Source of the DNA: a virus
Taxonomy: Duplodnaviria > Caudoviricetes
IMG/VR virus record: IMGVR_UViG_3300029288_000100
Coordinates: 32,001 to 96,000 of that record
Reading direction: 5' to 3' (one strand)
DNA: 64,000 nt
Made by a program: the position numbers and the translations under genes
Shown: piece by piece, positions 1-64,000 of the stretch
Layout: every line of letters starts with the position of its first letter
How positions within the stretch are numbered: position 1 is the stretch's first letter
Notes under the pieces: model-generated
Database searches by the model: none
Told to the model about the DNA's origin: nothing
What the model saw: the letters and a program-made list of their open reading frames with translations, nothing else

Positions 1-814
1 CGGGTAGCAGCTTGTAGATCTCGTCCGTGTAGCGAAGCACCTGGTCGAGGTGCGCCCTCAGCTTCAGCGAACCGTCACCGACGAGCTTCGTCTTCCCGCG
101 GAGCAGCTCGTGGAGCTCGGAGAGGGTGCGGCCGAAGTCGAGCGCCTGCCGAACCGCCTTGTTGAGCAGTCGCAACAGGCGCTCGGCTGTGTCGTCCTCG
201 CTCTCGGCCAGTCCATCACGGATCTGCTTGAGCGCAACCCGGACCTGCTTCTCCGTTGGCTGTCGCCCACCGGCGCTCTCGACCGCCTTGTTCCAAACCT
301 TCGGCTGATCTTTGGACGGGACAGACGTCAGGGGACGGACTTGCTTCTCGCTCTCCGGCAGGAGCGTTCGGGTGCGCGGCGAACGGTGGCTACTGCTGGC
401 AGTGATTTCAGGTGGTTTAGTAGAAAACGCGACGGAATTGGAGTTTTTTTCTCCAACCCGGGTTGGAGAAAGATTTGCTGAATCAGTCGCGTTTTTCTGA
501 GAACTATTACGGTTTTCTCCGGGAACATCTGCGGCCGTCAGGTTGTGCACCACCGCTGCACTGCCGATGAGTTGTCTGGCGCGCTCCTGATCCCACCCCC
601 ACCGCTCCTGGCAGTAGTCCAGGAAGGAGCGGTAGTCCTCACGGTAGAGGCGCTGGTCCCGGATCTCCCGGAGAGCGTCGCCCATCTTAACCCAGGCCTG
701 CTTGGCCACCTTCGCCTGGTCCGCGAACTGGACCTCGAGCTCCTGAAAACGTGCGCGCTCCTCGACGGAGAGCTGACCCTGCGCCATCTGTTCGTCTGTC
801 TGGTCGCGAGTCAT
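1..814 (-). CDS. Phage early protein, 3'-truncated by the window edge (MTRDQTDEQMAQGQ...GDALREIRDQRLYREDYRSFLDYCQERWGW...)
   Basis: Not in the ORF track because no stop lies in the window. My translation is open from ATG 814 (SD GGAG) to base 2. The ALREIRD-RLYR-F-DYC-ERWG motif is common in phage DNA-associated proteins. Confidence 0.8.
   Translation of the reverse strand, partial: MTRDQTDEQMAQGQLSVEERARFQELEVQFADQAKVAKQAWVKMGDALREIRDQRLYREDYRSFLDYCQERWGWDQERARQLIGSAAVVHNLTAADVPGENRNSSQKNATDSANLSPTRVGEKNSNSVAFSTKPPEITASSSHRSPRTRTLLPESEKQVRPLTSVPSKDQPKVWNKAVESAGGRQPTEKQVRVALKQIRDGLAESEDDTAERLLRLLNKAVRQALDFGRTLSELHELLRGKTKLVGDGSLKLRAHLDQVLRYTDEIYKLLP
424..495. repeat. Nested palindrome: perfect 24-bp TTTCTCCAACCCGGGTTGGAGAAA (448-471) plus symmetric 10-bp arms AAAACGCGAC (424-433) / GTCGCGTTTT (486-495)
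   Basis: Read directly; both elements share the axis 459/460; local AT enrichment. Confidence 0.85.
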
Positions 815-843
815 TACTCCAGCCTTAACAGTCCGGCTCGACG

Positions 844-1080
844 TCATGGCTTGTCGCTCCCCTCATTCGCGCTCCCCTGCGAACCTGGCCCGGCCCAGAT
901 ATGCTCGACCAGTCGGCCCAACCCGACCGCACCCAACCCACGCACAAGCAGGTAGTCGAGCACCTTGGTCCTGCTCAGGCTGACCCCCAGCATCCGCTCG
1001 ATGATCGGGTGAGCCTCATCGATGGCAGCCGCCACCTCGTCACTCACACGCGCCCGAGTTTCTTTGCCATTTTCAGCCAT
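844..1080 (-). CDS. Cro-like / ribbon-helix-helix small regulator
   Basis: MAENGKETRARVSDEVAAAIDE...LSRTKVLDYLLVRGL has an RHH-like pattern. SD AGGGAGAG precedes ATG 1080. Divergent from the repressor. Confidence 0.65.
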   Translation of the reverse strand: MAENGKETRARVSDEVAAAIDEAHPIIERMLGVSLSRTKVLDYLLVRGLGAVGLGRLVEHIWAGPGSQGSANEGSDKP

Positions 1081-1101
1081 GACTCTCCCTCTTGCCACGC
1101 A

Positions 1102-1192
1102 GTCCCAAATTGGGACATATTTGTCCAAGGTTGAAAAGTAACATAGTCCCAAGATTGGACGAAGTCAACATCTAATCGTCACATCGTGGGAC
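1102..1192. promoter_or_regulatory. Immunity region: three 15-bp operators GTCCCAAATTGGGAC (1102-1116), GTCCCAAGATTGGAC (1146-1160), GTCACATCGTGGGAC (1178-1192); leftward promoter TTGACT(1168-1163)-17-TATGTT(1145-1140)
   Basis: Palindromic consensus GTCCCA-N3-TGGGAC in the AT-rich gap between divergent regulators; the middle operator fills the promoter spacer. Confidence 0.8.
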
Positions 1193-1205
1193 TAAAGAGG
1201 GAACG

Positions 1206-2018
1206 ATGCGTACCGACACTGGAATTGACTGGGTGAAAGTAGCTGCGCGCATCATCGAGCGCCGCGAGCAAGTCTACGGCCCCAGATCAGGACCAACTTT
1301 CGCGCGCAAGATAGGCGTGTCCAAACAGACACTTTCGCGATGGGAGCAAGGGGCCACCATCAGAAAACCCGACCTTGAGACGCTGAGGCGCGAGCTCGGA
1401 ATGGCCCCACCGTGGCCCCTCGATGAGGGCGAAGAGACTGAACAACCTATTCTCCAAGCTGACCGAGACTGGCTCAATACCTGGTACAAGGTCCCTAAGC
1501 AGCACCGAATCCACCTGGAGGCGCTGGCCCGCGCGTTACTGCCGGTCGAACTGATCGCTGAACCCACCCAGTGCGAACTCGCTCAGACCGACATCGAGCG
1601 CGCGAAGGAGCGACGCAAGAAGAAGGCACCTGAACCGCCACTCGTGGGCCGCGTCGCCGCGCGCGAGGAGTCAGCACGGGTCGACTTCGCGGCGTGGGAG
1701 GAGTCATCCTCGGAGCTGGCGCGCGTGATCGTCGACGGCAACAGCATGGAGAGCATCTACCCGGACGGCACGGAGCTCCTCGTCAAACGCGCCAATCTCA
1801 ACTACAAGGTCGGCGACATCGTGATCGCGGAGACGGGAGCGCACGGGCTGGTCTGCAAGCGCTACAAGAGGCAGCGACACGGCGTCGTCACCTTGGAGAG
1901 CTGCACGGAGCGCAAGATCGAGCCCATCACCGGACCGCGCACGGAGAATGGGGAGGAGGGCATTGACGGGATCAGTGTGCGAGCCGTCGTCGTCGGAGTC
2001 TACGAGTCCGAACGCTGA
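1206..2018 (+). CDS. CI-like repressor (XRE HTH + S24 peptidase domain)
   Basis: HTH FARKIGVSKQTLSRWEQG; S24 Ser (VDGNSM) and Lys (VCKRY); LexA-like PLVGRVAA segment. Confidence 0.9.
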   Translation: MRTDTGIDWVKVAARIIERREQVYGPRSGPTFARKIGVSKQTLSRWEQGATIRKPDLETLRRELGMAPPWPLDEGEETEQPILQADRDWLNTWYKVPKQHRIHLEALARALLPVELIAEPTQCELAQTDIERAKERRKKKAPEPPLVGRVAAREESARVDFAAWEESSSELARVIVDGNSMESIYPDGTELLVKRANLNYKVGDIVIAETGAHGLVCKRYKRQRHGVVTLESCTERKIEPITGPRTENGEEGIDGISVRAVVVGVYESER

Positions 2019-2041
2019 CGCGCACGAAAGGGGGACCGCGT

Positions 2042-2554
2042 GTGACCACCAAGCAAACAGCAGAACTCCTCGTCGTCGGGTTCGTGCTCTTCGCGCTCAT
2101 CCTGAATGCGTGCGAGGACTGCATACAAACACCACCCACGACGGCGCCAGCCGCGGCAACTCCACCATCACCCTTACCCGACGCGACACTCAGCGTCGAC
2201 TGTAGAGGAGTCCTGGAGGACGCCGCCATCCTCGAGAAGCTCCACCGACAGGCGCAATCCCTCCGCTACCGCCTCTCCCGGGACACCTGCCAGAACATCA
2301 CCACCCTGGTTGAGGCGCGCTTCGACGCGACGTGGTCGACCAAGCGGAGGGTGCCTCCGCGCCGCGTACCGGGGGAGCCGCCCACCGCCGACGCGGCCCG
2401 CACGCTGCACATGAGCGGAGTCGCGATCCTGCTCCAGCTCGTCTGTGACGGACCAGCGAAGCTGAGGCGCGAGTTCGGACCCGACATCGTCCGCGACTAC
2501 GAGCGGGACCTGACGCAGTTCATCGCGCGTGTGAGGGAGACCTGCGCACGCTAG
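2042..2554 (+). CDS. Putative lipoprotein/membrane-anchored cargo protein
   Basis: Hydrophobic N-terminus ending ILNAC, followed by a Pro/Thr linker. Confidence 0.6.
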   Translation: MTTKQTAELLVVGFVLFALILNACEDCIQTPPTTAPAAATPPSPLPDATLSVDCRGVLEDAAILEKLHRQAQSLRYRLSRDTCQNITTLVEARFDATWSTKRRVPPRRVPGEPPTADAARTLHMSGVAILLQLVCDGPAKLRREFGPDIVRDYERDLTQFIARVRETCAR

Positions 2555-2563
2555 GAGGGGACC

Positions 2564-3628
2564 ATGTCATTCGCGTTGCGCGTACCTATGTTGACCGCAT
2601 TGCTCGTCGCGAACCCGAGCTGCTCGAGCGAGACCTGCGTCTCGGGGGCGACCCAGGTCTGCCACTGTCCGAGCGGCAAGCAAGGCGCGCAGTCCTGCGT
2701 CACCGAAGGCACCGGCTGGGGTCCGTGCCTCTGCGAGGGGAACATCGACGCAGGCCCCGACGACAGTCACACCCCTGACGCCCGACCACCCGGAGCAGAA
2801 GCCGGTGTCCCTACCCCTGACCGTTCCGTCGCTCCCGACGGCTGCGTACCAGAAACTGAGACCTGCAACGGGGTCGACGAGAACTGCAACGGCATCGTCG
2901 ACGACCTACCGGCTGGGACACCGAACACGTGGCGCGGCTACCGCGACACCGACGGCGACGGGTTCGGCACCGCCTCCTCGGCCGCGTGGCTCTGCGAACC
3001 ACAACCCGGATGGACCCAGAAACCCGGTGACTGCGACGACAAGCGCAAGGACGTGAACCCAGACATGACTGAGGTCTGTGGAGACGGGGTCGACAACGAC
3101 TGCAACGGGGTGAAGGAGGACACAGAAGTCTGCGGCTCGACACCTGCCCTCGTCGGCGACGCCAGCGACCTGACCGACCCGGGCGCCGTCCTGAAGACGT
3201 GCGGAATGGGTACCGTGTCCTCCGAGCTCGACGTGATCGCCCTCGCTGCCAAGCAGGACAAGCTCAACATCCGGTTCACCGCGAGGCTGGCCGGAGCGCC
3301 GTCCACCACAACGTGCGCCTCCTATGTCCTGCGGCTCGGCACCTTCCAGAAGGTCTACGAGATGATCTACGTCTTCCGCCCCGCCGGCGCCCCGTGCAGC
3401 GGTCTCCCCCAGCTCGAGGCATACCTGAAGGGGATGAAGGTGACCCCGGGTGCCACCGCGACTGTGAACGGGAGCGACGTGTCCTTCCTCATTCCCAAGA
3501 CCGAGTACTTCCCGTCGCTGAGCACACCGAGCTACTACCTCAAGGTCTGCACCAACGCGGTCGCCGACGCCTTCAAGGACGTGACGGACTGCGCCAGTGA
3601 CTCCTGCGAGACACCGGTCCACCGATGA
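2564..3628 (+). CDS. Cys-rich secreted/lipoprotein with MopE-related putative metal-binding repeats
   Basis: Signal-like N-terminus; ETCNGVDENCNG and DCDDKRKDVNPDMTEVCGDGVDNDCNG motifs typical of myxobacterial surface proteins. Confidence 0.75.
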   Translation: MSFALRVPMLTALLVANPSCSSETCVSGATQVCHCPSGKQGAQSCVTEGTGWGPCLCEGNIDAGPDDSHTPDARPPGAEAGVPTPDRSVAPDGCVPETETCNGVDENCNGIVDDLPAGTPNTWRGYRDTDGDGFGTASSAAWLCEPQPGWTQKPGDCDDKRKDVNPDMTEVCGDGVDNDCNGVKEDTEVCGSTPALVGDASDLTDPGAVLKTCGMGTVSSELDVIALAAKQDKLNIRFTARLAGAPSTTTCASYVLRLGTFQKVYEMIYVFRPAGAPCSGLPQLEAYLKGMKVTPGATATVNGSDVSFLIPKTEYFPSLSTPSYYLKVCTNAVADAFKDVTDCASDSCETPVHR

Positions 3629-3655
3629 TCCCCCGCGAGCCGGATACCATCCGGT

Positions 3656-4054
3656 GTGAGTCCAGCCGGTCTCCTCAGCGCACGACAAGCCGCCGCCTAC
3701 CTCGGGGTCAGCGCGTCACACTTCCGCCGCGAGCTCGCGCCGCGCCTACCCAGGGTCTGGCTCGGTGGGCAGACCTTCCGCTATCGCAAGGAGGCGCTTG
3801 ACGCATGGGTCGCAGAGCACGAGGTTGGACCCTCCGACTCAAGGGCGACACGTACCAAGCGCGCTTCACCGTCGGAGGCGAGCGCTTTGAGCGATCCACG
3901 GGTTGCAGCCGCGTACGAGAGGCTAACAAGAAAGCGGCGACCCTCTACCAGGAGGAGATCGCCAAAGCCACCCCAGGAGCAGCCCGACAACGTGGTGCCG
4001 CTGAATCGCTCACCATCTCCCTCAGCCGGTGGTCAAAAGAGCTCGAGCACCTGA
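3656..4054 (+). CDS. Excisionase-like HTH_17 protein
   Basis: LLSARQAAAYLGVS...FRYRKEALDAWV; directly upstream of and overlapping the integrase. Confidence 0.8.
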   Translation: MSPAGLLSARQAAAYLGVSASHFRRELAPRLPRVWLGGQTFRYRKEALDAWVAEHEVGPSDSRATRTKRASPSEASALSDPRVAAAYERLTRKRRPSTRRRSPKPPQEQPDNVVPLNRSPSPSAGGQKSSST

Positions 4055-4878
4055 AGTCCGACGAGTGGCACACCACTCTCGAGGTCTACGCCCAGGCCCA
4101 CTGGATACCGCGGTGGCAGACAGCCGCGGAAATCACCTCATCCTCGGTCGCCGGCTATATCACGGAGCGGCTGGCCGCCGGCGCAAGCCCGGTCACTGTC
4201 CGCAAGGAGCTCTCCGGCCTGCGGCGCTTCCTGTTCTGGGCCCTGCGGGAGAAGCTGCTCACTGAGCTACCTGGGTGGGAATCACCAAAGGGCAAAAGCG
4301 ACTTCCAAGCCCTCTGCCTGACCCCGGCTCAGGTGGAGAAGATGCTGAAGCTCCTCCCGACCAAGGCGACCCACCCAAAGCACCTGCCAGTCCGCGAGTA
4401 CTACGCTCTCATGTGGACCACTGCCTTCCGCCGCGGGACGATGGCGCGCCTGCAGTGGAGCGACGTGGACCTGAAGGCGGGCACGATCACGGTCCGCCCG
4501 AGCGCCGACAAGAGGGAGTACGACCGCATGATCCCCATCGACAACGGCATGGTGAAGACGCTCAGGAAGCTGGGGCCCGGGGTGGGGCTCATCTTCGGCC
4601 AGCGTGACTTCCGGGTGCAGCTACAGCGAGCTGCAGAGGGCGCACTGGGGAAGGAACTGGGGAAGCGGGTGGGGAACCACACCTTGCGCCACTCCAGAGG
4701 CACCTGGTGGGCTGAGAACGGCGTGGACCTACCGACCCTACAGTACCTGATGGGCCACCGCACCCTAACCTCTACCGCCCGCTACCTGCACGGACGGTTC
4801 GAGTCAGCCCGGGCAGCCGTGGATCGGTTAGCGGGGAAAAAACGGGGAAACCAGGGTACGGCGGGGAAGAGCAAGTAG
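3805..4878 (+). CDS. int: Tyrosine integrase
   Basis: Catalytic R (FRRGT), HTLRH, LMGH and TARY; N-terminal arm-binding-like segment; ends beside the tRNA fragment. Confidence 0.92.
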   Translation: MGRRARGWTLRLKGDTYQARFTVGGERFERSTGCSRVREANKKAATLYQEEIAKATPGAARQRGAAESLTISLSRWSKELEHLKSDEWHTTLEVYAQAHWIPRWQTAAEITSSSVAGYITERLAAGASPVTVRKELSGLRRFLFWALREKLLTELPGWESPKGKSDFQALCLTPAQVEKMLKLLPTKATHPKHLPVREYYALMWTTAFRRGTMARLQWSDVDLKAGTITVRPSADKREYDRMIPIDNGMVKTLRKLGPGVGLIFGQRDFRVQLQRAAEGALGKELGKRVGNHTLRHSRGTWWAENGVDLPTLQYLMGHRTLTSTARYLHGRFESARAAVDRLAGKKRGNQGTAGKSK

Positions 4879-5070
4879 GGCCAGAATTCTCGGAATCCTA
4901 AATAATCTCAAGTAGTGCGAAAGGGGGGAGTCGAACCCCCACAGCCTTGCGGCCGCTGGAACCTGAATCCAGCAACACGCGCCGGGAACACGTGGTTTTG
5001 CTGGGTTCCGCGCGCCATGAGTGGCTTTTTTGGGGGAATCGAAGCCGATAACGGGGAAGGAAGTGGGGAA
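4832..5070 (+). repeat. Putative integrase arm-type sites (C/T)GGGGAA at 4832, 4843, 4862, 5052 and 5064
   Basis: Same-orientation 7-mers, two pairs spaced 11-12 bp, on both sides of the tRNA core; AACGGGGAA is identical at 4841 and 5050. Confidence 0.55.
4916..4973 (-). mobile_element. att core: 3' 58 nt of tRNA-Leu(CAG), not a complete tRNA
   Basis: Minus strand reads GCTGGA-TTCAGGT-TCCAGC (anticodon CAG), long variable arm, GGGGGTTCGACTCCCCC T-arm, then the acceptor 3' strand ending TTTCGCA. No D-arm or 5' acceptor strand upstream. Confidence 0.88.
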
Positions 5071-5105
5071 GCAACCCGCCACGTCACGCCCCCGATAACC
5101 CCGGC

Positions 5106-5246
5106 ATGCCCTGCCTGGTGAAGCTGCTCTGCCGCATCTGCCTGCAGTGGGCCGAAGCATTCCGCGACCCGCACGCGGTGAAGCTCGCCCAGGCACTGCT
5201 CGACTGGGCCGCGGACAAGGGGCTCGAGGATGAGGTGTGGAACTAG
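5106..5246 (+). CDS. Small hypothetical protein (46 aa, MPCLVKLLCRICLQWAEAF...)
   Basis: Own translation; GC3-rich codons; stop overlaps the stop of the recombinase; no clear SD. Confidence 0.35.
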   Translation: MPCLVKLLCRICLQWAEAFRDPHAVKLAQALLDWAADKGLEDEVWN

Positions 5247-5941
5247 CCTGCCAGCACCGACCGCACAGACGACGCGTACCAGATGCCCCCGCGCTTCGTC
5301 GGCACCCGGTCCGCGTTCAGCCGCTCCGCGATCTCCCGGAGCGCCAGGCCTCGCGCACGCAGGTCCCGGATGGTGCCCAGCACCCGCTGCTCACCCGGGT
5401 CGACCTCGAACCTCTGCCCGACCCGGCGGAAGCCGAAGCGGTCGCGGGTGGTGACGCGCCCCTCGCGGTGGCACCTCTCCATCGCCTCCCGGGTGCGCTG
5501 CGCAATGAGGTCCCGCTCCATCTGCGCCAGCCCACCCAGGATGGTGAGCGTGAAGCGACCATGCGGGGTGGAGGAGTCGAGCTGCTCCCGGACCGACACG
5601 AACCCGCGGCCGGCGCGGTTGAGCTCGTCCACTGTCTGCAGGAGGTCCAGCGTGCTCCGCGAGAGTCGGTCGATAGCGTAGACCACGAGCGCGTCCGCCT
5701 CCCCGCGCCGAAGGCGATCCAGCACCTCCTGGACGCCCGGCCGATCGAGGTTCTTCCCTGAGGCGCCGCGGTCCGCCACCACGTCCACGAGCTCGCCGCC
5801 GGCGAAGCTCACGTACGCCCGGATCCGCTCCTCCTGCGCCTCGAGCGACACACCGTTCTCAGCCTGGTCCGACGTGCTCACCCGGATGTACCCAATGTAC
5901 CTCGACGAACGCGACGGCTGGAGCATCTTCACACGAGTCAT
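5243..5941 (-). CDS. Serine recombinase (resolvase catalytic domain + short Recombinase-type DNA-binding domain)
   Basis: YIRVST catalytic Ser, SGKNLDRPG, DRLSRS; C-terminal LREIAERLNADRVPTKRGGIW. Confidence 0.9.
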   Translation of the reverse strand: MTRVKMLQPSRSSRYIGYIRVSTSDQAENGVSLEAQEERIRAYVSFAGGELVDVVADRGASGKNLDRPGVQEVLDRLRRGEADALVVYAIDRLSRSTLDLLQTVDELNRAGRGFVSVREQLDSSTPHGRFTLTILGGLAQMERDLIAQRTREAMERCHREGRVTTRDRFGFRRVGQRFEVDPGEQRVLGTIRDLRARGLALREIAERLNADRVPTKRGGIWYASSVRSVLAG

Positions 5942-5968
5942 GGGCAGCCTCTTTGTTGGTACACCATC

Positions 5969-5997
5969 ATCTTAACCGCGGTTAACCGCGGGGTCAA
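5969..5997 (-). promoter_or_regulatory. Sigma-70-type promoter TTGACC-17-TAAGAT with operator CTTAACCGCGGTTAAC
   Basis: Read directly; same motif as at 55849, 59735, 60775 and 60852. Confidence 0.8.
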
Positions 5998-6022
5998 CGA
6001 TATTCGGGAGGGATGGTGGTAG

Positions 6023-6205
6023 CTAGCCCGCTTTGTTCTGGCTAATCCGCGCTTCAACCACTCGGACAGCCGCTTGGAGCCCGTGTAGATATCCTTGGTA
6101 CTCAGAGAACAGCTCGGAGTCGAACGGTGCGACTGCCTGGTCTACCAGCTTTCTCAGGTCCGCGAGCACTTCGTTGAGTGCCCTATGTGCGTCAAGAGAA
6201 GTCAT
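6023..6205 (-). CDS. Hypothetical protein, 60 aa
   Basis: Follows the primase in the operon with an SD-like AGGTG. Confidence 0.5.
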   Translation of the reverse strand: MTSLDAHRALNEVLADLRKLVDQAVAPFDSELFSEYQGYLHGLQAAVRVVEARISQNKAG

Positions 6206-6217
6206 ATGAACACCTGC

Positions 6218-7372
6218 TCAGGCGAGTCTCCGCACCCGACGAAAGTGCAAGAGCACCTGGGGACACACCAGCGAGCCGCGGACCGCGTCCTCGGGGGCGT
6301 CCGCCGGGTCTGTCCCCTCCGGCATCTGGTGCACGCGCACCTCTGAGAACACCGAGAAGCGACTGCGCACCGACTCCGCCAGCGCCGCGCCGCCGGCGTC
6401 CCCATCCGCCAGGCAGAGGACCATCCGGGCGCCACGGAGTGCCCTCGCCTGCGCCTCGTGTACGCGCCCGCCGAGGACCGCCCGCACGTTCCCCAGCGAC
6501 GTGAGCGCTGAGGCACCCAGCGCCACCAGCGTCCGCTGCACCCGGAGCGCGTCGAAGATCCCCTCCACGAGCACCACCGGGCGCGAGAGGTCCGGTTCCC
6601 CATCGCCCCACGTCACCCCCGCGGAGGGGAGCGGCACGCCCGGGCAGTAGCGCCCCTTGTCGCGGGACGGCAGCCGCCGGGTGATCCCGCGGACGAACCA
6701 GTTCACGTCCTCGCCGGCGCGCCGGATGGGGAAGAGCACGCCCGGCACCGTCCGACCCAGGGTGCTCTTGAGATCCGCGCCGGCCCGGCGCACCGCGCGC
6801 ACGCCGAGCTCCGCGGCACGCTTCGGCGTCACCCCGCGCCCGGCGAGGTAACGGAGGAACTCGGGGGTCGCCTGCTCAATGGGCTGCGACGGGGGCCAGA
6901 TCACCTCCGGCTGTGGGAGGGGAACCTTCGCGAGCCGCAACGCCTCGATCGCGCGCCAGTGTGCGTCCGGGTCCGGCTCCGCCTTCTTCACCCGCAGCTT
7001 GAGGTACTCGGCGCGCAGCCACTTCTCTGCGGTCTCCTCCTCGTCGTTCGTGCTGAAGCTACTGAACTTCCCTCGCTGGACCCGCGACACCAGGTCCAGG
7101 AACGACGCACCGTAGATGCTCCCACCCGGGTGTGACCAGCAGTTGAACCACCCGAGGCGGTTCCGCCCCTTCTCGTCGACGACCGGCTCGACGCAGACGT
7201 GGAATGAAGGGTGCGCCTCGACGTGGTCCGGATCCGGGCAGTAGCAGTAGAGGTCAGCCCCCTTGAGGTGACTCACCTGCACCCCAAGGTCCTCGAGCAC
7301 CTCCTCCAGGTCGAGTCGTTGGAGCATCCGCAGCATCCGGCTGATCCGGTGCTCCCTGGCCTCACTCGACAT
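6218..7372 (-). CDS. DnaG-like primase (Zn finger + TOPRIM)
   Basis: CPDPDH...FNCW Zn-binding region; VEGIFD, DGDAGG and DPAD TOPRIM motifs. Confidence 0.85.
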   Translation of the reverse strand: MSSEAREHRISRMLRMLQRLDLEEVLEDLGVQVSHLKGADLYCYCPDPDHVEAHPSFHVCVEPVVDEKGRNRLGWFNCWSHPGGSIYGASFLDLVSRVQRGKFSSFSTNDEEETAEKWLRAEYLKLRVKKAEPDPDAHWRAIEALRLAKVPLPQPEVIWPPSQPIEQATPEFLRYLAGRGVTPKRAAELGVRAVRRAGADLKSTLGRTVPGVLFPIRRAGEDVNWFVRGITRRLPSRDKGRYCPGVPLPSAGVTWGDGEPDLSRPVVLVEGIFDALRVQRTLVALGASALTSLGNVRAVLGGRVHEAQARALRGARMVLCLADGDAGGAALAESVRSRFSVFSEVRVHQMPEGTDPADAPEDAVRGSLVCPQVLLHFRRVRRLA

Positions 7373-8714
7373 CGCGCGCCTCGCCCGGCACCTTGTCGGC
7401 CTCCGGTCGGTGACCTCCGACGCGCCCCCATGCCGCCTCGAAGTCGAACCCGACGATGAGCGGCGCCGGCCCCCTCCGCTGCTTGGCCACCGCCACCTCG
7501 AGCACGTCGTCCACCACGTTCACGTCGTAGTATCGGTCGCGGTGCAGAAGGAGGATCAGATCCGCGACCTCCTCGTACCCACCGGAGTTCTTGAGCTCAT
7601 CCAGCTTCGGTCGCTTCTCCCGCTCGCGCTTGATGCGCTTGATCTGCGCCACCACCACGGCGAAGAACCGGTGCCGCTCTGCCATGGTGTGGAGTCGGCG
7701 CAGCGCCTCCGTGATCTGCACCGCGCGATTCACACGGTCTCCGTCGCTGATCGGCACCGCGTACTCGAACAGATCCAGCACAACCACATCGAACCCACGC
7801 CCGCTCACCACCCGCTCAAGGTCGTCCAGGGTGTGGATAACCCGCGAGTCAGCGAAGAACAGGTTCCCACCACCGACCACACGCCGGACCGCCATCCGCA
7901 GAGTCAGGAGCTCCTCCTCGGTGAGATCATCAGGCCGCTTGATCAGCTTCTCGACCTCGACGCGCGCCCGCGCGCAGGCCATCTGATCCACGGTCGCCTG
8001 TGTCCCAACCTCGAGCGGACAGCTCAGGCAGCGACGTCCGTGCTCGGCCTGCCGGACGAGGAGGTTGTTCGCGAACGTTGTCTTGCCCATCCCGGGTCGA
8101 CCCGCCACCACCGCAAGGCGCCCCGGACGCGCCCCCTCGAAGAGCCACTGGTCGAGCGCGCTGAAGTGGAGCGGCTGAAACTGCGCCCGACCCTCTCGCT
8201 TGACCCGCTCGACGTCCTCGTACCACGGCCGCCAGATCTGCTCCCCAGGCTCCACCTCACGTGAGCCCGGGTCCGCGCCGCGCCGCAGCCCCTCCAGCAC
8301 CCGGCTGGCGGCGGCGGCGGCGTCCTCGAGCCGGCCAGCGGGGTCGTCGAGCGCCCCGTAGAGCTCGATGAAGTCCTCCTGCACCAGGCGCTTGGCCGCC
8401 GCGCGCTCCAGCGCCTCCAGGTGCAGGCTGAGGTTCGCCTCTGAGAGCGACCCGAGCTGCTCAAGGGTCGCCAGGTAGCGCGGCTCCACCGTCGACGGGA
8501 GCTGCACGAGCATCGTCTCCGAGGAGTACTCAGCCCCCACCTCGTGCAGCTTTCGCCGGGTCGCCAAGATCGCGCGATGATCCTCACGAGTGAACCAGTC
8601 GGGGTTCACCTTCGGCAACACCTGCGAAAGAACGTCTGTGCCAGCGATCAGCAGTGCGCCGAGGATGACCTGCTCGTTCTTGAGGTCAACCTCCAGCTGC
8701 GGTCCCTCGGCCAT
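7362..8714 (-). CDS. dnaB: Replicative DnaB-like helicase
   Basis: GRPGMGKTT, VAQIKR, LKNSGGYEEVADLILLLHR, KQRRG. Confidence 0.92.
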   Translation of the reverse strand: MAEGPQLEVDLKNEQVILGALLIAGTDVLSQVLPKVNPDWFTREDHRAILATRRKLHEVGAEYSSETMLVQLPSTVEPRYLATLEQLGSLSEANLSLHLEALERAAAKRLVQEDFIELYGALDDPAGRLEDAAAAASRVLEGLRRGADPGSREVEPGEQIWRPWYEDVERVKREGRAQFQPLHFSALDQWLFEGARPGRLAVVAGRPGMGKTTFANNLLVRQAEHGRRCLSCPLEVGTQATVDQMACARARVEVEKLIKRPDDLTEEELLTLRMAVRRVVGGGNLFFADSRVIHTLDDLERVVSGRGFDVVVLDLFEYAVPISDGDRVNRAVQITEALRRLHTMAERHRFFAVVVAQIKRIKREREKRPKLDELKNSGGYEEVADLILLLHRDRYYDVNVVDDVLEVAVAKQRRGPAPLIVGFDFEAAWGRVGGHRPEADKVPGEARDVE

Positions 8715-9421
8715 CAGCCCCTCGTCCGCCGCGAGGTTCCACTGAGGGTGATCTGCGTGAAGGTCCCGAGGACCTCACGAAACCGATCCGGCAACTCCTC
8801 GTCACGGAGGTTACTGGTCACCACGGTCGACCGACCCGCCATGATCCGCTCATCGATCACGCGCTCGATGAACTCCTGCTCACCACGGAACCCGACGAAC
8901 CTACCAACATCGTCGATCGCGAGGAGCGGCGCATGGAAGGCCCGCCACCGCCGCTCATTGCTCGGGTGATCGCACTCGTCGTTCGGACCCACCCGCTGCT
9001 CAAAACGCACGTCAGCAAGGGACGAAGATGTGATGAAGTAGGGAACCTCAGAGCTGCTTCGGAACGCCACCCTCGGGTACGCGCGGCGAACCAACCACGC
9101 TGCGACTCGCGTCTTCCCAGTGCCGTAGATCCCTCGCAGGTAGATGAACTTGGGCTTGGGCTTGGCGTCTGCCAGCTCGTCTCCGATCTTCGCGAGCTGA
9201 GTGATCGCGACTCGGTAGACTGCGTCCCCATCGTCTCGCATGTCCTCCAGCTCGAGCGGAGCAAAGATCAGCGGAACGTTGCAGCGGATCACCAGCGCCC
9301 TCGTGAGCTTGTCGACGACACCAGCTGTTTGTAGTTCGATCTCGAGGCACCTCAAATCCTCTTGGTCCAGTCCGATCCCGTTCACTTCCGACCTCCGTTC
9401 GCGGCCTGATAACGCCGACAC
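8714..9421 (-). CDS. DnaC/IstB-like ATPase (helicase loader)
   Basis: Walker A GIYGTGKT, Walker B LAIDDVG, TSNL motif; lies between initiator and DnaB. Confidence 0.85.
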   Translation of the reverse strand: MSALSGRERRSEVNGIGLDQEDLRCLEIELQTAGVVDKLTRALVIRCNVPLIFAPLELEDMRDDGDAVYRVAITQLAKIGDELADAKPKPKFIYLRGIYGTGKTRVAAWLVRRAYPRVAFRSSSEVPYFITSSSLADVRFEQRVGPNDECDHPSNERRWRAFHAPLLAIDDVGRFVGFRGEQEFIERVIDERIMAGRSTVVTSNLRDEELPDRFREVLGTFTQITLSGTSRRTRG

Positions 9422-10602
9422 TCCTCAGCAGCCCGCTTGTCCCAGTACTCGCGGTCCGTCCCGCCGATGTTGTTCTTTTCGTGCTGCGTCAGCTCCCGCT
9501 TCCGCTTCGGCTGCTTCTGGTAGAGCCGCTGCACGTTGCCCTCCGAGCTCGGCGTCAGGAAGAACCGCAGGCTGCACGGCATGCCGAGGTCCTCCGCGCG
9601 CTCGAGGATCTTGTCCACCACCCCCTTAACCGGGATGAAGTCACCGTCGTGGAAGTTGTCGGTGAACCGCTTCACGTTGCGGAGGAGCGGCGCCATCCCG
9701 TGCACATCGACGGAGAAGAGCTGCCCATCCTCCTCCCCCCGGACCTCGAGAAAGCGGCACACCCAGTACCCGACGAGATCTGACGCCCGCCACTCCTTTG
9801 GGGGAAGGTCACGCCAGCGGGTGAACTCCCAGCGCTGCGAGGGCGTCCGCCGACACTCCTTCCCGGAGGGAGCTTGCTTCTTCACCCGAGGTTTGGACCT
9901 GACGTCTCCTGCCTTGGGCTTCGCCACCCGAGGGGGTGATGTGCTCTCCGCCACGGTCCGACTTCCACCATCCGGGTTCGGAGTCAACTCCTCTTCCTCG
10001 CCACCCTTCGCGTCGGGTAGCGGAGCGTCTCCTCCCTTGCTCCGCAGAGGCGGAGCGGTAGGGATCTTAGAACTGATCTTATTATGATCTAAGGGGGAGG
10101 GACCTGGGGTCCCCCCCAAACCGGACTTAAAGCCCCCCCTGTTCGGACTCGAAGCCCCCCCTGCTTCATCATCGTCTTCTTCCAACTCGACTGACCCGAG
10201 GAGGTGCCTCTCCGCGGTCGCGTGGATGGACTCCGGGACGAAGAGTTCAACGTCTATCACCTGTGTCCCGGAGCGCTTGCGTCGTCTGGTCCGCTGGAGG
10301 AAGTGTTTCTCCTCCATGTCGTCCATGGCTCGTCGCATGCTGCGGCGCACGTTGTCGCGGTCCTTGCGCAGCTCGTCCCGCTGAACAGGAGTCAGATCTC
10401 CATCTGGGTCGTGGAGTGCCGCGCGAACCTGGTCTGCCACACCGCGCATCGACAACTTCCAGCGCGTCTGCTGTGCGGTATAGAACACACCGTAGATGAT
10501 CTTCTGGAAGTCACTCAGTTGCTTGGGTCGACACTGCAGGATGGGGAGGGGGATCTGGATGAAGGGGTAGTTCCTCGGATTCGTCAGGTTAGCGTGTGAC
10601 AT
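9382..10602 (-). CDS. Phage replication initiator-like protein
   Basis: N-terminal wHTH-like region, low-complexity middle containing DNA repeats, position upstream of loader and helicase. Confidence 0.7.
   Translation of the reverse strand: MSHANLTNPRNYPFIQIPLPILQCRPKQLSDFQKIIYGVFYTAQQTRWKLSMRGVADQVRAALHDPDGDLTPVQRDELRKDRDNVRRSMRRAMDDMEEKHFLQRTRRRKRSGTQVIDVELFVPESIHATAERHLLGSVELEEDDDEAGGASSPNRGGFKSGLGGTPGPSPLDHNKISSKIPTAPPLRSKGGDAPLPDAKGGEEEELTPNPDGGSRTVAESTSPPRVAKPKAGDVRSKPRVKKQAPSGKECRRTPSQRWEFTRWRDLPPKEWRASDLVGYWVCRFLEVRGEEDGQLFSVDVHGMAPLLRNVKRFTDNFHDGDFIPVKGVVDKILERAEDLGMPCSLRFFLTPSSEGNVQRLYQKQPKRKRELTQHEKNNIGGTDREYWDKRAAEECRRYQAANGGRK
10063..10166. repeat. Putative replication origin: three GATCT AT-rich repeats (10063, 10075, 10086) and three GGAC-N6/7-CCCCCCC iterons (10100, 10123, 10145)
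   Basis: Read directly; 22-23 bp iteron spacing; lambda-O-like position inside the initiator gene. Confidence 0.65.
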
Positions 10603-10909
10603 CGGTGGACTCCTGGCAGGTCGTGTGGAAAATGAACCCGTTCGCCAGAGCGGTCACTTTGAGTAGGTCCGCCGCAGTGAGATGCTCGATCATGCGCCGC
10701 ACGTGGGATCGACTCGTGCCGAACTCGCGCGCGAGGTAGGAGATGGTCGGGGACCAGCAGTGTGATTCATGCTCCCGGGTGAAGATGAACCCAAACAGCG
10801 CGTGCTCCTCCCAGGAGATCCTCTTCTTGGCGGCAGCACAGCGCGCGATCACAGGACACTGGTCAAAGAGGAAGTCTGTCAGGTGCGTCCCCGGTTGGTT
10901 CGCCTTCAT
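10589..10909 (-). CDS. HTH protein (phage replication-type wHTH)
   Basis: CWSPTISYLAREFGTSRSHVRRMIEHLTAADLL. Confidence 0.7.
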   Translation of the reverse strand: MKANQPGTHLTDFLFDQCPVIARCAAAKKRISWEEHALFGFIFTREHESHCWSPTISYLAREFGTSRSHVRRMIEHLTAADLLKVTALANGFIFHTTCQESTDVTR

Positions 10910-10929
10910 CTCATCAAGCTCCGGACAAG

Positions 10930-11042
10930 GCTCACCCAGGGTGCGCGAGCACCTCTTCGACGAAGACGGAGGTCTCTCTGGGTGAGCGGGGTTCTATCGT
11001 TCTGTGGCTGATCTCCGTCTTCTGCTCATGAGGTGCTCGCGC
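10930..11042 (-). ncRNA. Structured leader of the replication operon (hairpin plus potential pseudoknot)
   Basis: Perfect pairings 10943-10955/11030-11042 (13 bp), 10962-10971/11013-11022 (10 bp) and loop 10978-10987/10930-10939 (10 bp). Confidence 0.6.
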
Positions 11043-11099
11043 GAAGACGAGATTAGCCAGTTCGGTGGGCTGGTATCCAAGTAGAATGAGCGCTGCCGG

Positions 11100-11417
11100 C
11101 TACCCGACCTTCATCCATTCGCCAGTGGCGGGCGTGAAGCGCTCCGTCGGGAGGTGGCGCAGGTGCTGCTGGAAGTACCTCCCGGGGCTCGGCACCCGGC
11201 GGATCTCCTCGATGTGTTCTGGGGCATTCGGTGTGCGGTAGCGGTACACCGCGTTGTTCCGGAAGCGCACCAGCACGAACTTGCGATCCGGGTCGACGGC
11301 GATCGCGGAGAGGTTGGAGCTGGCGAGCTCGACCCATGAACCAGGTTCAGCTCCAAACAGGTCGCGGTCATCAGGAACAGCGTTCAACACATCGATGGCT
11401 TCCTCTGGTGTGATCAT
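11100..11417 (-). CDS. KTSC domain protein
   Basis: SSNLSAIAVD...LVRFRNNAVYRY...SPGRYFQQHLR; start reassigned to ATG 11417 (SD GGAGG). Confidence 0.85.
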   Translation of the reverse strand: MITPEEAIDVLNAVPDDRDLFGAEPGSWVELASSNLSAIAVDPDRKFVLVRFRNNAVYRYRTPNAPEHIEEIRRVPSPGRYFQQHLRHLPTERFTPATGEWMKVG

Positions 11418-12181
11418 GTTTCCTCCATCAGGTCGGGTAGGTACGGGACCTCCCCGAGCTTCTCGGCTTCTGCTAGCATCTCTTCCGCGGTCGAGGTGCA
11501 GGCGGAGATCGCAGCGACCGGGGTTCCCCCGCGCATCACCACCAGCCGTTCCCTCCCGTCCGGTGCGTCCCGTGCCCAGGTATCCGCGCTGGACCGCGCG
11601 AGCGTCAGCAGGGCGTCCAGTGGGAAGAGCGCACCTCCGACCAGCGCCCAGCGGAGTCCACCTTCGTCCTTGACGCCGGTCCGCGGCTTCAGCTTCGGGA
11701 TCGGTCGGGGTTCCCCGTGCGGGGTGATCCACGTGTCCAGGTTCCGGACCGGGGGGTTCTTTTTCTCGGTCGGTTGGAGTCCTGGCACCACGCCCCCGTG
11801 GATCAGCGCCACGAGGTTCTTGTCGCGATGTCCGGCTAGCCACTCTGTCCCGAGGAGCGTGCTCACGGTCAGCGAGGACCACCAGGCGCCCCGCGGCCCA
11901 ACCGGGCGAGGAGTCACAGCCGGGCGGAGTCGCAGCCGGGCGCGCGCTCCGTTCAGATGCAGGTGGAGCCAGAGACCCTCGACATGGGCGATTGCCCCGC
12001 GCCATGCGCCGATCGACTCATGCAGCAACACCAGTGGTTGACCGCCGTTCCTGCCCCTCATGTCTGGTTTGGTGGTTTGTGCGCTCGCGGGGCGAAGTGC
12101 GGGCTCGAGCCATCCACCGTCCGATGCGCGGACGCGCAGGTCCCGCTCGTCACGCACCAGCCAGCCGCGAGGTACGCTCAT
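11414..12181 (-). CDS. Hypothetical protein (MSVPRGWLVRDE...)
   Basis: ATGA overlaps with both neighbours; start reassigned to 12181. Confidence 0.6.
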   Translation of the reverse strand: MSVPRGWLVRDERDLRVRASDGGWLEPALRPASAQTTKPDMRGRNGGQPLVLLHESIGAWRGAIAHVEGLWLHLHLNGARARLRLRPAVTPRPVGPRGAWWSSLTVSTLLGTEWLAGHRDKNLVALIHGGVVPGLQPTEKKNPPVRNLDTWITPHGEPRPIPKLKPRTGVKDEGGLRWALVGGALFPLDALLTLARSSADTWARDAPDGRERLVVMRGGTPVAAISACTSTAEEMLAEAEKLGEVPYLPDLMEET

Positions 12182-13797
12182 CGCTCGCCCTCCAGCCGGC
12201 GCAGCAGCTCCGCGGAGAGGGGGACGCGGCGGCCGGGTTCCTCGCTGAACCAGACGCGGTGTGGTGGTCTCACAGCCTGCGCAACAGCGCGCGCGTGACT
12301 GCGCAGCGAACGGACGCGGTGGTCCCAGAAGTAGAAGTAGGTGGCGTCCGCTTTCCCTGCCGCGGGGCACTTCCGCTTGAAGCGCCCGAGCTGCTGGGTG
12401 AAGCGTCCCGGGTTCCCTGCCGCCGGCGTGCAGCCGAAGCCGCGCGCCAGGCGCGGGATGTTCATGCCCTCGTCGGCAACGGTCGTCCCCACCGCGCACA
12501 GGAGCGATCCGTCCGCAAGGTGCGTGGCGGTCCTGTCTGCCTCCCGGCTGCGGTCGCCACCCATCAGGGTTCCGCACTCGACGCCGCGCCGCCCGAGCCA
12601 GCGTTGCAGCTCCAGGCACAGCTCGCGGCGGTCACCGAGGAGCAGGCACGTCCGCCGCGCGGCGAGCTCGGGAAGGAGGTAGGACAGGATCCGCGCCTGG
12701 CGCTCGCGGTCCCCGACCATCGCGTCGAGCATCGCGCTGTACGGCCGCATCTCGGAGTGGTCACGCCCGTGCAGCTTGGCGAAGCGCTTGGCTGACGCCA
12801 TCGCCGTCTCGCCTTCTCTCCGCCGCCAGCTCTGCGCATCGAGCTCCTTCTCGCAGTGGAGGTCGAACTCGAACGCGGTGGGGACCACGACCACGTCGAC
12901 CGGGATGATCCGTCCGTAGCGGTCCAGGTCCTCGTCGCGGATCTCAAATAGGACATCTGGTACCAGTTTCATACGTTCGTTCAGCTCGCCGCCGAACGCA
13001 TCGCAGAGGAGCGGGTCCTTCCCGTCCTTCCGCCGCCAGGTGGCAGTGGCCCCGATGCGCCAGAGCGCTGGGAAGCGGTTGACCAAATCACTAATAGTAT
13101 TAGCGGGTTGGTGATGACACTCATCGACGAGCACGCACCCCCAGCGGCGGGCGAACCCGGGGTCGCGCTCCACCATGTTGGCGACGGTCTGCACCATCCC
13201 GACGCAGAGCCGCCCGTCGCCGTCGCGTTTCACCTTCCCGTAATGGACGCCGACCGACTTCTCCGGGAGGCCGAGGTGTGCGACCGCGGCGGCAATCCAG
13301 TCGCGGAGGATCCGCTCGGTGTGCACGAGGACGAGCGTGCGCTCCTGTGTCAGCGCCGCCAGCTTGAGCAGGATGCTCGTTTTGCCGCTGCTGCAGGGTC
13401 CAATGATCACGCCCTGCCGGCGCAGGTGCGCCTGACGCGCGGCGCTGCGCTGGTCCGGGTCGAGCGGGAAGGGCGCCCGGAACTCCAGACCTGTTGGCCC
13501 GGTGTCATGGACGCGGAGGTCGACCACCTGGGGTTCAACGCGCTCGCGCTCGAGCAGTGCGAGCAGGCGCCTCAGGCAGCCGCGACCGAGCCGCACCTCC
13601 CGCTCATCGACCTCCATCAGCGTCAGCTTGCGCAGCGTGGTCCCGACGAAGAACCCCATCCTTTCCTTCTTGATGTACTCGGGGTTCGCATAGCAAAACG
13701 TCCCGCGTAGGTCTGTGAGCTTGAGGCGGGTGCGCTCGAGCTCGGCGCAGTCGATTCGGATGTGGGTGTCGATGTGGAGGTGGAGCGGCTGGGTCAC
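12178..13797 (-). CDS. SF2 DEAD/DEAH-box helicase (UvsW/XPB-like)
   Basis: GPCSSGKT, DECHH, GATAT, EGMNIP, QQLGRFKR. Confidence 0.88.
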   Translation of the reverse strand: MTQPLHLHIDTHIRIDCAELERTRLKLTDLRGTFCYANPEYIKKERMGFFVGTTLRKLTLMEVDEREVRLGRGCLRRLLALLERERVEPQVVDLRVHDTGPTGLEFRAPFPLDPDQRSAARQAHLRRQGVIIGPCSSGKTSILLKLAALTQERTLVLVHTERILRDWIAAAVAHLGLPEKSVGVHYGKVKRDGDGRLCVGMVQTVANMVERDPGFARRWGCVLVDECHHQPANTISDLVNRFPALWRIGATATWRRKDGKDPLLCDAFGGELNERMKLVPDVLFEIRDEDLDRYGRIIPVDVVVVPTAFEFDLHCEKELDAQSWRRREGETAMASAKRFAKLHGRDHSEMRPYSAMLDAMVGDRERQARILSYLLPELAARRTCLLLGDRRELCLELQRWLGRRGVECGTLMGGDRSREADRTATHLADGSLLCAVGTTVADEGMNIPRLARGFGCTPAAGNPGRFTQQLGRFKRKCPAAGKADATYFYFWDHRVRSLRSHARAVAQAVRPPHRVWFSEEPGRRVPLSAELLRRLEGER

Positions 13798-13969
13798 GCC
13801 GGGCAGATATCCGGGACGAACCTCGCGGACGGTGCTCGAGCCGGGTCAGCTCCAGCAGATCGGGATCACCAGCGTACCCGCTCCTCCTCGCACTCGAGGC
13901 TGTTCCAGATCGCGCCCCAGGTGGCTGCGGTCCAGAACCAGACGAGGTCACACCAGGCGGCCCAGAGGC

Positions 13970-14536
13970 TCACAGCTCGCCCATCGCCAGTAAGTGGCGC
14001 TGGACTGCGACCTCCACCGGTCCGAGGGCGTCCTGATGGTCAGCCCGCTGCGGGATCTGCCAGGCCTCACCGAGCATGTGCCGCGCCTCATGGGCCAGGT
14101 GAGCCTTCCAGCCTGATGTGACCCCAGCCGGCCACTCGGCCGAGCCCCAGGCAAAACCGTAGCTCCCGCACCCGCTCTTGGGGCTGCAGTCGGGTCCCTT
14201 CGAGCCCATGGCGCACACTCCGGCCACCTTGCACGGCTCGGGACGCTGGACCACGCAGAAGCCGGGCCGGGGCTTGTCGAGGGCGCGGGCCGCCTGCTCG
14301 TAGGTAACCAGCCCGGCGCGGGTGGCCTCGTGAGTGTAGAGCACCACCAGGAGATCAGCGAAGCGGATGACCTCGGGATCAGCGCTGCAGGCCTGGACAG
14401 TGTTCAGGGTGTACTTGGTCTGCTGCCAGGCCGGAGTCAGCCCGTGGCGCGCGGTGGTGGAGCAGCCCGCGACGAGCAGCGCCAGGATCAGGAGGCCGGC
14501 GCGGTGGTTGTGCCACCCGGTTCCAAGGACCTCCAC
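13970..14536 (-). CDS. Lipoprotein with HEXXH zinc-metallopeptidase-like motif
   Basis: Lipobox LVAGC; AHEARH...H; several Cys residues. Confidence 0.6.
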   Translation of the reverse strand: MEVLGTGWHNHRAGLLILALLVAGCSTTARHGLTPAWQQTKYTLNTVQACSADPEVIRFADLLVVLYTHEATRAGLVTYEQAARALDKPRPGFCVVQRPEPCKVAGVCAMGSKGPDCSPKSGCGSYGFAWGSAEWPAGVTSGWKAHLAHEARHMLGEAWQIPQRADHQDALGPVEVAVQRHLLAMGEL

Positions 14537-14539
14537 AGC

Positions 14540-14872
14540 TCACCTCCTGCCGGCGATCCGGCGCATGTCTCGCTGCATCTCCTGCAGCGTCTGGTTGATG
14601 GACCGCAGATCAGCCTGCGTCTGCAGCACCGCCCGCTCGTGTTCGGCCCGCGGGGTGTAGCGGCGGGGCATGTCCTGGTGCGCGCGGTCCACGTCGCTAT
14701 CGCAGTGCTGACGAATCGCGGCGCCCACCTCAGCCTTGACCCGCTCCTGCTGCTCGCCGGCGAACGCGAACACTGCGATCCCGAGAGAGACGATGAGCCC
14801 GAGCAGGCCGAGTGTGGGCACGCTGGACTTGAGTTTCGCCGCGCTGAGCGGCCCTGACGGCTCCTTGGTCAT
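14540..14872 (-). CDS. Single-TM coiled-coil membrane protein (possible lysis accessory)
   Basis: TLGLLGLIVSLGIAVFAFAG followed by a coiled coil; start reassigned to 14872. Confidence 0.6.
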   Translation of the reverse strand: MTKEPSGPLSAAKLKSSVPTLGLLGLIVSLGIAVFAFAGEQQERVKAEVGAAIRQHCDSDVDRAHQDMPRRYTPRAEHERAVLQTQADLRSINQTLQEMQRDMRRIAGRR

Positions 14873-15105
14873 GATGGCACCTTCACCTTGAACTTGTGAC
14901 AGACCCCCTGGAGCATCATCTCCATGCGGTCCAGTCGCAGGTTGACCTCGTCCACCTGCTGGTGCAGGCGCTTGACTACCTGGGCCAGGACACGGTGCCC
15001 CTCGTCGAGCATGTCCTGGCGCTCGTCGAGTTCCTCGAGTGCAGTGTCTTTGGCGCCTCCCGGGAGAACTTTCAGCTCGGCGCTTTGCTGTTGCTTTCGG
15101 GTCAC
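14869..15105 (-). CDS. Small coiled-coil hypothetical protein
   Basis: Heptad pattern; ATGA overlap with the next gene. Confidence 0.6.
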   Translation of the reverse strand: MTRKQQQSAELKVLPGGAKDTALEELDERQDMLDEGHRVLAQVVKRLHQQVDEVNLRLDRMEMMLQGVCHKFKVKVPS

Positions 15106-15108
15106 AGA

Positions 15109-16389
15109 TTACCCCCCTGCTCTGCAGGTGCTCGGTTGTGGTTGTCGCTTCCCCAGGTCTGCATAGATCTTCCGGCGCGTCGCCGGCCACCCCTGTTTGA
15201 GCAGCTGGCGCGCCACGGAGCGCACAGAGTCGGCCTGAGTTGATGAGAGTAGCCACGGCCGTTTGGTGCGATCGATCGCCACGCCACAGCGCACGAGGAG
15301 CCGGTCCACCGCGCCGCGTGCAACGCCCAGCTCCCGGGCTAGGTCAGACACCGCGATGCCGCCGGAGCGCCACAGGCCGAGCCGTCGTACACGCTGGGTG
15401 ACCGCGTAATTGCTCTTGCCGAGCCGGACGGCGATGTCGCGCACCAGGTGCCCACTGGGGTAGAGCTGGCGCAGCTCCGCGTCCTGCTCCGCGGTCCACC
15501 TGTTGCTCCTGGTCGGTTGCGGACGGGCGGGATCAGCGCGCGCCCATCTCCTCCGCTGCCCGCGTGTGAGTAAGCGGCGCAGGCGCGCGGCGATCGCAGT
15601 TGAGGGTCGGCCGAGTGGCGCAGCGAGTAGGCGTCCGCATTCCTCCGCGTCGGGTCGGCCTGCAGCTTCCCAGCGCTGTAGGAGCCGCGCCTCCTCCTCG
15701 GCCGTCCACCAGCGATGGATGGACCAGCTCGGGGGGATGGGCCCATCGCCCGATGGCCGCTGTGCGAGCACTCGGAGCGCCTGCTGTTCGATCTGTTGTA
15801 CTCGCTGCCGGGTGATGCCCAGCCTTCTGCCAATCGCGTCGAAAGGCATCCCACAGCGCAGGTGGAGCCGTAGAACCTCCACCTGCCTCGGGGTGAGGGC
15901 AGCCAACATGCGCCGCACCCCCTTGTCGTCCTCGTCAGCGATGAGCGCGGTGAGCAACTCGCGTCCGTCGACGCCGACCATTCGCGCAACCAGCGCGCGA
16001 TCATCCTCCTCGCCGGGTTGTGTAGTATCCAGGGACGTGGTTGAGGGTAGCGAAGCCGCCAGGTCGCGGTCGTGGGCACTCTTTTCGAGCACGTACTCAG
16101 GCACGCGGATCGTCCGACCGCAACGCTTGAGGTACCGGCCGATCATGGCGGTCACCCAGTACTTCGCGTAGGTGGTGAAGGTGTTTCCCCGTGCCGGGTC
16201 GAAGAGCTCGAGCGCGCGAATCAGACCCGTGCGACCCTCCTGGAGCAAGTCCTCCATCTCCATACCGAGGCGTCTGGCTCGAACCGCGTACCTTTTGGCC
16301 ACGTGTCGAACGAAGGCATCGTGTCGCTCGAGCACGACGGAGAGTGCAACCGTTCCGGCGCGTAGCTCGGCGATGAGGTCGGCGCTCAC
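15109..16389 (-). CDS. Sigma-70 family sigma factor with C-terminal Myb/GcrA-like and HTH extensions
   Basis: Region 2 DLLQEGRTGLIRALELFDPARGNTFTTYAKYW; region 4 LTPRQVEVL...LGITRQRVQQIEQQAL; two WTAE(E/Q) repeats follow. Confidence 0.85.
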   Translation of the reverse strand: MSADLIAELRAGTVALSVVLERHDAFVRHVAKRYAVRARRLGMEMEDLLQEGRTGLIRALELFDPARGNTFTTYAKYWVTAMIGRYLKRCGRTIRVPEYVLEKSAHDRDLAASLPSTTSLDTTQPGEEDDRALVARMVGVDGRELLTALIADEDDKGVRRMLAALTPRQVEVLRLHLRCGMPFDAIGRRLGITRQRVQQIEQQALRVLAQRPSGDGPIPPSWSIHRWWTAEEEARLLQRWEAAGRPDAEECGRLLAAPLGRPSTAIAARLRRLLTRGQRRRWARADPARPQPTRSNRWTAEQDAELRQLYPSGHLVRDIAVRLGKSNYAVTQRVRRLGLWRSGGIAVSDLARELGVARGAVDRLLVRCGVAIDRTKRPWLLSSTQADSVRSVARQLLKQGWPATRRKIYADLGKRQPQPSTCRAGG

Positions 16390-16452
16390 AGTCCGTTTCC
16401 AGTAGTTGACCGAGTGGTGAGATCACACCTCATGCGGTGCTCTCGGGTTCTG

Positions 16453-16884
16453 TCAGCTCTTGCTCTGTGGATTGGCCGGGAGGAGGTACTTTCCGAGGAG
16501 GCTCCAGAGCCCGGCGGCGCCGGCCCCCTGCACGAGCGCGGAAAGCAGAGCCTCGTGCCAGACCACCCCGGAGGCGAGCGATGTGAACAGCTGGGTCAGC
16601 AGCCCCAGCGCGACCGCGATCCACGGGATGGCTTGGGTGGGCAGCCTCCGCGCGAGGAGGGGGACGCGGTTGAGACCCCATGTTGCCAGCATCGTCAGGA
16701 ACGCGATCCCGAGGAACCACTTCCCACCCTTGAAGGCGTCGACGACTCCATCGAGGAGTGCGCCGGCATCATCGGGGTTCACCTGGACCTCGACGGTGGT
16801 TGAGGTCGGGGTCTCTGCTGGGGCGGGCGTCGCCGCACACAGGCACATCAGGACGAACATCGCTGAGACGAGCTTCTTGATCAT
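16453..16884 (-). CDS. Holin-like multi-TM protein
   Basis: 3-4 hydrophobic segments; directly downstream of the tail fibre gene. Confidence 0.55.
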   Translation of the reverse strand: MIKKLVSAMFVLMCLCAATPAPAETPTSTTVEVQVNPDDAGALLDGVVDAFKGGKWFLGIAFLTMLATWGLNRVPLLARRLPTQAIPWIAVALGLLTQLFTSLASGVVWHEALLSALVQGAGAAGLWSLLGKYLLPANPQSKS

Positions 16885-16970
16885 GGGTCACCTCACACAC
16901 CCAGTGGAGCGCGGTGTGAGCGGTGCCCGCCAAACAGAATGAACGAATTCCAGGTGGGAACAGCCGAGGA

Positions 16971-19361
16971 TCAGGACACGTTGTTGCCGCTGTTCCCGTG
17001 AACCGCCGTCTCGTCCCAGGTCGACCAGTAATCGAGGAGGAGACGGTGGTTCCCGGTTGCCGCGGTTAAGGTCTGCACCTGCGCCTCGAGACTCCAGCGG
17101 TTCGCGTCCGCAGCAAGGTTGATTGCATCCGGGATCGCGGTGGTGAGGTCGATCGAATCTGAGGCCAACTTCGTCCCGAGCCAGAATCCGACCTCCGTCG
17201 CCGTGATGAAGGCGAGGTAGAAGTTTCGGTAGTCGACGGCCCCGGCGACGCCGGTATTCACCTCGACCTCATTCGCGCCGTCCGTGCAGTAGAACCGCCA
17301 GTTCGGAGACGCCGCCGGGTCGCGCTGGAACCCGATCCTGATGTTCGTCCCCTCCACCACCAGCCCGAGGAACGCCCACTGGCTGTCGAGGCTCGCGAGC
17401 GCCGCGCGGAAAAAGGCGCGCGGGCGGTAGACCCCTGTCCGCAGCGAGACGGTGTCCGGACCGTTCAGGATCGCCTGGTCGAGGAGCCCGTCTCCAGAGA
17501 TGAGCTCGACGATCCCACCAGCCCCGGCTACATCGGGGAGGATCCGGACGTTCCCCCCAGCACCGATGCTGGTCACTGTCGCTTTGAACTGCGGAGGTGC
17601 CTGTGTCGCCAGCTGCCAGTTCTCTGCGCGGTAGTGGAAGTCATCCTCATAGAAGTGCCCGCGCGCGATCCGCCCGTAGGCGTCGAAGACGACGGGCACG
17701 AACCCGTTCGAGTCGACGACGCGCCCGACGATGCCACCCGGGATCAGCCCGTTAACGGAGGAGCCGTCGAGGTTCAAGCCGATCCCCAGGTCCTTCTCCG
17801 GGGAGACCCCGGCGTAGTCCGGCTGGAGGGTCAGCTCACGGAACTCCCCATGCCCCTTATTGTTGAACGCGCTCCCGCGCGTCACCGACCCCTTGACGCT
17901 CCCGTCGTCGTAGAACTCGGCGCTCGCCGCTGCGGCGTTCGGGAAGAACCGGTGTGCGGCTGTCCCGGCGCCCCCGACGTTGCCACCCGCGCTGCACGCC
18001 CCGCGGAGTCCCTCGCTTCTCGGTGCGGCGGCAGCAAAGCCCTCGCCCGCGCTCCACGACGCAGCGCGCAGGAAGCTCACTTCTCCCGACTCGCCAGCGG
18101 CGAACGCGGCGAGCGTGCCGTCCCGGTTCCGGAGCGTCACGGTGTCGGCGTCGTCGACCGCCCCGAGGAGGTAGAGTCCATCTGCGGAGACGGTTCCATC
18201 GACCCGGGCGAGATCACACGCGGGTGACAGCCCCGCGGCGGTGAGGTCGAGTGCCCCGCCCCGAGTGAGGTCAAGCTTCCCATCTGCCAGGGTGTCGCAG
18301 TTCTCTCGGGCGAGCAGCACGTCACCGGCTTTCGACAACGCACGCAGACCCGCGAGAGTGACGCCATCCGTCTCGCGCGCAAGGATCTCCGCGGCGATCC
18401 CGTGCGCCTCCGTCGACCCCAGCCGACTCACGCGGAGTGCGGCGCCGTCGACGTCGCCCGAGCTCGCGCCCTCAGAGGCGATCTCGACGGCCCCGGCGTC
18501 GACGAGGACTGTCCGCCCGCTCCCGCCCCCGAGGCTTCCATCGTAGGCGGTGTCGAGGGTCGGCGTCAGCCCCGAGGTCACATCCACCTGGTCCGCGCTG
18601 TTGAAGTTGGCCGGGCCGATCGCCCCGCCGGTACCCGTGAGGATGGTCAGGAAAGCGTATGCCGCTTCAGCGCGGAGATCAGTGTTGCGTCGCACCGTGA
18701 GCCCGGTCGCGGCGACCTGGTAGTCCGCGGGCGTCGTCGAGGCGGAGCCGCCCGGCTGCCCGAGGAGCCCGCTCGTGGTGATGATGTTGTGCCCATCCGA
18801 CCAGGCCACAACCAGGTCCCGCTCGATCGCGACCGCCTCCACCCCATGCCGCGGAGCTCGAAGCCAGACGGTGACCCGGCGCCCGGCATGCGAGACACCT
18901 GCCTCGAAGACGGAGTCCACATCGATCTCGAGCACACCTGCACCCTCGACGACAGAGGTGGGATCCGCGACGACTCCGATCCGGTCCTCCAGGAAGTTGT
19001 AGTGGTAGAGTCCCGTCCGGGGGTTCCGGACGACCTCATACGGGATCAGGCAGTGCTTGGCGGCGATGTAGTAGGCCACACCGAGGGCGTTCTCACACGC
19101 GATCTGCTCGGCGTCCGCCGCGGTGGGGGACATCAGGTAACCGTCCCCATCGAGCATCTCCTTGGGGAGGTTGTCGACCTTGAAGGCGTTGGCGCCGTCC
19201 CCGTCGAACTCGGCGACCCCGAAGACGCCCCTGCGGCTACCCCAGACACGGTGCGCGATCGCGAGGAGCTGGTTGCTGAGATAGTCGAGGAGGCCCGTGC
19301 TGAAGGCCTCTTGCGGCAGGTGCCGCTTATCAGCCATGTCTGTTCGCTTGTCGCCCGTCAT
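16971..19361 (-). CDS. Tail fibre / receptor-binding protein
   Basis: Follows the baseplate genes; Gly/Ala-rich beta segments, TLDTAYDG motif, lectin-like C-terminus; SD AAGGAGG before ATG 19361. Confidence 0.65.
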   Translation of the reverse strand: MTGDKRTDMADKRHLPQEAFSTGLLDYLSNQLLAIAHRVWGSRRGVFGVAEFDGDGANAFKVDNLPKEMLDGDGYLMSPTAADAEQIACENALGVAYYIAAKHCLIPYEVVRNPRTGLYHYNFLEDRIGVVADPTSVVEGAGVLEIDVDSVFEAGVSHAGRRVTVWLRAPRHGVEAVAIERDLVVAWSDGHNIITTSGLLGQPGGSASTTPADYQVAATGLTVRRNTDLRAEAAYAFLTILTGTGGAIGPANFNSADQVDVTSGLTPTLDTAYDGSLGGGSGRTVLVDAGAVEIASEGASSGDVDGAALRVSRLGSTEAHGIAAEILARETDGVTLAGLRALSKAGDVLLARENCDTLADGKLDLTRGGALDLTAAGLSPACDLARVDGTVSADGLYLLGAVDDADTVTLRNRDGTLAAFAAGESGEVSFLRAASWSAGEGFAAAAPRSEGLRGACSAGGNVGGAGTAAHRFFPNAAAASAEFYDDGSVKGSVTRGSAFNNKGHGEFRELTLQPDYAGVSPEKDLGIGLNLDGSSVNGLIPGGIVGRVVDSNGFVPVVFDAYGRIARGHFYEDDFHYRAENWQLATQAPPQFKATVTSIGAGGNVRILPDVAGAGGIVELISGDGLLDQAILNGPDTVSLRTGVYRPRAFFRAALASLDSQWAFLGLVVEGTNIRIGFQRDPAASPNWRFYCTDGANEVEVNTGVAGAVDYRNFYLAFITATEVGFWLGTKLASDSIDLTTAIPDAINLAADANRWSLEAQVQTLTAATGNHRLLLDYWSTWDETAVHGNSGNNVS

Positions 19362-19374
19362 CAGATCACCTCCT

Positions 19375-22300
19375 TTAGCGCGGGACCTCGGGTCCCACGC
19401 GCACGAAGTCCATGGGGTTGGGGTCGACCTGCACATAGCGGCAGGTCAGGGTCTGCCCCGCGGCGCACGCTAGCCCGACGTGTCCTGCAGCGGGTACCCC
19501 CGCGACGTCGGCTGCGAGCAGCTGGCGGCCGTCAAGCAGCGCCCTCGCTCGCGTGGACCCTGCAATCTGGATCACCTCGAGCGAGAGCACTGACTCCACC
19601 TCCAGCCGCGGTGCTGGGAGGACGACGCTCACTTCGACTGTCCGCACGCCGGCCGCGACCTTCTCGAGGGAGAGCGTTGCCGCCGACGCACCCGAGGGCG
19701 TCAGGCGGGCGGCGAGGAGGTTGCTCTCGTCCTGCACGCGCCCGCGAACCTCCCACCAGTGGTTCAGGACCAGGCTCTCTGGGGTCAGGCGCGCAGAGAC
19801 AGCGACGTCCGCCCAGAGGTGGTCTCCAGGTTCGTCGCACTCCGCCGCGGCCGCGCCCGACATCGTCAGCGTGCCCGCTTCGCGGTCCTGCACCACCGTG
19901 CCGGAGACCGCAACCCAGGTCTCTGCCCTCCGCCAGGTCTCGATGAGCAGCGGGAAGCGCAGGTAGATTCGTTCGTTCACCCGGCGCATCACCCCGCAGA
20001 TCTCAGCGACGAGCTCGCGGTCGAGCGTTCTGTCCGGGTCGGGAACAAGAACGTCGATCAAGTACTCGTCAGGGTCCAGCCCCACATGGTAGCTGCTCGG
20101 CAAGCCGGACGGTGCCGCGAGTCCGAAGTAATCGGTCAGACAGAAGTACTTCTCAGCGACGGCGTCCCAGTGGGCAAAGCTCTCTCGCGTCAGGCGCGCC
20201 TCCAGGGAGCGCACACGCACCGGGCGGTCTACACCCGGTGTCGTCCCGAGGAGGGAGGTCAGCTCAAAGCGGAGTCGGTCCGTCAGGACCTGTGCGACTA
20301 CGTCAGGTGGTGCGGAGACGCGCGAGACGGGTGCGCGAGGGAGCCACGCACTCGCCCCCGGCGTCACTGGCAAGCCGAGCTCGACCTCTCCCTCGATCCC
20401 ACGCCACCGGAACCACGGCAGCACGAGCACCTGACGTCCGAGGAATGCGCGCAAGGTGCGTTGCAGTCCGGCGTCCGTGCCGCGGGTTCTCCAAGCACGG
20501 ACAGCCAGCTTAGCGAGCGCACGGAGTTTGTCGGCGGTCAGGCGGCCCACGATCTGACTCATCGCCGTGTCGAGGCCGAGCACTGGCACGAGGTGCCGGA
20601 GCGCCTGGTCTGGGGTGAGGTCGAGGTCCTGGAGCTCGAGCAACCGGGCCGCGTTGACGTAGATCTGCTCATACTCCGCCTGTGGACCGGTGAGCCAGCG
20701 TCGGAGGAGTCCTCCCCCATCTTCTGTCTGGTCAGCGTCACGGATGCTCTGGATGAGGTACGAGTAGATGTCCTTTTCCCATGTCCCGGGGGAGATGAAC
20801 TTGATGGTGCTCGCCGCGAGGACAGTGCCCGCGAGATCAGTGATACTCATGTGTCCTCCATCGGTGAGAACCCGGAACTGGAAGGTGTTCGAGAGGACGT
20901 TCGGTGGTTCCGCGTTGTCTTCCGCGTAGCACTCGACGGTGATGTATTTCCCTTTCGGGTAGGCCGCGTCCGGCGTGACTATGTAGCGCTTTCCATTCGG
21001 GACGTCGAAGATGAGTACGGTAAACCCCGTCTGAGCTGCACCGTTCAGGACCGCGTAGGTGCCATTCAGGGCAAGGTCGACACTGCTCAGCTTCAGGCCG
21101 GAGTCCGGATCTTGGATGTCCACCACGACGGTTGGGCGCTGAGGGTTCCCGCTCGAGTCAATTACGGGGGAGATCACGGTCAGAACAGGAGCAGTCAAGT
21201 CGAGGGACGCCGGTGGAAGCTCCGCCAGCACCTGGAACGGAACCACCGAGGACAAGATGGGAGCGACTCCAGCGATACCGTTCCGCCACTGAACGGTCAG
21301 GGTACGTGCCCCCGCTGTCAGGGCCGCAGGGAAGGAGACAGTTCGATAGTCAAACTTCCCAGTGCCAGACGCACCCTCGACGAACCCGCGCACCTCATCC
21401 TGGAGAACGATTTCTTCTGGAGTACCCTGGTCGACGAGCAGTCGAAAGACCGCCGAGGAGGAGTTGCGTGCCAATCCACAGACCAGCTTCAGGATGTGGT
21501 CACCACTGATGCTGAGGTTAAACGGTACACTTGTGAGCGAGGCGTGGATATCGTGGTAGGCCAGATCGGCAGGTCCCACCGGGACTGCTGGGTATGCCTG
21601 GATTATCTCCTGCGCATCAGGGGTCCGTCTGGCGATCAGCTGAACCCAGTTATAGCTGTCCATGACCACACTGGACGTCCCACCGTTCGACTTCCACTGG
21701 AGCGTAGCAGTGTGTGCGCCAGAGCTCAGGTTGGCGAACGCGAAGGAAGTCACATACGACATCGATGGTCCATGCCCGGACGACCACCAATAGCTGAAGC
21801 ACTGGAAGAGATCGTCGTCCTCGATGACAGTCTCACCAGGGAGTCCGCGGTCGAGCACGATCCTGTACGTCCAGTAGGCACTTGATTCGATACTGACGTA
21901 CCCGGAGGTCATCAGCTGAAGCTCGTAGCGGTCCCCACGTGTCACCGTGAATGGGACCTCAGTCAGTGCCGGGTCGATGTCCTCCCAGTCAACGGTACCC
22001 AAGGACTGGGTGCCTGGAATCGCGTCCAGCATGGTGATTCGATCTGATAGGTAGCTCAGGAGCTGCCCGGTCACTGTGAAGGAGCTGGTCGTCCAGACCG
22101 CGATCGTTTTCAGTGAACGATCCCACTGAAGCGTGCAGGTGTGCCCCCCCGCCGTCAGTGTAAGAGCGAATGAGACAGTCTTGTTGCATCGGTTGGTGCA
22201 GCCGAGGGGGACGTAGAACTGCGTCCGCCCGTCCCCTCCGAGGGTCTGTTCTCCGGGAAGTCCCCTGTCGACGATGATCTTGACGTTCCCCACCGCGGCT

Positions 22301-22470
22301 TGATAGGTGCTCCCGAGGGTGAGGGTGGCGAGGATGTCGTAGGTTCCTGCTACGGTCACTGTGAAGGGAACGTCGCTCAGGTTCCCGTCGATATCCTCCC
22401 ATCCAGCCACCGCCTTGGTGTGGTTGGCTGCCGGCTGGGCGTTCAGGAGCGTTAGGTCCATACCGGACAC
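19375..22470 (-). CDS. Multidomain baseplate/tail protein (three repeated jelly-roll-like domains + Ig-like + P2 gpI/gp7-like wedge domain + lectin-like end)
   Basis: Three WEDI/YHDI...VPF...DRG-P-E...GxHT-TLQW repeats; LDLTPDQALRHL...AWRTRGTDAGL resembles Tail_P2_I. Confidence 0.65.
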   Translation of the reverse strand: MSGMDLTLLNAQPAANHTKAVAGWEDIDGNLSDVPFTVTVAGTYDILATLTLGSTYQAAVGNVKIIVDRGLPGEQTLGGDGRTQFYVPLGCTNRCNKTVSFALTLTAGGHTCTLQWDRSLKTIAVWTTSSFTVTGQLLSYLSDRITMLDAIPGTQSLGTVDWEDIDPALTEVPFTVTRGDRYELQLMTSGYVSIESSAYWTYRIVLDRGLPGETVIEDDDLFQCFSYWWSSGHGPSMSYVTSFAFANLSSGAHTATLQWKSNGGTSSVVMDSYNWVQLIARRTPDAQEIIQAYPAVPVGPADLAYHDIHASLTSVPFNLSISGDHILKLVCGLARNSSSAVFRLLVDQGTPEEIVLQDEVRGFVEGASGTGKFDYRTVSFPAALTAGARTLTVQWRNGIAGVAPILSSVVPFQVLAELPPASLDLTAPVLTVISPVIDSSGNPQRPTVVVDIQDPDSGLKLSSVDLALNGTYAVLNGAAQTGFTVLIFDVPNGKRYIVTPDAAYPKGKYITVECYAEDNAEPPNVLSNTFQFRVLTDGGHMSITDLAGTVLAASTIKFISPGTWEKDIYSYLIQSIRDADQTEDGGGLLRRWLTGPQAEYEQIYVNAARLLELQDLDLTPDQALRHLVPVLGLDTAMSQIVGRLTADKLRALAKLAVRAWRTRGTDAGLQRTLRAFLGRQVLVLPWFRWRGIEGEVELGLPVTPGASAWLPRAPVSRVSAPPDVVAQVLTDRLRFELTSLLGTTPGVDRPVRVRSLEARLTRESFAHWDAVAEKYFCLTDYFGLAAPSGLPSSYHVGLDPDEYLIDVLVPDPDRTLDRELVAEICGVMRRVNERIYLRFPLLIETWRRAETWVAVSGTVVQDREAGTLTMSGAAAAECDEPGDHLWADVAVSARLTPESLVLNHWWEVRGRVQDESNLLAARLTPSGASAATLSLEKVAAGVRTVEVSVVLPAPRLEVESVLSLEVIQIAGSTRARALLDGRQLLAADVAGVPAAGHVGLACAAGQTLTCRYVQVDPNPMDFVRVGPEVPR

Positions 22471-22540
22471 TTTCGCGTCGGTGGGGTGATGATAACTGGA
22501 GCGGCGCCGGCGGCGTGGGCAAGCTCACAGTGGGTGATGC

Positions 22541-22771
22541 TCATGCTCCCTCCACTCTGAGTCGATAGGTGTGCCACTCCTGCTGGCGCGTCGTCGTCAC
22601 GAGGACCGTATCGGCGGTGAGCCGTCGCACCCGCACCGCCCGCAGGTCGTCTGAGAAGACGTAGCGACTGGGGTCGCAGAGGTCCTGGTTGAGAAGCATC
22701 GCGGTGGAAAAGGTCACTCGCACAGTGTGCTCGTCGAGTGACTCGGCGACTAGCACTGTCGGTTCAGTCAT
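22541..22771 (-). CDS. Small Ig-like structural protein
   Basis: VRVTFS...Y...VTTTRQ...YRLRV beta pattern within the baseplate cluster. Confidence 0.55.
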   Translation of the reverse strand: MTEPTVLVAESLDEHTVRVTFSTAMLLNQDLCDPSRYVFSDDLRAVRVRRLTADTVLVTTTRQQEWHTYRLRVEGA

Positions 22772-22813
22772 TGAGTGCAGATCTCCATAAGCATCCCACC
22801 CTGCAAACTGCTC

Positions 22814-25297
22814 CTAGCTCGGTGCACGGAGCTGCACGACGAGCGCGCTTGCGTCGAGGAACGGCAGCTCCTCCTCGGTCAGGTCGAGATCCACAGTCGG
22901 TGAGAGCACGTCGACGTCGAAGACGTTCCCCGGGGATAACCCGAACACCTCAGCAGCGATCCGGGAGAGTGCTACGCGCCCCCCGAAGCGCCACACCCAC
23001 GCAGTCCCCGTGCTCGTGCGCGCTGTGGGCGACAGGAACGTCGCGAGTGCCTGCCGAACCGCGGCCTCGGTGAGCGCGGAAGTGCACTCGATCGAGACGG
23101 TGGGGGTCAGCACGCGGGGTGTGAAATTGACGACAGTCACCTCTACGTTGGTCGCGCCGACGCCCGCCTCCCCGGTGTCTGGGTCCCCGTTGAAGTAGCG
23201 CTCGAGCTCGTCCTTCAGCTCCGCGGAGATCCCGACGCCGCGCGTCCCGACCACAATCAGCTTGATCGTCTTCGGTCCGAAGCCCTCCTCCACCGCCTTC
23301 GCGCGAACCACGGGTCGCGTGCCCGCCGAGGAGCGCCACGCAATCGCGAGCGCTTCGTAGTCCTCCGGGGCGCAGGCCCTCCGCTGCGCCCGCAGGAGTG
23401 CGGGGGCGAGCTCCTTGGCGCGCGTGAGCGCCTGCTCACTGGCTCCGTCAGCCTCGCGCCACCCAGACGCTGCGCGCGGGTTGGTCACGGACTTCACGAG
23501 GGCGGGGCCGTCGGAGTTCACGACGACTGTTCCTGCGCCGACGTTTCCGTCTTGGTTCGCGTCGACCCGATACGTGAAGCGGAGGTTGTCGATCCCGAGC
23601 GGGGGGACCCTCCCCCGTGTTCCGTCGCCGAACCGTACCGTCAGGTTGCCCTCAGCGTCCTGCCGGACCTCGAAGACTCGGTCACGCGGGCCCGCGGCCG
23701 CGAGCAGCTCTCCGCTCTGGGTCAGGTTTTCCCACTCCACATCCCCTCCGCCCTCGTCCACGTAGACCCGCACGCTGTCGCGCAGCCCCGGGGCTGTGGC
23801 GAGAGGGAACTCCTGCGCCGGCAGCCCGGACGATGACGCTGGTGGTTCAGCAGTCACGCTCCGCCCCTGGGTCCCCTCGAGGAGCACGAACTGCCGTCCA
23901 CCGTCGATCTTCAGGCGGTCGATCACTGGGCCCGTTGCCACTGGCAGGAGCGCCGTGACCCGGAAGCGGACGAACCACCCCTCCACGCCGCCGATCGCGA
24001 CCTTGGACCAGTTGCGGCGGAGGTTCTGTGGCACGGGCTCCAGCGGGTCCCCGTCCGGTGTCAGCGTGTTGAAGGAGACGTCGCCGTCGACAGTGAGGTT
24101 GCTCGTTCCGTCGACCTGACCCGGGATCACGTTCCAGTCGCACCCGACCGCGTAGTCCTCCGGGCGGGTCGAGGGAGACCCGCTCTGCCCGAGGTAGGTC
24201 GCCGAGTCGACGACGTTCTTGCCGCCTGACCAGGTGCTCTCACGGAGCTCACAGGTGCCGGTCGGCAGGTGCGTGACCCTCACCAGCGCGCCCCGCACGT
24301 CGACGGAACCGAGGAGCGTCGTCAGCTCGAACCGGAGCGAGCCGCCGCTGTCCGTCACCGCGTCAGGCGCTTCGTCAGAGCGCTCAGGGTCGAAGTACTC
24401 CCAGACGCCGGTCACGCCGACTGCTGGGGTCTCGAGCTCCACGCGGAGCCTCTCGAACAGGATGTGCGCCGAGCCAACGTAGAGCTTGTCCCCCACGTGC
24501 GGCGCGCTCCATGGCGTCCAGCTCGGGGCGCCGTCTGCGTTCACCTCGGTCGCGCCGTTCGCGGTCCGCGCGCGGATGCGCCACGAGAGCCCGGCCTCCG
24601 CGACGAATAGCGGAGCTTCGCCCCCCATGACTCCGGTCAGGCGCACCCGGGATACCGGCCCGGCCTGGACGATTTCCGCAATCGAGAAGACGTCGGCGTT
24701 CCCGAGGTCCGAGTCGAGCAGGTCGAGGAGCTTGCCCACGTCCGCGGTCGCCGCCGCCATCGTCACGGACTGGAGCAGCGTCGGGTCATCCGCCAGTGTC
24801 GCGCCGTCAACCCCGCTCCGATCAAGCTCCTCGCCGAACGCCGCGTCCACGACGTTCGCTGGGCCCACGTACCTCTCGTCGAGGACCTCGAAGGGGACCG
24901 CGTCAGACTCCTCCGTCCGGCGTGTCTCAAACAGCGTGGCCGCGGGGAGGAGCTGGACCGAGGTGGTCGGGACCTGTGCGAGCTCGAGCAGCAGGGAGAC
25001 CGTCGCGGGCGAGTAGTCAGCGAGGTCCAGGTCCACGTGTCGGAGGATGGCGCGCACTGACTCCGGTAGCTTCGCCGTCTCCCAGAGGTTCTCGCACGCG
25101 GCGAGGTCAGTTAGCGCGTTGCAGTAGTGCCCGACGAGCGCGAAGGTTCGTTCGAGCTGGATGAACGGCTCCTCGGCCTCCTCGGCGGTGATCTCCGGTG
25201 CCGCTGTTCGGTTGTAGCTCCGAATCCGGCGCAGCAGGTCCGCATAGTAGAAGCCTGAGAAGTCATATGAGGGGACCACGATCTTGCTGGCGCTCAT
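22814..25297 (-). CDS. Baseplate J/gp6-like wedge protein
   Basis: SSGLPAQEF, VRFGDGTRGRVP, GNVGAG, RACAPEDYEALA. Confidence 0.88.
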   Translation of the reverse strand: MSASKIVVPSYDFSGFYYADLLRRIRSYNRTAAPEITAEEAEEPFIQLERTFALVGHYCNALTDLAACENLWETAKLPESVRAILRHVDLDLADYSPATVSLLLELAQVPTTSVQLLPAATLFETRRTEESDAVPFEVLDERYVGPANVVDAAFGEELDRSGVDGATLADDPTLLQSVTMAAATADVGKLLDLLDSDLGNADVFSIAEIVQAGPVSRVRLTGVMGGEAPLFVAEAGLSWRIRARTANGATEVNADGAPSWTPWSAPHVGDKLYVGSAHILFERLRVELETPAVGVTGVWEYFDPERSDEAPDAVTDSGGSLRFELTTLLGSVDVRGALVRVTHLPTGTCELRESTWSGGKNVVDSATYLGQSGSPSTRPEDYAVGCDWNVIPGQVDGTSNLTVDGDVSFNTLTPDGDPLEPVPQNLRRNWSKVAIGGVEGWFVRFRVTALLPVATGPVIDRLKIDGGRQFVLLEGTQGRSVTAEPPASSSGLPAQEFPLATAPGLRDSVRVYVDEGGGDVEWENLTQSGELLAAAGPRDRVFEVRQDAEGNLTVRFGDGTRGRVPPLGIDNLRFTYRVDANQDGNVGAGTVVVNSDGPALVKSVTNPRAASGWREADGASEQALTRAKELAPALLRAQRRACAPEDYEALAIAWRSSAGTRPVVRAKAVEEGFGPKTIKLIVVGTRGVGISAELKDELERYFNGDPDTGEAGVGATNVEVTVVNFTPRVLTPTVSIECTSALTEAAVRQALATFLSPTARTSTGTAWVWRFGGRVALSRIAAEVFGLSPGNVFDVDVLSPTVDLDLTEEELPFLDASALVVQLRAPS

Positions 25298-25360
25298 CGT
25301 TCCCTGTCTCCGTTCGAGGACGTGTCGAGTCTATCCGCGACGACGAGTTGCGCCGCGCGC

Positions 25361-25753
25361 TCACACCCCCCGGGGTGTCCGCAGGTCGCTGCGGACCTCG
25401 TCAGCTTTGTCGGCGTCCAGGTCGACGTAGGCGACGCGCGCGACGAGCTCCTCCCGCGCGCCGGAGATACGCAGCCCGCCGTCGGGCGCCAGCTTGGCGA
25501 TCCCGTGCTCGCGGATCCGGGCGAAGAACCGCGTCACGCTGCGCCGCCCGAGCGCCAGGGCCTGGACTTCGTCGGCGAACACGACGCGTTCGTCGATGCC
25601 CAGGTCCTTCCCGTCACCGGGCTGGAACGGGTTGCGCGAGGTGTTGGGCGTCAGCCCGACCTGGATCACCTGCCGGGTGTACTCACTGCCCTGGAGGAGC
25701 TTCGCCCCGCCCCTCCCCGTGACTGTCACCGGGATGTTCATGCCTCGCGCCAT
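25361..25753 (-). CDS. gp25/GPW-like baseplate protein
   Basis: Size and position between spike and baseplate J. Confidence 0.55.
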   Translation of the reverse strand: MARGMNIPVTVTGRGGAKLLQGSEYTRQVIQVGLTPNTSRNPFQPGDGKDLGIDERVVFADEVQALALGRRSVTRFFARIREHGIAKLAPDGGLRISGAREELVARVAYVDLDADKADEVRSDLRTPRGV

Positions 25754-25762
25754 GCGTTCACC

Positions 25763-26446
25763 TCACTCCGTATTGACCTTCGTGGATAGCCAGGTGTCTT
25801 TCGCCGCCAGGAGCGCGTTGACCGCCGCGAGGTACGTCCCTGCCGCCGTCTCCTGCGTCTGCCACGCCTCCTTCAGGAGCTTGAACGCCGGGGCGAGCGG
25901 GGCGAGGACCCCGGTGGCGGCCAGCTCGAGCGCCCCGAACTGGAGCTTGTTCGCGGTGCTGTTCATGAGGATCGCCTGCACCCAGATCGCCTCCGCCTGG
26001 AGGTACTTCACGAGCTCCGCGTTGAACGTGTCTCCGCGGAGGACCGGGTGCGAGGCGTCCTCCTCTCCGAGCCGGACCTTCCCGGAGATCAGGGCGAGGA
26101 GCTGGAGCGTCCGGTCCAGCAGGAGGACGTTCTCCCCGAGCTTCAGGGCCCCCCGGTGGGCGGGGTTGGAGGCGCACTCAGACGGAATGGGGTTCTTCGC
26201 GTTGAAGAGGAAGCCCAGGACCCGCGCCGCGACCTCCTCAACCGCGCGCTCCTCGACCTCGAGTGCGCAGGTCGCGCCAGAGGGGGAGGGAAAGTACAAC
26301 CCATCCCCTCCGCCGGCGAACGGGGTGAGGACCTGCACCTGCTCGGGCAGGTCCGCCTCAAGCAGGGTGTCCGCCCGTACGGAGCGCTCACCCACCTTGC
26401 CCGCCTCACTCGAGGTCAGCCTCCCGATGTGGACCTCCCGCCTCAC
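25763..26446 (-). CDS. Baseplate spike (gpV-like)
   Basis: OB-fold-like GGGDGLYFP, VRLGE...PVLRGD, LSTKVNTE C-terminus. Confidence 0.7.
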   Translation of the reverse strand: MRREVHIGRLTSSEAGKVGERSVRADTLLEADLPEQVQVLTPFAGGGDGLYFPSPSGATCALEVEERAVEEVAARVLGFLFNAKNPIPSECASNPAHRGALKLGENVLLLDRTLQLLALISGKVRLGEEDASHPVLRGDTFNAELVKYLQAEAIWVQAILMNSTANKLQFGALELAATGVLAPLAPAFKLLKEAWQTQETAAGTYLAAVNALLAAKDTWLSTKVNTE

Positions 26447-27636
26447 GCCTCTGCCTCCTCAAGGGTGGTCCCGGTCAGGTTCACCAGGGACCCGACGACC
26501 GACCCGAGGACCACCTTTCGCACCTTGAAGCGTAGGGCGTAGCCGCGGGTGACGTCATGCTCCACCTCGGTGAACTGCCAGTTGCCAGACAGCCGGGGTC
26601 CGATCCCGGCGATCTCATGCACGTGCCCCTGTCGAACGTCCGGGGTGCCGAGGGCCTCGCCATCGCCCCAGGCGAACTCACGTTCGTGCTGCGCGAACCA
26701 GGCCGCGGCGAAGCGCTTGGCGGCCCCCGGCGAGGCGAACGGCCGCGGCGCCATCACGACCTCGCGCTGCCCGAAGACCGTGAGCGCAACGGTCGGACCG
26801 TTCTTGACGGGTTCGCGCAGCTTGTCCCGCCCGACGGCCGCCGCGAACCGCGTCTTCTCCGCGGTCTTCTTGTGGACCTCGGTGGAGACACGGTAGGTCT
26901 TCCCGGTCTTCGGGTCAGTGTAGGCGAGCTCCACCTTGGTCGCCTGTGAGGGGAAGTCGAAGCGCGGGGAGAAAGAGAACAGCGTGGCGTCCGGTCCCCC
27001 GTAGGTGAAGCATCGCTTCGTGGGCTGGTCCTCGACGTCTGGTGGACCGAAGTATCCGAGCGGGGCGCCCAGCTCCAGGTTGTGGCGCACCGACACCACC
27101 CAGCCGTGCAGCTGCGCGAGCTGCTTGAGGAAGTCCCACCGCGTCTGGCCCCGCTTCTTCACGCGGGTGACGACGTCCTTGGTGTGGACGATGAAGGGCA
27201 TGATGCCCTCCTCGCGGAAGAGCTTCGCGGCGATCTCCGAGTCGCGGAGCTGCCGGAATACCCGGCCGCGGTCACGCTTCTTGACGTCGGGGTCCATGAG
27301 GATGCGAGCTGCCCCGAACGCCTCTACAGTCATCGTCGGCATGCCCGACCGCGGGAAGTTGGGGTTCGGCGCGACAATGGTCCCGCGGTCCATGAAGGTG
27401 AGCGGCCTCCCGGCGTAGCCCAGCCAGAGGTCTACCTTGTTGCCCTCGGCGAATACCCGTTCGTCGAGGAAGCGAAAGCGCTCGTTCAGAACCGTGAGGA
27501 TGATGCGGCTGGGGTCATCCTCGGCCTCACGGAAGCGGACGCCGCCGATGAACTTGGTCACGTCCCCACGGAGCTTGGTCCCTTCGACGGACACGAGGTA
27601 GCGCGGGGCGAGGAACTGGCCGAGCTCGGCGCTCAC
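26443..27636 (-). CDS. Baseplate hub (gpD/gp27-like late control D family)
   Basis: EGNKVDLWLGY, DSEIAAK, TRWDFLKQLA, GIGPRLSGNW...VEH. Confidence 0.85.
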   Translation of the reverse strand: MSAELGQFLAPRYLVSVEGTKLRGDVTKFIGGVRFREAEDDPSRIILTVLNERFRFLDERVFAEGNKVDLWLGYAGRPLTFMDRGTIVAPNPNFPRSGMPTMTVEAFGAARILMDPDVKKRDRGRVFRQLRDSEIAAKLFREEGIMPFIVHTKDVVTRVKKRGQTRWDFLKQLAQLHGWVVSVRHNLELGAPLGYFGPPDVEDQPTKRCFTYGGPDATLFSFSPRFDFPSQATKVELAYTDPKTGKTYRVSTEVHKKTAEKTRFAAAVGRDKLREPVKNGPTVALTVFGQREVVMAPRPFASPGAAKRFAAAWFAQHEREFAWGDGEALGTPDVRQGHVHEIAGIGPRLSGNWQFTEVEHDVTRGYALRFKVRKVVLGSVVGSLVNLTGTTLEEAEA

Positions 27637-28436
27637 ATGCCCTCCTCGCCGGGCAACTCGACAGAGAAGCGGTCCCCACCGCGCTCCTCGATGATCTCGC
27701 GCCGCCGCTGCTCGGCCGCTTCGTACCCCGGTCCGGTCCGAAAGGCGTGGAACCTCGGCTGCATCGGCTGCCGGCGAAGGAAGTCCTCCGGGATCACGTG
27801 CACGCCGTCCCCCCTGCGCAGGTCGGCGAGCGGCATCGACGGGTCGCCGCGTGGGTTGAGCTGCCGGAGCAGGACCCCAAGCTGTGCGTCCCCGTACTCA
27901 TCGAGGGCGATCGACTCGTAGGTGTCGCCACGCTTCGCCCGGCGGACCCGGGTGTGGTGCTCGGGAACACTTGGGTCAGTGGCCTCCCAGCTCACCTCCT
28001 CATAGCGGATCAGCGTGATCGTGAGCGAGACCCCGCGCAGCGACCCGTCCGGCCGGATCTCGTCGTAGCTCACGCCCCCAATGCTTTTCACCAGGCAGTC
28101 CATGGTGAGCGTCGCGGAGGCGCCCCAGGCGAAGGCGCAGACCGGCGGGCGCTCGAGCTCCGTGCTGCAACGCACCAGGTTCTCGAGGGCGACGAGGCGG
28201 TCCTCGACCGAGAAGTCCTCGGCGTCCTGCGCCCACAGGCGCACGCGGAAGGAGACTTCCTCGGCCTCCCCGCGGAGCCACTGGACCACCGGGTGGTCGC
28301 GCCCGACGCTCCCCTCGACGGCGAGCTCCGCGGATACCCCGCGGGACACGTCCTCGGGGGCGAACTGCCCGACCACGTCCACCTTGTGGTCGAGGTCCAT
28401 GAGGATCCAGAGCAGCGGGTTCGTGTTGACCGCCAT
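27633..28436 (-). CDS. Tube initiator with LysM-like domain (gpU/gpX, CIS-tube type)
   Basis: PPVCAFAWG motif; GDTYESIALDEYGD LysM-like segment. Confidence 0.8.
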   Translation of the reverse strand: MAVNTNPLLWILMDLDHKVDVVGQFAPEDVSRGVSAELAVEGSVGRDHPVVQWLRGEAEEVSFRVRLWAQDAEDFSVEDRLVALENLVRCSTELERPPVCAFAWGASATLTMDCLVKSIGGVSYDEIRPDGSLRGVSLTITLIRYEEVSWEATDPSVPEHHTRVRRAKRGDTYESIALDEYGDAQLGVLLRQLNPRGDPSMPLADLRRGDGVHVIPEDFLRRQPMQPRFHAFRTGPGYEAAEQRRREIIEERGGDRFSVELPGEEGM

Positions 28437-28437
28437 C

Positions 28438-31095
28438 TCAGTCCACCCCCGGGAGGAAGCCGCGACGCAGGCGCGTGCGCTGTTGCGGTGAGAGGTTCGC
28501 CCCGTTTCGCGTCATCTCGTCGAGCTGGTGCTGCCCGACGACCTCCGCGATCACCCGCCCGTCGAGGTGGATTTGGTTCACCAGCGTGATGGCTTGGCTC
28601 GAGCCGCTACCCCCACCGCCGCGCGGGGTCGCGCTCGAGATCACATCCGGAACGAACCCACCTCGGGTTTGCGTCGTCAGGGCGTGTGCGAGCTCTTTGC
28701 GGGAGAGCACTACATCGCCGGCGCTCACCCCGAGGTAGCCGCTGGTCAGCACCATGGCGTCGCGCGCGACGCGCGGTGCCCGCTCCGAGACGCTCCCGCC
28801 CGTCTTGGACGCCGCGTGAGCGGCAACTTTCTGCATCATCGCGAAGAAGAGGTCCTTCGTGGCTATTTCGGCGGTGTGCATGGGGTTGAGCTTCGCCGAG
28901 TCACTCGTGAGCGCGCCGAGGTCTTTGGTTGGGCCGGTGAGCCGCGACATGTTGTATGCCTTCGTGGCCTCACCTGGCGTCAGCCCGAGCGATCCGACGA
29001 ACGCCTTGATCCGGGTGTTCGCTTCCTCCTGCGTCTTGGAGACCTTGGCGAACTCGGGCCCCACGTCCGCGAGCACCGCACGGAGCTTCTCAGAGGCGAC
29101 GTAGGACTCCGACCGCCCCGTGAAGCCCCCGCCCTTCTCCGCTGCGCTGACCGCGCCGAGATGGGTGGACACAGGCGCGGCGAAGCCCTTGCCACCTAGC
29201 GTCTGCTCGAGCGTGGTGCTGACGTCACCGCTCTTGAAGTAGCGGACCAGCTCGACGAGCTCACGCATCTTCTCGACCAGGAACCCGATGACCTTGAGCA
29301 GATCACCCAGCGCCCCCCCGACTGTCTTCCCGAACTCCTTCCACGCCTCGCTCGTGCTCTGGACGTTGAACATCTCCTTGAAGAGGAGCCCGAGCTCGTT
29401 CTTAAGCCCCATGAGGCTCATCTTCAGTGCCTGCCAGGCGCCTGACTCTTGGATGCCTTGCCAGACTCCCGCGAAGACGCTGCGGAAGTCGACGAACAGC
29501 GAGGTGAGGAGCAGCACCGCGCCGATCGGCCCCCCGAGGAGGAATGGCAGGCGGAGGAGGGCTACGCCCAGCCCGAGGATCGTTTTCCCGAGTCCGAGGA
29601 AGACACCCACCCCGCTCTTCGCGAGCGTGACGAAGAGTCCGAACCCGGCGACGAGCGGCCCCGTCACCGCCACCAGCGCGGCCGCCGCGATACCGACCTT
29701 GGCTAGGGTGCGCTGCGTGCTGGGCGGTAGGGCGCGGAACCACTCAGCCAGGCGTCCGAACCCGCGTCCCACGGCCTCGATGATCTCGCGGATCCCATCG
29801 AATGCGGACTTGAGCCCGCGGGCCACGTTCAGCATCGCCGGTGACAGCGTCTTCACCTGCGCCTGGAGTTCCTTGGGCATCTTGGAGATGTCGGCACCCT
29901 TGACCACCATGAGCGCGAGCGCGAGGTCCCCCATGACGCCGCTCAGCCCCTTCACGCCCCCGCGTAGCGCTGGCGCCGCCAGCTCGAACAGCTCAATGTT
30001 GACTCCCTCGAGCGCGGACCTGAGGATCTCTGCCTGCCCCTTGAGGCTGTTGAGCTGTAGGTCTGCCATCACCTTCGCGACGTTCGCGGTTGACCCGGCG
30101 AGCTCCTTCTGGGTGTTGCGGAACTCCTTCATCTCCTCGTCGGTCAGGTTGAAGGCCTGCCCGAGGGCGGTTGCCCGCACGCCGAAGATCTTGGCAGCTG
30201 TCTCAACCCGCTTGATCGGGTCCGGGATCTTGCGGATACGGTCCGCCATGAGGAGCATCGCCTCATTCAGCGGGCGGACCTTCCCAGTGCTGTCCTTGAG
30301 CACCTGGTTGATCCCCTCACGGCCCCCGAAGACTGAGAGCACCTCCTTGGTCGGCTTCGCGAGGCGCGTGAGCCCCGCGCGGAGCGCTGTTCCCGCGAGA
30401 GAACCCTTGATGCCGATGTTCGAGAGCACGCCCAGGGCGAGCGCTGTCTCCTTGAGGCTGTAGGTGAACTGCGCGGCTGCGGGCCCGCCGTACTTGAGCC
30501 CCTCCTGCAGGTCCTTCATGGAGGTCGCAGTGCGCGCCGAGACCAGCGCCAAGGTGCCGGCGACCTCGCCCGCCTCCTTCGCCGGGATCTTGAACATGCG
30601 CACGTTGGCCGCGACAATCTCCGCCGCGTCGGCGAGCTTGATCCCCTCCGCCGCGGCTGCCGCCAGCACACCGGGTGTGGCCGCCATCACGTCCTTGGTG
30701 GAGAAGCCGGCGCGGGCCAGCTCCTCCATCGCGTTTGCGGCCTGGGTCGCGGAGAACACCGTGGTGGCGCCGAGGACCTTCGCGAGCGTCCGCATCTCGG
30801 CGGTGGTCTTCCCGGTGACGTCAAGCGAGACGGCTCTCACCCGCTGGAACGCCGCCTCAAAGTTGGCCCCGTCTTTCACCATCAGGGTGAACGCGGCCGC
30901 GACCGGGATGGAGGCCAGGGCGATCCGCTGCAGGTGGCCGCTCATCTGGCGGACGGTCTTTCCGAGACCGGCAAAGCGCGCGCGGAGATCAGCGGCCCGG
31001 GCTCCAACTCGCGTCATCGCAGGTGATGCCTTGTCGACGAACGACAGGATCGCCGCGAGGCCGAACTTGCGCAGCGCGGAACCCGAGCCCGCCAC
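28438..31095 (-). CDS. Tail tape measure protein
   Basis: LGATTVFSATQAANAMEELARAGF, GIKGSLAGTALR; Ala-rich helical sequence with TM segments. Confidence 0.92.
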   Translation of the reverse strand: MAGSGSALRKFGLAAILSFVDKASPAMTRVGARAADLRARFAGLGKTVRQMSGHLQRIALASIPVAAAFTLMVKDGANFEAAFQRVRAVSLDVTGKTTAEMRTLAKVLGATTVFSATQAANAMEELARAGFSTKDVMAATPGVLAAAAAEGIKLADAAEIVAANVRMFKIPAKEAGEVAGTLALVSARTATSMKDLQEGLKYGGPAAAQFTYSLKETALALGVLSNIGIKGSLAGTALRAGLTRLAKPTKEVLSVFGGREGINQVLKDSTGKVRPLNEAMLLMADRIRKIPDPIKRVETAAKIFGVRATALGQAFNLTDEEMKEFRNTQKELAGSTANVAKVMADLQLNSLKGQAEILRSALEGVNIELFELAAPALRGGVKGLSGVMGDLALALMVVKGADISKMPKELQAQVKTLSPAMLNVARGLKSAFDGIREIIEAVGRGFGRLAEWFRALPPSTQRTLAKVGIAAAALVAVTGPLVAGFGLFVTLAKSGVGVFLGLGKTILGLGVALLRLPFLLGGPIGAVLLLTSLFVDFRSVFAGVWQGIQESGAWQALKMSLMGLKNELGLLFKEMFNVQSTSEAWKEFGKTVGGALGDLLKVIGFLVEKMRELVELVRYFKSGDVSTTLEQTLGGKGFAAPVSTHLGAVSAAEKGGGFTGRSESYVASEKLRAVLADVGPEFAKVSKTQEEANTRIKAFVGSLGLTPGEATKAYNMSRLTGPTKDLGALTSDSAKLNPMHTAEIATKDLFFAMMQKVAAHAASKTGGSVSERAPRVARDAMVLTSGYLGVSAGDVVLSRKELAHALTTQTRGGFVPDVISSATPRGGGGSGSSQAITLVNQIHLDGRVIAEVVGQHQLDEMTRNGANLSPQQRTRLRRGFLPGVD

Positions 31096-31098
31096 GTT

Positions 31099-31293
31099 CT
31101 ACCTCCGCCTCGGCTTCACGCGCGCGCGGTCCTTCGCCATCTTCACGAGCCGCTGGAGGGTCCACTCCCGCTTGAGCGGCGTCATCATGCGCACGTCAGC
31201 GCCGCGGTATGCGCCCTCGCTCCCTACGAGGATCGCGAACTCCTCCTCCCAGAGCTGCGCGGCCGCGGTCACGGGGAGGAAGGTCCGAAAAAA
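31099..31293 (-). CDS. -1 frame extension of the tail assembly chaperone (gpGT-like)
   Basis: Open -1 frame after the slippery heptamer T TTT TTC (plus-strand GAAAAAA, 31287-31293); ends just before the tape measure start. Confidence 0.75.
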   Translation of the reverse strand, partial: FFRTFLPVTAAAQLWEEEFAILVGSEGAYRGADVRMMTPLKREWTLQRLVKMAKDRARVKPRRR

Positions 31294-32174
31294 GCCGAGT
31301 AGCTCCAGTCCAGGGGTCGCGTGAACCGGTGGCCGCGCGGGCAGGCGACCTCGAGCTCCATCACTGCCCCCCCGTTGCACTGGTCGATCTCGGCGATGAG
31401 TTGGTTGACCTCGCGCGGGGCCATCGTACGCAGGTGCTCGGAGGTCAGGTAGACCGGCCCCTCCGGCGCGCCCTCGATCGCGACCACCCCGTGCTGCAGC
31501 GTTGCGAGCTTGAACTTGGCCGGGTTCGCGAGCAGGGCCGGGTCACCCGACTCCATGAGCGCCCAACGGAGCGGCCCGACCGTGACGACCTTGCGCCGCT
31601 CCTTCGCGTACTCGACGCCCTCCTCGAGCGTCACCCGGCGCTCCTCGGGTTTCTCGAACGCTTTCACTCGGAGCGTCCGCAGGTCCCCCGCAAACCCCTT
31701 CACCGTCGCGCGGCAGTCCGGGTGACCGCACTTGAGCTCGCCGAGCCGCAGCGCGTGCCCGAGGGCGCCGATACGGATCCAGATGTAGAGGTACAGCACG
31801 TCGGAGAAGAACATGCTGTGCACCAGGAGCCGGCGTTCGCTCCGCTTCATCTTGGTGAGGTCGAGAGAGCCCAGGCTCTTCACCCCGGCGCAGACGACCT
31901 CCGAGATGTAGACGCCCATCGGCATCTCGGGGTTGCTCTCCGCGAGGTGCCCGAGGCTCTCCTCCAGCTCCCAGTCCCACCGCGCGAGCTCGAACTCGCG
32001 GTGGACGATCCCCTTCTGGTCCCGGAACCCGAGGGGTAGGACGCGCCCGACCTGCGCGAGCGTCGGCAGGTCATCCTCGGGGATCTCCCCGTCGAGCTCG
32101 GCGAACTGCTCCGGGATGGGCCCGAGCGACGGGTGGACCAGGTTCTCTCTCTGCTTGTGAACTTGCTCTTGCAT
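31269..32174 (-). CDS. Tail assembly chaperone (gpG-like, T4 gp26-like Zn motifs)
   Basis: Start MQEQVH at 32174 (SD GGAGG); CGHPDC and CPRGH; lies between tube and tape measure. Confidence 0.75.
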   Translation of the reverse strand: MQEQVHKQRENLVHPSLGPIPEQFAELDGEIPEDDLPTLAQVGRVLPLGFRDQKGIVHREFELARWDWELEESLGHLAESNPEMPMGVYISEVVCAGVKSLGSLDLTKMKRSERRLLVHSMFFSDVLYLYIWIRIGALGHALRLGELKCGHPDCRATVKGFAGDLRTLRVKAFEKPEERRVTLEEGVEYAKERRKVVTVGPLRWALMESGDPALLANPAKFKLATLQHGVVAIEGAPEGPVYLTSEHLRTMAPREVNQLIAEIDQCNGGAVMELEVACPRGHRFTRPLDWSYSAFFGPSSP

Positions 32175-32236
32175 CTCCGGTCCTCCAAGTGGGCTGGCGA
32201 AGTCGCCGGCCGTTGTGAGGCGGAAGATGGGGGTCC

Positions 32237-32668
32237 TCACAGGACGAGGATACGGTCGCCCTTGAACCCCCACTCCGTGACGTCCATCTCCCCGTCGTTC
32301 TCCCACTCGAGGTCGGCGCTCTTCGGCTTGAAGGGGAACGTCCCCATCAGCGTGTACGTGCGCGTCTGCAGCCCCGAGAGCGAGTGCTTGACCAGGGTGA
32401 CGGGCTTCTTGTAGGTGGGCACCCCGAGCTGGGCCTCCGTGAACCACGCTTCGAGGAACGCGTCCTCGACCGTGTGGTGCTTGGGGTGCTTCGCGGTGAA
32501 CTCGAACGGCTTCATCTTCCCGCCGCTCGCCACCGTGCCGTCCGGCAGGTCGACGGTGGTCAGCTCGCGCTCGAGCCCGTCCACCGCGACGAGCGAGAGG
32601 GCCACCCCGGCCACGAGGAACTCGTAGTTGTTGACCGGGATGTGGTCGGGCAGCAGAACCTGGATCAT
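32237..32668 (-). CDS. Tail tube protein (gp19-like)
   Basis: 143 aa; VDGLERE, AWF...YKKPVTLV...FPFK; downstream of the sheath. Confidence 0.75.
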   Translation of the reverse strand: MIQVLLPDHIPVNNYEFLVAGVALSLVAVDGLERELTTVDLPDGTVASGGKMKPFEFTAKHPKHHTVEDAFLEAWFTEAQLGVPTYKKPVTLVKHSLSGLQTRTYTLMGTFPFKPKSADLEWENDGEMDVTEWGFKGDRILVL

Positions 32669-32679
32669 CGGAACACCTC

Positions 32680-34050
32680 CTAGGTCAGCACGCAGGAGAG
32701 CTGCTGGCTGCGGACACCGTTCGATTGGGCCGCGATCGCGACCACCTCACCCGCCGCACCCACGGCCGGCGACGTCACGATGATCGTGTCGTCCGCCCAC
32801 TTCGCGGTGGAGGCGTCTCCGGGCTCGTTCGCCGGGAGTGCCTCGAGGCCGCCGATCAGCACCCGGTTCAGGGAGTAATCGCCGAGTCCGCCTGTCATTG
32901 GCGTTGCGGCCACCGCCGCCGTGAAGTTCCCAGCCCCGACCAGGTTCGCACGAACATGCCCGTCCGTCTGAGCTCCGTCGGCGTTGATCGCGGTGGCAAC
33001 GGCAGCACACGTGCTCCCACCCGCGGCCAGCGTGATGACGAGTGCCTTGGTGACCGGGTCGTAGGTCACCCCGAGGGCACCAGCGCCAGCGATCACTTCC
33101 ACCGTGATCCCGCTCTTGCCCGGCTTCAAGGCGAAGAGGTCGAGCTCGACGGCTGCCTCTGTGATCCGCAGCGTGTCGAAGGTCTGCCCCTGGAGAAGGT
33201 TCGTCCCCTTCAGGGTCACATCGCCGCCGGCCGCGAGGAGCGCCGCGGTGTCGAAGTGCACGAGCTCCGGAGCCGTCGCCGCCCGCGCTGCCGGGTTGAT
33301 CAGTGGCAGCGGAAGGCTGGCGAGCCCGTACGACTTGAGCGTTACCGCGAGCTGGTCCTCCGCGTGCCGTGGGGTCGCTTGGCTCGAGAGGTCCGGCACG
33401 GTCACGGAGACCGCGGTGTCAGTCCAGGTCGCCGCCGGGGCGATTCCGGTCGCATGGAGCGGAAGCGCCTCGACCCCGGAAACGAGCGCCTGGTTCCCAG
33501 CGTAGCTGCCGACGCCGCCCGTCATCTCGCGCGAGCTCTGCGCGAGGGTGAAGTTCCCACCGGCTGCGCTGACCGCGCGGATGTGCCCCTTGGTCTGGGC
33601 GCCTGCCGCGTTGATCGCGGTGGCGATCGCGTTGTCAGCACTTCCACCCGCGGCGAGCGTGATCGTCAGCACCTTGGTGGTCGAGTTGTAGGCGATCGCC
33701 AGGGCGCCCACTCCGAGTAGCATGACGACGGTGATCCCGGAGTCACCCGGCTTGAGCGGGTGCAGGTCGAGCTGCGCCGTCCCCTCGGTGAGGCGGAGCG
33801 TGTCGAACGTCTGCCCCTGGAGCAGGTTCCGCCCGCGCAGGACGAGCGTGCCCCCGGAAATGGCGAGCGGGTCGCCGTCCGCCCAGTCGAGCTCCGGGTA
33901 TCCGCTTCGGGCCTCGAGCGCGATGAACTCTGCCGAGACCAAGGCCAGGTACGCGTTGACCGCCTTGACGAACTTGTCACCCTCGCCCGCTCCCCCGAGC
34001 TGCCCGTCGAAATACCCATCCGGGAGCGGCGTGAAAGTCAGCCTTGCCAT
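32680..34050 (-). CDS. Structural protein with a tandem duplicated ~200-aa domain
   Basis: GxNLLQGQTFDTLR...LKPGxSGITV...ATAINAxGAQTxGH...W-D occurs twice. Confidence 0.7.
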   Translation of the reverse strand: MARLTFTPLPDGYFDGQLGGAGEGDKFVKAVNAYLALVSAEFIALEARSGYPELDWADGDPLAISGGTLVLRGRNLLQGQTFDTLRLTEGTAQLDLHPLKPGDSGITVVMLLGVGALAIAYNSTTKVLTITLAAGGSADNAIATAINAAGAQTKGHIRAVSAAGGNFTLAQSSREMTGGVGSYAGNQALVSGVEALPLHATGIAPAATWTDTAVSVTVPDLSSQATPRHAEDQLAVTLKSYGLASLPLPLINPAARAATAPELVHFDTAALLAAGGDVTLKGTNLLQGQTFDTLRITEAAVELDLFALKPGKSGITVEVIAGAGALGVTYDPVTKALVITLAAGGSTCAAVATAINADGAQTDGHVRANLVGAGNFTAAVAATPMTGGLGDYSLNRVLIGGLEALPANEPGDASTAKWADDTIIVTSPAVGAAGEVVAIAAQSNGVRSQQLSCVLT

Positions 34051-34126
34051 CTGGTGCCTCCTTCATTGAGGGGTCGCATGTGCGGCTCCTCGGCTCCCGG
34101 TTCACGGGGAGTGTTGCGCGGCGTCC

Positions 34127-34435
34127 CTACTCGTGCGCCGCGTAGTAGTAGGTGTCGCCCAGGTTGTTGACCGACGCGTCGGTGCCCAGGGAGAAGCCCT
34201 TCTCCTGGAGCGTGATCCCCTGGACCACGACGAGCGTCCGGACGCCGTTCGCCGCGGTCTTGAAGAAAGACGCCGCGGGCATTCCCTCCAGGTGCTCCGC
34301 CTTGTCGATCGCGGTGGTGGACCGGTAGATCTCCAGCTTGCGCGGCTTGAACCCGACCTTGTCACCGATGATGCTGAGCGCGGCGCCCGTCCCGGTGTAG
34401 GCGCCGGTCACGACCCTCGAAGTTCCGCTTGCCAT
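34127..34435 (-). CDS. Small virion structural protein
   Basis: GAYTGTG...VGFKP...GFSLG...N...TYYYAA pattern seen in fibre/decoration domains. Confidence 0.65.
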   Translation of the reverse strand: MASGTSRVVTGAYTGTGAALSIIGDKVGFKPRKLEIYRSTTAIDKAEHLEGMPAASFFKTAANGVRTLVVVQGITLQEKGFSLGTDASVNNLGDTYYYAAHE

Positions 34436-34487
34436 CGTCTTCTGTCCTTTCAGCCGCCACTTCGCGCGACGGCAGTTGGTTTGCTCG

Positions 34488-37400
34488 CTACACGACCGCG
34501 TCGAAGATGCCCGCTTTGCCCACCACCACCCGGAGGCGCTCCGTCGTGTCGGCGAGGCGCAGCGTCAGCTCCGCGTTCTTGTCCCCGGCCGCCCGCGTGG
34601 CGTCCGTGTTGTTCTCGCTGTCGATCTTCAGGTTGACCGCCGCCTTGGGGTCGTCCCCGTTCGCGACGAACTTGTCGCCGCGGAGTGCGCCCTTCTTCCA
34701 CTCGGGGTAGAGGAAGGTGAGAAACGCGGTCTTCGCCCGCTCGTCACTCGACTTGTCGTTGATCGCGAACACGATCCAGTCGAAGTTCTCCCGGAAGAGG
34801 TTCTCGTAGTGGCTCATCAGACAGCGCTGGTGGTACCACTGCCACGCGCTCGTCGGGGACAGCGTGCGGTCCCCCCAGAGAATGACGGTCCCCTGGCGGA
34901 ACTTGATCACGTTGATGCCCTGCGGGTTGAGCTGCTCCTCATTGAGGACGGTCGCGGTCTCCGCGTTGCCCGTCGTCAGCTCGAGGACGTCCGGCAGCGT
35001 GACATCGATGCCGGCCGGCGCCTTGTGGTAGCCGTCGTATTGGCGCGCCACAAGGGCCTCGCGCCCGAGCACCATTCCGACGAGCGGGACGAGCTTGGTC
35101 GAGGACTTCGTCGCGCCGGGCGTGGTCTCCGGGTCGGTCACGTACCCCCACGACGGGAAGTGCGTGCAGCCGTACTCGGAGCGCCCGATCGTGGTGTTGA
35201 TGTAGTCGATCGCGGCCGCCTCGGTGAGGATGTTCGACGGGAACTCGACCTTGTAGCCGAAGTTCCACGCTGCCGAAGCCTCGAGTGCCGCCTTCGTCAC
35301 CGCGGTCGAGCACAGGCCGGGCGTCGCCACCTTCACGAAGCCCTTGTTCTTGCCGAAGATGCGCGTGAGCGCCGACAGGTTCGCGTCGAAGGCGGCCAGA
35401 TAATCCGCGTCCGAGACGGGCGAGGAGTCACACCCACCGCCGAACTCCTGCGGGTAGGCGAGCATGAAGGGCGCGCCGGCCGCGATCGTCCCGCCGTCAG
35501 TGAGGTCGAGCCCCGTCCGCACAGTCACGGAGCTGCGCGTGTTCGAGGCGACGACGAAGGAGAGGTTCGGCTTCGCGACCGCCGAGGGCCAGAGGTGCCA
35601 CCCCTTCGCCTCGTCCGGCTCGAGGGCGAGGATCTGGAGGACAACGGTGTCCCCCTCTGCGAGCACCGTCCCGCCGTTCGTCACGGTGACCACCCCGATC
35701 TCCGGGCCGAGGTCGCACGCCGACCCTGTGAAGGCGGCCTTGTTCACCGTGAGCGGACCGAGGGTCGTGGTCCACACGATCGCCGTCGCGCCCGCCTGGA
35801 CGGTCCCGGTGAGGACCTGGGTCCGCACGCTCGCCCCGCGTGTGAACGTGACGCTCGGGTTCGCGCTCGTCTGCGAGTTCACCGTCACGTCGGGGTCCGG
35901 GAGCGTGAGCGTGAGAGAGGTGAGAACCTTGCTCAGCCCGTAGAGGTTCGCCGGCCGCACCGCCGCGATCGTCTTGTCCCCGGCGTAGAGGTCCTCGGCG
36001 GTGACCTCCGCGTTCGACGGGTCCTTGTTGATGATGGTCACCCAGTAGTTGGGCTTGGTCGGGTCCGTCGACAGGTTGAGCCACTTGTTCACCTCGTCGC
36101 CGTCGACGTAGAGGTGAAGCCCGAACTCCGTGGTCGGGTGTTCCTGGCCGTTCACCACGCGGATGGCGAGGCTCTTCTCGCGCGCGAGCCAGTCCAGGTT
36201 GTCGCGGGAGAGCAGGTAGCGGTTCGCGGGGGTCCCGATCCCGGCGGTCCAGTCCGCGAGGAGATCCTGGTCCGCGGCGACCGAGATCACGCCCGCTGCC
36301 GTGTTCCCGACGATCCTGTAGGTCTTCGTCGAGACCTTCTTCAGCTCGAGCGTGCCGCCGGCCCACTCGTTCTCGACCATCGCGTCGCCGGTGTCGAGGG
36401 TCGTCACCGTGAGGTCGCCCGCGCCGGTGATCTCGTCGAGGTGCGTCTTGCGCTGCCCACCCCACTTCCCGCCGTTCTTCGCGATGAGCCTGCCCAGCAC
36501 CTTGCGACCCGAGGCGAGCGCACCGGTCCCGTCGGACCCCTGGTGCTCCACGTTGTCGAGCCCGAGCTCGTCGTCGAGCGTCGAGGCCGCGATCACCTGG
36601 ATGTAGCTGCTCGCGCCGGCGAGGTTGCTCTCGATGCGGAGGGCGCCCCCGACCGAAGTCACCGCGACGCCGCTCGAGTTGGTCCAGGCTGCCTCGAGGA
36701 TGGTCTCGAGCTCGCCCGCGGTCACCTCGTTGACGTCCGCCACGTTGCTCGCGGTCGTGGCGGTCTCCACGATCGGGAACTGGAGCGCCACGTTGGCGGT
36801 TCCTCCCGTGACCTCGATGTACGAGTCCGTGCCCTTGGTGTCAGAAGTGATGGTGACGCGTGCACCGACCGCGGTGACGGAGACCTGGGCACCGAGGATC
36901 TTCGCTGCGATGACAGCCGCGACTTCCTCTGCCGTCGCCGCTCCGATGTCGACGAACTCCCCGGTGAGGAACGTGATCGTCTGGACGGCCCCGCGGTCGA
37001 TCTTCACGGTCAGGGTCTGCTCGTTGGCGAGCGCGAAGGTCTCGTCAGCCCCGTTCTGGAGGGTCGCCGCGATCGCGGCGATGGTGGCCGTCTGGTTGCC
37101 CGCCCGGTCCACGCTGCCGACAAGTGTTCCACCGTGCTCGAGCGCCCAGGGTCCCGCGACGCCGCCGAGCACCGCAGCCTTCACTGCGGAGGCCGCGCCG
37201 AGCGGCGTGGTCCCCTGGCGGGTGAAGAGCTGCAGCGCCGACTTGACCTCGTCGCCGCCCGTCACCCGCAGGGTGATGAGCTCCCCCGCGCCGCGCCCGA
37301 GCTTGAAGAAGTCAAGAGCCGCGCCGGGCGCGAAGCTCGTCGCGAGGCGGCCGCCGTTCCGGCGCCTGAAGTCCTTCTCACCAGAGAGGAAGCTCGCACG

Positions 37401-37535
37401 ATCGGTGAGACCCCGCTCGAACTCGCCGACCATCACGGTCACGCCGTAGGGGGCCGGCTGGATGCCCGCCTGAGCTTCCTTCTCCTCCACCGACACGCCC
37501 GCGCCGAGCACGGGTCCGAAGCGACGAACGGCCAT
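34488..37535 (-). CDS. Contractile tail sheath protein with large insertions
   Basis: GVSVEE, GYHKAPAG, LNPQGINVI, LWGDRTLS, WIVFAIND, CDSENN-like IDSENN. Confidence 0.93.
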   Translation of the reverse strand: MAVRRFGPVLGAGVSVEEKEAQAGIQPAPYGVTVMVGEFERGLTDRASFLSGEKDFRRRNGGRLATSFAPGAALDFFKLGRGAGELITLRVTGGDEVKSALQLFTRQGTTPLGAASAVKAAVLGGVAGPWALEHGGTLVGSVDRAGNQTATIAAIAATLQNGADETFALANEQTLTVKIDRGAVQTITFLTGEFVDIGAATAEEVAAVIAAKILGAQVSVTAVGARVTITSDTKGTDSYIEVTGGTANVALQFPIVETATTASNVADVNEVTAGELETILEAAWTNSSGVAVTSVGGALRIESNLAGASSYIQVIAASTLDDELGLDNVEHQGSDGTGALASGRKVLGRLIAKNGGKWGGQRKTHLDEITGAGDLTVTTLDTGDAMVENEWAGGTLELKKVSTKTYRIVGNTAAGVISVAADQDLLADWTAGIGTPANRYLLSRDNLDWLAREKSLAIRVVNGQEHPTTEFGLHLYVDGDEVNKWLNLSTDPTKPNYWVTIINKDPSNAEVTAEDLYAGDKTIAAVRPANLYGLSKVLTSLTLTLPDPDVTVNSQTSANPSVTFTRGASVRTQVLTGTVQAGATAIVWTTTLGPLTVNKAAFTGSACDLGPEIGVVTVTNGGTVLAEGDTVVLQILALEPDEAKGWHLWPSAVAKPNLSFVVASNTRSSVTVRTGLDLTDGGTIAAGAPFMLAYPQEFGGGCDSSPVSDADYLAAFDANLSALTRIFGKNKGFVKVATPGLCSTAVTKAALEASAAWNFGYKVEFPSNILTEAAAIDYINTTIGRSEYGCTHFPSWGYVTDPETTPGATKSSTKLVPLVGMVLGREALVARQYDGYHKAPAGIDVTLPDVLELTTGNAETATVLNEEQLNPQGINVIKFRQGTVILWGDRTLSPTSAWQWYHQRCLMSHYENLFRENFDWIVFAINDKSSDERAKTAFLTFLYPEWKKGALRGDKFVANGDDPKAAVNLKIDSENNTDATRAAGDKNAELTLRLADTTERLRVVVGKAGIFDAVV

Positions 37536-37548
37536 GGTGCGACTCCTC

Positions 37549-38892
37549 CTAGTTCACCTGGAAGGTCTCCGGCGGTGAGGCGGGGACCGGCGCACCGGCG
37601 GCGGTCGCGCGCACCTCGCCCTCGGCGGGGACGTGTTTGAAGGCCGGGCAGAACGCGGCGACCACCGGCGCATCGAACGCCGGTCGCAGGTGCATCGCCA
37701 CGTCCTCGATCGCGAAGGTCATCAGGTGTACGCGCACGTCAGGCGCGTTCGACGCGCTCTCGATCGCGCGGAATTCGTCGAGGATGCGCAGGCGGTACCG
37801 GCGGTCGGTGGCGCGGCTCCGCAGGAAGGGACCCACCTCACCGGCCGGCCCGATCAGGAAGAACCGGAGCAGCGCCTCCTGCAGGCGCTGCTGGCCGCGG
37901 GTACGGTCCGTACGCACCTCGAGCTGGATGCGGAAGTTCATCCGCAAGGGCGCTGGCAGCACGGTCCCCACCTCGGTGTCACGGCGGACGACCGAGGCAC
38001 GGGCTCCAGCAGGCGCCTGGGTTGACCCGGGTGTCTCCACCTGCGTCAACACCACCTGCGGTAGGCGGCCGACCTCCTCGAAGTCCTGCTGCGTGCCCCA
38101 CGCGACAGTCGACCGCGCAAGCATCCGCAGAAGAGGCACGTGCCCCTCCGGGATCGGCGCAGAGAGCGCGAGGAGCTTCGTGGCCGGGTCGTAGCTCGTG
38201 AGCAGGTTGACCAGGTGACTCGGGTCCGCAGTGTCGTCGAATGCCGCGTCCGCCCCGACCAGCTCGAGCGCCGCCTCGTCGGTGTACACCGAGAGGTCGA
38301 TTTCCTCGGCCTCCTCGGTCAGGGGCGGGAGCGCGAGCTCCTCGACGTAGTCCAGGCCCTCGCGGAGCGAGCCGAGCAGGGAGTCGACCAGCAAATCCTC
38401 CTGCCAGTCGACCGGACCGCGCCAGAGTACCGCCGCGCCCAGGACCTCCGGCGTCACGTTGCCGTCCGTCGTCCGGAGGTTGAAGGTCAGAGCGAAAGCC
38501 CGCGAGGTGGCTACGTCCAGACTGGCGAGGTGCTGGTTGACCTCCGCCTCGGTGTTCCAGTCCCCGGGTCCGGCTTCCGACCACGCCGCGCCATCCCAGA
38601 AGAGGTCGCGGCTCCCGTTCCACACGCGCAGCCCAACCGAGGTTCCATCAGGAGTCGTCGCGTCGAGCTGCAGCGCGAGGAGCTGGCGGACGGCCCCAGG
38701 GCGGTGGGTATGGCTGCGGACCCAGATGTCTGGGTCCGTCGGGTACTGGTTGTTCGCCTGGACCTTGAGCTTCACGCAGTGGTCAGGCGTCAGCCGGACC
38801 AGGTTGAGGTTCGAGAAGACGCTGGACGCCCGCGGGTCGAACCCTTGCCCGGGCGTCCAGCTAACCTCCGTGATGAGCCTTACTTCTTGCAT
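37549..38892 (-). CDS. Putative tail terminator/completion protein
   Basis: Position between neck and sheath; no diagnostic motif. Confidence 0.5.
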   Translation of the reverse strand: MQEVRLITEVSWTPGQGFDPRASSVFSNLNLVRLTPDHCVKLKVQANNQYPTDPDIWVRSHTHRPGAVRQLLALQLDATTPDGTSVGLRVWNGSRDLFWDGAAWSEAGPGDWNTEAEVNQHLASLDVATSRAFALTFNLRTTDGNVTPEVLGAAVLWRGPVDWQEDLLVDSLLGSLREGLDYVEELALPPLTEEAEEIDLSVYTDEAALELVGADAAFDDTADPSHLVNLLTSYDPATKLLALSAPIPEGHVPLLRMLARSTVAWGTQQDFEEVGRLPQVVLTQVETPGSTQAPAGARASVVRRDTEVGTVLPAPLRMNFRIQLEVRTDRTRGQQRLQEALLRFFLIGPAGEVGPFLRSRATDRRYRLRILDEFRAIESASNAPDVRVHLMTFAIEDVAMHLRPAFDAPVVAAFCPAFKHVPAEGEVRATAAGAPVPASPPETFQVN

Positions 38893-38948
38893 CGTCCCGG
38901 TCAGGTTCGCGCGGGCCGGGAGGTGCGAGCCAAACGGAATGAGCGACT

Positions 38949-39533
38949 CTACTTTCGGAATGCGGTCACCACACCCTCACCAAGCTCCGCCGCGATTGCC
39001 GCCGCGGACTGCTCCAGTGGGACCCGGATGAACGGCCGGCCGCGCACGCGCCAAGTCTGCTCTGCCTGGCCGCTCGGGATCTGCTTGGCAGCCTTGTTGC
39101 CCTGCCGGCGCCGGAGCTCGGCAAAGACCGCCGCCCGTACCGCTGGTGTGACCTTGACGACGAACCCCTCGTGCAGCGCGATCCCGATGTTCACGAGGCC
39201 CCGCGCTCGCCCTCCACCGCGCCTGACTCGGGCGCCTGTCCGCATGAGTCCGCAGGCGCCCACGATCCTGTTTTTGGTGACCTCGACCGCCGTAGTGATA
39301 GCCGCGATAAGGTCTCCATGGTCTTTGAGCGGTTTCGAGCTGCCCTTAATGAGCACGGTCAAGGCTGCATTGGGGAACCCGTGAGTTTCGCTCTTGATGT
39401 ACTCGATCGATGCCTTGCGGACCGCGAGCACCGCCCGGCGCATCCGGGCGCGCATCTCGTCCTGGAGGTTTTTCTGCGTGCCGCCGCGGAGCCAGCCGAC
39501 GAGCTCCTTGAAGCCGCGCAGCTCGAGGCTCAT
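38949..39533 (-). CDS. Neck/tail-completion protein (HK97 gp10/Mu gpG-like)
   Basis: KPLKDHGDL, HEG, RPFI. Confidence 0.65.
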   Translation of the reverse strand: MSLELRGFKELVGWLRGGTQKNLQDEMRARMRRAVLAVRKASIEYIKSETHGFPNAALTVLIKGSSKPLKDHGDLIAAITTAVEVTKNRIVGACGLMRTGARVRRGGGRARGLVNIGIALHEGFVVKVTPAVRAAVFAELRRRQGNKAAKQIPSGQAEQTWRVRGRPFIRVPLEQSAAAIAAELGEGVVTAFRK

Positions 39534-39982
39534 GGCGCACGATCCGTGAAGCGGACCTCCAGGAGCGTCGCTCCACCATCTTCCGGGTAGAACGCAACGT
39601 CGCGGAAGTAGCTGACGTAGAGGTTGACCGCCGTGCGCCCGATTCGCACGATGCGGTCTCCCCGCGCGATGCCGGGGGAGATCGTGCCGTCCAGGTTCTC
39701 GGTCGCGACGCCAGCGGCGAGGAGATCCGCGTAACGCACGAGGAAGTAGCCCTGCGACTCCTCCTCTACGCCGCCCGGGCGCACCTCAGGCCGGCCGCGG
39801 AAGCTGTCCGCCGTGTTCCAGTTCACCTGTGCCTCGAGGACGGTCACGTCGCCGAGTCCGGGCCCCTGCCCGGTCTTCCAGAGCTGCCGCACCGGTTCGC
39901 GCGCGAGCGGGTCAGACTTTGTCGCGGATCGCACCGCGCGCTGCAGGTGCACGGGCACCGGGTGGAGCAGGGTCGGCGTCAA
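39530..39982 (-). CDS. Head closure (stopper) protein
   Basis: Beta-rich, IARGDRI; follows the adaptor. Confidence 0.55.
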   Translation of the reverse strand: MTPTLLHPVPVHLQRAVRSATKSDPLAREPVRQLWKTGQGPGLGDVTVLEAQVNWNTADSFRGRPEVRPGGVEEESQGYFLVRYADLLAAGVATENLDGTISPGIARGDRIVRIGRTAVNLYVSYFRDVAFYPEDGGATLLEVRFTDRAP

Positions 39983-40176
39983 GGCGCGCCCCCAGTGAGG
40001 AGCTCCTCCAGCCGGTCGAGGCGCTTGACGGCACGCACCAGGGCCTCTTCGATCACGTGGCCGCGCTCTGCGAGGTCCCCGCGCGCCGCAGAGATCAGCT
40101 CCAGTTCCCGCCGGAGGACGTCAGTCTCCCGTCGCACCGCTGCCAGTCGCTCGGCGTCCGGGACTCGCGCTGTCAT
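39979..40176 (-). CDS. Small coiled-coil hypothetical protein
   Basis: 4-nt overlaps with both neighbours. Confidence 0.5.
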   Translation of the reverse strand: MTARVPDAERLAAVRRETDVLRRELELISAARGDLAERGHVIEEALVRAVKRLDRLEELLTGGAP

Positions 40177-41141
40177 TGCCGGAGCAGTGACCTCGGCGCC
40201 CGGACGATCAGGGGCGCCTTGTACATGGCGAGGATCTGGTCCACCTCGACGTCACCGGTGGCGGTCAGTACGCGGCCACCGGCGGTCGGGTCTGCGTACT
40301 TGCGGCGGTGCCGGTCAGTCTCCTCCTCGATTACCGGGCCTGTCGCCCCACCCCCGCTCACCATCGGCCGGACCGAACGGCAAACCAGCCTCACCACTGC
40401 CCGGCGGATGAGCGGCGGCACGCCCCCGAAGACCCCTGACTCCTGGAACCCGAACACGCCGTCGATCGCCACGTTCCGCTCCCCGGCGGTGAACCGTGGT
40501 GGGCCGTCGAGAGGGCCTGTCCCGGAGAAGATGTTCGGGCTCGTCGAGATGAACTTGATCCGTGGGTTTCGCCGGTGGTCCGCTTCAGCGCCGCCCCGTC
40601 CGGTGTACGCAGTGAAGAGGTCGCTGGAGACCGCGACGCTGTCGATCCGGAGCTCAGTCAGGTAGATGATTGGTACCGGGAGCTGGAGCAACCACGACCC
40701 ACTCCCGTCGAGCTCCCAGGTCATTTCCCGGGGGAGGAACCACTGCCGGGTGCGCGCCTCCACGAAGGCCTGCATGGCGTCGATGAGCGCATTGATCCGC
40801 GCGTCGCTCGCGGAGGACGGGACGCCTTCCGCCCGCACATCGTCGACTGAAGCGTACCGACTCATCGCGTCGCCGCGGACAGGTTCGCTGGGCTCGCCCT
40901 CCGCGAGTGTCACCGAGTCGAGGAGCGCCCAGCGGTAGTAGGCGCTCAGTTCCCCCGCAGCATCGACGAAGGTGTAGAGGAGCTGCCCGGAGAGCAGGGT
41001 CAGGCGTGTCCCCGCGGTGGTGACTTCTGCGTAGGCCCCTCCAGCGGTCGCCGCCCGGTAGACCTTCACGCGGTCGTAGCCGGCGGCGAGGGCTTCGCTG
41101 ACTCCGAGCACGTTGACCCGAACGGTGATTGCAGTCGCCAT
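40173..41141 (-). CDS. Head-tail adaptor
   Basis: YASVDDVRAEG...FVEARTRQWF...LDGSG...VPPLIRRA. Confidence 0.7.
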   Translation of the reverse strand: MATAITVRVNVLGVSEALAAGYDRVKVYRAATAGGAYAEVTTAGTRLTLLSGQLLYTFVDAAGELSAYYRWALLDSVTLAEGEPSEPVRGDAMSRYASVDDVRAEGVPSSASDARINALIDAMQAFVEARTRQWFLPREMTWELDGSGSWLLQLPVPIIYLTELRIDSVAVSSDLFTAYTGRGGAEADHRRNPRIKFISTSPNIFSGTGPLDGPPRFTAGERNVAIDGVFGFQESGVFGGVPPLIRRAVVRLVCRSVRPMVSGGGATGPVIEEETDRHRRKYADPTAGGRVLTATGDVEVDQILAMYKAPLIVRAPRSLLRQ

Positions 41142-41189
41142 CCCCCAGACGGTAGGCGCGAAACCATCCCATGATCCGAGCAGAATGAG

Positions 41190-41540
41190 TTACGGGCGGT
41201 ATCGGAGCTTGCCGCGGCGGTCCAAGTCCACCCGGAACCGCCCGGCCCGGCCGTTGAGGTGCATGCTGAGCGTGACCAGCACATCATCCAGCCAGGCCCG
41301 CACCCGCTCCGCTACCGGCTCTCCGGCCCCGTTGCGGACCACCTCCGCGTCAAAGGCTTCGACGCGGAACCGCCGCGGGAGGGGGAGGTCGGCACGGTGG
41401 GGACCCTCCGCCAGGGCCAGTCCGCGCACAGTGTGGGGGAAGTCTGGCGCAGCGGCGATCGAGCGCCATGTCTGGGCGCCGTCCTCGGTGCGGAGGTCGA
41501 CGGGGAGCACAGACCCGTCCTGTCGGCTGACGTAGAGCAC
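41190..41540 (-). CDS. Hypothetical protein
   Basis: In the operon; coding-like GC3. Confidence 0.55.
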   Translation of the reverse strand: MLYVSRQDGSVLPVDLRTEDGAQTWRSIAAAPDFPHTVRGLALAEGPHRADLPLPRRFRVEAFDAEVVRNGAGEPVAERVRAWLDDVLVTLSMHLNGRAGRFRVDLDRRGKLRYRP

Positions 41541-41544
41541 CGAC

Positions 41545-41874
41545 TCAGGACTCGTCCGGCTTGCGTTCCTTGAGCGCCACGAGCTGCCGGGCGTGCGGGA
41601 GGTGTCCGAAGCCGAACCGGGTGGCGCGGCGGTTGACCTCCGCCTCGCTCATCCCGCGCCGGTCGATCCGCTGACTCTCCACGTACGGCTGCACGAACAG
41701 CCGGCGGAAGAGGGCGGGCTCGTGCGCCCGGAGGTGCTCGAGCTCGGCCGCCGAGATCGCCCGGGGCACGTCGGGGAAGAGTCGGATCGCGCCGAAGCAC
41801 GACCGCTCGACGCCCTCGGGGATCTCCACGGAGGCCGCCGGCTGATCACGAAGCGTGACGATCACCTTCTTCAT
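41545..41874 (-). CDS. Hypothetical protein
   Basis: SD GGAGG; overlaps the upstream stop. Confidence 0.6.
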   Translation of the reverse strand: MKKVIVTLRDQPAASVEIPEGVERSCFGAIRLFPDVPRAISAAELEHLRAHEPALFRRLFVQPYVESQRIDRRGMSEAEVNRRATRFGFGHLPHARQLVALKERKPDES

Positions 41875-42236
41875 GCGGCACCTCCGATCAGCTTCACCTG
41901 GAAGCGGCTGCTCCCGCGGGCGAAGGTGACGAGCTCGGGGTCGCTCGTCACCACCGGCTGCCCGGCGACGAACGTGCGCCCCTTGCGCGCCCCGTAGGTG
42001 GCCCCCTCCACGAGGGTGATCTCGTAGATCAGGACCCGCGGAGTCACCGGCTTCTCCGGCTCTGGTTCGGCCAGCTCGCGCACCCGCGGCTGGGGCTTGG
42101 GTTCCTCCCTCAGGGCTTCCTCCTCTGGAGCTTCCTCGGGAGCGGACTTCAGCTCCTTGGTCACCTCTGTCGGTGGGAGCGCCCGCTTCGGTCCCCCGAC
42201 ATCCGGGGGCGACGCTCTCTGTTGCCTCTTCTTCAT
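41871..42236 (-). CDS. Hypothetical protein (Pro/Glu-rich N-terminus)
   Basis: SD GGAGG; directly after the capsid gene. Confidence 0.6.
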   Translation of the reverse strand: MKKRQQRASPPDVGGPKRALPPTEVTKELKSAPEEAPEEEALREEPKPQPRVRELAEPEPEKPVTPRVLIYEITLVEGATYGARKGRTFVAGQPVVTSDPELVTFARGSSRFQVKLIGGAA

Positions 42237-42252
42237 GGCGTCACCTCCCCCG

Positions 42253-43455
42253 TCAGTCGAGGCCGATGTTGATGCCCTTGACCGTCGCCGTGATCTCCTC
42301 GACCTGCACCCCGGGCTTGGTGGTTATCGCGAACTGGTTCACCCCCTTGAAGATCTCACGCCCAGTCTCGATCCGCACCTCCCGCGACAGGACGAAGATG
42401 AGGTTCGACATCTCGGTCAGCGCGATCTGCGAGAGCGAGTTGTAGGTCACCTTCACCGTTGCGCCAGCGTTGAGGGCCCCACCGCCGATCGTGGTGATGG
42501 TCCCGAGGATGCGGTTCACGTTGTAGTCGACGCCCTCGACGTAGGGGGTCGTCGGGATCTTGCCGAGGGTCGACGGGCAGAGGATGACCGTCGCGCCGAT
42601 CGGCTTGTAGCGGAGCGCCATGGTGGCCGGTGCGGCGCCGAAGACCAGGTGCTCGGTGACGAGCGGCTCGGAGTCGAGCATCGGCACCGGGACCATGGGG
42701 ATCCCGAAGACCGGGATCTTCGCGTCGCCGGTCACCGCGGCGTCACCGCCGGGCGTCGCGCGGGCGCCGAACTTCTCGCGCCAGGTCTGCTCGAGGTCCA
42801 TCGAGACGAGCCAGCGCAGGTTCCGGCGCGTGCGGCGGAACTTGATGGGAAGCCTCTTCAGCATCTTGCTGAAGATCTGGAGGGAGACGTTCGCGCCCTC
42901 GGCGTCATAGACGTTCCCCGCGTCGAGCAGGCGCAGCCAGCCGTTGAACCTGGCCAGCAGGCTGTCCTGGATGACCTGGGTGGTGCTCCCACCATCGTAG
43001 AAGAAGTTCTCGAGGCGGGCGGGCCCGAGCAGATCGCCGTTGATGGCGAGCTCCTCGGTGTCGTTCGCCGCATGGGTGGCCATCATTCGGATGACGTGGT
43101 CCTCGACGTCCTCACCCTCGATGTTGCTCTCCCCGAACTCGTCGGAGATCTCGAAGGGGGTCATCAGGGTCACGGTGTTGAGCACCACCTGCGACGTGTT
43201 GACGCCGGCGCGGAAGCCCGGGTCGCGCGCCTCCTCCTTCGGGACGGTCACGCGGCGCCCGACACCGATCTTGTCGACGTTCTTCGACTGACCGTCGATC
43301 TTGACCATGCGGACGGAACCTTTGAGCTCCGTCACGTCGATCTCGTAGTCCAGGAACTGGTTCGACTGCTCGGCGTTGAGCAGCCCGCCGCCTGCGAGCT
43401 GGGACGCGGTGGCGATCGCCTTCTGGTAGTACTGCAGCAGCTCCTCGTTGGTCAT
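42253..43455 (-). CDS. Major capsid protein (HK97 fold)
   Basis: GGLLNAEQSNQF, ESNIEGED, ANDTEELAINGD, FNGWLR; follows the protease. Confidence 0.9.
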   Translation of the reverse strand: MTNEELLQYYQKAIATASQLAGGGLLNAEQSNQFLDYEIDVTELKGSVRMVKIDGQSKNVDKIGVGRRVTVPKEEARDPGFRAGVNTSQVVLNTVTLMTPFEISDEFGESNIEGEDVEDHVIRMMATHAANDTEELAINGDLLGPARLENFFYDGGSTTQVIQDSLLARFNGWLRLLDAGNVYDAEGANVSLQIFSKMLKRLPIKFRRTRRNLRWLVSMDLEQTWREKFGARATPGGDAAVTGDAKIPVFGIPMVPVPMLDSEPLVTEHLVFGAAPATMALRYKPIGATVILCPSTLGKIPTTPYVEGVDYNVNRILGTITTIGGGALNAGATVKVTYNSLSQIALTEMSNLIFVLSREVRIETGREIFKGVNQFAITTKPGVQVEEITATVKGINIGLD

Positions 43456-43540
43456 GACTCTTTCCTCCTGCTGATCGCTCGCCTCCCGGAGAGCGGTTCG
43501 TGGCGCGGCGGTTCGGCCGCTGGTTCCTCCGTCGGCGCGC

Positions 43541-45055
43541 CTAGGAGGTCTTGCCCTTGTCCTTGCCGTACCGCAGCCCGACCGCCGTCCCCGCCCACTT
43601 GCTCACGGGCGCCGGGGGCGTCGTCGCCGAGGCGGTCTCGGGCGGCACCGACTGCCCCTGCGCCGCCGCGCGGGTGACCGCCGCCTGCTCGAGGGCCTTG
43701 TTCGCCTTCTCGAGCTCCTCCCTGGTCTTCACCAGCTCATCCCCCTGCGACTTCGTCGTCTCCTCCAGGGTCGCGAGCCGCTTGGACACCTCGTCGCCCG
43801 GCTTCACCGGCTCGGGCGCGGGCTGCGGCTGCGGCGGCTGCGCCGCTCCCCGCTCGACTGCCACGAGGATCCGCTCGACCTTGCCCTCGAGGTTGGTCAG
43901 GCGGTCCTCGGTGGTGATCGGCGGTGTGGCCGCGGGGGTGGGCGCCGGTGCCGGCGCGGGGGGGACCGACGCGGTGGTCTGCGCGGGCTGCGGCGGCGCG
44001 GCCCCCGGCTCCGGGTTCTGGGTGGTGCCTTCCTTCTTCGTGCTCATTCTCTCGTCTCCTTGCTGTGACGTTCCTTCCGGAACCGGTTTGCGCTTCGTGA
44101 TGAACCAGACCTCCTCGTTCGCCGCGGCGTCGACGAGGCTCACCTCTTCGACGCGGAGCTGGACGAAGCGCTCCTTCGCCTCGTCGCCCTCCGCCTTCGC
44201 GATGTACTCGTCGAGCGCGCGCTTCTGCGCCTGAGTCCAGCCGCGGTCCGTGACGAGCACGCGGCGACCGCCGCGCATCTCGGTGAGGGGGACCTTCTTC
44301 GCGTACCCACCGATCGAGAGCCCGGTGATCTCCCCGCGACGGATCTTCCCGACCAGCTCCTCGTCGTCTGTGAAGAGCTGCTGGTACCAGGTGCCCTTGG
44401 TGATCAGCTTCGTCGCGCCGTCAGGGAGCGGAAACTCGATGTCCACCGGCGCGATTACGTTCTGGAGGATCTTCACCTTCTCGGTGATCGCCTGCGCGTG
44501 CATGAGCCCGATCGTCTGGAACTCGCGCATGAAGAGGTCGTTCGCCTGCTCGATCTCCTCGGCGGAGATGACCGTCCCCTCGGCGTCCGGCACCTCCGGC
44601 TTGGAGACGATCCCGTAGACGCGAACCTCCTTCTCCGGGTCCGAGGTATCTCCTTCCGCCGCCTTGGAGATGAAGATCTCACCCGACCAGTGGAGCGCGG
44701 TTTCCTCGGGCTGCGCTGGGGGAGCAGGTGGTGCAGCGTCTTCCCTCTGCACTTTGGCGATCAGGTCGCCCACCTCCGCGGTGATCGCACCGGTGAGCTC
44801 CACCTCGTGAAGACTCCCGGATGCGAACTCGCGGGCCCGGCGCACCTGGAGCGTGAAGTGGTCACGGAGCGAGACCGGCTCTACGCTCAGGTCGAAGCCG
44901 TGGTTGCGCGCCCAGGCCTTTGCCGCTGCCGCGGTCTTGAACACGTCGCGGCTCAGCTTGAGTCGCCGCACCTGCGTCGGTGACATCCCGAACTGGAGCA
45001 GCAGCGCCGCCCCGCGCGCGATCGACTCCGCCTTCTTTTTCGCGTCCATCGCCAT
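43541..45055 (-). CDS. XkdF-like prohead serine protease with scaffold-like C-terminus
   Basis: VYGIVSKPEVPDAEG, GLMH, KGTW, GEITGLSIGG, EVSLVDAAAN. Confidence 0.88.
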   Translation of the reverse strand: MAMDAKKKAESIARGAALLLQFGMSPTQVRRLKLSRDVFKTAAAAKAWARNHGFDLSVEPVSLRDHFTLQVRRAREFASGSLHEVELTGAITAEVGDLIAKVQREDAAPPAPPAQPEETALHWSGEIFISKAAEGDTSDPEKEVRVYGIVSKPEVPDAEGTVISAEEIEQANDLFMREFQTIGLMHAQAITEKVKILQNVIAPVDIEFPLPDGATKLITKGTWYQQLFTDDEELVGKIRRGEITGLSIGGYAKKVPLTEMRGGRRVLVTDRGWTQAQKRALDEYIAKAEGDEAKERFVQLRVEEVSLVDAAANEEVWFITKRKPVPEGTSQQGDERMSTKKEGTTQNPEPGAAPPQPAQTTASVPPAPAPAPTPAATPPITTEDRLTNLEGKVERILVAVERGAAQPPQPQPAPEPVKPGDEVSKRLATLEETTKSQGDELVKTREELEKANKALEQAAVTRAAAQGQSVPPETASATTPPAPVSKWAGTAVGLRYGKDKGKTS

Positions 45056-45059
45056 CTGT

Positions 45060-46085
45060 CTACTCCTCGACGATCACGGAGCGGCAGCGACCGTGCAGCG
45101 GTGGCACCGCCATTCCAGCCAGCTCCAGGTTTCGGTTCTGCTCAGCGCGCTCGCCGCTCCCGGCGACCCGCTGCAGCTCTTCCAGCGTTCGCCAGCCCGC
45201 GATCTGCTTGAACTCCTCCGGGTCGCGGGCGGCGAGTGCGCGCTCCTCGGCGGCGAGCGCCGCCTCGACGGTGAAGATTCGCCCGTCGAGGAAAAGGCAA
45301 ATCTTTGTAGTCCTTTCGTCGTTCACCGCCTCGAAGCGATACCGCTCGATCCGGGCCTCGACGAACGCGTGGAGTGCCCCGGAGTTACTTGCACGTGACC
45401 GGACCTCGCCGGCGACGAGCTCGAAGTAACTCCGGGGTGACCCGCGGTAGGTGTTGGGGACCTGCGCCGCTGGGAATTCGCCCTTCACCACACCGCGTAG
45501 GATCTGCCCGACATCATCTCGCCCGAGCCCTCCGGAGACCGCTTCGCGGGCTACAGTCGCCGAAATCACGCGACTGAGCTGCTGCGACCAGAAGCCCCCG
45601 ATCCACCAGAGCTGCTGCCCGGACATCGCGTCGATCGCGCCGCGGTCAACGAGGGTGAGCGTGCCTGAGACCTTCCGCCCGGAGGGGGCGCCCGACGTTC
45701 GGAGACGCGCGCGCACTGCCCGGCGCCCAAGGAGCAGCAGCGCCGCAGCAGCGCCAGCGACCAGCGCGAGGAACCGCTCGCCGGGATCCGGGAGCCGCTC
45801 CCCTACCTTGCGCAGCGCGGTGTCCACCTGCTCGGGAGCGACGTCTGTCTCCGGCAGGTCGTCCAGGACCTCATCCGCGGCGGCAAGCACGTCCTCCACG
45901 TAGCGGTCGTGCACCTCGCGCGCGAGCTTCCGCTCTGTCGCGGACGTCCGGGTCGGAGCCTTCACGATCTCCTCGCCGCCGGCCTCCCGGCCGACCGCAT
46001 CCGCGAGCGCGAGGAGCTCCTCGTCAGGGAGCGCCTTCAGCACCTCCGGTGTGCACGCTGCTGCGATGCGCTGCACGTCGATCAC
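45060..46085 (-). CDS. Mu gpF-like minor head protein
   Basis: AVNDERTTKICLFLDGRIF and PPLHGRCRS. Confidence 0.85.
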   Translation of the reverse strand: MIDVQRIAAACTPEVLKALPDEELLALADAVGREAGGEEIVKAPTRTSATERKLAREVHDRYVEDVLAAADEVLDDLPETDVAPEQVDTALRKVGERLPDPGERFLALVAGAAAALLLLGRRAVRARLRTSGAPSGRKVSGTLTLVDRGAIDAMSGQQLWWIGGFWSQQLSRVISATVAREAVSGGLGRDDVGQILRGVVKGEFPAAQVPNTYRGSPRSYFELVAGEVRSRASNSGALHAFVEARIERYRFEAVNDERTTKICLFLDGRIFTVEAALAAEERALAARDPEEFKQIAGWRTLEELQRVAGSGERAEQNRNLELAGMAVPPLHGRCRSVIVEE

Positions 46086-48091
46086 GCCGCGTCCTCTCCC
46101 TCGTCCTGGTCCAACAGGAAGTCGCCCATGGCCTCCGGCACGAACCCACCGAACCGCCGCGCGACCTCTTCGCGGAGCATGCGCGCGAGCTCCTGGACGG
46201 CGTCCCCACCGGCAGGTTCACTCGCACGATCCCTGGGTGTGCCTCCACCAACCTGCAGCCCGGCCCGACCTTGGGATGTCGGCTCCCCACCCCCCGGCGC
46301 TTCAGTCGAGCTGCCCTGCTTCATGATCTGGGCGAGGGTGAGCGAGAACGGCTGGTCAGGCGGGAGCAGATCCGCGTCCACCTCACCGAGGTCGCGGTTG
46401 ACGACGAGCGCCATGAGCTGGCGTGCGATCCGCGGCGTCAGCCCGCCCGTCTTCTCCGCCATGTTGAGGAGCCGCACGAGCTCCGCGTTCTCTGTGACGT
46501 TCGGCGAGAGCGAGCGGAAGGTGCTCCAGACGATCCCCAGGCGGAGCAGCACGTCGCATGTCCAGAAGCGGTCCACGCGCTGCCGCTCCGGCCCGAAGAC
46601 CTGTTCATCAGCGAGCTTGCGGGAGGCCTCGATCGTCTTGCCTGACCAATCCGAACTCCACCCTACGAATACGGGCGGAAATCGCCAGGCGCGGCGCACG
46701 CGCTCGTCGTTGTTCTTCTGGTACTCGACGAAGAGCGCGTCCGTGTGCTGCTCGCGTGTGAGCGCCTTGATCTCGATGCGCATGCTGCCCGGGTCACGGA
46801 CCGCTTCCTGGATCGGCTCCGCCTCGAGCAGGAGGAACTTGGAGTAGTTGTCGTCCCCCGCGATCGTCGACTCGACGAACTCCTGGATGCGCTCCGCGGA
46901 CTCGTCGGTGAGCTGGCCGTTCGTGACCGTGATGGCCATCGACGGGATGTTGTTGTTCTTGAAGGTCGTGTAGTTGATCTCGTCCGCCGCACGGGAGCCG
47001 AAGATCGCGAAGAGGTGCCCGTTGTAGCGCGGCAGGCCGTAGGGGCTACGCGTGCAGTAGAGCCGGAGGTGCCGGACCGCGTTCGCAGCCAGGCGGACCG
47101 GGAAGCCCACCAGCCCCTCGCGGATGACCACCCGGTCCCCGTCAAGTGTGAAGCGCGGCTCCGCTGCCTCGCTCTTCTCGAGCAGGCGGTCCCGTCGGAC
47201 CACCGAGCCGTCGCGGCAGTCGACAACCCGCGGGTCCCCGAGCTCCTTGAACCAGCGGGTACTGGTACCGACGATTTGGACGTAGGGGCGGAACCGCTTG
47301 AACCGCCGCTGCTCGCGGAGCTCGTAGTGCACATCCTCCACCACGCGGCGCTTCCGGACCTGGGCCAGAACCTCGCTGTCCGGCTCCGCGTCTACCTCCC
47401 GGAGCTGGGTAGTCTTCACGACGCGCGGCTCGAGGTACTCGGTCGGTTCTGCGTCGAGCTTCCCCAGCCGCATGGTCCAGGACGGCAGGTGGTTGAGGCC
47501 ATCGAGCTCACCGGAGCCCGGCGTCTCGAGGAACTCCACGTAGGCGTTGCCGGTCGCCTCGAGATCGCGCCGGAGCCGGTCGCGCAGGTCCTCGAAGGCC
47601 CCCTCTGGTGTCGCGTTGTTGAAGAAGTTCTCGGCGACGTCTCGTTCCCGGGCGAGCGCCTTCAGCACCTCCCGCCGGGTGTCCTCGGAGAGCGCCACGC
47701 GCGGCTCGAGCCGCCACCCGAATCCCTCGACGTTGACCGCCATCGCGTCGATACAAGGCCCGAGCTCGGTGCTGTTCTCCTGCTGCACCGCGAGGGTCAG
47801 CAGATCGTAGGGCGGCGGCACCGTCCGCCCCGCGCGCTCGAGCCCGAGGAACGGGTCCGCGGCGAGCTGCTGGCTCACCCCCGCGCTGGTGCCCTTCGTC
47901 CGGGTCGCCTCGAGCTCCGCGCGCCGCACGCGAGTGAGCCCGAGGACCGTGGCCACAAGCGCGTTGCGGTTGCGCTTGTGGACCTCGGCTACCCCCGGGT
48001 TGTCCGCGTACTTCGTGCGGATGTCCACCTCCGCGAGGGGGCGCTGGGCGCCCTCAGTCGACTTCGTGGGGGTGGTCTTGCGCGTGCTCAT
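46082..48091 (-). CDS. Portal protein (PBSX-like)
   Basis: PPYD, DLEATGNAYVE, YGLPRY, FKNNNIP, AWRFPP. Confidence 0.9.
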   Translation of the reverse strand: MSTRKTTPTKSTEGAQRPLAEVDIRTKYADNPGVAEVHKRNRNALVATVLGLTRVRRAELEATRTKGTSAGVSQQLAADPFLGLERAGRTVPPPYDLLTLAVQQENSTELGPCIDAMAVNVEGFGWRLEPRVALSEDTRREVLKALARERDVAENFFNNATPEGAFEDLRDRLRRDLEATGNAYVEFLETPGSGELDGLNHLPSWTMRLGKLDAEPTEYLEPRVVKTTQLREVDAEPDSEVLAQVRKRRVVEDVHYELREQRRFKRFRPYVQIVGTSTRWFKELGDPRVVDCRDGSVVRRDRLLEKSEAAEPRFTLDGDRVVIREGLVGFPVRLAANAVRHLRLYCTRSPYGLPRYNGHLFAIFGSRAADEINYTTFKNNNIPSMAITVTNGQLTDESAERIQEFVESTIAGDDNYSKFLLLEAEPIQEAVRDPGSMRIEIKALTREQHTDALFVEYQKNNDERVRRAWRFPPVFVGWSSDWSGKTIEASRKLADEQVFGPERQRVDRFWTCDVLLRLGIVWSTFRSLSPNVTENAELVRLLNMAEKTGGLTPRIARQLMALVVNRDLGEVDADLLPPDQPFSLTLAQIMKQGSSTEAPGGGEPTSQGRAGLQVGGGTPRDRASEPAGGDAVQELARMLREEVARRFGGFVPEAMGDFLLDQDEGEDAA

Positions 48092-48094
48092 GGC

Positions 48095-48505
48095 CTACCT
48101 GGTGCGCAGGCGAGGCGGCAGCACGTCGGCCCAGCGCGACTTGCTGACCCGGTCGAGGTCCAGGAACTGCCCGGGATCACTCTTGGCGAGCTTCTCGGCG
48201 CCCCCGCCCTCGCCCCCGCCCTCGCCGGCTATCGGCACGAACGCCACCCGCACCTCGACCGGCTCGGCGAAGGTGAACTCCCCCTTCGCGTCCCGCGTGA
48301 AGTCCGCCCGGAAAAGGCGCCCCGTGTTCATGTCCTGCACGATCACGTGGTCCTCGTAGATGCCCTGCAGCCACGCATCGAGCGACCCGTCCGCGAGCAC
48401 GATCCGGTTGGTCTGCACCGCCTGCTGCAGGGCGGAGACGAACTGCCAGAGCTCCTCGCCCTCCCGGAGCTGCATCTTGCGGACGTGCACGAAGTGCTTG
48501 CTCAT
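48095..48505 (-). CDS. Head-associated hypothetical protein
   Basis: Start MSKHF at 48505 (SD AAGGA); IYEDHVIV...LFRADF...FAEPVEV resembles a domain seen in phage head proteins. Confidence 0.65.
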   Translation of the reverse strand: MSKHFVHVRKMQLREGEELWQFVSALQQAVQTNRIVLADGSLDAWLQGIYEDHVIVQDMNTGRLFRADFTRDAKGEFTFAEPVEVRVAFVPIAGEGGGEGGGAEKLAKSDPGQFLDLDRVSKSRWADVLPPRLRTR

Positions 48506-48519
48506 GACGTTTCTTCCTT

Positions 48520-50028
48520 TCACGCGGCGTGGAGCGCGTTGCGCCTGGCACCGAAGAGACCCACCTTGTTCTTTCGCTTGCGGCGCGCGCCGAAGACCGT
48601 GCCGAGCGCGACCGCGAGGTCGAGCGCGTCGAAGGCGTCGTCGAACTTCCCCCTCGGGAACGCGAGGAGCTGGTCCTCGAGCTTCTGGGCGCCCCTTCGG
48701 GGGTGCCAGATGCGGCCGTTCTCGTACCGGGCAGAGAGCTTCCACGCCCGGGTGACCTTGTCCTTCATCGTGGGGACTGGAACGCAGCGGTCCCCAATGC
48801 GCTCACCGAGCGCCATGTAGACGGCGTACAAGCGTGACTTCTGGAACGCGTTCGACTCGATCCCGAAGCGGATGGGGTCCCACTCGTCGAAGATGAACTT
48901 CGCCCGCGCGATCTGCTGGTCGTAGGGGATGTGCATGTGGAAGATCGCGAGGAGGTAGATGTCGAGCGCGTCATAGCCGCGGCGGTCGTCGATCCCGATC
49001 ACCGCGTCCGCGTACTCGTCGCCCTGCTCGCTCTCCCCGATCGCCAGATCACAGCCGGCCCAGACCTTGAGTTCCTTGGCCTTGACCAGGGCCTTCGGCG
49101 CCTCGTCGTAGTGCTGGAACATCTCGTCGCGGAAGATGCTCCCCTTCATGCGCTTGGTGCTCTGCTGGTACTGGGAGTCGAAGTTCGCGCTCCCCATCGA
49201 CACGCGAAGCGCCCGGAGGTCCTCGGTGGGCGCCATCTCCTCGCAGACCGAGACGCCCTCTGGATCGATCTCACCGGTCTCCGGGTTGACGAGCGCCGGC
49301 ACCTCGCAGATGTTGCCCTTGAACTTTGGGTCGTTCTCTTCGCAGTGGTGGAAAAGATCCTCGGGGTTGTAGCGCGTACCGACGAGATCGAGCTCGCCGG
49401 GTGTGTTGTCGTCCCGGACCATCATCAGCGCGGGCACGAGCGTCTTGTAGAAGAACGTCACCAACCGCTCACGCTCGCCCTCAGCGCGGGAGTTCTTCTC
49501 GTCGATGAGGTCGTCTGCTTTGACGTGGTCGAAGTGCTTGGAGGTCACGGCGCCGTCCGCGCCGGTCGCCATCCACGTCGGTTCCTTGAAGGAGCGCGTG
49601 CGCGTCTTGATGGTTGCTTCGCCTGTGCCCCACTTCGATCCCTTGAGGTCCCCGAAGAGCTCGAGGAAGCGCTCCACCTCGAACGCCCCTTGGACCTCAG
49701 TCAGGATGTCCTTTGCCTGGTCGCGAGTACGGGACCCGATGAGGATGCGAACGTTCGGCTGGACGAGCGGCAGGAGCACCGAGTCGGTGACCGTGAGGAT
49801 CGTCGACTTTCCAAAGCCGCGGGGGGCGAGGTACATCCGCCACGGGCCCGGCAGTGCGCGTTTCGCCTGGATGAGGAGCCAGTGGAAAGGAAGGATCTGG
49901 TAGCCGATCACCCGCGCGAGCACATCGAGGCGCCGATCCTCCAGGATCAGCTTGCGCTGGAGCGCCGCCTTCGCGTTGTAGAGGCGGTCCAGCTCGAGCT
50001 GCAGTTCCTGGGCGGACGGTGCGTGCAT
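48520..50028 (-). CDS. terL: Terminase large subunit
   Basis: APRGFGKST, KADDLID, GTRY, SQYQQ, GCDLA, IESNAFQ, FDDAFDA. Confidence 0.93.
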   Translation of the reverse strand: MHAPSAQELQLELDRLYNAKAALQRKLILEDRRLDVLARVIGYQILPFHWLLIQAKRALPGPWRMYLAPRGFGKSTILTVTDSVLLPLVQPNVRILIGSRTRDQAKDILTEVQGAFEVERFLELFGDLKGSKWGTGEATIKTRTRSFKEPTWMATGADGAVTSKHFDHVKADDLIDEKNSRAEGERERLVTFFYKTLVPALMMVRDDNTPGELDLVGTRYNPEDLFHHCEENDPKFKGNICEVPALVNPETGEIDPEGVSVCEEMAPTEDLRALRVSMGSANFDSQYQQSTKRMKGSIFRDEMFQHYDEAPKALVKAKELKVWAGCDLAIGESEQGDEYADAVIGIDDRRGYDALDIYLLAIFHMHIPYDQQIARAKFIFDEWDPIRFGIESNAFQKSRLYAVYMALGERIGDRCVPVPTMKDKVTRAWKLSARYENGRIWHPRRGAQKLEDQLLAFPRGKFDDAFDALDLAVALGTVFGARRKRKNKVGLFGARRNALHAA

Positions 50029-50113
50029 CTGCGTTCACACCAGCACGGGTGCGAGCGCGATCCCAAACAGGATGAGCGGGGGACTGGGTGGTGAAGATCC
50101 TGGAACTTCAGCG

Positions 50114-50800
50114 TTATGGCGTCCGCCGGAGTTCAGGCAGGGCCCGGCGGATGCTGCTCGCGGAGATTGCAGCGGACACGCTCGCGGACCCGCGTACAAC
50201 GATCCCAACCAGTCGCCCACGGCGGTCGACAAGCGGCGCCCCGCTCCAGCCGGGCTCGAGCGGGTGCCCGATGAGCGTCACCGAGTGGTCCGGGGTATAC
50301 GAGACGACGGACGCGACTGCGGCACCGAACGTGTCTTGCGGCGCACCGACCAGGAGCACTGGCTCACCGTAGGCGGCGTCATCTGAGGCGAGCGGTAACC
50401 AGTCGGGTGTTCCACTCCCCTCATCAAGCCGCAGGAGTGCCAGGTCACGTGTCACATCCTCGCGCAGGGGACCCTGGGCAGATGCCATCCCGGAGAGCGA
50501 CTTGACCACACGTGCCCAGTGCCTCGAACCGTTGTGCAGCTCGATGGTCAGTCCACCACCACCCTTCAGCGCGTGCCCCACCGTGAGTATCTCCCGGCTC
50601 GAGATGAACACCCCACAGCCGACCGCCCCACCTGGAACCCATCGAGCTGGACCTTCACGGAGGGCCACCGTGGCCCTCCGGGCGATTTCGGCCATCTCCT
50701 GTGTCACCGGTGCCCGGTGACACGCCGGCAGCAACCACGCGATCGTGAGGATCAGTGTCAGTTGGGTGCGCATCAGACCAGGTCCTCTCATGCCCGACAC
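50114..50800 (-). CDS. Trypsin-like (S1) serine protease, putative lipoprotein
   Basis: Triad TVGHAL / RDLALL / PGWSGAP; N-terminal LLPAC. Confidence 0.85.
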   Translation of the reverse strand: MSGMRGPGLMRTQLTLILTIAWLLPACHRAPVTQEMAEIARRATVALREGPARWVPGGAVGCGVFISSREILTVGHALKGGGGLTIELHNGSRHWARVVKSLSGMASAQGPLREDVTRDLALLRLDEGSGTPDWLPLASDDAAYGEPVLLVGAPQDTFGAAVASVVSYTPDHSVTLIGHPLEPGWSGAPLVDRRGRLVGIVVRGSASVSAAISASSIRRALPELRRTP

Positions 50801-50801
50801 A

Positions 50802-51095
50802 TCAGCGGCGACAGACCCCAGATTCAGGGCACGGCGACACCCCGTTGACCTGCACGCCGACGTAGAAGGTCCTGTTGAGCGGGTTCGGGATCCGCGAGAT
50901 CAGCACCGTGTCGAACCCGGTCGGCCACGGTCTCCGGTACTGCGCGGCCGCAGTCTCGAGCCACCGGTCAAGGTCGATCGCCCGCGGGGCCAGAGATCCG
51001 GTGAGAAGGGGTCGCATTTCTGTGTGCTGATGGACGGCGAGCAGCAAACCCCCCACGATCAGCAACCAGACGATCACTCCGAAGATCCTCTTCAT
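50802..51095 (-). CDS. Small membrane-anchored protein
   Basis: MKRIFGVIVWLLIVGGLLLAV; SD AGGAGG. Confidence 0.6.
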   Translation of the reverse strand: MKRIFGVIVWLLIVGGLLLAVHQHTEMRPLLTGSLAPRAIDLDRWLETAAAQYRRPWPTGFDTVLISRIPNPLNRTFYVGVQVNGVSPCPESGVCRR

Positions 51096-51114
51096 GCGGT
51101 CCTCCTGCCGAACT

Positions 51115-51519
51115 TCATTGCGCGTCCTCACACCGGACCACCTCCGCGGAGCGCCGGCACCGCAGCTCCACCGATCGCCCGACCTCGCCAACGAAGGCGG
51201 TCCAGGTGTCTTCCCCCGGGCGCCGCTCCAGCTCGACGGTGAGCACCCCGGCCCTGTTGGAGCGGATCTGCAGCCGCGGTGACCGCTTCGTTGGCTCCGT
51301 CACGAGGCGCAGGCGTAGTGGTTGCGCGCTCCGGAAGTCCGTCTCGGAGGTGCGACGACGCAGCTCGAAGCCGCCCACGGACTGCGTGACCCCCAGGGTT
51401 CCGGGCTCGTCGCGGATCAGGCGGTAGCTGAAGTCGAGGGTGAGCGTCACCCGGTTCGGTCCGGGCTCTGCCGGACACCCGATCGCGAGCAGTGCGGTCA
51501 CCACCACCAGGTACCGCAC
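51115..51519 (-). CDS. Putative lipoprotein
   Basis: (M)RYLVVVTALLAIGC lipobox; start reassigned to GTG 51519. Confidence 0.6.
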   Translation of the reverse strand: MRYLVVVTALLAIGCPAEPGPNRVTLTLDFSYRLIRDEPGTLGVTQSVGGFELRRRTSETDFRSAQPLRLRLVTEPTKRSPRLQIRSNRAGVLTVELERRPGEDTWTAFVGEVGRSVELRCRRSAEVVRCEDAQ

Positions 51520-51521
51520 GG

Positions 51522-53201
51522 TCAGTTCCCGTCCGGGGTCGGGTATACGTGGTTGAGCACGCAGCACCAGTTGCCAGTGCAGTAGGGCGTCCCGTTGACC
51601 CCAGCCTCTCGGTTGTAGGGGACAGGCGGCACCGGGGAACCCGGCGTCCGCACGCGACAAAGGTAGTCGTACTTGCGGTAGCGCGACGCGAGGTGTGCGT
51701 CGTACGAGTATCCACCATCAACCCCCGCCAGTGGTGGCCATGGCTTCTGCGCCTCAGACAGCACAACCGTCAGGTGATCTGCACCACAACCGGGATCACG
51801 GACCCCGGTGAAGTTGAGCGCCAGCATGATGTCGCCGCGTGCTTGGCTCTTGTAGGCCTGATCAGAGAGTAGATTCGCAGTGCTGCACCACCCCGCTGGA
51901 GCTGAGACGGTGATTGAGCGCGTCACTGGCAGCGCCCCCACAATCACGGCTGTCAGGTGATCGAATCTCTCTGTTGTCTGTACTGGAGTGGTGCCGCTTA
52001 GCGTCACGCCGTCCACCGTGGTGGCAACGAACATCACCTTCGCGGTCGTCGCCGCATCAGCCACCACAGAGAGCCGCTGGCCGTTGATCAGATTGCCGCG
52101 GTTGTCGGTATAGGTGCGGATCCCCCTGGTTAGCGCGGCCGCTGCTAGTGTCGTGACGATCTGCCCTCCTGTCGTGCTGGAGATCGTGATCGTCCCGGTA
52201 GGTGTCCAGTTCGCTGCTGCACCAGCGAACGTGCTCCAGTTGACCCAACCAACCACCGGAGTTGTACCGTTCGACGCGTTCGTGGTGATCGTTTCCACTC
52301 GCGGGAACCCGAGCGTGTCGAACCCGTAGATTACGACACCTTTCGCCTTGTCGTTCGCGACCGCACTCGAGCTTGCGACCGTGAGCGTGCTACCGCTCGT
52401 CGGCTGGTTGGTCACATCGGAGTCCAGTCCGGCGAAGCTCGGGCTGGTCCAGGCCGACAGGTGCATCCACCCGCGGTTGTTCGACACGAATTGACAGCAG
52501 CGCGGCTGGTACACCGCTCCACTGTCAGATCGACCCGGACACCCTGCTTCGGTGCTGCACCCCGCGTCTGGTATGAACTCCAGTGATCCGCAGCCACGTT
52601 TACATCCAATCGGGTCGTTCCACTGGGCATGATTCGCGTCGACGATTCCACCACCGTCTGCCGGAATGTACGGGCCCCGTGAACAGCGCGGAACCACCCC
52701 GAGCGCGACGCACCCAGCGTCCGTGCAGAGCGTCCCCGCGTCGTTACCAGTCTCCCAGGGCGACGGGTCACTCCAGGTTGGCGCCGACTCCGCGAGACCA
52801 AGCCAGTGAACACTGTCCACGACGCGCGTCCCGTTCGTCCCGCGGAAGATCAGTTTGTGCCAACCCAACCCCAGTGGGACGTCGATCGACCACCGGCCCG
52901 CCTGTGTCAGCGTTGTGGAGGCGACCAGGTTCGCGAAGTCCCCGTCATACACTTGGAGCAGGGTGTTCGCCGCGCTGACGTGCCCGACGAGTTTCACGAC
53001 CCAGATCCTTGCTCCGCTCTCAGTCGAGGCGTCGGTCGGACGCTTGGCGATCCCAAGGTCACTCAGCATCGAGAGACACTGCCCTCTGTTGACGTTCGGC
53101 GTGAGCCGGGAGACAGGCTCGATGAAGATCACACCCAGCACGATCGCGGCAGTCGTTACCGCGCCGACCGCCACGCCGAAAATGATCCGCTTGGTTGACA
53201 T
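51522..53201 (-). CDS. Cys-rich membrane-anchored/secreted multidomain protein
   Basis: N-terminal TM, Ig-like segment, DAG-C repeats, Thr-rich beta domain. Confidence 0.7.
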   Translation of the reverse strand: MSTKRIIFGVAVGAVTTAAIVLGVIFIEPVSRLTPNVNRGQCLSMLSDLGIAKRPTDASTESGARIWVVKLVGHVSAANTLLQVYDGDFANLVASTTLTQAGRWSIDVPLGLGWHKLIFRGTNGTRVVDSVHWLGLAESAPTWSDPSPWETGNDAGTLCTDAGCVALGVVPRCSRGPYIPADGGGIVDANHAQWNDPIGCKRGCGSLEFIPDAGCSTEAGCPGRSDSGAVYQPRCCQFVSNNRGWMHLSAWTSPSFAGLDSDVTNQPTSGSTLTVASSSAVANDKAKGVVIYGFDTLGFPRVETITTNASNGTTPVVGWVNWSTFAGAAANWTPTGTITISSTTGGQIVTTLAAAALTRGIRTYTDNRGNLINGQRLSVVADAATTAKVMFVATTVDGVTLSGTTPVQTTERFDHLTAVIVGALPVTRSITVSAPAGWCSTANLLSDQAYKSQARGDIMLALNFTGVRDPGCGADHLTVVLSEAQKPWPPLAGVDGGYSYDAHLASRYRKYDYLCRVRTPGSPVPPVPYNREAGVNGTPYCTGNWCCVLNHVYPTPDGN

Positions 53202-53204
53202 GGG

Positions 53205-54785
53205 CTACTCCTCGAGCGTCAGGGAGGCCGCGCCCCAGGTCAGCAGATTGGCCTGGTCCATCTGACTGTGGACGATCAGGTCCCCGAGGTGCGCGTTGTA
53301 ATCCGCCCAGAGCTCGGCGACGAGGGTGGTCAGTGAGGCGAGGTCGGCGGCGTCCGCGGCAGCGACCTCGTGCACGGTGTCGTCCTGCATGTGAACGTCG
53401 GCAGTCCCGGGGTCTGCCGCGGCGACCGCGTTCACGTTGTCGGGCGCGCCATGGACCGCGGGGGGACCACCTTCGAGCACTCGGTGCGCCTCGTACTGCG
53501 CCTTGAGGTCGATGCAGAGTGCGGCGACCTCAAGGAGGTTGACGCAGATTGGCTCAGTGACGACGTCCGTTTCGTCGACCGCCCCGTGCACCCCGCCGTC
53601 CGTCAGGACGCGGTGCGCCTCGTACTTCTCGCGGATCTGGTTCGCGAGCGTCACCGCGGTCCCGATGTCCGCAGCGTCCGCCGCGTCCACCACGTTGACG
53701 CCGTCGGCCGCCCCGTGCACCCCACCCTCGAGCACGCGGTGTGCGTTGTAGTCATCCTTCATCTCCGTGAGGAGGGCGCAGCACTCCTCGAGCAGCGAGT
53801 CCTCGAGCCGGTGGAGATTGAACTGCGTCTTGATGTCATTGGCGAGGTCCTGCGCGGTCGCCAGGTCCACTGCAGTCGCCGCGGTCACCGCGTTAGCGTT
53901 GTCCGGGTGCGCGTGTACGCCCGGGGTCAACACCCGGTGCATCTCGTACAACACCTTGAGTCGGTTCAGCAGATCGACCTGTGAAGGAAAGTCGTTGGCT
54001 GGATCGACCGCAGCGATGACCGAGACGAAGTCGTCTGAGGCCGCGGTCACAGGGAGCAAGCGGCGCGCGCCCGCCGGGAGGTAGGTCGACCCAGCGACGC
54101 CCCGCTCGGCCGCGACGATCGCGTCCCCCTGCTTGAACCACAGCGCCCGGTCCGCGACCAGCTCCCAGAGCCCCTCGGCGAGCTGCACGGAACGAACCGC
54201 CATCGAGGCGACGCCCAGCACCTGCCCACCCGTCCCGAGCTTGACCCCCGCGAAGCGCCGCCCGAGCGCGAGCAGAGTGGCCTCAGTCGCGAAGTTCTCC
54301 GCGGAGAGGGAAGCCAGGCTGCCGACCATCGAGAGGAGGTAGGTGAGCACCTCGACGGTCCGGTCCGCGTCGTTCCCCTCATGCTTCGCGTCCCCCGCCA
54401 CGAGGACGTCGACCGATGTTGGATTTCCCTCCACCGCGTGGACACGGAGGAGAACAACCCCATCTCCGACGACCAGCGCGAAGCTCCCGTTGTCCGCGAG
54501 CGGCGGCGTGATGTAGCCGGTCGGCACGTACCTCCGCTGCAGCGCGCCCGCGCCATCGCGGTAGCTCGCGAGCTTGAGCTGCTGGAGAGTGACGGTCGGC
54601 GCCGCCCCACCTGCGAGCCGCACGAACCCGGTGATCGTCCGCCAGCCGGAGCAGTTGAGCGCGAGAGCCGGGTCGAGGTCGGCTAGCACCGCGGTGTCGG
54701 GCACGACGGGTGCCCCGACCAGCCTGCGGTGGTAGCGGTACTCCGGTCTGGGGGCGAGAACGTTGTCGTGGCGAGTCGCTTCCAT
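53205..54785 (-). CDS. Protein with His-containing tandem repeats (possible head fibre/decoration)
   Basis: Start MEATRH at 54785 (SD GGAGG); repeated Y(N/E)AHR-x5-GVH-x3-D units. Confidence 0.7.
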   Translation of the reverse strand: MEATRHDNVLAPRPEYRYHRRLVGAPVVPDTAVLADLDPALALNCSGWRTITGFVRLAGGAAPTVTLQQLKLASYRDGAGALQRRYVPTGYITPPLADNGSFALVVGDGVVLLRVHAVEGNPTSVDVLVAGDAKHEGNDADRTVEVLTYLLSMVGSLASLSAENFATEATLLALGRRFAGVKLGTGGQVLGVASMAVRSVQLAEGLWELVADRALWFKQGDAIVAAERGVAGSTYLPAGARRLLPVTAASDDFVSVIAAVDPANDFPSQVDLLNRLKVLYEMHRVLTPGVHAHPDNANAVTAATAVDLATAQDLANDIKTQFNLHRLEDSLLEECCALLTEMKDDYNAHRVLEGGVHGAADGVNVVDAADAADIGTAVTLANQIREKYEAHRVLTDGGVHGAVDETDVVTEPICVNLLEVAALCIDLKAQYEAHRVLEGGPPAVHGAPDNVNAVAAADPGTADVHMQDDTVHEVAAADAADLASLTTLVAELWADYNAHLGDLIVHSQMDQANLLTWGAASLTLEE

Positions 54786-54839
54786 GGGTGGAACCTCCAC
54801 CCGCACGCTATCCGCGCCGATGGGACGTCGCCGAGCAGA

Positions 54840-55640
54840 ATGAGCACGTCGCGCTGGATACAGGTGGACATGCCGAAGAAAGCCAAGGACCTGGACCTGA
54901 AGCTGAACGAGGGAGCGCGGGCCCGCGCCGAGCTGGTGGCGCGCGAAGGCCCCCAGGGGGTGGGGGAGGAGATGTCCCGCCAGAAACGGGACGTGGCGCA
55001 GTACCGCGCGGGCCTCGCCCTGCTCTGGGATGATGGGCGCATCCTCGCGGAGACCGGGTGGAGCGCCCAGAAGCTCTCCGCTATCCGAGAGCTGGTCAGC
55101 CAGCTCGACGAGCAGGTCGCAAAGGGGACGGACACCGCGCGTGTCTGGGCGGAGTACCGGGAGCAGCAGTTCCAGTGTGCGCGCGAGCTCGAGGACCTCG
55201 CCGCCATCTTCCGCGGGTCGAGCCAGTTCAACGCGCTCGTCGCCGCGGTGAAGGCGCGCTCGGACATCCTGACCGGGCTCCTCAAGGCCGGGCAGGACCT
55301 GGGCGTCATCAACCGCGCGAGCAAGAAGATCGAGATCCGCGGCAAGGTGGACGTGAATCGCCTCTCGGTTGAAGAGCTCCGCGTGCACCTCCGGCTGGAG
55401 CTCCAGGAGCTGGAGTCGATGTTGAAGCTCCCGGACGAGCGCAAGCCCCACAAGTTGCTCTCGCGCAGCCCGGCAGACGCCGTCCTGAACCGCATCCTGA
55501 GCGGCGCGGGGAAGTCGCGGGTGATTGAGGCAGAGGCGGAAGCGGTGGGGGAGGTGGACTCGGAGCCTGACCGGGATAGTGAACCTGCCCCGCGGGAGCC
55601 GCGCGTGCGCCGGCTGGCGGAGGACGAGGACGAAAGTTAG
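54840..55640 (+). CDS. Helical protein, possible terminase small subunit
   Basis: KKIEIRGKVDVNRLSVEELR resembles TerS C-termini; strong coding GC3; start uncertain (54840 or 54870). Confidence 0.45.
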   Translation: MSTSRWIQVDMPKKAKDLDLKLNEGARARAELVAREGPQGVGEEMSRQKRDVAQYRAGLALLWDDGRILAETGWSAQKLSAIRELVSQLDEQVAKGTDTARVWAEYREQQFQCARELEDLAAIFRGSSQFNALVAAVKARSDILTGLLKAGQDLGVINRASKKIEIRGKVDVNRLSVEELRVHLRLELQELESMLKLPDERKPHKLLSRSPADAVLNRILSGAGKSRVIEAEAEAVGEVDSEPDRDSEPAPREPRVRRLAEDEDES

Positions 55641-55840
55641 CCGCCCTCGTCTGCGCCCGGGCCACGCTGCGGATTCCACTCGGCGAGGTCCTCTGCCTTC
55701 ACCAGCCAAGACCGCCCGACCTGGAATGCTGGCAGCTTTCCGTCCTGCACCGCCTGGAAGACCGCGATCCGGGAACACCCCTTCAGCTCTGCGACCTCCG
55801 GGAGGGTGTAGAGCTCTTTCTTGATCCGCTTCTTGGGCAT
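55637..55840 (-). CDS. HTH_17 (excisionase/MerR-like) DNA-binding protein
   Basis: YTLPEVAELKGCSRIAV...GKLPAFQVGRSWLV. Confidence 0.85.
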   Translation of the reverse strand: MPKKRIKKELYTLPEVAELKGCSRIAVFQAVQDGKLPAFQVGRSWLVKAEDLAEWNPQRGPGADEGG

Positions 55841-55846
55841 GACCAT

Positions 55847-55875
55847 AGCTTAACCCCCGTCAAGGAATGACGCAA
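55847..55875 (-). promoter_or_regulatory. Promoter TTGCGT-17-TAAGCT with operator CTTAACCCCCGTCAAG (55849-55864)
   Basis: Read directly; 6 nt upstream of ATG 55840. Confidence 0.6.
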
Positions 55876-56231
55876 CAGTTCACCGGCGGATCCAGCTCCA
55901 GGTCATCCTCCCGGGCTGTGATCCGCCGAACGCCGGGGACGCACCGGCTCGAGGTCGCCACGAGCTCGCCGGCCAGGACCACGCCGATCTGCGTCGAGGC
56001 CGCCTCCAGGTCCGCGAACCCGAGCCCGTTGTGGGTCATCGTGCAGGCGTTCGGGTGCGCGGGGTCAATCGCGAACCAGGGCCAGAGCGCTGTCGGGTGG
56101 CCGCAGTGACGCAGAACCCACCCGCTCGTGTGGCGCCACTCCGCCGCGCACTTCGACCACGGATGGGGGTCGACTCTGATCCAACCGAGGTGCGCCATCC
56201 GCTTGTGGCTGATGGGTGGGCGGCGGGTCAC
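55860..56231 (-). CDS. Hypothetical protein (HCGHPTALWPW motif)
   Basis: GTGA overlap at 56228-56231. Confidence 0.6.
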   Translation of the reverse strand: MTRRPPISHKRMAHLGWIRVDPHPWSKCAAEWRHTSGWVLRHCGHPTALWPWFAIDPAHPNACTMTHNGLGFADLEAASTQIGVVLAGELVATSSRCVPGVRRITAREDDLELDPPVNCCVIP

Positions 56232-56446
56232 GGCCGCCCCACCAGCGCGAGCAGCACCCGGGCCTGAGCGCGGGTCAGCTTCATCCGGATGTCCACCGCC
56301 GCAGCAGGAACGATCGCAACATCGAGCGACAGGCTCCACTCAGGCCGGCTACGCCCCCTGGCTGAGCACCAGAGCCCCATGGCGGGGGCGATGTCCCAGC
56401 AGCGGATGCCGCAGTCGCGGTAGCTCGGGCGAAGGTGCTCGGTCAT
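56228..56446 (-). CDS. Hypothetical protein
   Basis: 4-nt overlaps on both sides. Confidence 0.55.
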   Translation of the reverse strand: MTEHLRPSYRDCGIRCWDIAPAMGLWCSARGRSRPEWSLSLDVAIVPAAAVDIRMKLTRAQARVLLALVGRP

Positions 56447-56787
56447 CGCCGTGCCTCTGTGTCCCGGTCCAGGGAGGGCTCCGCGGCCGGCTTGGCCAGC
56501 ACGGCGTCGCAGAGCATCATCGCGCGCTGGTAGTGCTGCACGTGCTCATCACTCGCGTGACTGCGCAGGATCCCGAAGGCGGCCACAAGCTGGTGGCGCG
56601 CGGCGGTAAGCGCCTCGGTCAGCCGCGCCAGCTCCTCCAGCACTGCTGACTCCCCGGCGCAAGCGGACTCGATGGCAGTAGCCATCTTGGCTCTACCGAG
56701 GTCGTACCCGTAGGCGTCGCGCCTGTCCGCCTCGGCTTCACATCGGGCGCGACAGTCGTTGCACTGATCCAGGTGTGTGCAGCGCAT
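56443..56787 (-). CDS. Hypothetical protein (Cys-rich N-terminus)
   Basis: SD GGAGG, TGATG junction. Confidence 0.6.
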   Translation of the reverse strand: MRCTHLDQCNDCRARCEAEADRRDAYGYDLGRAKMATAIESACAGESAVLEELARLTEALTAARHQLVAAFGILRSHASDEHVQHYQRAMMLCDAVLAKPAAEPSLDRDTEARR

Positions 56788-57050
56788 CAGACCACCTCCT
56801 CGTCAAGGAGCTCGGCCTCCGGGTCGAGCTCACCGTACTCCAGCCGGATGCGGAACGACTCCAGCTCCTCCCGCATCCGGTGAAGCACGTGCAACTGGAG
56901 TTGCAGCTCCTTCCAGAGATCCCCCTGTTCCGGCCCCCCGCGGCGCTTCGCATCGCTTTGGCGCCTCCGGAGGTCCGCGACCCACCACCACTGGCGCGGG
57001 ATCTCGCGCTCCAGGTCGGCGATCTCCGCCTCCAGCTCCCGCTTCGTCAC
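56787..57050 (-). CDS. Hypothetical coiled-coil protein
   Basis: (M)TKRELEAEIADLERE; GTGA overlap with the DUF4942 stop. Confidence 0.55.
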   Translation of the reverse strand: MTKRELEAEIADLEREIPRQWWWVADLRRRQSDAKRRGGPEQGDLWKELQLQLHVLHRMREELESFRIRLEYGELDPEAELLDEEVV

Positions 57051-57880
57051 GCGCGCCCCCTGTCCTCCGCGGGAGGGAGGGCCCCTGGATGGTGCTTCGC
57101 CACGATCTCGTTCAGTCGGTCGACCAGGTCCGGCCGCAGAAAGGTCAGATGCCCATTGCTGTTCTTGAAGCACCGGATGGAGATCAGGTCCGCAATCGCC
57201 ACCGGCTCAACCGGGAACCGGGTGTCGAAGGTGATCACCTCCCGGAGCGCGTTGTAGGCGCCCTGCCGGTGATCGGGCTCGGGCCTGCCGTCGAGGACCG
57301 ACATCACGCGGATCAGGTCGTCGAGCCCGTTGCAGCCCGCCAAGCTTGGCCCAGTGTGATACTTCTGCCCGCCGCTGCCCCAGACCTCCACGATGCGCCG
57401 CAGGACAATCCGCTTACCGAAGAGGCGCGGGTTGTTGGTCTTGTAGTCCCAGCTCAGGTGACGAAAGACCTCCACCACCCCGCGCTCGAACATCTCCCGC
57501 CGGGCGGCGAAGAGCTCCTTGAAGGTTTCCTCGATGTTCTCCTGGGTAAGCGCCGGCACCCGGCGCTCGTAGATGTCTTTGGTCCACTGCTCGCGCGCTT
57601 TGGCGTCCATGAAGGTCCTCAGGCCGCTCTTGTTCATGAGGAAGTCCCAGGCCGTCGCGTCCACCCGCTTGACCAGCGCCTCGACATCACCCGGGAGGTA
57701 GGCGTGCACCCGCTGGCACTGCAGACTTGGCACCGCGTCATCTGACCCGAAGGCCGCCTCGCTCAACTCGCCCACCTCGATGAGCAGTGTAGCGATCTGG
57801 CGTAGCCGCTCTGCAATCGCGTTGCGCTGCGCCAGCAGATTGCTGATGGAGACGGACGGCACCAAGTCGGTCGCGTGCAT
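57047..57880 (-). CDS. DUF4942 domain protein
   Basis: AWDFLMNKSG...MD, FERGVVEVFRHLSWDYKTN, FGKRIV, FKNSNGHLTF. Confidence 0.85.
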   Translation of the reverse strand: MHATDLVPSVSISNLLAQRNAIAERLRQIATLLIEVGELSEAAFGSDDAVPSLQCQRVHAYLPGDVEALVKRVDATAWDFLMNKSGLRTFMDAKAREQWTKDIYERRVPALTQENIEETFKELFAARREMFERGVVEVFRHLSWDYKTNNPRLFGKRIVLRRIVEVWGSGGQKYHTGPSLAGCNGLDDLIRVMSVLDGRPEPDHRQGAYNALREVITFDTRFPVEPVAIADLISIRCFKNSNGHLTFLRPDLVDRLNEIVAKHHPGALPPAEDRGRA

Positions 57881-58794
57881 GCGTTCACCTCATGCCTTCT
57901 TCAGCCCGCAGTCGAGGAGGTGCTGGGCCAGCTTCTCTCGTACCTCGAGGTTCTGGGTCAGCCACTGGCAGGCGGCGGCCCGACCCTGGCCGAGCTGCGT
58001 CTCGTTGAGCGCGTACCAGGAGCCGCTCTTCTTGATGACGCCCGCCTCGAGGCCGAGGTCCACTATCTCGGCCTCCCGGTGCACGCCCTTACCGTAGACA
58101 ATGTCGAACTCAGCCTCGCAGAAGGGCGGGGCGAGCTTGTTCTTGACCACCTTGACCAGTGTGCGGTTTCCGATCACCTGGTCTCCCTGCTTGATGGCGT
58201 CGATGCACCGGATGTCCATGCGCACCGAGGCGTAGAACTTGAGCGCAGTGCACACTGCAATCGAGCCGTATGTGACACCGATTTTCTGTCGCGTCTGGCG
58301 GATGAAGAGGATGCTCGTGCCCGTGCGGAAGGCAGCGCCGGTGAGCTTGCGCATCGCCTGGCTCATCAGCCGCGCCCGCAGCCCCATATGGGTGTCGCCC
58401 ATGTCGCCCTCGAGCTCGGCCTTGGGCACCAGCGCCGCGACCGAGTCCACGACCACGATGTCGACCGCGTTCGACTTCACCAGCATATCGGTGATCTCGA
58501 GCGCCTGCTCGCCGTGGTCCGGCTGAGACAACAAGAGCTCCTCGACGCGGACGCCCAGCTTGTGGGCGTAGCCCACGTCGAGCGCGTGCTCGGCGTCGAT
58601 GAAGCCGCACACCCCGCCGCGCCGCTGCACCTCGGCGATGGCGTGGAGGGCCAGGGTGGTCTTGCCCGAGGACTCGGGGCCGTAGACCTCGATCAGCCGG
58701 CCGCGGGGGAGCCCCCCGGTGCCCAGCGCCAGGTCCAGGGTGAGCGACCCTGAGGGGAAGGTCTCTACTGCCGTCGCGTTCATGCGTTCACCTC
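57870..58794. repeat. 22-bp direct repeats GTCGCGT(G/T)CATGCGTTCACCTC at 57870-57891 and 58773-58794 bracketing recA
   Basis: 21 of 22 bases identical, read directly; each copy is SD + ATG + first codons of a gene. Confidence 0.85.
57890..58783 (-). CDS. recA: RecA homologue, N-terminally truncated, with an altered L2 loop
   Basis: [50 protein letters not shown]; start MNATAVETF at 58783 (SD GAGGTGA). Confidence 0.92.
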
Positions 58795-58797
58795 GTC

Positions 58798-59463
58798 TCA
58801 AGGCAGAAGGTGCAGGGCGGCATCCCGGAGGTACCGCTCCTCCCCATCCACCGCCACGTGGTAGACCCAGGTCACCGCTCGGTGCGGGCACCCGGCCGCG
58901 AAGAGCGCGCGCTCTGCCACCCCGCGGAGCCAGTCCCTTTGAACCGAGCGCTCGACGTCCGCGCGCTCGATCCGCCCCCACTCGCCTGGCCGCCTCTCGA
59001 GGTCCGCGGTTGTGACGCAGCGGAAGCACTCTCCCACCCAGCACGTCTCCCAGCCGCCGCGCCCGAGCTTGTCCACCGTCCAGGTCGCCGCCGGCGGAGT
59101 CAACCCCTGCAGCGCGGTCCGGGCCACCTCCGCCAGTTCGCGAGCTCGTTCCTCTACGTGCGCCGCCATCAGGCGCTTGGTCTCTGCGCGCGCCTCGCGC
59201 TCCGCCGCCTTGACCGCCGGGAAGTCGACCCCTGGGAGAAGCCCCTCAGCGAGCAACTTGGGGCCGCAGCCAGACCCCACCGTCAGGGAGCCCCCACCCG
59301 GTCGCTCGAGCAGCGTCCAGACCACCGCGTGCCGCCTCCCGCACCGCACGCACTCAGGGAGCTCGCACGTGTCGACCGGTAGCCGCTTCCCGGAGTCCCA
59401 GTCAATCGGGCGGACGTCGTGGATCTTGAGCAGCTCGTAGGTCTTGCCAGCGTCGAGCGTCAT
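58798..59463 (-). CDS. Hypothetical protein with Zn-finger-like motif
   Basis: CVRCGRRH...VGSGC. Confidence 0.65.
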
Positions 59464-59726
59464 CAGCGCACATCCTCACGCCGGTTGCTGTGCAGAGTCA
59501 CAAGGCGCTCTGCGGCCGCTTCCGGAGTCCGATAGATGATGCAACTGTTAGCAGGCTCGAAGCCGGCGTTGGGGTAGAGCTGGCAGCAAGGAACCAGCGG
59601 GCGCCAGCCACCCTCAGCCCTACGAACCGCACCGACGGTCTTTCCGGCAATGCTGACGCGACCGAAGTTCTGGCTGAGCATTTCAACCTTCATCTGAGCC
59701 TCCTTCGTCTGCGTCTTGTTGTTCAT
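59463..59726 (-). CDS. Small early hypothetical protein
   Basis: Directly behind the promoter; alternative SD-led start at 59693. Confidence 0.6.
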   Translation of the reverse strand: MNNKTQTKEAQMKVEMLSQNFGRVSIAGKTVGAVRRAEGGWRPLVPCCQLYPNAGFEPANSCIIYRTPEAAAERLVTLHSNRREDVR

Positions 59727-59732
59727 GAATCT

Positions 59733-59761
59733 ATCTTAACCGTGGTTAAGCAAAAAGTCAA
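59733..59761 (-). promoter_or_regulatory. Promoter TTGACT-17-TAAGAT with operator CTTAACCGTGGTTAAG (59735-59750)
   Basis: Near-consensus sigma-70 boxes; near-identical to 60773-60801. Confidence 0.85.
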
Positions 59762-60096
59762 TACCCCAAAAGGAACATCAGCTGCAAATCTCGCTGAGCG
59801 TCCTCTTTCCGCCACCGCTCGACGTCCGCATCGCTCGGGAGAACGACGGGAAGGTCCTCAGGTTCATAGATGGTGGGGTCGATCCCTTCCTCCTCGAGTC
59901 GCACTAGCCACCGCGCTGCCTCGAACGGGTCGTGAGCCAGGACCACAGGACCTCCCTGAAGGTCCAGAACACACCAGGTTGGAGTCTCCGGGGTGACCAC
60001 CGCAGGGGTGTACCGGCCAGCGGAGAACCTCTCCCCGAGGTAGCTCCCCCTGGTCACGAGCTGCACCAGGACTTGCTCGATATCGTCGGAGATCAT
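59758..60096 (-). CDS. Hypothetical protein (MISDDIEQVL...)
   Basis: ATGA overlap with the upstream gene. Confidence 0.6.
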   Translation of the reverse strand: MISDDIEQVLVQLVTRGSYLGERFSAGRYTPAVVTPETPTWCVLDLQGGPVVLAHDPFEAARWLVRLEEEGIDPTIYEPEDLPVVLPSDADVERWRKEDAQRDLQLMFLLGY

Positions 60097-60488
60097 GCCG
60101 CCACCCGCCCGGCCTCGCGGAGCACCTTCTCGAGCTGCCAGTGGATCTCCACGTGCTTGTAGAAGTTGCACGAGAAGTAGTCCACCGACGAGTCCGAGTC
60201 GTCCCGCCGGTAGGCGTCGACCAGCCCCTCGAGCTGCTTGAGGAGCGCGCAGGTCTCGGGCGCCTTCGCGTGCGGGCACTCCGGGTCGCCGGCCAACACC
60301 GGGAACCCAGCCGGGAGCGCGGTCACGTTGACGGACAGGGAGCACCCCATGGAGAACCTCGAGATCGTCACGCTCGCCTTGAGGCCGGCGGGGAGCTCGC
60401 CCGCCCGCACTGCCTCCCTGATATCCACGCGGAGCGCCTTGGCGATCTCCGCAACGTCCTGACCCTGGATGTACTTGGAACCGTTCAC
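60093..60488 (-). CDS. LPD29-like (large polyvalent protein-associated domain) protein
   Basis: EIAKALR...KASVTISRFSMGCSLSV...DSDSSVDYFSCNFY; GTG start with SD GGAGG. Confidence 0.65.
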   Translation of the reverse strand: MNGSKYIQGQDVAEIAKALRVDIREAVRAGELPAGLKASVTISRFSMGCSLSVNVTALPAGFPVLAGDPECPHAKAPETCALLKQLEGLVDAYRRDDSDSSVDYFSCNFYKHVEIHWQLEKVLREAGRVAA

Positions 60489-60766
60489 TGGGCACCTCCC
60501 TGCACGATCGCGTAAGCGAGCTCGAAGCCGAGGTCGAACTGCTTGCTCTGCTTGATGAAGGCCGTGAACACCTTGGCGTGGCGGGGGAGGGCCCGACGCA
60601 GCTGCGCGTAGGTGACGATGTTGACGTACGCGAAGGCGTCGACGTCGATCCCCACCTCCGCCGCCCACTCCCGAGCAACCTGGGACAGAGCCTCGTACCC
60701 GTTGCAAGCCGCGATCTTCTTCATCAGCTGCGTCATCTTCGGCTCCTCGGTTCGTGTCGTGTTCAT
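60485..60766 (-). CDS. Small early hypothetical protein
   Basis: Directly behind the promoter; alternative SD-led start at MTQL. Confidence 0.6.
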   Translation of the reverse strand: MNTTRTEEPKMTQLMKKIAACNGYEALSQVAREWAAEVGIDVDAFAYVNIVTYAQLRRALPRHAKVFTAFIKQSKQFDLGFELAYAIVQGGAQ

Positions 60767-60772
60767 GTTCTT

Positions 60773-60801
60773 ATCTTAACCGCGGTTAAGCACAAAGTCA
60801 A
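60773..60801 (-). promoter_or_regulatory. Promoter TTGACT-17-TAAGAT with perfect operator CTTAACCGCGGTTAAG (60775-60790)
   Basis: Read directly. Confidence 0.85.
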
Positions 60802-60840
60802 TCCCCCAGCGAACGATTTTCACCGCGGGCTCGATTATCG

Positions 60841-60869
60841 TTGCCTCCTATCTTAACCTGTGTTAAGCT
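60841..60869 (+). promoter_or_regulatory. Divergent promoter TTGCCT-17-TAAGCT with operator CTTAACCTGTGTTAAG (60852-60867)
   Basis: Read directly; precedes SD GGAGG and ATG 60893. Confidence 0.75.
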
Positions 60870-60892
60870 GTATCTATCAAATGGAGGTCGCC

Positions 60893-61294
60893 ATGACCCA
60901 GCTCGAGACGCTCCGCACCGCCTACCTGATCGCCCTCGACGCCCTGATCGCCCGCTACCCCGGGCAGGAAGTGAATCGCCGAAGCCACCTGGCGTGGCTC
61001 GAGCGCGCGGAGCTCGGGACCGTGACCCGGCGCATCCGGACGAAGGGCGGCTACACGGACATCTCCCGCGGCGCGACGGTCCTCTTTGTCCCGGAGGACC
61101 CGGAGCTCCTCGCCGCGGAGCGGGTGTCGCGTCCGGCAGGGTATGAGGTCTTCGCGCCGCGCGCGGATGGAAATCTGGGGATCACTCTCGTGGGTCAGGG
61201 GACTGTCCGCCCCATCTGCCGGACCTGCGGCGGGTCCGGGCTGGTCCACCCCCACCCGACGGCGCTCATCGCGGTGAGCTGCCCGGACTGCTAG
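60893..61294 (+). CDS. Hypothetical protein with C-terminal DnaJ-type Zn knuckle
   Basis: CRTCGGSG...CPDC; SD GGAGG. Confidence 0.65.
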   Translation: MTQLETLRTAYLIALDALIARYPGQEVNRRSHLAWLERAELGTVTRRIRTKGGYTDISRGATVLFVPEDPELLAAERVSRPAGYEVFAPRADGNLGITLVGQGTVRPICRTCGGSGLVHPHPTALIAVSCPDC

Positions 61295-61342
61295 GAGATT
61301 GACATCAGTGAGGGATGGAGTGGAGAGGAGATGGCGAGCGGA

Positions 61343-61810
61343 TCAGCGCTCGCGGTCTGGAGCGGCGGAAGCTGGGGTGGGCTCCTCAGTGGTCGTCTCA
61401 CCCGGCACCCGCGCCTCTTCCCCGCGGCTCGAGGAGGCCCAGAACCTCTCAGCCGCGTCGACCAGTGCCACCCACCCACCGTGACCGAGCGCCCCCAGCC
61501 GACGCTGCAGATCTGCCCCATCCACCCCCCACTTGGTGTCCAGGCGGTTGAGGGAGATCGCGTCGGCGATCTCCAGAGCAGCCCAGTGTGCCGGGGTGTC
61601 GTGCATCCAGCAGCCGTTGAGCGCGTCCATCACGAGTCGCCACTCGTCGACCGAGAGCTGCGGCAGGTCGCGCCGACAAACCTCGGCGTAGCGACGCAGA
61701 CAGCGCCGGATCACCTCGCTCCGGTCCGCGAAGTTGCTCTCTCGCTCCTCCAGGATCGTCCACTCGGGGTCAAGTAGACGGATGCTCGTCGGTTTGCGGT
61801 CGTTGGCCAT
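61343..61810 (-). CDS. RHH-like DNA-binding hypothetical protein
   Basis: TSIRL...RSEVIRRCLRRY...DALNG...KWGVDG...AERFW, a pattern recurrent in mobile elements. Confidence 0.65.
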   Translation of the reverse strand: MANDRKPTSIRLLDPEWTILEERESNFADRSEVIRRCLRRYAEVCRRDLPQLSVDEWRLVMDALNGCWMHDTPAHWAALEIADAISLNRLDTKWGVDGADLQRRLGALGHGGWVALVDAAERFWASSSRGEEARVPGETTTEEPTPASAAPDRER

Positions 61811-62118
61811 CAGCGCACCTCCCCGTTCTGGACGGCTCTCTCGACCCGCTCCCAGTAGGCCCGGTCCTCGGTCTCACCGACCACCTCCAACGCGGTATGC
61901 TCCGCTGGGTCACTGTAGATCTTCGTGCCGTCCTGCCACCTGTAATTGGCAGCCTCTTTTTCGGTGAGGACGTCGCTCTGCCGGCGCGCGGACAGCGTGC
62001 CCTGGCTCTCGCCCAGCTCGGACAGGTGGGCGTCCAACCAGGCCTCGCCCTCGGAACGAGTGGCGACGTGGCGCCACGAGAACAGCGACGATCCTGGGAG
62101 TCCGAATCTGGCGATCAT
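61810..62118 (-). CDS. Hypothetical protein flanked by 15-bp direct repeats
   Basis: Start MIARF at 62118; CATCAGCGCACCTCC at 61808-61822 and 62116-62130. Confidence 0.6.
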   Translation of the reverse strand: MIARFGLPGSSLFSWRHVATRSEGEAWLDAHLSELGESQGTLSARRQSDVLTEKEAANYRWQDGTKIYSDPAEHTALEVVGETEDRAYWERVERAVQNGEVR

Positions 62119-62441
62119 CAGCGCACCTCCACCGGGATCGACACCCACAGCTCAGCCTCGGGCGACCAGCCCCCACCGCGGCAGGGCCGGCCCAGGGTCA
62201 TCTGGTAGTGCGCGGCAGTCTTATGGCCCCGTTCCACGGCGTAGCCGTCGCTGCGCGGCCCGCCGCAGACCTGCAGCCCCGTGGTGCGCTCGACTGACCG
62301 GACCACCGCGTCAATCGGGCTCTCGCCGTCCTGGGCCACTGCGTAGGTGGCGAAGGCCAGCCCGCTCAGCTTGCGCCCCCACCTGGAAAAGTTGATCCGC
62401 TGTCGTCCCGTCATCTGACCCATGGTACCCTCCGTCATCAT
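62118..62441 (-). CDS. Hypothetical protein
   Basis: Behind putative promoter TTGCCC(62475-62470)-16-TACACT(62453-62448). Confidence 0.6.
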   Translation of the reverse strand: MMTEGTMGQMTGRQRINFSRWGRKLSGLAFATYAVAQDGESPIDAVVRSVERTTGLQVCGGPRSDGYAVERGHKTAAHYQMTLGRPCRGGGWSPEAELWVSIPVEVR

Positions 62442-62518
62442 GCTATCAGTGTAGCACGGCCGTAGGACAGGGCAAGTATATTTGTATGACAGATGTAATA
62501 CCGGTGAGATTAAAGCGC

Positions 62519-63157
62519 TTACTCCCAGGCCTCAGAGAACTCCTGGTCCGCGAACGCCTCCGCGAGCCCTGACACCTGCTTCAACCGCAGCACCTCGTCC
62601 GGGTCCATCCCGAGCTCGCGCGCGATCCACACGTCGTCGTGGTTCCTCCGCGAGAGCTCCACCACGATCTCGCTCATCGCGGCCACCTGGTGCTGCCCGC
62701 GCGCCCGGTTGTGCCGGATGGTCGAAGCGATGCGGTCGCTCCGGTCCCCACGCTCGCGGTTGATGAGCGTGACCGGCAACCGGCCGTGCACCCGCTTGCG
62801 CACCACCCTGGAGTTCCGCCCGACGAGGTTGCGGTGGAACCCGTCCACCACCACGTGTTCGCCCGGGTCCTCCTCAAACGTGACGATCGGCTGTGTGTAG
62901 CCGTCTGAGACGATGCTGAGCTCGAGCAGCTTCATCTCGGGCGGGGCTACGCGGTTCGGGTTGTAGTCGTTGGCGGTCACCTGATCCGCGGGCACCCAGA
63001 TTACGCAGTCCACAGGTTCAGTCGCGAACGGGCTGACCGCGTGCAGGGCGCGGCGCACCCCGTTCAACGCCTCGATCCTGGCATCGCCCTCGAGACGGGC
63101 GATCTCCGCGACCAGCTCCGCCGTCTTGCGCCTCACGGCAGCGTCGTCATGTTCCAT
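62519..63157 (-). CDS. ibrB: IbrB/YbdM-like ParB-N domain protein
   Basis: PVDCVIWV, ANDYNPNRVAPPEMKLL, GYTQPIV, VVDGFHR, STIRHNRARG, LGMDPDEVLRLKQ. Confidence 0.9.
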   Translation of the reverse strand: MEHDDAAVRRKTAELVAEIARLEGDARIEALNGVRRALHAVSPFATEPVDCVIWVPADQVTANDYNPNRVAPPEMKLLELSIVSDGYTQPIVTFEEDPGEHVVVDGFHRNLVGRNSRVVRKRVHGRLPVTLINRERGDRSDRIASTIRHNRARGQHQVAAMSEIVVELSRRNHDDVWIARELGMDPDEVLRLKQVSGLAEAFADQEFSEAWE

Positions 63158-64000
63158 TGCTCCCTCCGGCGCCGCATGAGCTCGAGGTACCGCTTGTAAG
63201 AGTCCGGGCTCTTGTGTGGCGCGAAGTGAAAGTCCTTGCACCAGTAGTCGTTGCGCAGAAGCATCTTGCACACTCGCCGCCACGTGGGAGCCGCGTGCGC
63301 CGCCTCGACCTTCCGGTCCGCCTCGTCGGGGATCTCGGTCACCCCACGGTGGTCAGCCCACCACTTGAGCCAGATCGCGATCTTGTTCTCGAAGTGCTCC
63401 CGCATCCGCGGCGGCATGCTCCCGAGGAGCTGCTGCGCGAACGACTTCCAGGTGTGTCCCTCCGGGCAGGACACCTTGATTCGCCCGAGGATGTTCCCTG
63501 CCTCGCGCGCGTACCGCGCCCCCTGGTTTGCGCCGTTCACCCGCGCGACGACGCGCGCCCACGTCTCCGGCTCGATGATGTGAAACAGCCACAGCCCCTT
63601 CCGCTGGTCGTCTCCGTAGGGCTGGCAGATCCGCTGTTGGTGGATCGATAGTCCGGCCTGGTGCATGCGATCGTAGAGCCGGTTGTACGGCCTCTTCTCC
63701 TGCCCGAAGTAGATCCAGATGTCCCGCGTTCGCCAGTCATAGATCGGGTAGGCGTTGAAGACGTTCGGCGTGATCCGCGTCGTCCACTGCAGCCCGTCCA
63801 GTGTCTCCTTCGACGTGCTCTTGACCGTGCGGTAGCGGTTCAGGCTCTCGTCTGCCCGGATGCCCACCAAACACGCGGTGCGCTCGCCCTGCGCGTACCA
63901 CTCGCCGAAGGCCGGGACGAACTCCTCGAACTCCATCCCACGTCGAAAGAACGGGAAGAACGCCTCATCCACCACGCTGCGCGGGTCCGGCTCCCGGATC
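63133..64000 (-). CDS. ibrA: IbrA/YbdN-like PAPS-reductase + DUF3440 protein, 5'-truncated by the window edge
   Basis: LVGIRADESLNRY, YPIYDW, YNRLYDRM, QRICQPYGDDQR, WRRVCKMLLRNDYWC; frame stays open to base 64000. Confidence 0.9.
   Translation of the reverse strand, partial: IREPDPRSVVDEAFFPFFRRGMEFEEFVPAFGEWYAQGERTACLVGIRADESLNRYRTVKSTSKETLDGLQWTTRITPNVFNAYPIYDWRTRDIWIYFGQEKRPYNRLYDRMHQAGLSIHQQRICQPYGDDQRKGLWLFHIIEPETWARVVARVNGANQGARYAREAGNILGRIKVSCPEGHTWKSFAQQLLGSMPPRMREHFENKIAIWLKWWADHRGVTEIPDEADRKVEAAHAAPTWRRVCKMLLRNDYWCKDFHFAPHKSPDSYKRYLELMRRRREQWNMTTLP

Follow-up and report, generated by a model that had tools for sequence, protein, structure and literature searches.

The phage described here is a complete, temperate phage of an uncultured, myxobacterium-like (Myxococcota-like) host, and it combines an immunity switch, a second regulon and a captured recA gene. 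The explanation we favour, and to which we give an even chance of being correct, is that these are three separable features of one temperate phage. On the best reading, they amount to a two-tier repression scheme together with a lineage-specific RecA core, whose most plausible role is interference with the filaments of host RecA in the early lytic phase. The analysed window, to which all coordinates refer, is a stretch of 64,000 nucleotides corresponding to bases 32001-96000 of a 110,098-bp virus record (CheckV: 100%). The first 146 nt of this record are repeated at its end with 3 mismatches, which places the CI-like repressor and recA genes on one phage genome. A tyrosine integrase is encoded on the plus strand (3805..4878), as judged from its position and from C-terminal tyrosine-recombinase motifs read by eye; its counterpart in a sister phage (contigs L213 and L217) shares only 27% identity with it and, located in L213, carries the Pfam Phage_integrase domain. 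A profile match to HTH_17 (Xis-like; ~3671-3820) is found just 5′ of the integrase gene, while a predicted tRNA-Leu(CAG) (4915..5001, minus strand) likely forms the attP core, with its 3′ 58 nt sharing 97% identity with a tRNA-Leu of the host-lineage genome G001.

The CI-like repressor (1206..2018, plus strand) was recognized by Pfam comparison and alignment. It comprises an N-terminal DNA-binding domain (HTH_3; e-value: 3.9e-7) and a C-terminal Peptidase_S24 domain (e-value: 2e-9), and is the sole S24 and the sole HTH_3 protein of the phage in the Pfam comparison. Three putative CI operators (1102, 1146 and 1178; 1102..1192), with the sequence GTCCCA-N3-TGGGAC, were located by sequence scan between cI and a divergent small gene, and would be bound by the repressor; no others, allowing up to one mismatch, occur elsewhere in the whole 110-kb contig. 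The divergent ORF (844..1080, minus strand), in the Cro position, codes for a 78-aa protein that lacks a Pfam match, appears ribbon-helix-helix-like by eye and is matched at the corresponding position of L213 by a homologue with 53% identity. This immunity-switch layout is kept in all contexts examined of the CI subfamily.

The initial annotation held that CI lacks the scissile glycine, and this is confirmed both at the codon level and by alignment. The codons at 1653-1667 encode V-A-A-R-E, with CGC at 1662-1664 yielding the pair Ala152-Arg153 (1659-1664), whereas aligned LexA and canonical CI-like proteins show VAAG at the same position. The catalytic dyad is nevertheless present as Ser180 (GNSM) and Lys218 (VCKRY), both of which are invariant in an alignment that includes a LexA. 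The further claim, that CI is non-cleavable, is doubtful, as VAA-[K/R]-E is found in each of its five nearest relatives, alongside the invariant Ser/Lys dyad. CI thus appears to fall in a small subfamily in which V-A-A-[K/R]-E replaces V-A-A-G, and in combination with the intact dyad this has the look of a substrate site that is non-canonical yet maintained, and not of a dead one.

It is a real possibility, although one we place below even, that CI is still cleaved at Ala-Arg/Lys, either by itself or aided by RecA*, with the phage remaining damage-coupled and the site tuning the rate or specificity of cleavage. The conservation of LVGxVAA-[K/R]-E, Ser180 and Lys218 among proteins that are merely 33-40% identical speaks for such cleavage, as does the tolerance of the related Ser/Lys signal peptidases, which accept many P1′ residues, but LexA G85D is non-cleavable. 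Two further features of CI weigh against it: the protein lacks the Ala-Gly or Cys-Gly pair held to define S24 (PMC8565304), and it has GAHG instead of DGE/DDE before the catalytic lysine, where an acidic patch contacts RecA in LexA, UmuD and CI (PMC9926225).

A second palindrome, CTTAAC-N4-GTTAAG (hereafter the box), is situated inside a near-consensus sigma-70 promoter two genes upstream of recA. This promoter (59733..59761, minus strand; TTGACT-17-TAAGAT), which was found independently by a promoter scan, includes the perfect box CTTAACCGTGGTTAAG at 59735-59750. Promoter and box scans located a further such promoter (60773..60801, minus strand; TTGACT-17-TAAGAT), whose perfect box spans 60775-60790 and whose start is of the leaderless type, and a third perfect box (60852..60867) which belongs to a tandem minus-strand promoter, to the promoter of a divergent plus-strand gene, or to both. 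The latter gene (60881..61294), the only one on the plus strand in this region, encodes a product with a C-terminal CxxC...CxxC motif for which there was no family or fold lead. A box with one mismatch, GTTAACCGCGGTTAAG (5971-5986), is found in the promoter (5969..5997, minus strand; TTGACC-17-TAAGAT) from which a small serine recombinase gene (5243..5941, minus strand; Pfam Resolvase domain) is transcribed, and a degenerate box, CTTGACGGGGGTTAAG (55849..55864, minus strand), stands directly 5′ of a gene coding for an HTH_17 protein. The window thus holds three perfect and two one-mismatch boxes, against 0.01 expected, and the remainder of the contig has no further close matches. In at least three near-consensus sigma-70 promoters, and probably in four or five, the palindrome fills the spacer and -10 element, and these promoters are predicted to serve leaderless early operons as well as the serine recombinase gene.

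Conservation of the box extends to the sister phage, where two orthologous promoters have it; the L213 promoter orthologous to 5969..5997 carries a perfect box, and the same 16 bases as CTTGACGGGGGTTAAG are found at the same place in L217. Of the seven full boxes in the two phages, six are palindromic throughout and one departs by a single mismatch in its left half, with the right half-site reading GTTAAG in all seven and GTTCAG in none. Since the GTCCCA-N3-TGGGAC sites are confined to the cI flank, the view that the box is distinct from the CI operator is supported. Furthermore, the CI operator of the sister phage differs (GTCACA-N3-TGTGAC) while its box is identical. The placement of recA downstream of a CI-independent, operator-controlled promoter, as initially proposed, is therefore borne out, and no terminator is predicted between this promoter and recA.

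In the host lineage, the LexA box is GAAC-N4-GTTCAG, which is enriched in host-lineage genomes and stands before lexA, the lexA promoters of G001 and G003 reading GAAC/GTAC-N4-GTTCAG. The phage box does not occur in the host-lineage genomes G001-G003 (19 Mb) and, to judge from the genomes compared, it is phage-specific. Its identity with the host-lineage LexA box was ruled out by this absence and by the half-site, GTTAAG as against GTTCAG. Intergenic host-type SOS boxes are likewise absent from the phage, where the sole GAAC-N4-GTTC in 110 kb is intra-coding and at chance level, and therefore no LexA wiring is visible. A LexA-controlled antirepressor of the Gifsy/186 type likewise finds no support, since the phage does not show a host SOS box before an antirepressor gene. 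We consider it very improbable that the box represents the LexA site of the true, unsampled host and controls an antirepressor, rendering the phage SOS-coupled in the Gifsy/186 manner. Its 6-N4-6 palindrome, which is one base per half-site off CTGAAC-N4-GTTCAG, would suit this role, and there is precedent for non-cleavable repressors paired with LexA-controlled antirepressors (PMC3121763), but the constant GTTAAG right half, the GTTCAG in host-lineage lexA promoters and the absence of the box from three host-lineage genomes, among them that with the 97% match to the attP tRNA-Leu, all argue otherwise.

We suggest instead that the box is recognized by a second phage-encoded DNA-binding protein, distinct from CI. 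The best candidate is the 69-aa HTH_17 DNA-binding protein (55637..55846, minus strand; Pfam e-value: 5e-9), which shares 87% identity with its sister-phage counterpart, the highest value among the proteins compared. Proteins of the HTH_17 type often have direct repeats, and not palindromes, as their targets.

The first gene of the recA operon encodes an 87-aa protein (59463..59726, minus strand) and its ATG lies 7 nt past the -10 box, so that the transcript from the promoter at 59733-59761 is probably leaderless. It is followed by a gene for a 221-aa early protein (58798..59463, minus strand), homologues of which are widespread in phages, where they occur without recA. The gene after recA codes for a DUF4942 protein (57047..57880, minus strand; Pfam) with a weakly kleA/kleC-like N-terminus and 70% identity to its L217 counterpart. 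The upstream early operon (59758..60766, minus strand) comprises three ORFs (60485-60766, ~60093-60482 and ~59758-60096), the middle one of which is 81% identical in L217.

In this phage alone, one early operon appears to have acquired a host recA. The gene (57890..58783, minus strand) encodes a truncated RecA of 297 aa, consisting of the ATPase core and C-terminal domain (PF00154, e-value: 7.6e-112; PF21096, e-value: 1.3e-17), as identified by Pfam comparison and alignments. It is to all appearances host-derived, sharing 76-80% identity with chromosomal RecAs in comM-recA synteny and forming in the tree the sister lineage of 11 cellular RecAs, on a branch of ordinary length. Its alignment to Escherichia coli RecA starts only at residue 36, with ~31 N-terminal residues, the docking segment, being absent; all 119 of the nearest cellular RecAs have at least 29 residues before this point. 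A three-residue deletion in L2 removes G211/G212, and the other changes are N193R, T208V, T209C, R227C, G229D, R243L (also found in 6/119 cellular RecAs) and K256C. The L2 columns T208, T209, G211 and G212, as well as N193, are 99-100% conserved in the 119 RecAs. At its C-terminus the protein stops at about E. coli residue 330, short of the acidic tail. The description of the phage RecA as disabled in the initial annotation agrees with these lesions, namely the absent docking segment and acidic tail and the deleted Gly-Gly of L2. The protein retains Walker A, Walker B, E96, Q194, K248 and K250, and 107 of the 113 near-invariant columns are kept, all six deviations falling in or beside L2, plus R227; a cellular RecA may show up to five deviations at conserved columns. 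In RecA, L2 and the K232/R243/K245 patch bind LexA, UmuD, CI and DinI (PMC9926225).

It is rather unlikely that the copy is a functionless, recently captured fragment in decay. It is unique to this phage, no other truncated recA copies having been found anywhere, and it has lost several elements essential to recombinase function, both of which would fit decay. The intact 297-codon frame, with its own GAGG ribosome-binding site and ATG and gaps of 7-14 nt to its neighbours, tells against it, as do the preserved ATPase motifs and near-invariant columns, the two base changes that N193R takes, and a dN/dS of ~0.19 at a dS of 0.76 (0.22 for a cellular pair). The best reading is that of a lineage-specific RecA core that appears to be maintained by purifying selection after trimming.

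We regard it as unlikely that the core acts as a positive accessory, comparable to a mediator or paralogue (ImuA, Sak4, Rad51 paralogues), and guides either host RecA or the recombination and replication of the phage. RecA-fold proteins without an N-terminal segment of their own do bind a RecA-NT motif or RecA (PMC11791113; bioRxiv 10.1101/2020.12.14.422803), and the ATP site is intact, but the phage encodes no partner with a RecA-NT motif, this motif occurring nowhere in it, and the lost L2 and site II arginines speak against DNA transactions. Interference with host RecA appears more plausible for the captured core. With neither an N-terminal docking helix to donate nor an L2 and site II with which to bind DNA, the copy would most likely join host RecA protomers and cap or poison their filaments, with the effect of dampening both SOS and recombination in the early lytic phase. 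In its fullest form this proposal is tentative: the captured recA would provide a dominant-negative cap (ATP site and acceptor surface intact, donor helix and L2 missing, site II weakened) that would be produced early from a phage-specific operator promoter and would turn off SOS and recombination as well as the induction of rival prophages, and in parallel the Ala-Lys/Arg S24 repressors would constitute a distinct class with differently governed cleavage.

The initial annotation had joined these features into one SOS-uncoupled system, in which an uncleavable CI ignores RecA*, the truncated RecA keeps RecA* from serving the host and co-resident prophages, and a separate signal flips the switch through the box regulon. 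The co-occurrence check proposed in the initial annotation goes against its RecA part. The sister phage combines an Ala-Lys CI with the box and the same box-controlled operon, so that Ala-X CI and box do occur together, but truncated RecA is absent from this syntenic operon, which has three small ORFs in its place. Similarly, none of the five neighbourhoods of gp221 homologues examined, that of the sister phage among them, includes recA. As the sister phage lacks recA at the matching place, the sequences do not support CI type, box and RecA copy as one conserved three-part system. The integrated system is accordingly improbable. The Arg at P1′ and the missing acidic RecA-contact patch of CI (PMC9926225), phage regulatory DNA free of host-type SOS boxes, a box independent of CI and the RecA lesions would all accord with it. 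On the other side stand the sister phage, with its CI type and box regulon but an operon without recA, the dyad and V-A-A at P3-P1 kept by the CI subfamily, which are hard to explain for a dead site, and the position of recA in an early lytic-type operon away from cI.

This negative result matters in that the parts appear to be modular and not one co-inherited system. Should the trimmed RecA prove to poison filaments, this would be the first natural example of a viral conversion of the host recombinase into its own inhibitor, and would offer a compact tool to switch off RecA. The Ala-Lys/Arg repressors with an intact dyad allow a direct test of whether a P1′ Gly is obligatory for S24 self-cleavage. 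They also bear on how phages of the Myxococcota, where LexA-independent damage responses are known (PMC12288472), decide induction.

Among known systems, CI resembles the S24 repressors LexA and lambda CI in its N-terminal HTH, S24 fold, Ser/Lys dyad, LVGRVAA context and divergent, operator-flanked switch, but differs in having Arg (Lys/Arg in the subfamily) and not Gly at P1′ (PMC8565304), and in lacking the acidic RecA-contact patch. As with the Gifsy-type repressors and antirepressors (PMC3121763), cleavage by the RecA route is not expected, so induction would need another protein. Unlike in those systems, no antirepressor was identified in this phage and no host-type LexA box is present on it. 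P1 C1 provides the example of a dispersed-operator repressor regulon in a large temperate phage. The box regulon shares with such regulons a single operator sequence repeated at several distant early promoters, but shows no evident relation to them in operator sequence or putative binder, and it exists beside a lambda-like CI switch.

The RecA/SOS inhibitors of mobile elements include PsiB of plasmids. Further examples are Hex of phage 434 (PMC3564112), AriS of a Listeria phage (PMC9043618) and the inhibitor of ICEBs1 (PMC11841131), and the phage RecA copy would likewise be a mobile-element factor that damps RecA-dependent responses and affects co-resident elements. Those factors are unrelated to RecA, whereas the putative inhibitor described here is a trimmed host RecA. 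ImuA is an ancient, distant paralogue from a cellular operon, while the present copy is phage-borne and 76-80% identical to bona fide RecA. Common to both is a non-recombinase RecA-like core, which in ImuA/ImuA′ binds RecA or a RecA-NT motif (bioRxiv 10.1101/2020.12.14.422803; PMC11791113). The first repeat of the RecA crystal fusions 3CMU/3CMW aligns to the phage RecA copy from chain residue 11. Removal of this N-terminal segment is reported to have been used in the fusions to stop polymerisation; they are engineered, whereas the phage copy is natural and is additionally damaged in L2, in site II and at the C-terminal tail.

The phage lies on a single virus record of 110,098 bp, rated 100% complete by CheckV, of which the window covers bases 32001-96000. 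Bases 1-146 of the whole record are repeated at 109953-110098, with three mismatches near the end. This overlap points to circularity or terminal redundancy, despite the listing of the record as linear in IMG/VR. As such, the cI and recA genes belong to the same genome, and the idea of two adjacent prophages, which arose from the integrase lying beside a tRNA, is excluded. The G+C content is ~66%, almost all genes are carried on the minus strand, and the major capsid protein (42253-43455) shares ~36% identity with the capsids of large Streptomyces phages. The integrase gene (3805-4878) adjoins a tRNA-Leu(CAG) gene (4915-5001), of which the 3′ 58 nt alone match, with 97% identity, a tRNA-Leu of G001. 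This genome is a MAG of 8 Mb from an uncultured member of the 'Deltaproteobacteria'; its RecA and the phage RecA copy share 74% identity. Such a match, limited to the 3′ part of a tRNA, is typical of an attP site from which the tRNA is restored upon integration. Together, the integrase, the tRNA match and the likeness of the G001 RecA mark the phage as temperate, with a Myxococcota-like host. Two further contigs (L213 and L217; ENA sample ERZ27247780), with proteins 50-87% identical to those of the phage and encoded in matching order, are most likely derived from one sister phage, which is compared here over the parts of its genome that they cover. Its integrase is different (27% identical) and there is no tRNA at the matching place.

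The ORF at 1206-2018 on the plus strand encodes the sole Peptidase_S24 and sole HTH_3 protein of the phage, here termed CI. The absence of a scissile Gly, reported in the initial annotation, was confirmed: the linker reads PLVGRVAA-R-EES, with the Arg codon CGC at 1662-1664, where the linker of a host-lineage LexA reads VVGRVAA-G-QP, while Ser180 and Lys218 are retained. Word matching against 5.8 billion proteins returned no CI relatives; an exhaustive HMMER search identified 27. In the five nearest (P0124-P0128; 33-40% identity) the motif is invariably LVGxVAA-[K/R]-E and the Ser/Lys dyad is retained, so that Arg or Lys at P1′ is a real family character and not a one-off Ind- mutation; AAG is found in more distant relatives and in LexA. 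Ala-Gly has been treated as a defining feature of S24 proteins (PMC8565304). Since V-A-A (P3-P1), Lys/Arg (P1′) and the dyad are co-conserved in diverged proteins, the description of CI as 'non-cleavable' is unproven, and by sequence the cleavage-site region looks maintained. The acidic patch ahead of the catalytic Lys, which in LexA, UmuD and lambda CI contacts RecA K232/R243/K245 (PMC9926225), is missing, with GAHG in CI vs DGE in its relatives. Every member of the CI subfamily with readable context lies in a switch of the lambda type, alongside divergent small genes, and the palindrome GTCCCA-N3-TGGGAC occurs in three copies at the CI region and nowhere else in the phage. Two co-directional genes just after cI (2042-3628) have homologues in the sister phage (51-62% identical). 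One product (170 aa) has a membrane helix at its N-terminus; the other (354 aa) is rich in Cys and bears a lipoprotein-type signal, and its sister homologue has a MopE-like Pfam match. Both may be expressed in the lysogen, with candidate roles at the surface or in exclusion.

A second operator type is found at the early promoters. Perfect copies of the box CTTAAC-N4-GTTAAG are located at 59735, 60775 and 60852 and one-mismatch copies at 5971 and 55849, against an expectation of 0.01; the 110-kb contig holds no further close match and only one with two mismatches, which is intragenic. Three minus-strand promoters (5969, 59733 and 60773) have the form TTGACy-17-TAAGAT, with the box occupying spacer and -10 element. 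The first genes of two early operons, encoding 87-aa and 93-aa proteins (ATG at 59726 and 60766), start 7 nt past the -10 without a ribosome-binding site, and the transcripts are therefore probably leaderless. In the 59733 operon the recA copy comes third, and no terminator is predicted between promoter and recA. Most early ORFs gave no match in PHROGs, Pfam or Atlas, and the ORF at 62519-63283 has no Pfam family at E<=0.1. The next gene after recA encodes a DUF4942 protein (57047-57880) whose N-terminus weakly matches KleA/KleC, the KorC-regulated proteins of IncP plasmids. In PHROGs it matches families associated with DNA methyltransferases, and its position beside the early operon is conserved in the sister phage.

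A scan of IMG/VR with the box pattern gave chance matches only, in AT-rich contigs. In the sister phage, perfect boxes stand at the orthologous serine-recombinase promoter (L213) and ahead of the operon orthologous to that of gp221, a 221-aa early protein (58798-59463, minus strand) encoded upstream of recA, and the same degenerate box precedes an HTH_17 gene (both L217). The CI operator of L213, GTCACA-N3-TGTGAC, differs from that of the window phage. The conservation of the box where the CI operator has diverged speaks well for a reader other than CI, and the earlier placement of recA downstream of a CI-independent operator promoter (59733) is thus upheld. Host LexA was considered as the reader and rejected: the box is absent from all three host-lineage genomes (G001-G003), whose lexA promoters carry GAAC/GTAC-N4-GTTCAG. 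The form GAAC-N4-GTTCAG is above control in G001 and marginally so in G003, and no intergenic site of this type occurs in the phage. No LexA DNA-binding domain was found among the phage-encoded proteins. The serine recombinase would be an unlikely binder, as 16 bp would not suffice for a crossover site. Our best guess is a 69-aa HTH_17 protein (55637-55846), which sits behind the degenerate box and, at 87% identity in the sister phage, is the most conserved of the proteins compared. Downstream of the early region, L217 also encodes a sigma-70-family protein (9528-10646; Sigma70_r2/r4_2).

The ORF at 57890-58783 on the minus strand matches Pfam RecA (E=7.6e-112). Its product shares 76-80% identity with full-length RecAs, and both of those whose contigs were read lie in a conserved chromosomal comM-recA context. 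Its sister clade comprises 11 full-length RecAs (tree support 0.82), and the gene was thus captured from a host. Its alignment to E. coli RecA begins only at residue 36, and all 119 nearest cellular RecAs carry at least 29 further N-terminal residues. A mis-called start was rejected, since the in-frame upstream extension overlaps gp221 without RecA-like sequence, and the ATG, 14 nt after the end of the upstream gene, has a ribosome-binding site (GAGG). Likewise, no RecA-NT-like segment is found in any frame of the phage, which excludes a split RecA with its N-terminal helix supplied by another ORF. Over the covered span, the copy keeps 107 of the 113 near-invariant columns (>=97% conserved among the 119 cellular RecAs). 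The six deviations are N193R, T208V, T209C, the loss of G211 and of G212, and R227C, while less strictly conserved columns are altered by G229D, R243L, K256C and Q167R. A simple frameshift pair does not explain the L2 change. The initial annotation of a disabled RecA is accordingly borne out for the N-terminal segment, the L2 Gly-Gly and the acidic C-terminal tail, ahead of which the protein ends. Walker A and Walker B are preserved, as are E96, Q194, K248 and K250. Measured against its closest chromosomal counterpart, the gene has a pairwise dN/dS of 0.19 (dS 0.76), similar to the 0.22 of a cellular-cellular pair, and the branch is not unusually long (0.25 vs a mean of 0.20). Together with the conserved columns, these values argue for a retained gene with altered function and against a decaying fragment.

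Other phage RecAs, at five IMG/VR loci and in the distant relative L211, keep the N-terminus, as do 80/80 sampled metagenomic RecAs, 79 of which have the L2 Gly-Gly, the loop not being locatable in the remaining one. No second truncated copy was found among the matches listed in protein, metagenome or phage-relative searches. In L211 (IMG/VR 3300032164_000006; 72 kb; low G+C; capsid 43% identical), the RecA is full-length and belongs to another lineage. One of its neighbours is a 448-aa protein containing an extended low-complexity stretch of acidic/lysine-rich composition, the other a large ORF that is nuclease-like by eye.

The initial annotation had joined an Ala-X CI, the truncated RecA and the box into one SOS-uncoupled system, expected to co-occur in relatives. 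The sister contigs carry an Ala-Lys CI (L213) and the boxes (both contigs). In the syntenic operon of L217, the place that recA has in the window phage, next to the gp221 homologue and ahead of DUF4942, is taken by three small ORFs, and recA is likewise absent from the other four gp221 neighbourhoods. The comparison proposed for it thus leaves the three-part system unsupported. CI type and box regulon travel together in the one available relative, over parts of its genome, and the RecA copy is, as far as those parts show, an add-on of the window phage's lineage. Hence the individual observations and the distinctness of the box from CI stand, and the proposed reading is upheld in part, the three parts lacking support as one unit.

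We propose a CI switch of the lambda type, a second regulon whose dispersed operators would control the early promoters, and an accessory RecA core that may bind host RecA protomers via its intact core and ATP-site surfaces. Unable to propagate a filament or hold DNA, this core would cap or poison host filaments during early lytic growth. Taken jointly, these steps seem to us evenly poised between right and wrong. A role as private co-protease, matched to the odd CI, was also considered and set aside; the copy is predicted to be unable to form filaments, and the sister phage does without it. What emerges are two testable oddities, CI and the RecA copy, of which the latter is a singleton, and a unifying system is not borne out. 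For the capping or poisoning core, plasmid PsiB is a precedent in RecA/SOS-damping logic, though not in protein. The same holds for phage 434 Hex (PMC3564112), Listeria AriS (PMC9043618) and ICEBs1 (PMC11841131), and RecA-fold proteins that act through binding of RecA or the RecA-NT motif have been described (bioRxiv 10.1101/2020.12.14.422803; PMC11791113). The phage RecA core may be viewed as a variant of the known mobile-element SOS/RecA modulators, in logic rather than protein, and CI as a variant of the known non-canonical S24 repressors.

Follow-up and report, generated by a model that had tools for sequence, protein, structure and literature searches.

A truncated recA gene in a temperate phage genome

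The window analysed here, a stretch of 64,000 nt, comprises bases 32001–96000 of IMG/VR record IMGVR_UViG_3300029288_000100, a viral genome of 110,098 bp and 67% GC that is rated complete by CheckV and represents a temperate, 110-kb phage of landfill metagenome origin. Its minus strand carries an open reading frame, here named recA', whose product (RecA') is a shortened RecA protein. The features referred to below are as follows (positions are those of the window except for the last, and residues are in E. coli numbering).

59733–59761, minus strand: sigma-70-like promoter TTGACT-17-TAAGAT overlapped by operator CTTAACCACGGTTAAG, the likely start of the operon
58798–59463, minus strand: upstream gene of 221 aa, a phage-only hypothetical family (ESM Atlas)
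58773–58794, minus strand: left repeat copy GAGGTGAACGCATGAACGCGAC, which gives recA' its SD, ATG and codons 2–4 (M-N-A-T)
57890–58783, minus strand: recA' (product P0001, 297 aa), MNAT followed by RecA from about residue 36 to about residue 325
58298–58300, minus strand: N193R, where AAC has become CGC through changes at two neighbouring bases; this Asn is invariant in 197 RecAs
58243–58262, minus strand: L2 lesion, 20 nt in six cellular relatives (AC CTG ACC ACG ACC GGC GG) replaced by 11 nt (TT GCA GTG TG)
58157–58207, minus strand: changes in site II and the co-protease groove, R227C (CGC to TGC), G229D (GGC to GAC) and R243L (CGG to CTG)
57870–57891, minus strand: right repeat copy GAGGTGAACGCATGCACGCGAC, the native DUF4942 start (SD, ATG and codons 2–4, M-H-A-T), which overlaps the recA' stop codon
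57047–57880, minus strand: downstream DUF4942 gene (PF13708, 3e-49)
Genome positions 22520–23668: the phage's own RecA-family recombinase, 382 aa (Pfam RecA 5e-11, phrog_97), divergent and UvsX-like

The identity of the product is clear. RecA' matches Pfam RecA (PF00154) at 9e-112 over profile positions 27–261 of 262, as well as RecA_C (PF21096) at 1.3e-17, and its AlphaFold model (pLDDT 77, low in loops L1 and L2 only) superimposes on solved RecAs with TM values of 0.85–0.88, so that core and C-terminal domain have the fold of bacterial RecA. Its best PHROG match is phrog_97 (1.6e-74); being a piece of a host protein in which L2 is broken, it is not a resident, conserved recombinase of that type with working DNA loops. 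The reading frame is that given in the initial annotation, as is the 14-nt distance between the stop codon of the upstream 221-aa gene (58798–58800) and the recA' ATG. The frame is indeed unbroken for 297 aa, as had been pointed out, but this is weak evidence alone, because the DNA is 67% GC and a frame of 292 codons is open on the opposite strand as well.

The sequence was found in a single sequencing run, a DNA run represented by contigs only, with no RNA run listed; pieces 95–99% alike to the stretch were counted in that search. Both recA' junctions are bridged by independent Logan contigs of this run, a 211-nt Logan piece (58217–58427) spans the L2 lesion with zero differences, and the depth of these contigs and pieces, 17–19x, is the same as that of the phage. 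On these grounds an assembly chimera was rejected as the source of recA'.

Transcription of the region probably begins at the promoter at 59761–59733, giving a likely operon in the order orf87, the 221-aa gene, recA' and DUF4942. The operator there (CTTAAC-N4-GTTAAG) belongs to a set of five in the window, a number that chance would put at 0.01, and no terminator-like site occurs between 61000 and 55400. That recA' is expressed early, as was initially suggested, finds no backing at the locus, which offers this sigma-70-like promoter and operator only. Elsewhere in the genome, the CI-like S24 repressor retains its Ser and Lys and has Ala-Ala-Arg where an Ala-Gly cleavage site is expected; it may be a repressor that RecA is unable to cleave. 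This repressor and the phage's own recombinase are circumstantially in keeping with a phage that would have no need of host RecA.

Origin of recA'

Among 5.8 billion proteins, the closest to RecA' are full-length RecAs of 344–363 aa with which it shares 77–80% identity, followed by RecAs of the Deltaproteobacteria and Myxococcales at 65–74%. Where DNA is available, the recA genes of the nearest relatives lie next to a gene for a ComM-type Mg-chelatase, in surroundings ordinary for a chromosome, and a codon tree places the phage gene as sister to the nearest four cellular recA genes. Because the nearest relatives are full-length and chromosomal, and because of its position in the tree, recA' must have passed to the phage from a host, and it evidently represents an inner part of a Myxococcota-like recA of cellular origin. 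A scan of GTDB genomes for the donor used generic patterns, and hence yielded matches of 60–66% only.

The GC3 of recA' is 0.913, as compared with a phage mean of 0.835. From codon 31 on, the synonymous identity between recA' and its relatives holds steady at 0.65–0.75 and does not dip at the lesions described below. Two other sources for these lesions were considered. First, a mosaic patch from a divergent recA was rejected, given the flat synonymous identity along the gene. Secondly, gene conversion of L2 from the phage's own recombinase was rejected, since this protein is 25% identical to RecA' and the loops are dissimilar.

A repeat-bracketed insertion

A 22-nt direct repeat, GAGGTGAACGCATG[A/C]ACGCGAC, brackets recA' exactly; its copies are 21/22 identical and 903 nt apart, and the window contains these two and none further, with 0.00 expected by chance. 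As DUF4942 homologues elsewhere start M-x-x-T-D-L-V-P-S, the right copy is the original. The recA' stop codon arises at the right (3') junction and overlaps the DUF4942 ribosome site, which suggests that translation of the two genes is coupled. In a codon alignment one relative has ATG CAC GCC exactly where recA' starts, and another has GCA GGT GAC near the recA' end; chance microhomology could have been present at both junctions, and the in-frame start would then need no selection. Junctions of this form mark the insertion of a fragment from within a recA gene, by template switching or microhomology, in the course of which a short stretch of the target was duplicated. Since both ends of the protein were set by the insertion, the N- and C-terminal truncations date from capture itself and not from later sculpting. 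The near-perfect repeat and the high GC3 look like signs of recent capture, which would have left little time for demonstrable selection.

One reading of such a gene is that it is a recently captured passenger. In that case recA' would be an accident with no adaptive role, the lesions on its DNA-binding face would reflect drift or the detoxification of a harmful ssDNA-binding fragment, and the gene would owe its persistence to its youth and to a frame that brings ribosomes to the coupled DUF4942 start. We regard this as a serious possibility, if one that falls clearly below an even chance. It agrees with the near-identical repeat and the host-like GC3, and also with the overlap of the recA' stop codon and the DUF4942 SD, through which a nonsense or frameshift mutation in recA' could be polar on DUF4942. 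However, deletion between the 22-nt repeats would excise a useless insert cleanly, and yet recA' has been retained.

Lesions in RecA'

RecA' was placed in an alignment of 197 RecAs together with a reference of the E. coli type. In RecA filaments, the N-terminal arm of each protomer packs on the core of its neighbour. M1 of RecA' falls at E. coli D32 and true homology begins at V37/E38; helix A and strand beta-0, the polymerisation elements, are missing. Absence of the N-terminal helix had been recognised from the start, and no remnant of a recA N-terminal region is present in the whole 110-kb genome, as searched by tblastn with the N-termini of the relatives. At the other end, the relatives of RecA' carry a tail of 15–65 residues, corresponding to the acidic one of E. 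coli RecA, that is missing from RecA'.

The most extensive internal change is in loop L2, where codon alignment with six cellular relatives shows a net, in-frame loss of 9 nt that creates the inverted repeat GCAGTG-TG-CACTGC. The result is T208V, T209C, the loss of G211/G212 and a deletion of three residues in all, with the altered letters standing where GSNLTTTGGTALKF is usual. This was probably a single template-switch event that was in frame by chance. N193, T208, T209 and the deleted residues are each 98–100% conserved in the 197 RecAs, and L2 is therefore not intact. Within site II and the co-protease groove R226, K232 and K245 are kept, with R227C, G229D and R243L changed. Further changes are K256C (K/R elsewhere) and Arg in place of the usual Gln at E. 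coli position 167. By the count of rare residues RecA' is not extreme, its 13 reaching the 95th percentile of normal RecAs only.

The initial annotation had listed the three-residue L2 deletion with loss of G211 and G212, together with R227C, G229D and R243L, and all of these are seen in comparison with the relatives; N193R, K256C, the Q-to-R change at 167 and the loss of the acidic C-terminal tail were omitted from its list. It had also counted E207 as lost, which is no lesion, as this residue is not conserved in the source clade (L/V/I there); the Ala of RecA' at this position is unique.

R227C, G229D and K256C are GC-to-AT transitions and R243L is a G-to-T change. Several of the lesions are thus ordinary GC-to-AT changes at CGC/GGC codons, as would be expected of a passenger, although the L2 event is in frame and N193R takes two base changes, neither of which favours that reading.

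The same lesions bear on whether RecA' could be a core-only recombinase or annealase that works independently of filaments, in the manner of Sak4. Phage-encoded annealing proteins consisting of a RecA core only do exist (Sak4, PMC5928155), and a fused RecA dimer pairs DNA without filaments (PMC6237804). However, in L2, at N193 and in site II RecA' has lost residues that the binding and pairing of DNA require, a non-polymerising RecA monomer neither binds ssDNA nor hydrolyses ATP (PMC6237804), and the phage already has a recombinase; we consider an annealase highly improbable.

Surfaces retained by RecA'

The ATP site of RecA' is intact (Walker A/B, E96, D100, Y103), and the residues of ATP binding and hydrolysis (Walker, E96, Q194, K248/K250) are identical to the consensus of the 197 RecAs; these and R196 had rightly been described as intact. 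Among DNA contacts R169, Q194, R196 and K198 are kept, as are the interface residues K216, F217 and R222, and the groove and trans-acting lysines K232, K245, K248 and K250. The side that accepts the neighbour's arm is preserved (equivalents of S117, Q118, P119, D120, G122–I128 and D139), and other neighbour-facing residues are kept as well (E123, G165, S172, R176), with only G212 lost. Both the arm-acceptor surface and the core–core ATP interface are therefore retained.

These two sides of the protomer have been separated experimentally, in a RecA rendered unable to polymerise: on one side 29 residues were taken from the N-terminus, and on the acceptor side C116/S117/Q118 were mutated, the block there being C116M/S117V/Q118R (PMC6237804). 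N-terminal truncation abolishes filament growth, and S117/Q118 are acceptor residues whose substitution stops polymerisation (PMC6237804). With its arm missing and its acceptor kept, RecA' could join at the arm of a host protomer, and could neither recruit the next protomer nor hold DNA. G212 lies within the active RecA–RecA/DNA interface (PMC3164682), so that its loss may weaken docking too.

Residues on the co-protease side are altered as well. In cryo-EM structures R227/I228 contact the cleavage regions of LexA and UmuD, the acidic-patch docking site that LexA, UmuD, lambda CI and DinI use consists of K232/R243/K245, and L2 is inserted into the repressors (PMC9926225); by EM, LexA also makes contact at G229 and R243 (PMC3834820). 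The roles that the initial annotation had given to R227, R243 and G229 accord with these partner contacts. Because residues contacting LexA and UmuD are altered, a filament containing RecA' should be a poorer co-protease.

A modelled complex of RecA' with the closest cellular RecA lends weak support to docking, with a score of 0.56 as against 0.00 for the best control; because RecA–RecA complexes have been solved, the model may reproduce a known structure of this kind and not reflect binding. At least 84% of contacts are common to the runs, and the pLDDT of the partner is at least 82. In calibration the mark was reached by 58 of the 80 complexes with a solved structure and by 2 of the 110 pairs that were mismatched, and the range of scores up to 0.60, in which the RecA' pair falls, held 7 of the 80 solved complexes and both passing mismatches.

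An intact ATPase site and two intact core interfaces, combined with the loss of the DNA loops, could also describe an accessory subunit resembling the Rad51 paralogues, whose core would bind a filament end or a partner and modulate host RecA or the UvsX-like recombinase, using ATP without DNA. The phage has a recombinase of its own for such a subunit to serve, and the modelled docking on cellular RecA would lend it slight support. We think it unlikely nonetheless: at 25% identity to the phage recombinase a shared interface is improbable, there is no conserved phage family of such proteins, and no feature distinguishes stimulation from inhibition.

Selection and decay

The distribution of changes along the protein was assessed over a conserved set of 143 columns, each at least 90% conserved in the 197 RecAs. 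RecA' deviates at 8 of the 143, and all 8 lie at the end of L1, in L2 or in the site II strand, i.e. on the face that binds DNA and LexA; none of the other 113 is changed, where about 19 events would be expected at the rate of the DNA face. With functional classes, the placement of the deviations has a P of 1.6e-6 per column, or of about 4e-4 if they represent 5 independent events, and a class-free scan gives P=0.0145. Confinement to the DNA face disfavours a uniform neutral decay of the whole gene; a young passenger stays a serious rival.

Pure drift in such a passenger is opposed by the same 113 columns, for which it predicts the approximately 19 events. The pattern suggests either that the DNA face has been under positive selection or that purifying selection continues to act on the core, and with either of these RecA' would be made and relevant to fitness. 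The detoxification variant of the passenger reading carries this implication too, and the lesion pattern would fit an optimised inhibitor and a merely detoxified fragment alike.

Substitution rates were also compared, dN/dS having been proposed at the outset as a check. Pairwise dN between recA' and its four nearest relatives is 0.155–0.164, versus 0.071–0.093 among those four, with similar dS. A two-ratio codon model gives an omega of 0.064 for the phage branch and 0.032 for the background (P=0.14), and omega=1 is rejected (P=2e-4). The rise is not significant, as the passenger reading would have it; however, because the branch is mostly the cellular history of an unsampled donor, its dN/dS cannot separate decoy from decay and the comparison is uninformative in this respect.

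Distribution of recA' and other viral RecAs

recA' is a singleton, present on one contig, in one sample and in one sequencing run. It had been suggested that other phage RecAs might share its lesions, and none was found in a phage collection (best match to RecA' 64% identity), in IMG/VR (best match 54%) or, with a search restricted to the L2 segment, among the 5.8 billion proteins (best 73%, all with a normal L2). Maintenance across related phages is likewise not seen, there being no second lesioned copy. A related 105-kb viral contig has the 221-aa gene and no true recA, only a homologue of the divergent recombinase, and tblastx synteny with related phages, noisy in this high-GC DNA, gave the upstream 221-aa gene as the only gene in common; homologues of that gene occur on two other viral contigs, where recA is not adjacent. 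The singleton status, and a related phage that lacks the gene, are points in favour of a passenger.

In about 50 RecA genes examined from other viral contigs, the N-terminal helix region is present, as are N193 and the Gly-Gly of L2. The sole comparable cases found are two related genes of a phage-like lineage of 48% GC, whose products are RecA cores of host type that lack the C-terminal domain. One (P0121) has an in-frame deletion of residues ~11–40 and has also lost T73 and E96; in the other (P0126) a frameshifting 44-nt tandem duplication severs the N-terminal helix; the dN/dS of the pair is 0.17–0.22. Acquisition of recA followed by loss of its arm is thus a repeated occurrence among phages of this host group. 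As both genes look at least partly decayed, they are compatible with an inhibitor and with a passenger, and the decay of this second lineage in itself sits well with the latter. In the literature we found no paper on a phage-encoded truncated RecA inhibitor, and publications on DUF4942 were uninformative.

A possible inhibitor of host RecA

The best reading of the locus, in our view, is that RecA' is a dominant-negative cap or poison of host RecA filaments; we hold it tentatively, as it falls somewhat short of an even chance and a passenger is almost as likely. The proposal starts from the origin, architecture and lesions of recA' and from the non-random placement of these lesions, as described above. 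The initial suggestion of a decoy or cap stands in so far as the anatomy fits a non-polymerising, DNA-binding-defective core that is able to dock, with lesions confined to one face, but the truncation itself stems from capture, and a passenger seriously competes with it.

A plausible course of events would be as follows. A fragment of a host, Myxococcota-like recA would have been captured by an illegitimate, microhomology-type insertion at the DUF4942 translation start, which was duplicated in the process such that the fragment could be translated as a RecA core with its C-terminal domain. After capture, the primary ssDNA site (L2, N193) and part of site II and the LexA groove (R227, G229, R243) would have been lost. 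RecA' would then dock on host RecA protomers or filament ends by way of the host's arm and, offering no arm and holding no DNA, would terminate or poison the host filament. Host recombination and SOS signalling would be damped, with the phage relying on its own UvsX-like recombinase and on a CI-type repressor that has no Ala-Gly site. We infer in this way that RecA' would bind host RecA and inhibit it, and that the phage may benefit. More guardedly still, we speculate that a stolen host recA has become an anti-RecA weapon, an arm-less, DNA-blind and ATP-competent cap that would stop recombination and SOS, including the induction of rival prophages or RecA-dependent defences.

If the inhibitor reading is true, target-derived dominant negatives arise in the wild, here as a natural phage gene cut from the host's RecA, and recA' would provide a ready-made tool with which to block SOS in its host group. 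If it is a passenger, recA' is a neat example of host-gene capture and nothing more. The junctions record the birth of a gene unusually cleanly, through apparent microhomology capture and the duplicated translation start of a neighbour.

Comparison with known systems

RecA' can be set beside several groups of proteins, among them truncated RecAs made in the laboratory. To judge by the title of a 1992 paper by Horii et al. (pmid 1731063, cited in PMC11377839), N- and C-terminally truncated recA products reportedly inhibit wild-type recA, and an N-terminally truncated E. coli RecA, Delta33RecA, is said to have been made by Mikawa in 1995. As in RecA', the loss of approximately residues 1–33 from laboratory RecAs of this kind removes the arm and stops filament growth (see also PMC6237804). 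RecA' differs in being natural and phage-borne, in being also without the acidic tail, and in its additional lesions in L2, at N193 and in site II; its inhibitory action is putative.

The phage RecA/UvsX-like recombinases (phrog_97, and the mycobacteriophage 'RecA-like DNA recombinase') are, like RecA', phage-encoded members of the RecA family. RecA' by contrast is a recent host-derived fragment, and a separate recombinase of the UvsX-like kind is encoded by the same phage. In eukaryotes, Rad51 paralogues and BRC-repeat mimicry provide examples in which a recombinase fold or a polymerisation motif is imitated and assembly is regulated through binding to filament ends or protomers; these families are ancient and conserved, with demonstrated functions, whereas RecA' is a single recent derivative. 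Sak4 of phage HK620 (PMC5928155) is, as RecA' is, a phage RecA core without the N-terminal arm, but it belongs to a distant, conserved family, is without the RecA C-terminal domain and binds DNA; RecA' shares 77–80% identity with true RecA and retains the C-terminal domain, and its DNA-binding loops are damaged.

Finally, PsiB of F-type plasmids and RamA/RamT of ICEBs1 are mobile-element inhibitors of RecA filaments and SOS (PMC11841131). The proposed action of RecA' would be of the same kind, with a mobile element disturbing host RecA filaments and thereby affecting SOS and resident prophages; however, PsiB and RamA/RamT are unrelated to RecA in sequence, whereas the candidate inhibitor RecA' is a disabled copy of its target. 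The silencing of RecA by unrelated proteins of mobile elements is thus known, and what is new here is the origin of recA', its repeat-bracketed insertion, its presence in a phage with a recombinase of its own, its singleton status and the placement of its lesions.

The L2 lesion and the genes flanking recA'

Within the L2 loop of the truncated host-type RecA gene (recA'), the lesion has generated a 6-bp inverted repeat, GCAGTG-TG-CACTGC (window 58243-58262, minus strand), which contains the ApaLI-type palindrome GTGCAC; the sequence suggests that the lesion arose as a quasi-palindrome template-switch mutation. The flanking genes are as follows.

58798-59463, minus strand: upstream 221-aa gene, a phage-only hypothetical protein family
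57047-57880, minus strand: DUF4942 gene, downstream of recA'

The product of the upstream gene contains Cys-rich motifs and has no match in either Pfam or PHROG; ESM Atlas clusters of its family are 44-100% viral, and two further viral contigs (L009, L010) hold homologues. The DUF4942 protein also aligns with the C-terminal portion of phrog_6263, a PHROG with a DNA methyltransferase annotation (1.8e-18), and weakly with KleA/KleC (PF17383, 7e-4).

The phage's own recombinase and regulatory elements

G000:C1:22520-23668 (L002:769-1917), minus strand, outside the window: divergent RecA-family recombinase (Pfam RecA, 5e-11)
1206-2018, plus strand: CI/LexA-like repressor, 270 aa, with HTH and S24 peptidase domains
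5971, 55849, 59735, 60775 and 60852: palindromic operator CTTAAC-N4-GTTAAG

The phage's own recombinase (382 aa; phrog_97, UvsX-like) shares 25% identity with recA'; the related phage G001 (105 kb) also encodes a homologue (L015). The repressor keeps both the catalytic serine (GNSME) and lysine (VCKRY), with V-A-A-R in place of A-G at the cleavage motif, and RecA-stimulated self-cleavage may therefore be lost. The five operator copies in the window, against 0.01 expected by chance, look like a phage regulon distinct from that of CI, and two of them overlap predicted TTGACT-17-TAAGAT promoters.

Truncated RecA cores in a second lineage

L103:10001-10753 and L104:1-842: host-type RecA cores from another phage-like lineage, of 48% GC and unrelated to this phage

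Both cores are without the C-terminal domain, and their pairwise dN/dS is 0.17-0.22. One protein, P0121, carries T73M and E96G and is also missing residues ~11-40, which were removed in frame by a deletion between IST repeats; in the other, P0126, a 44-nt tandem duplication cuts off the N-terminal helix, which remains present upstream.
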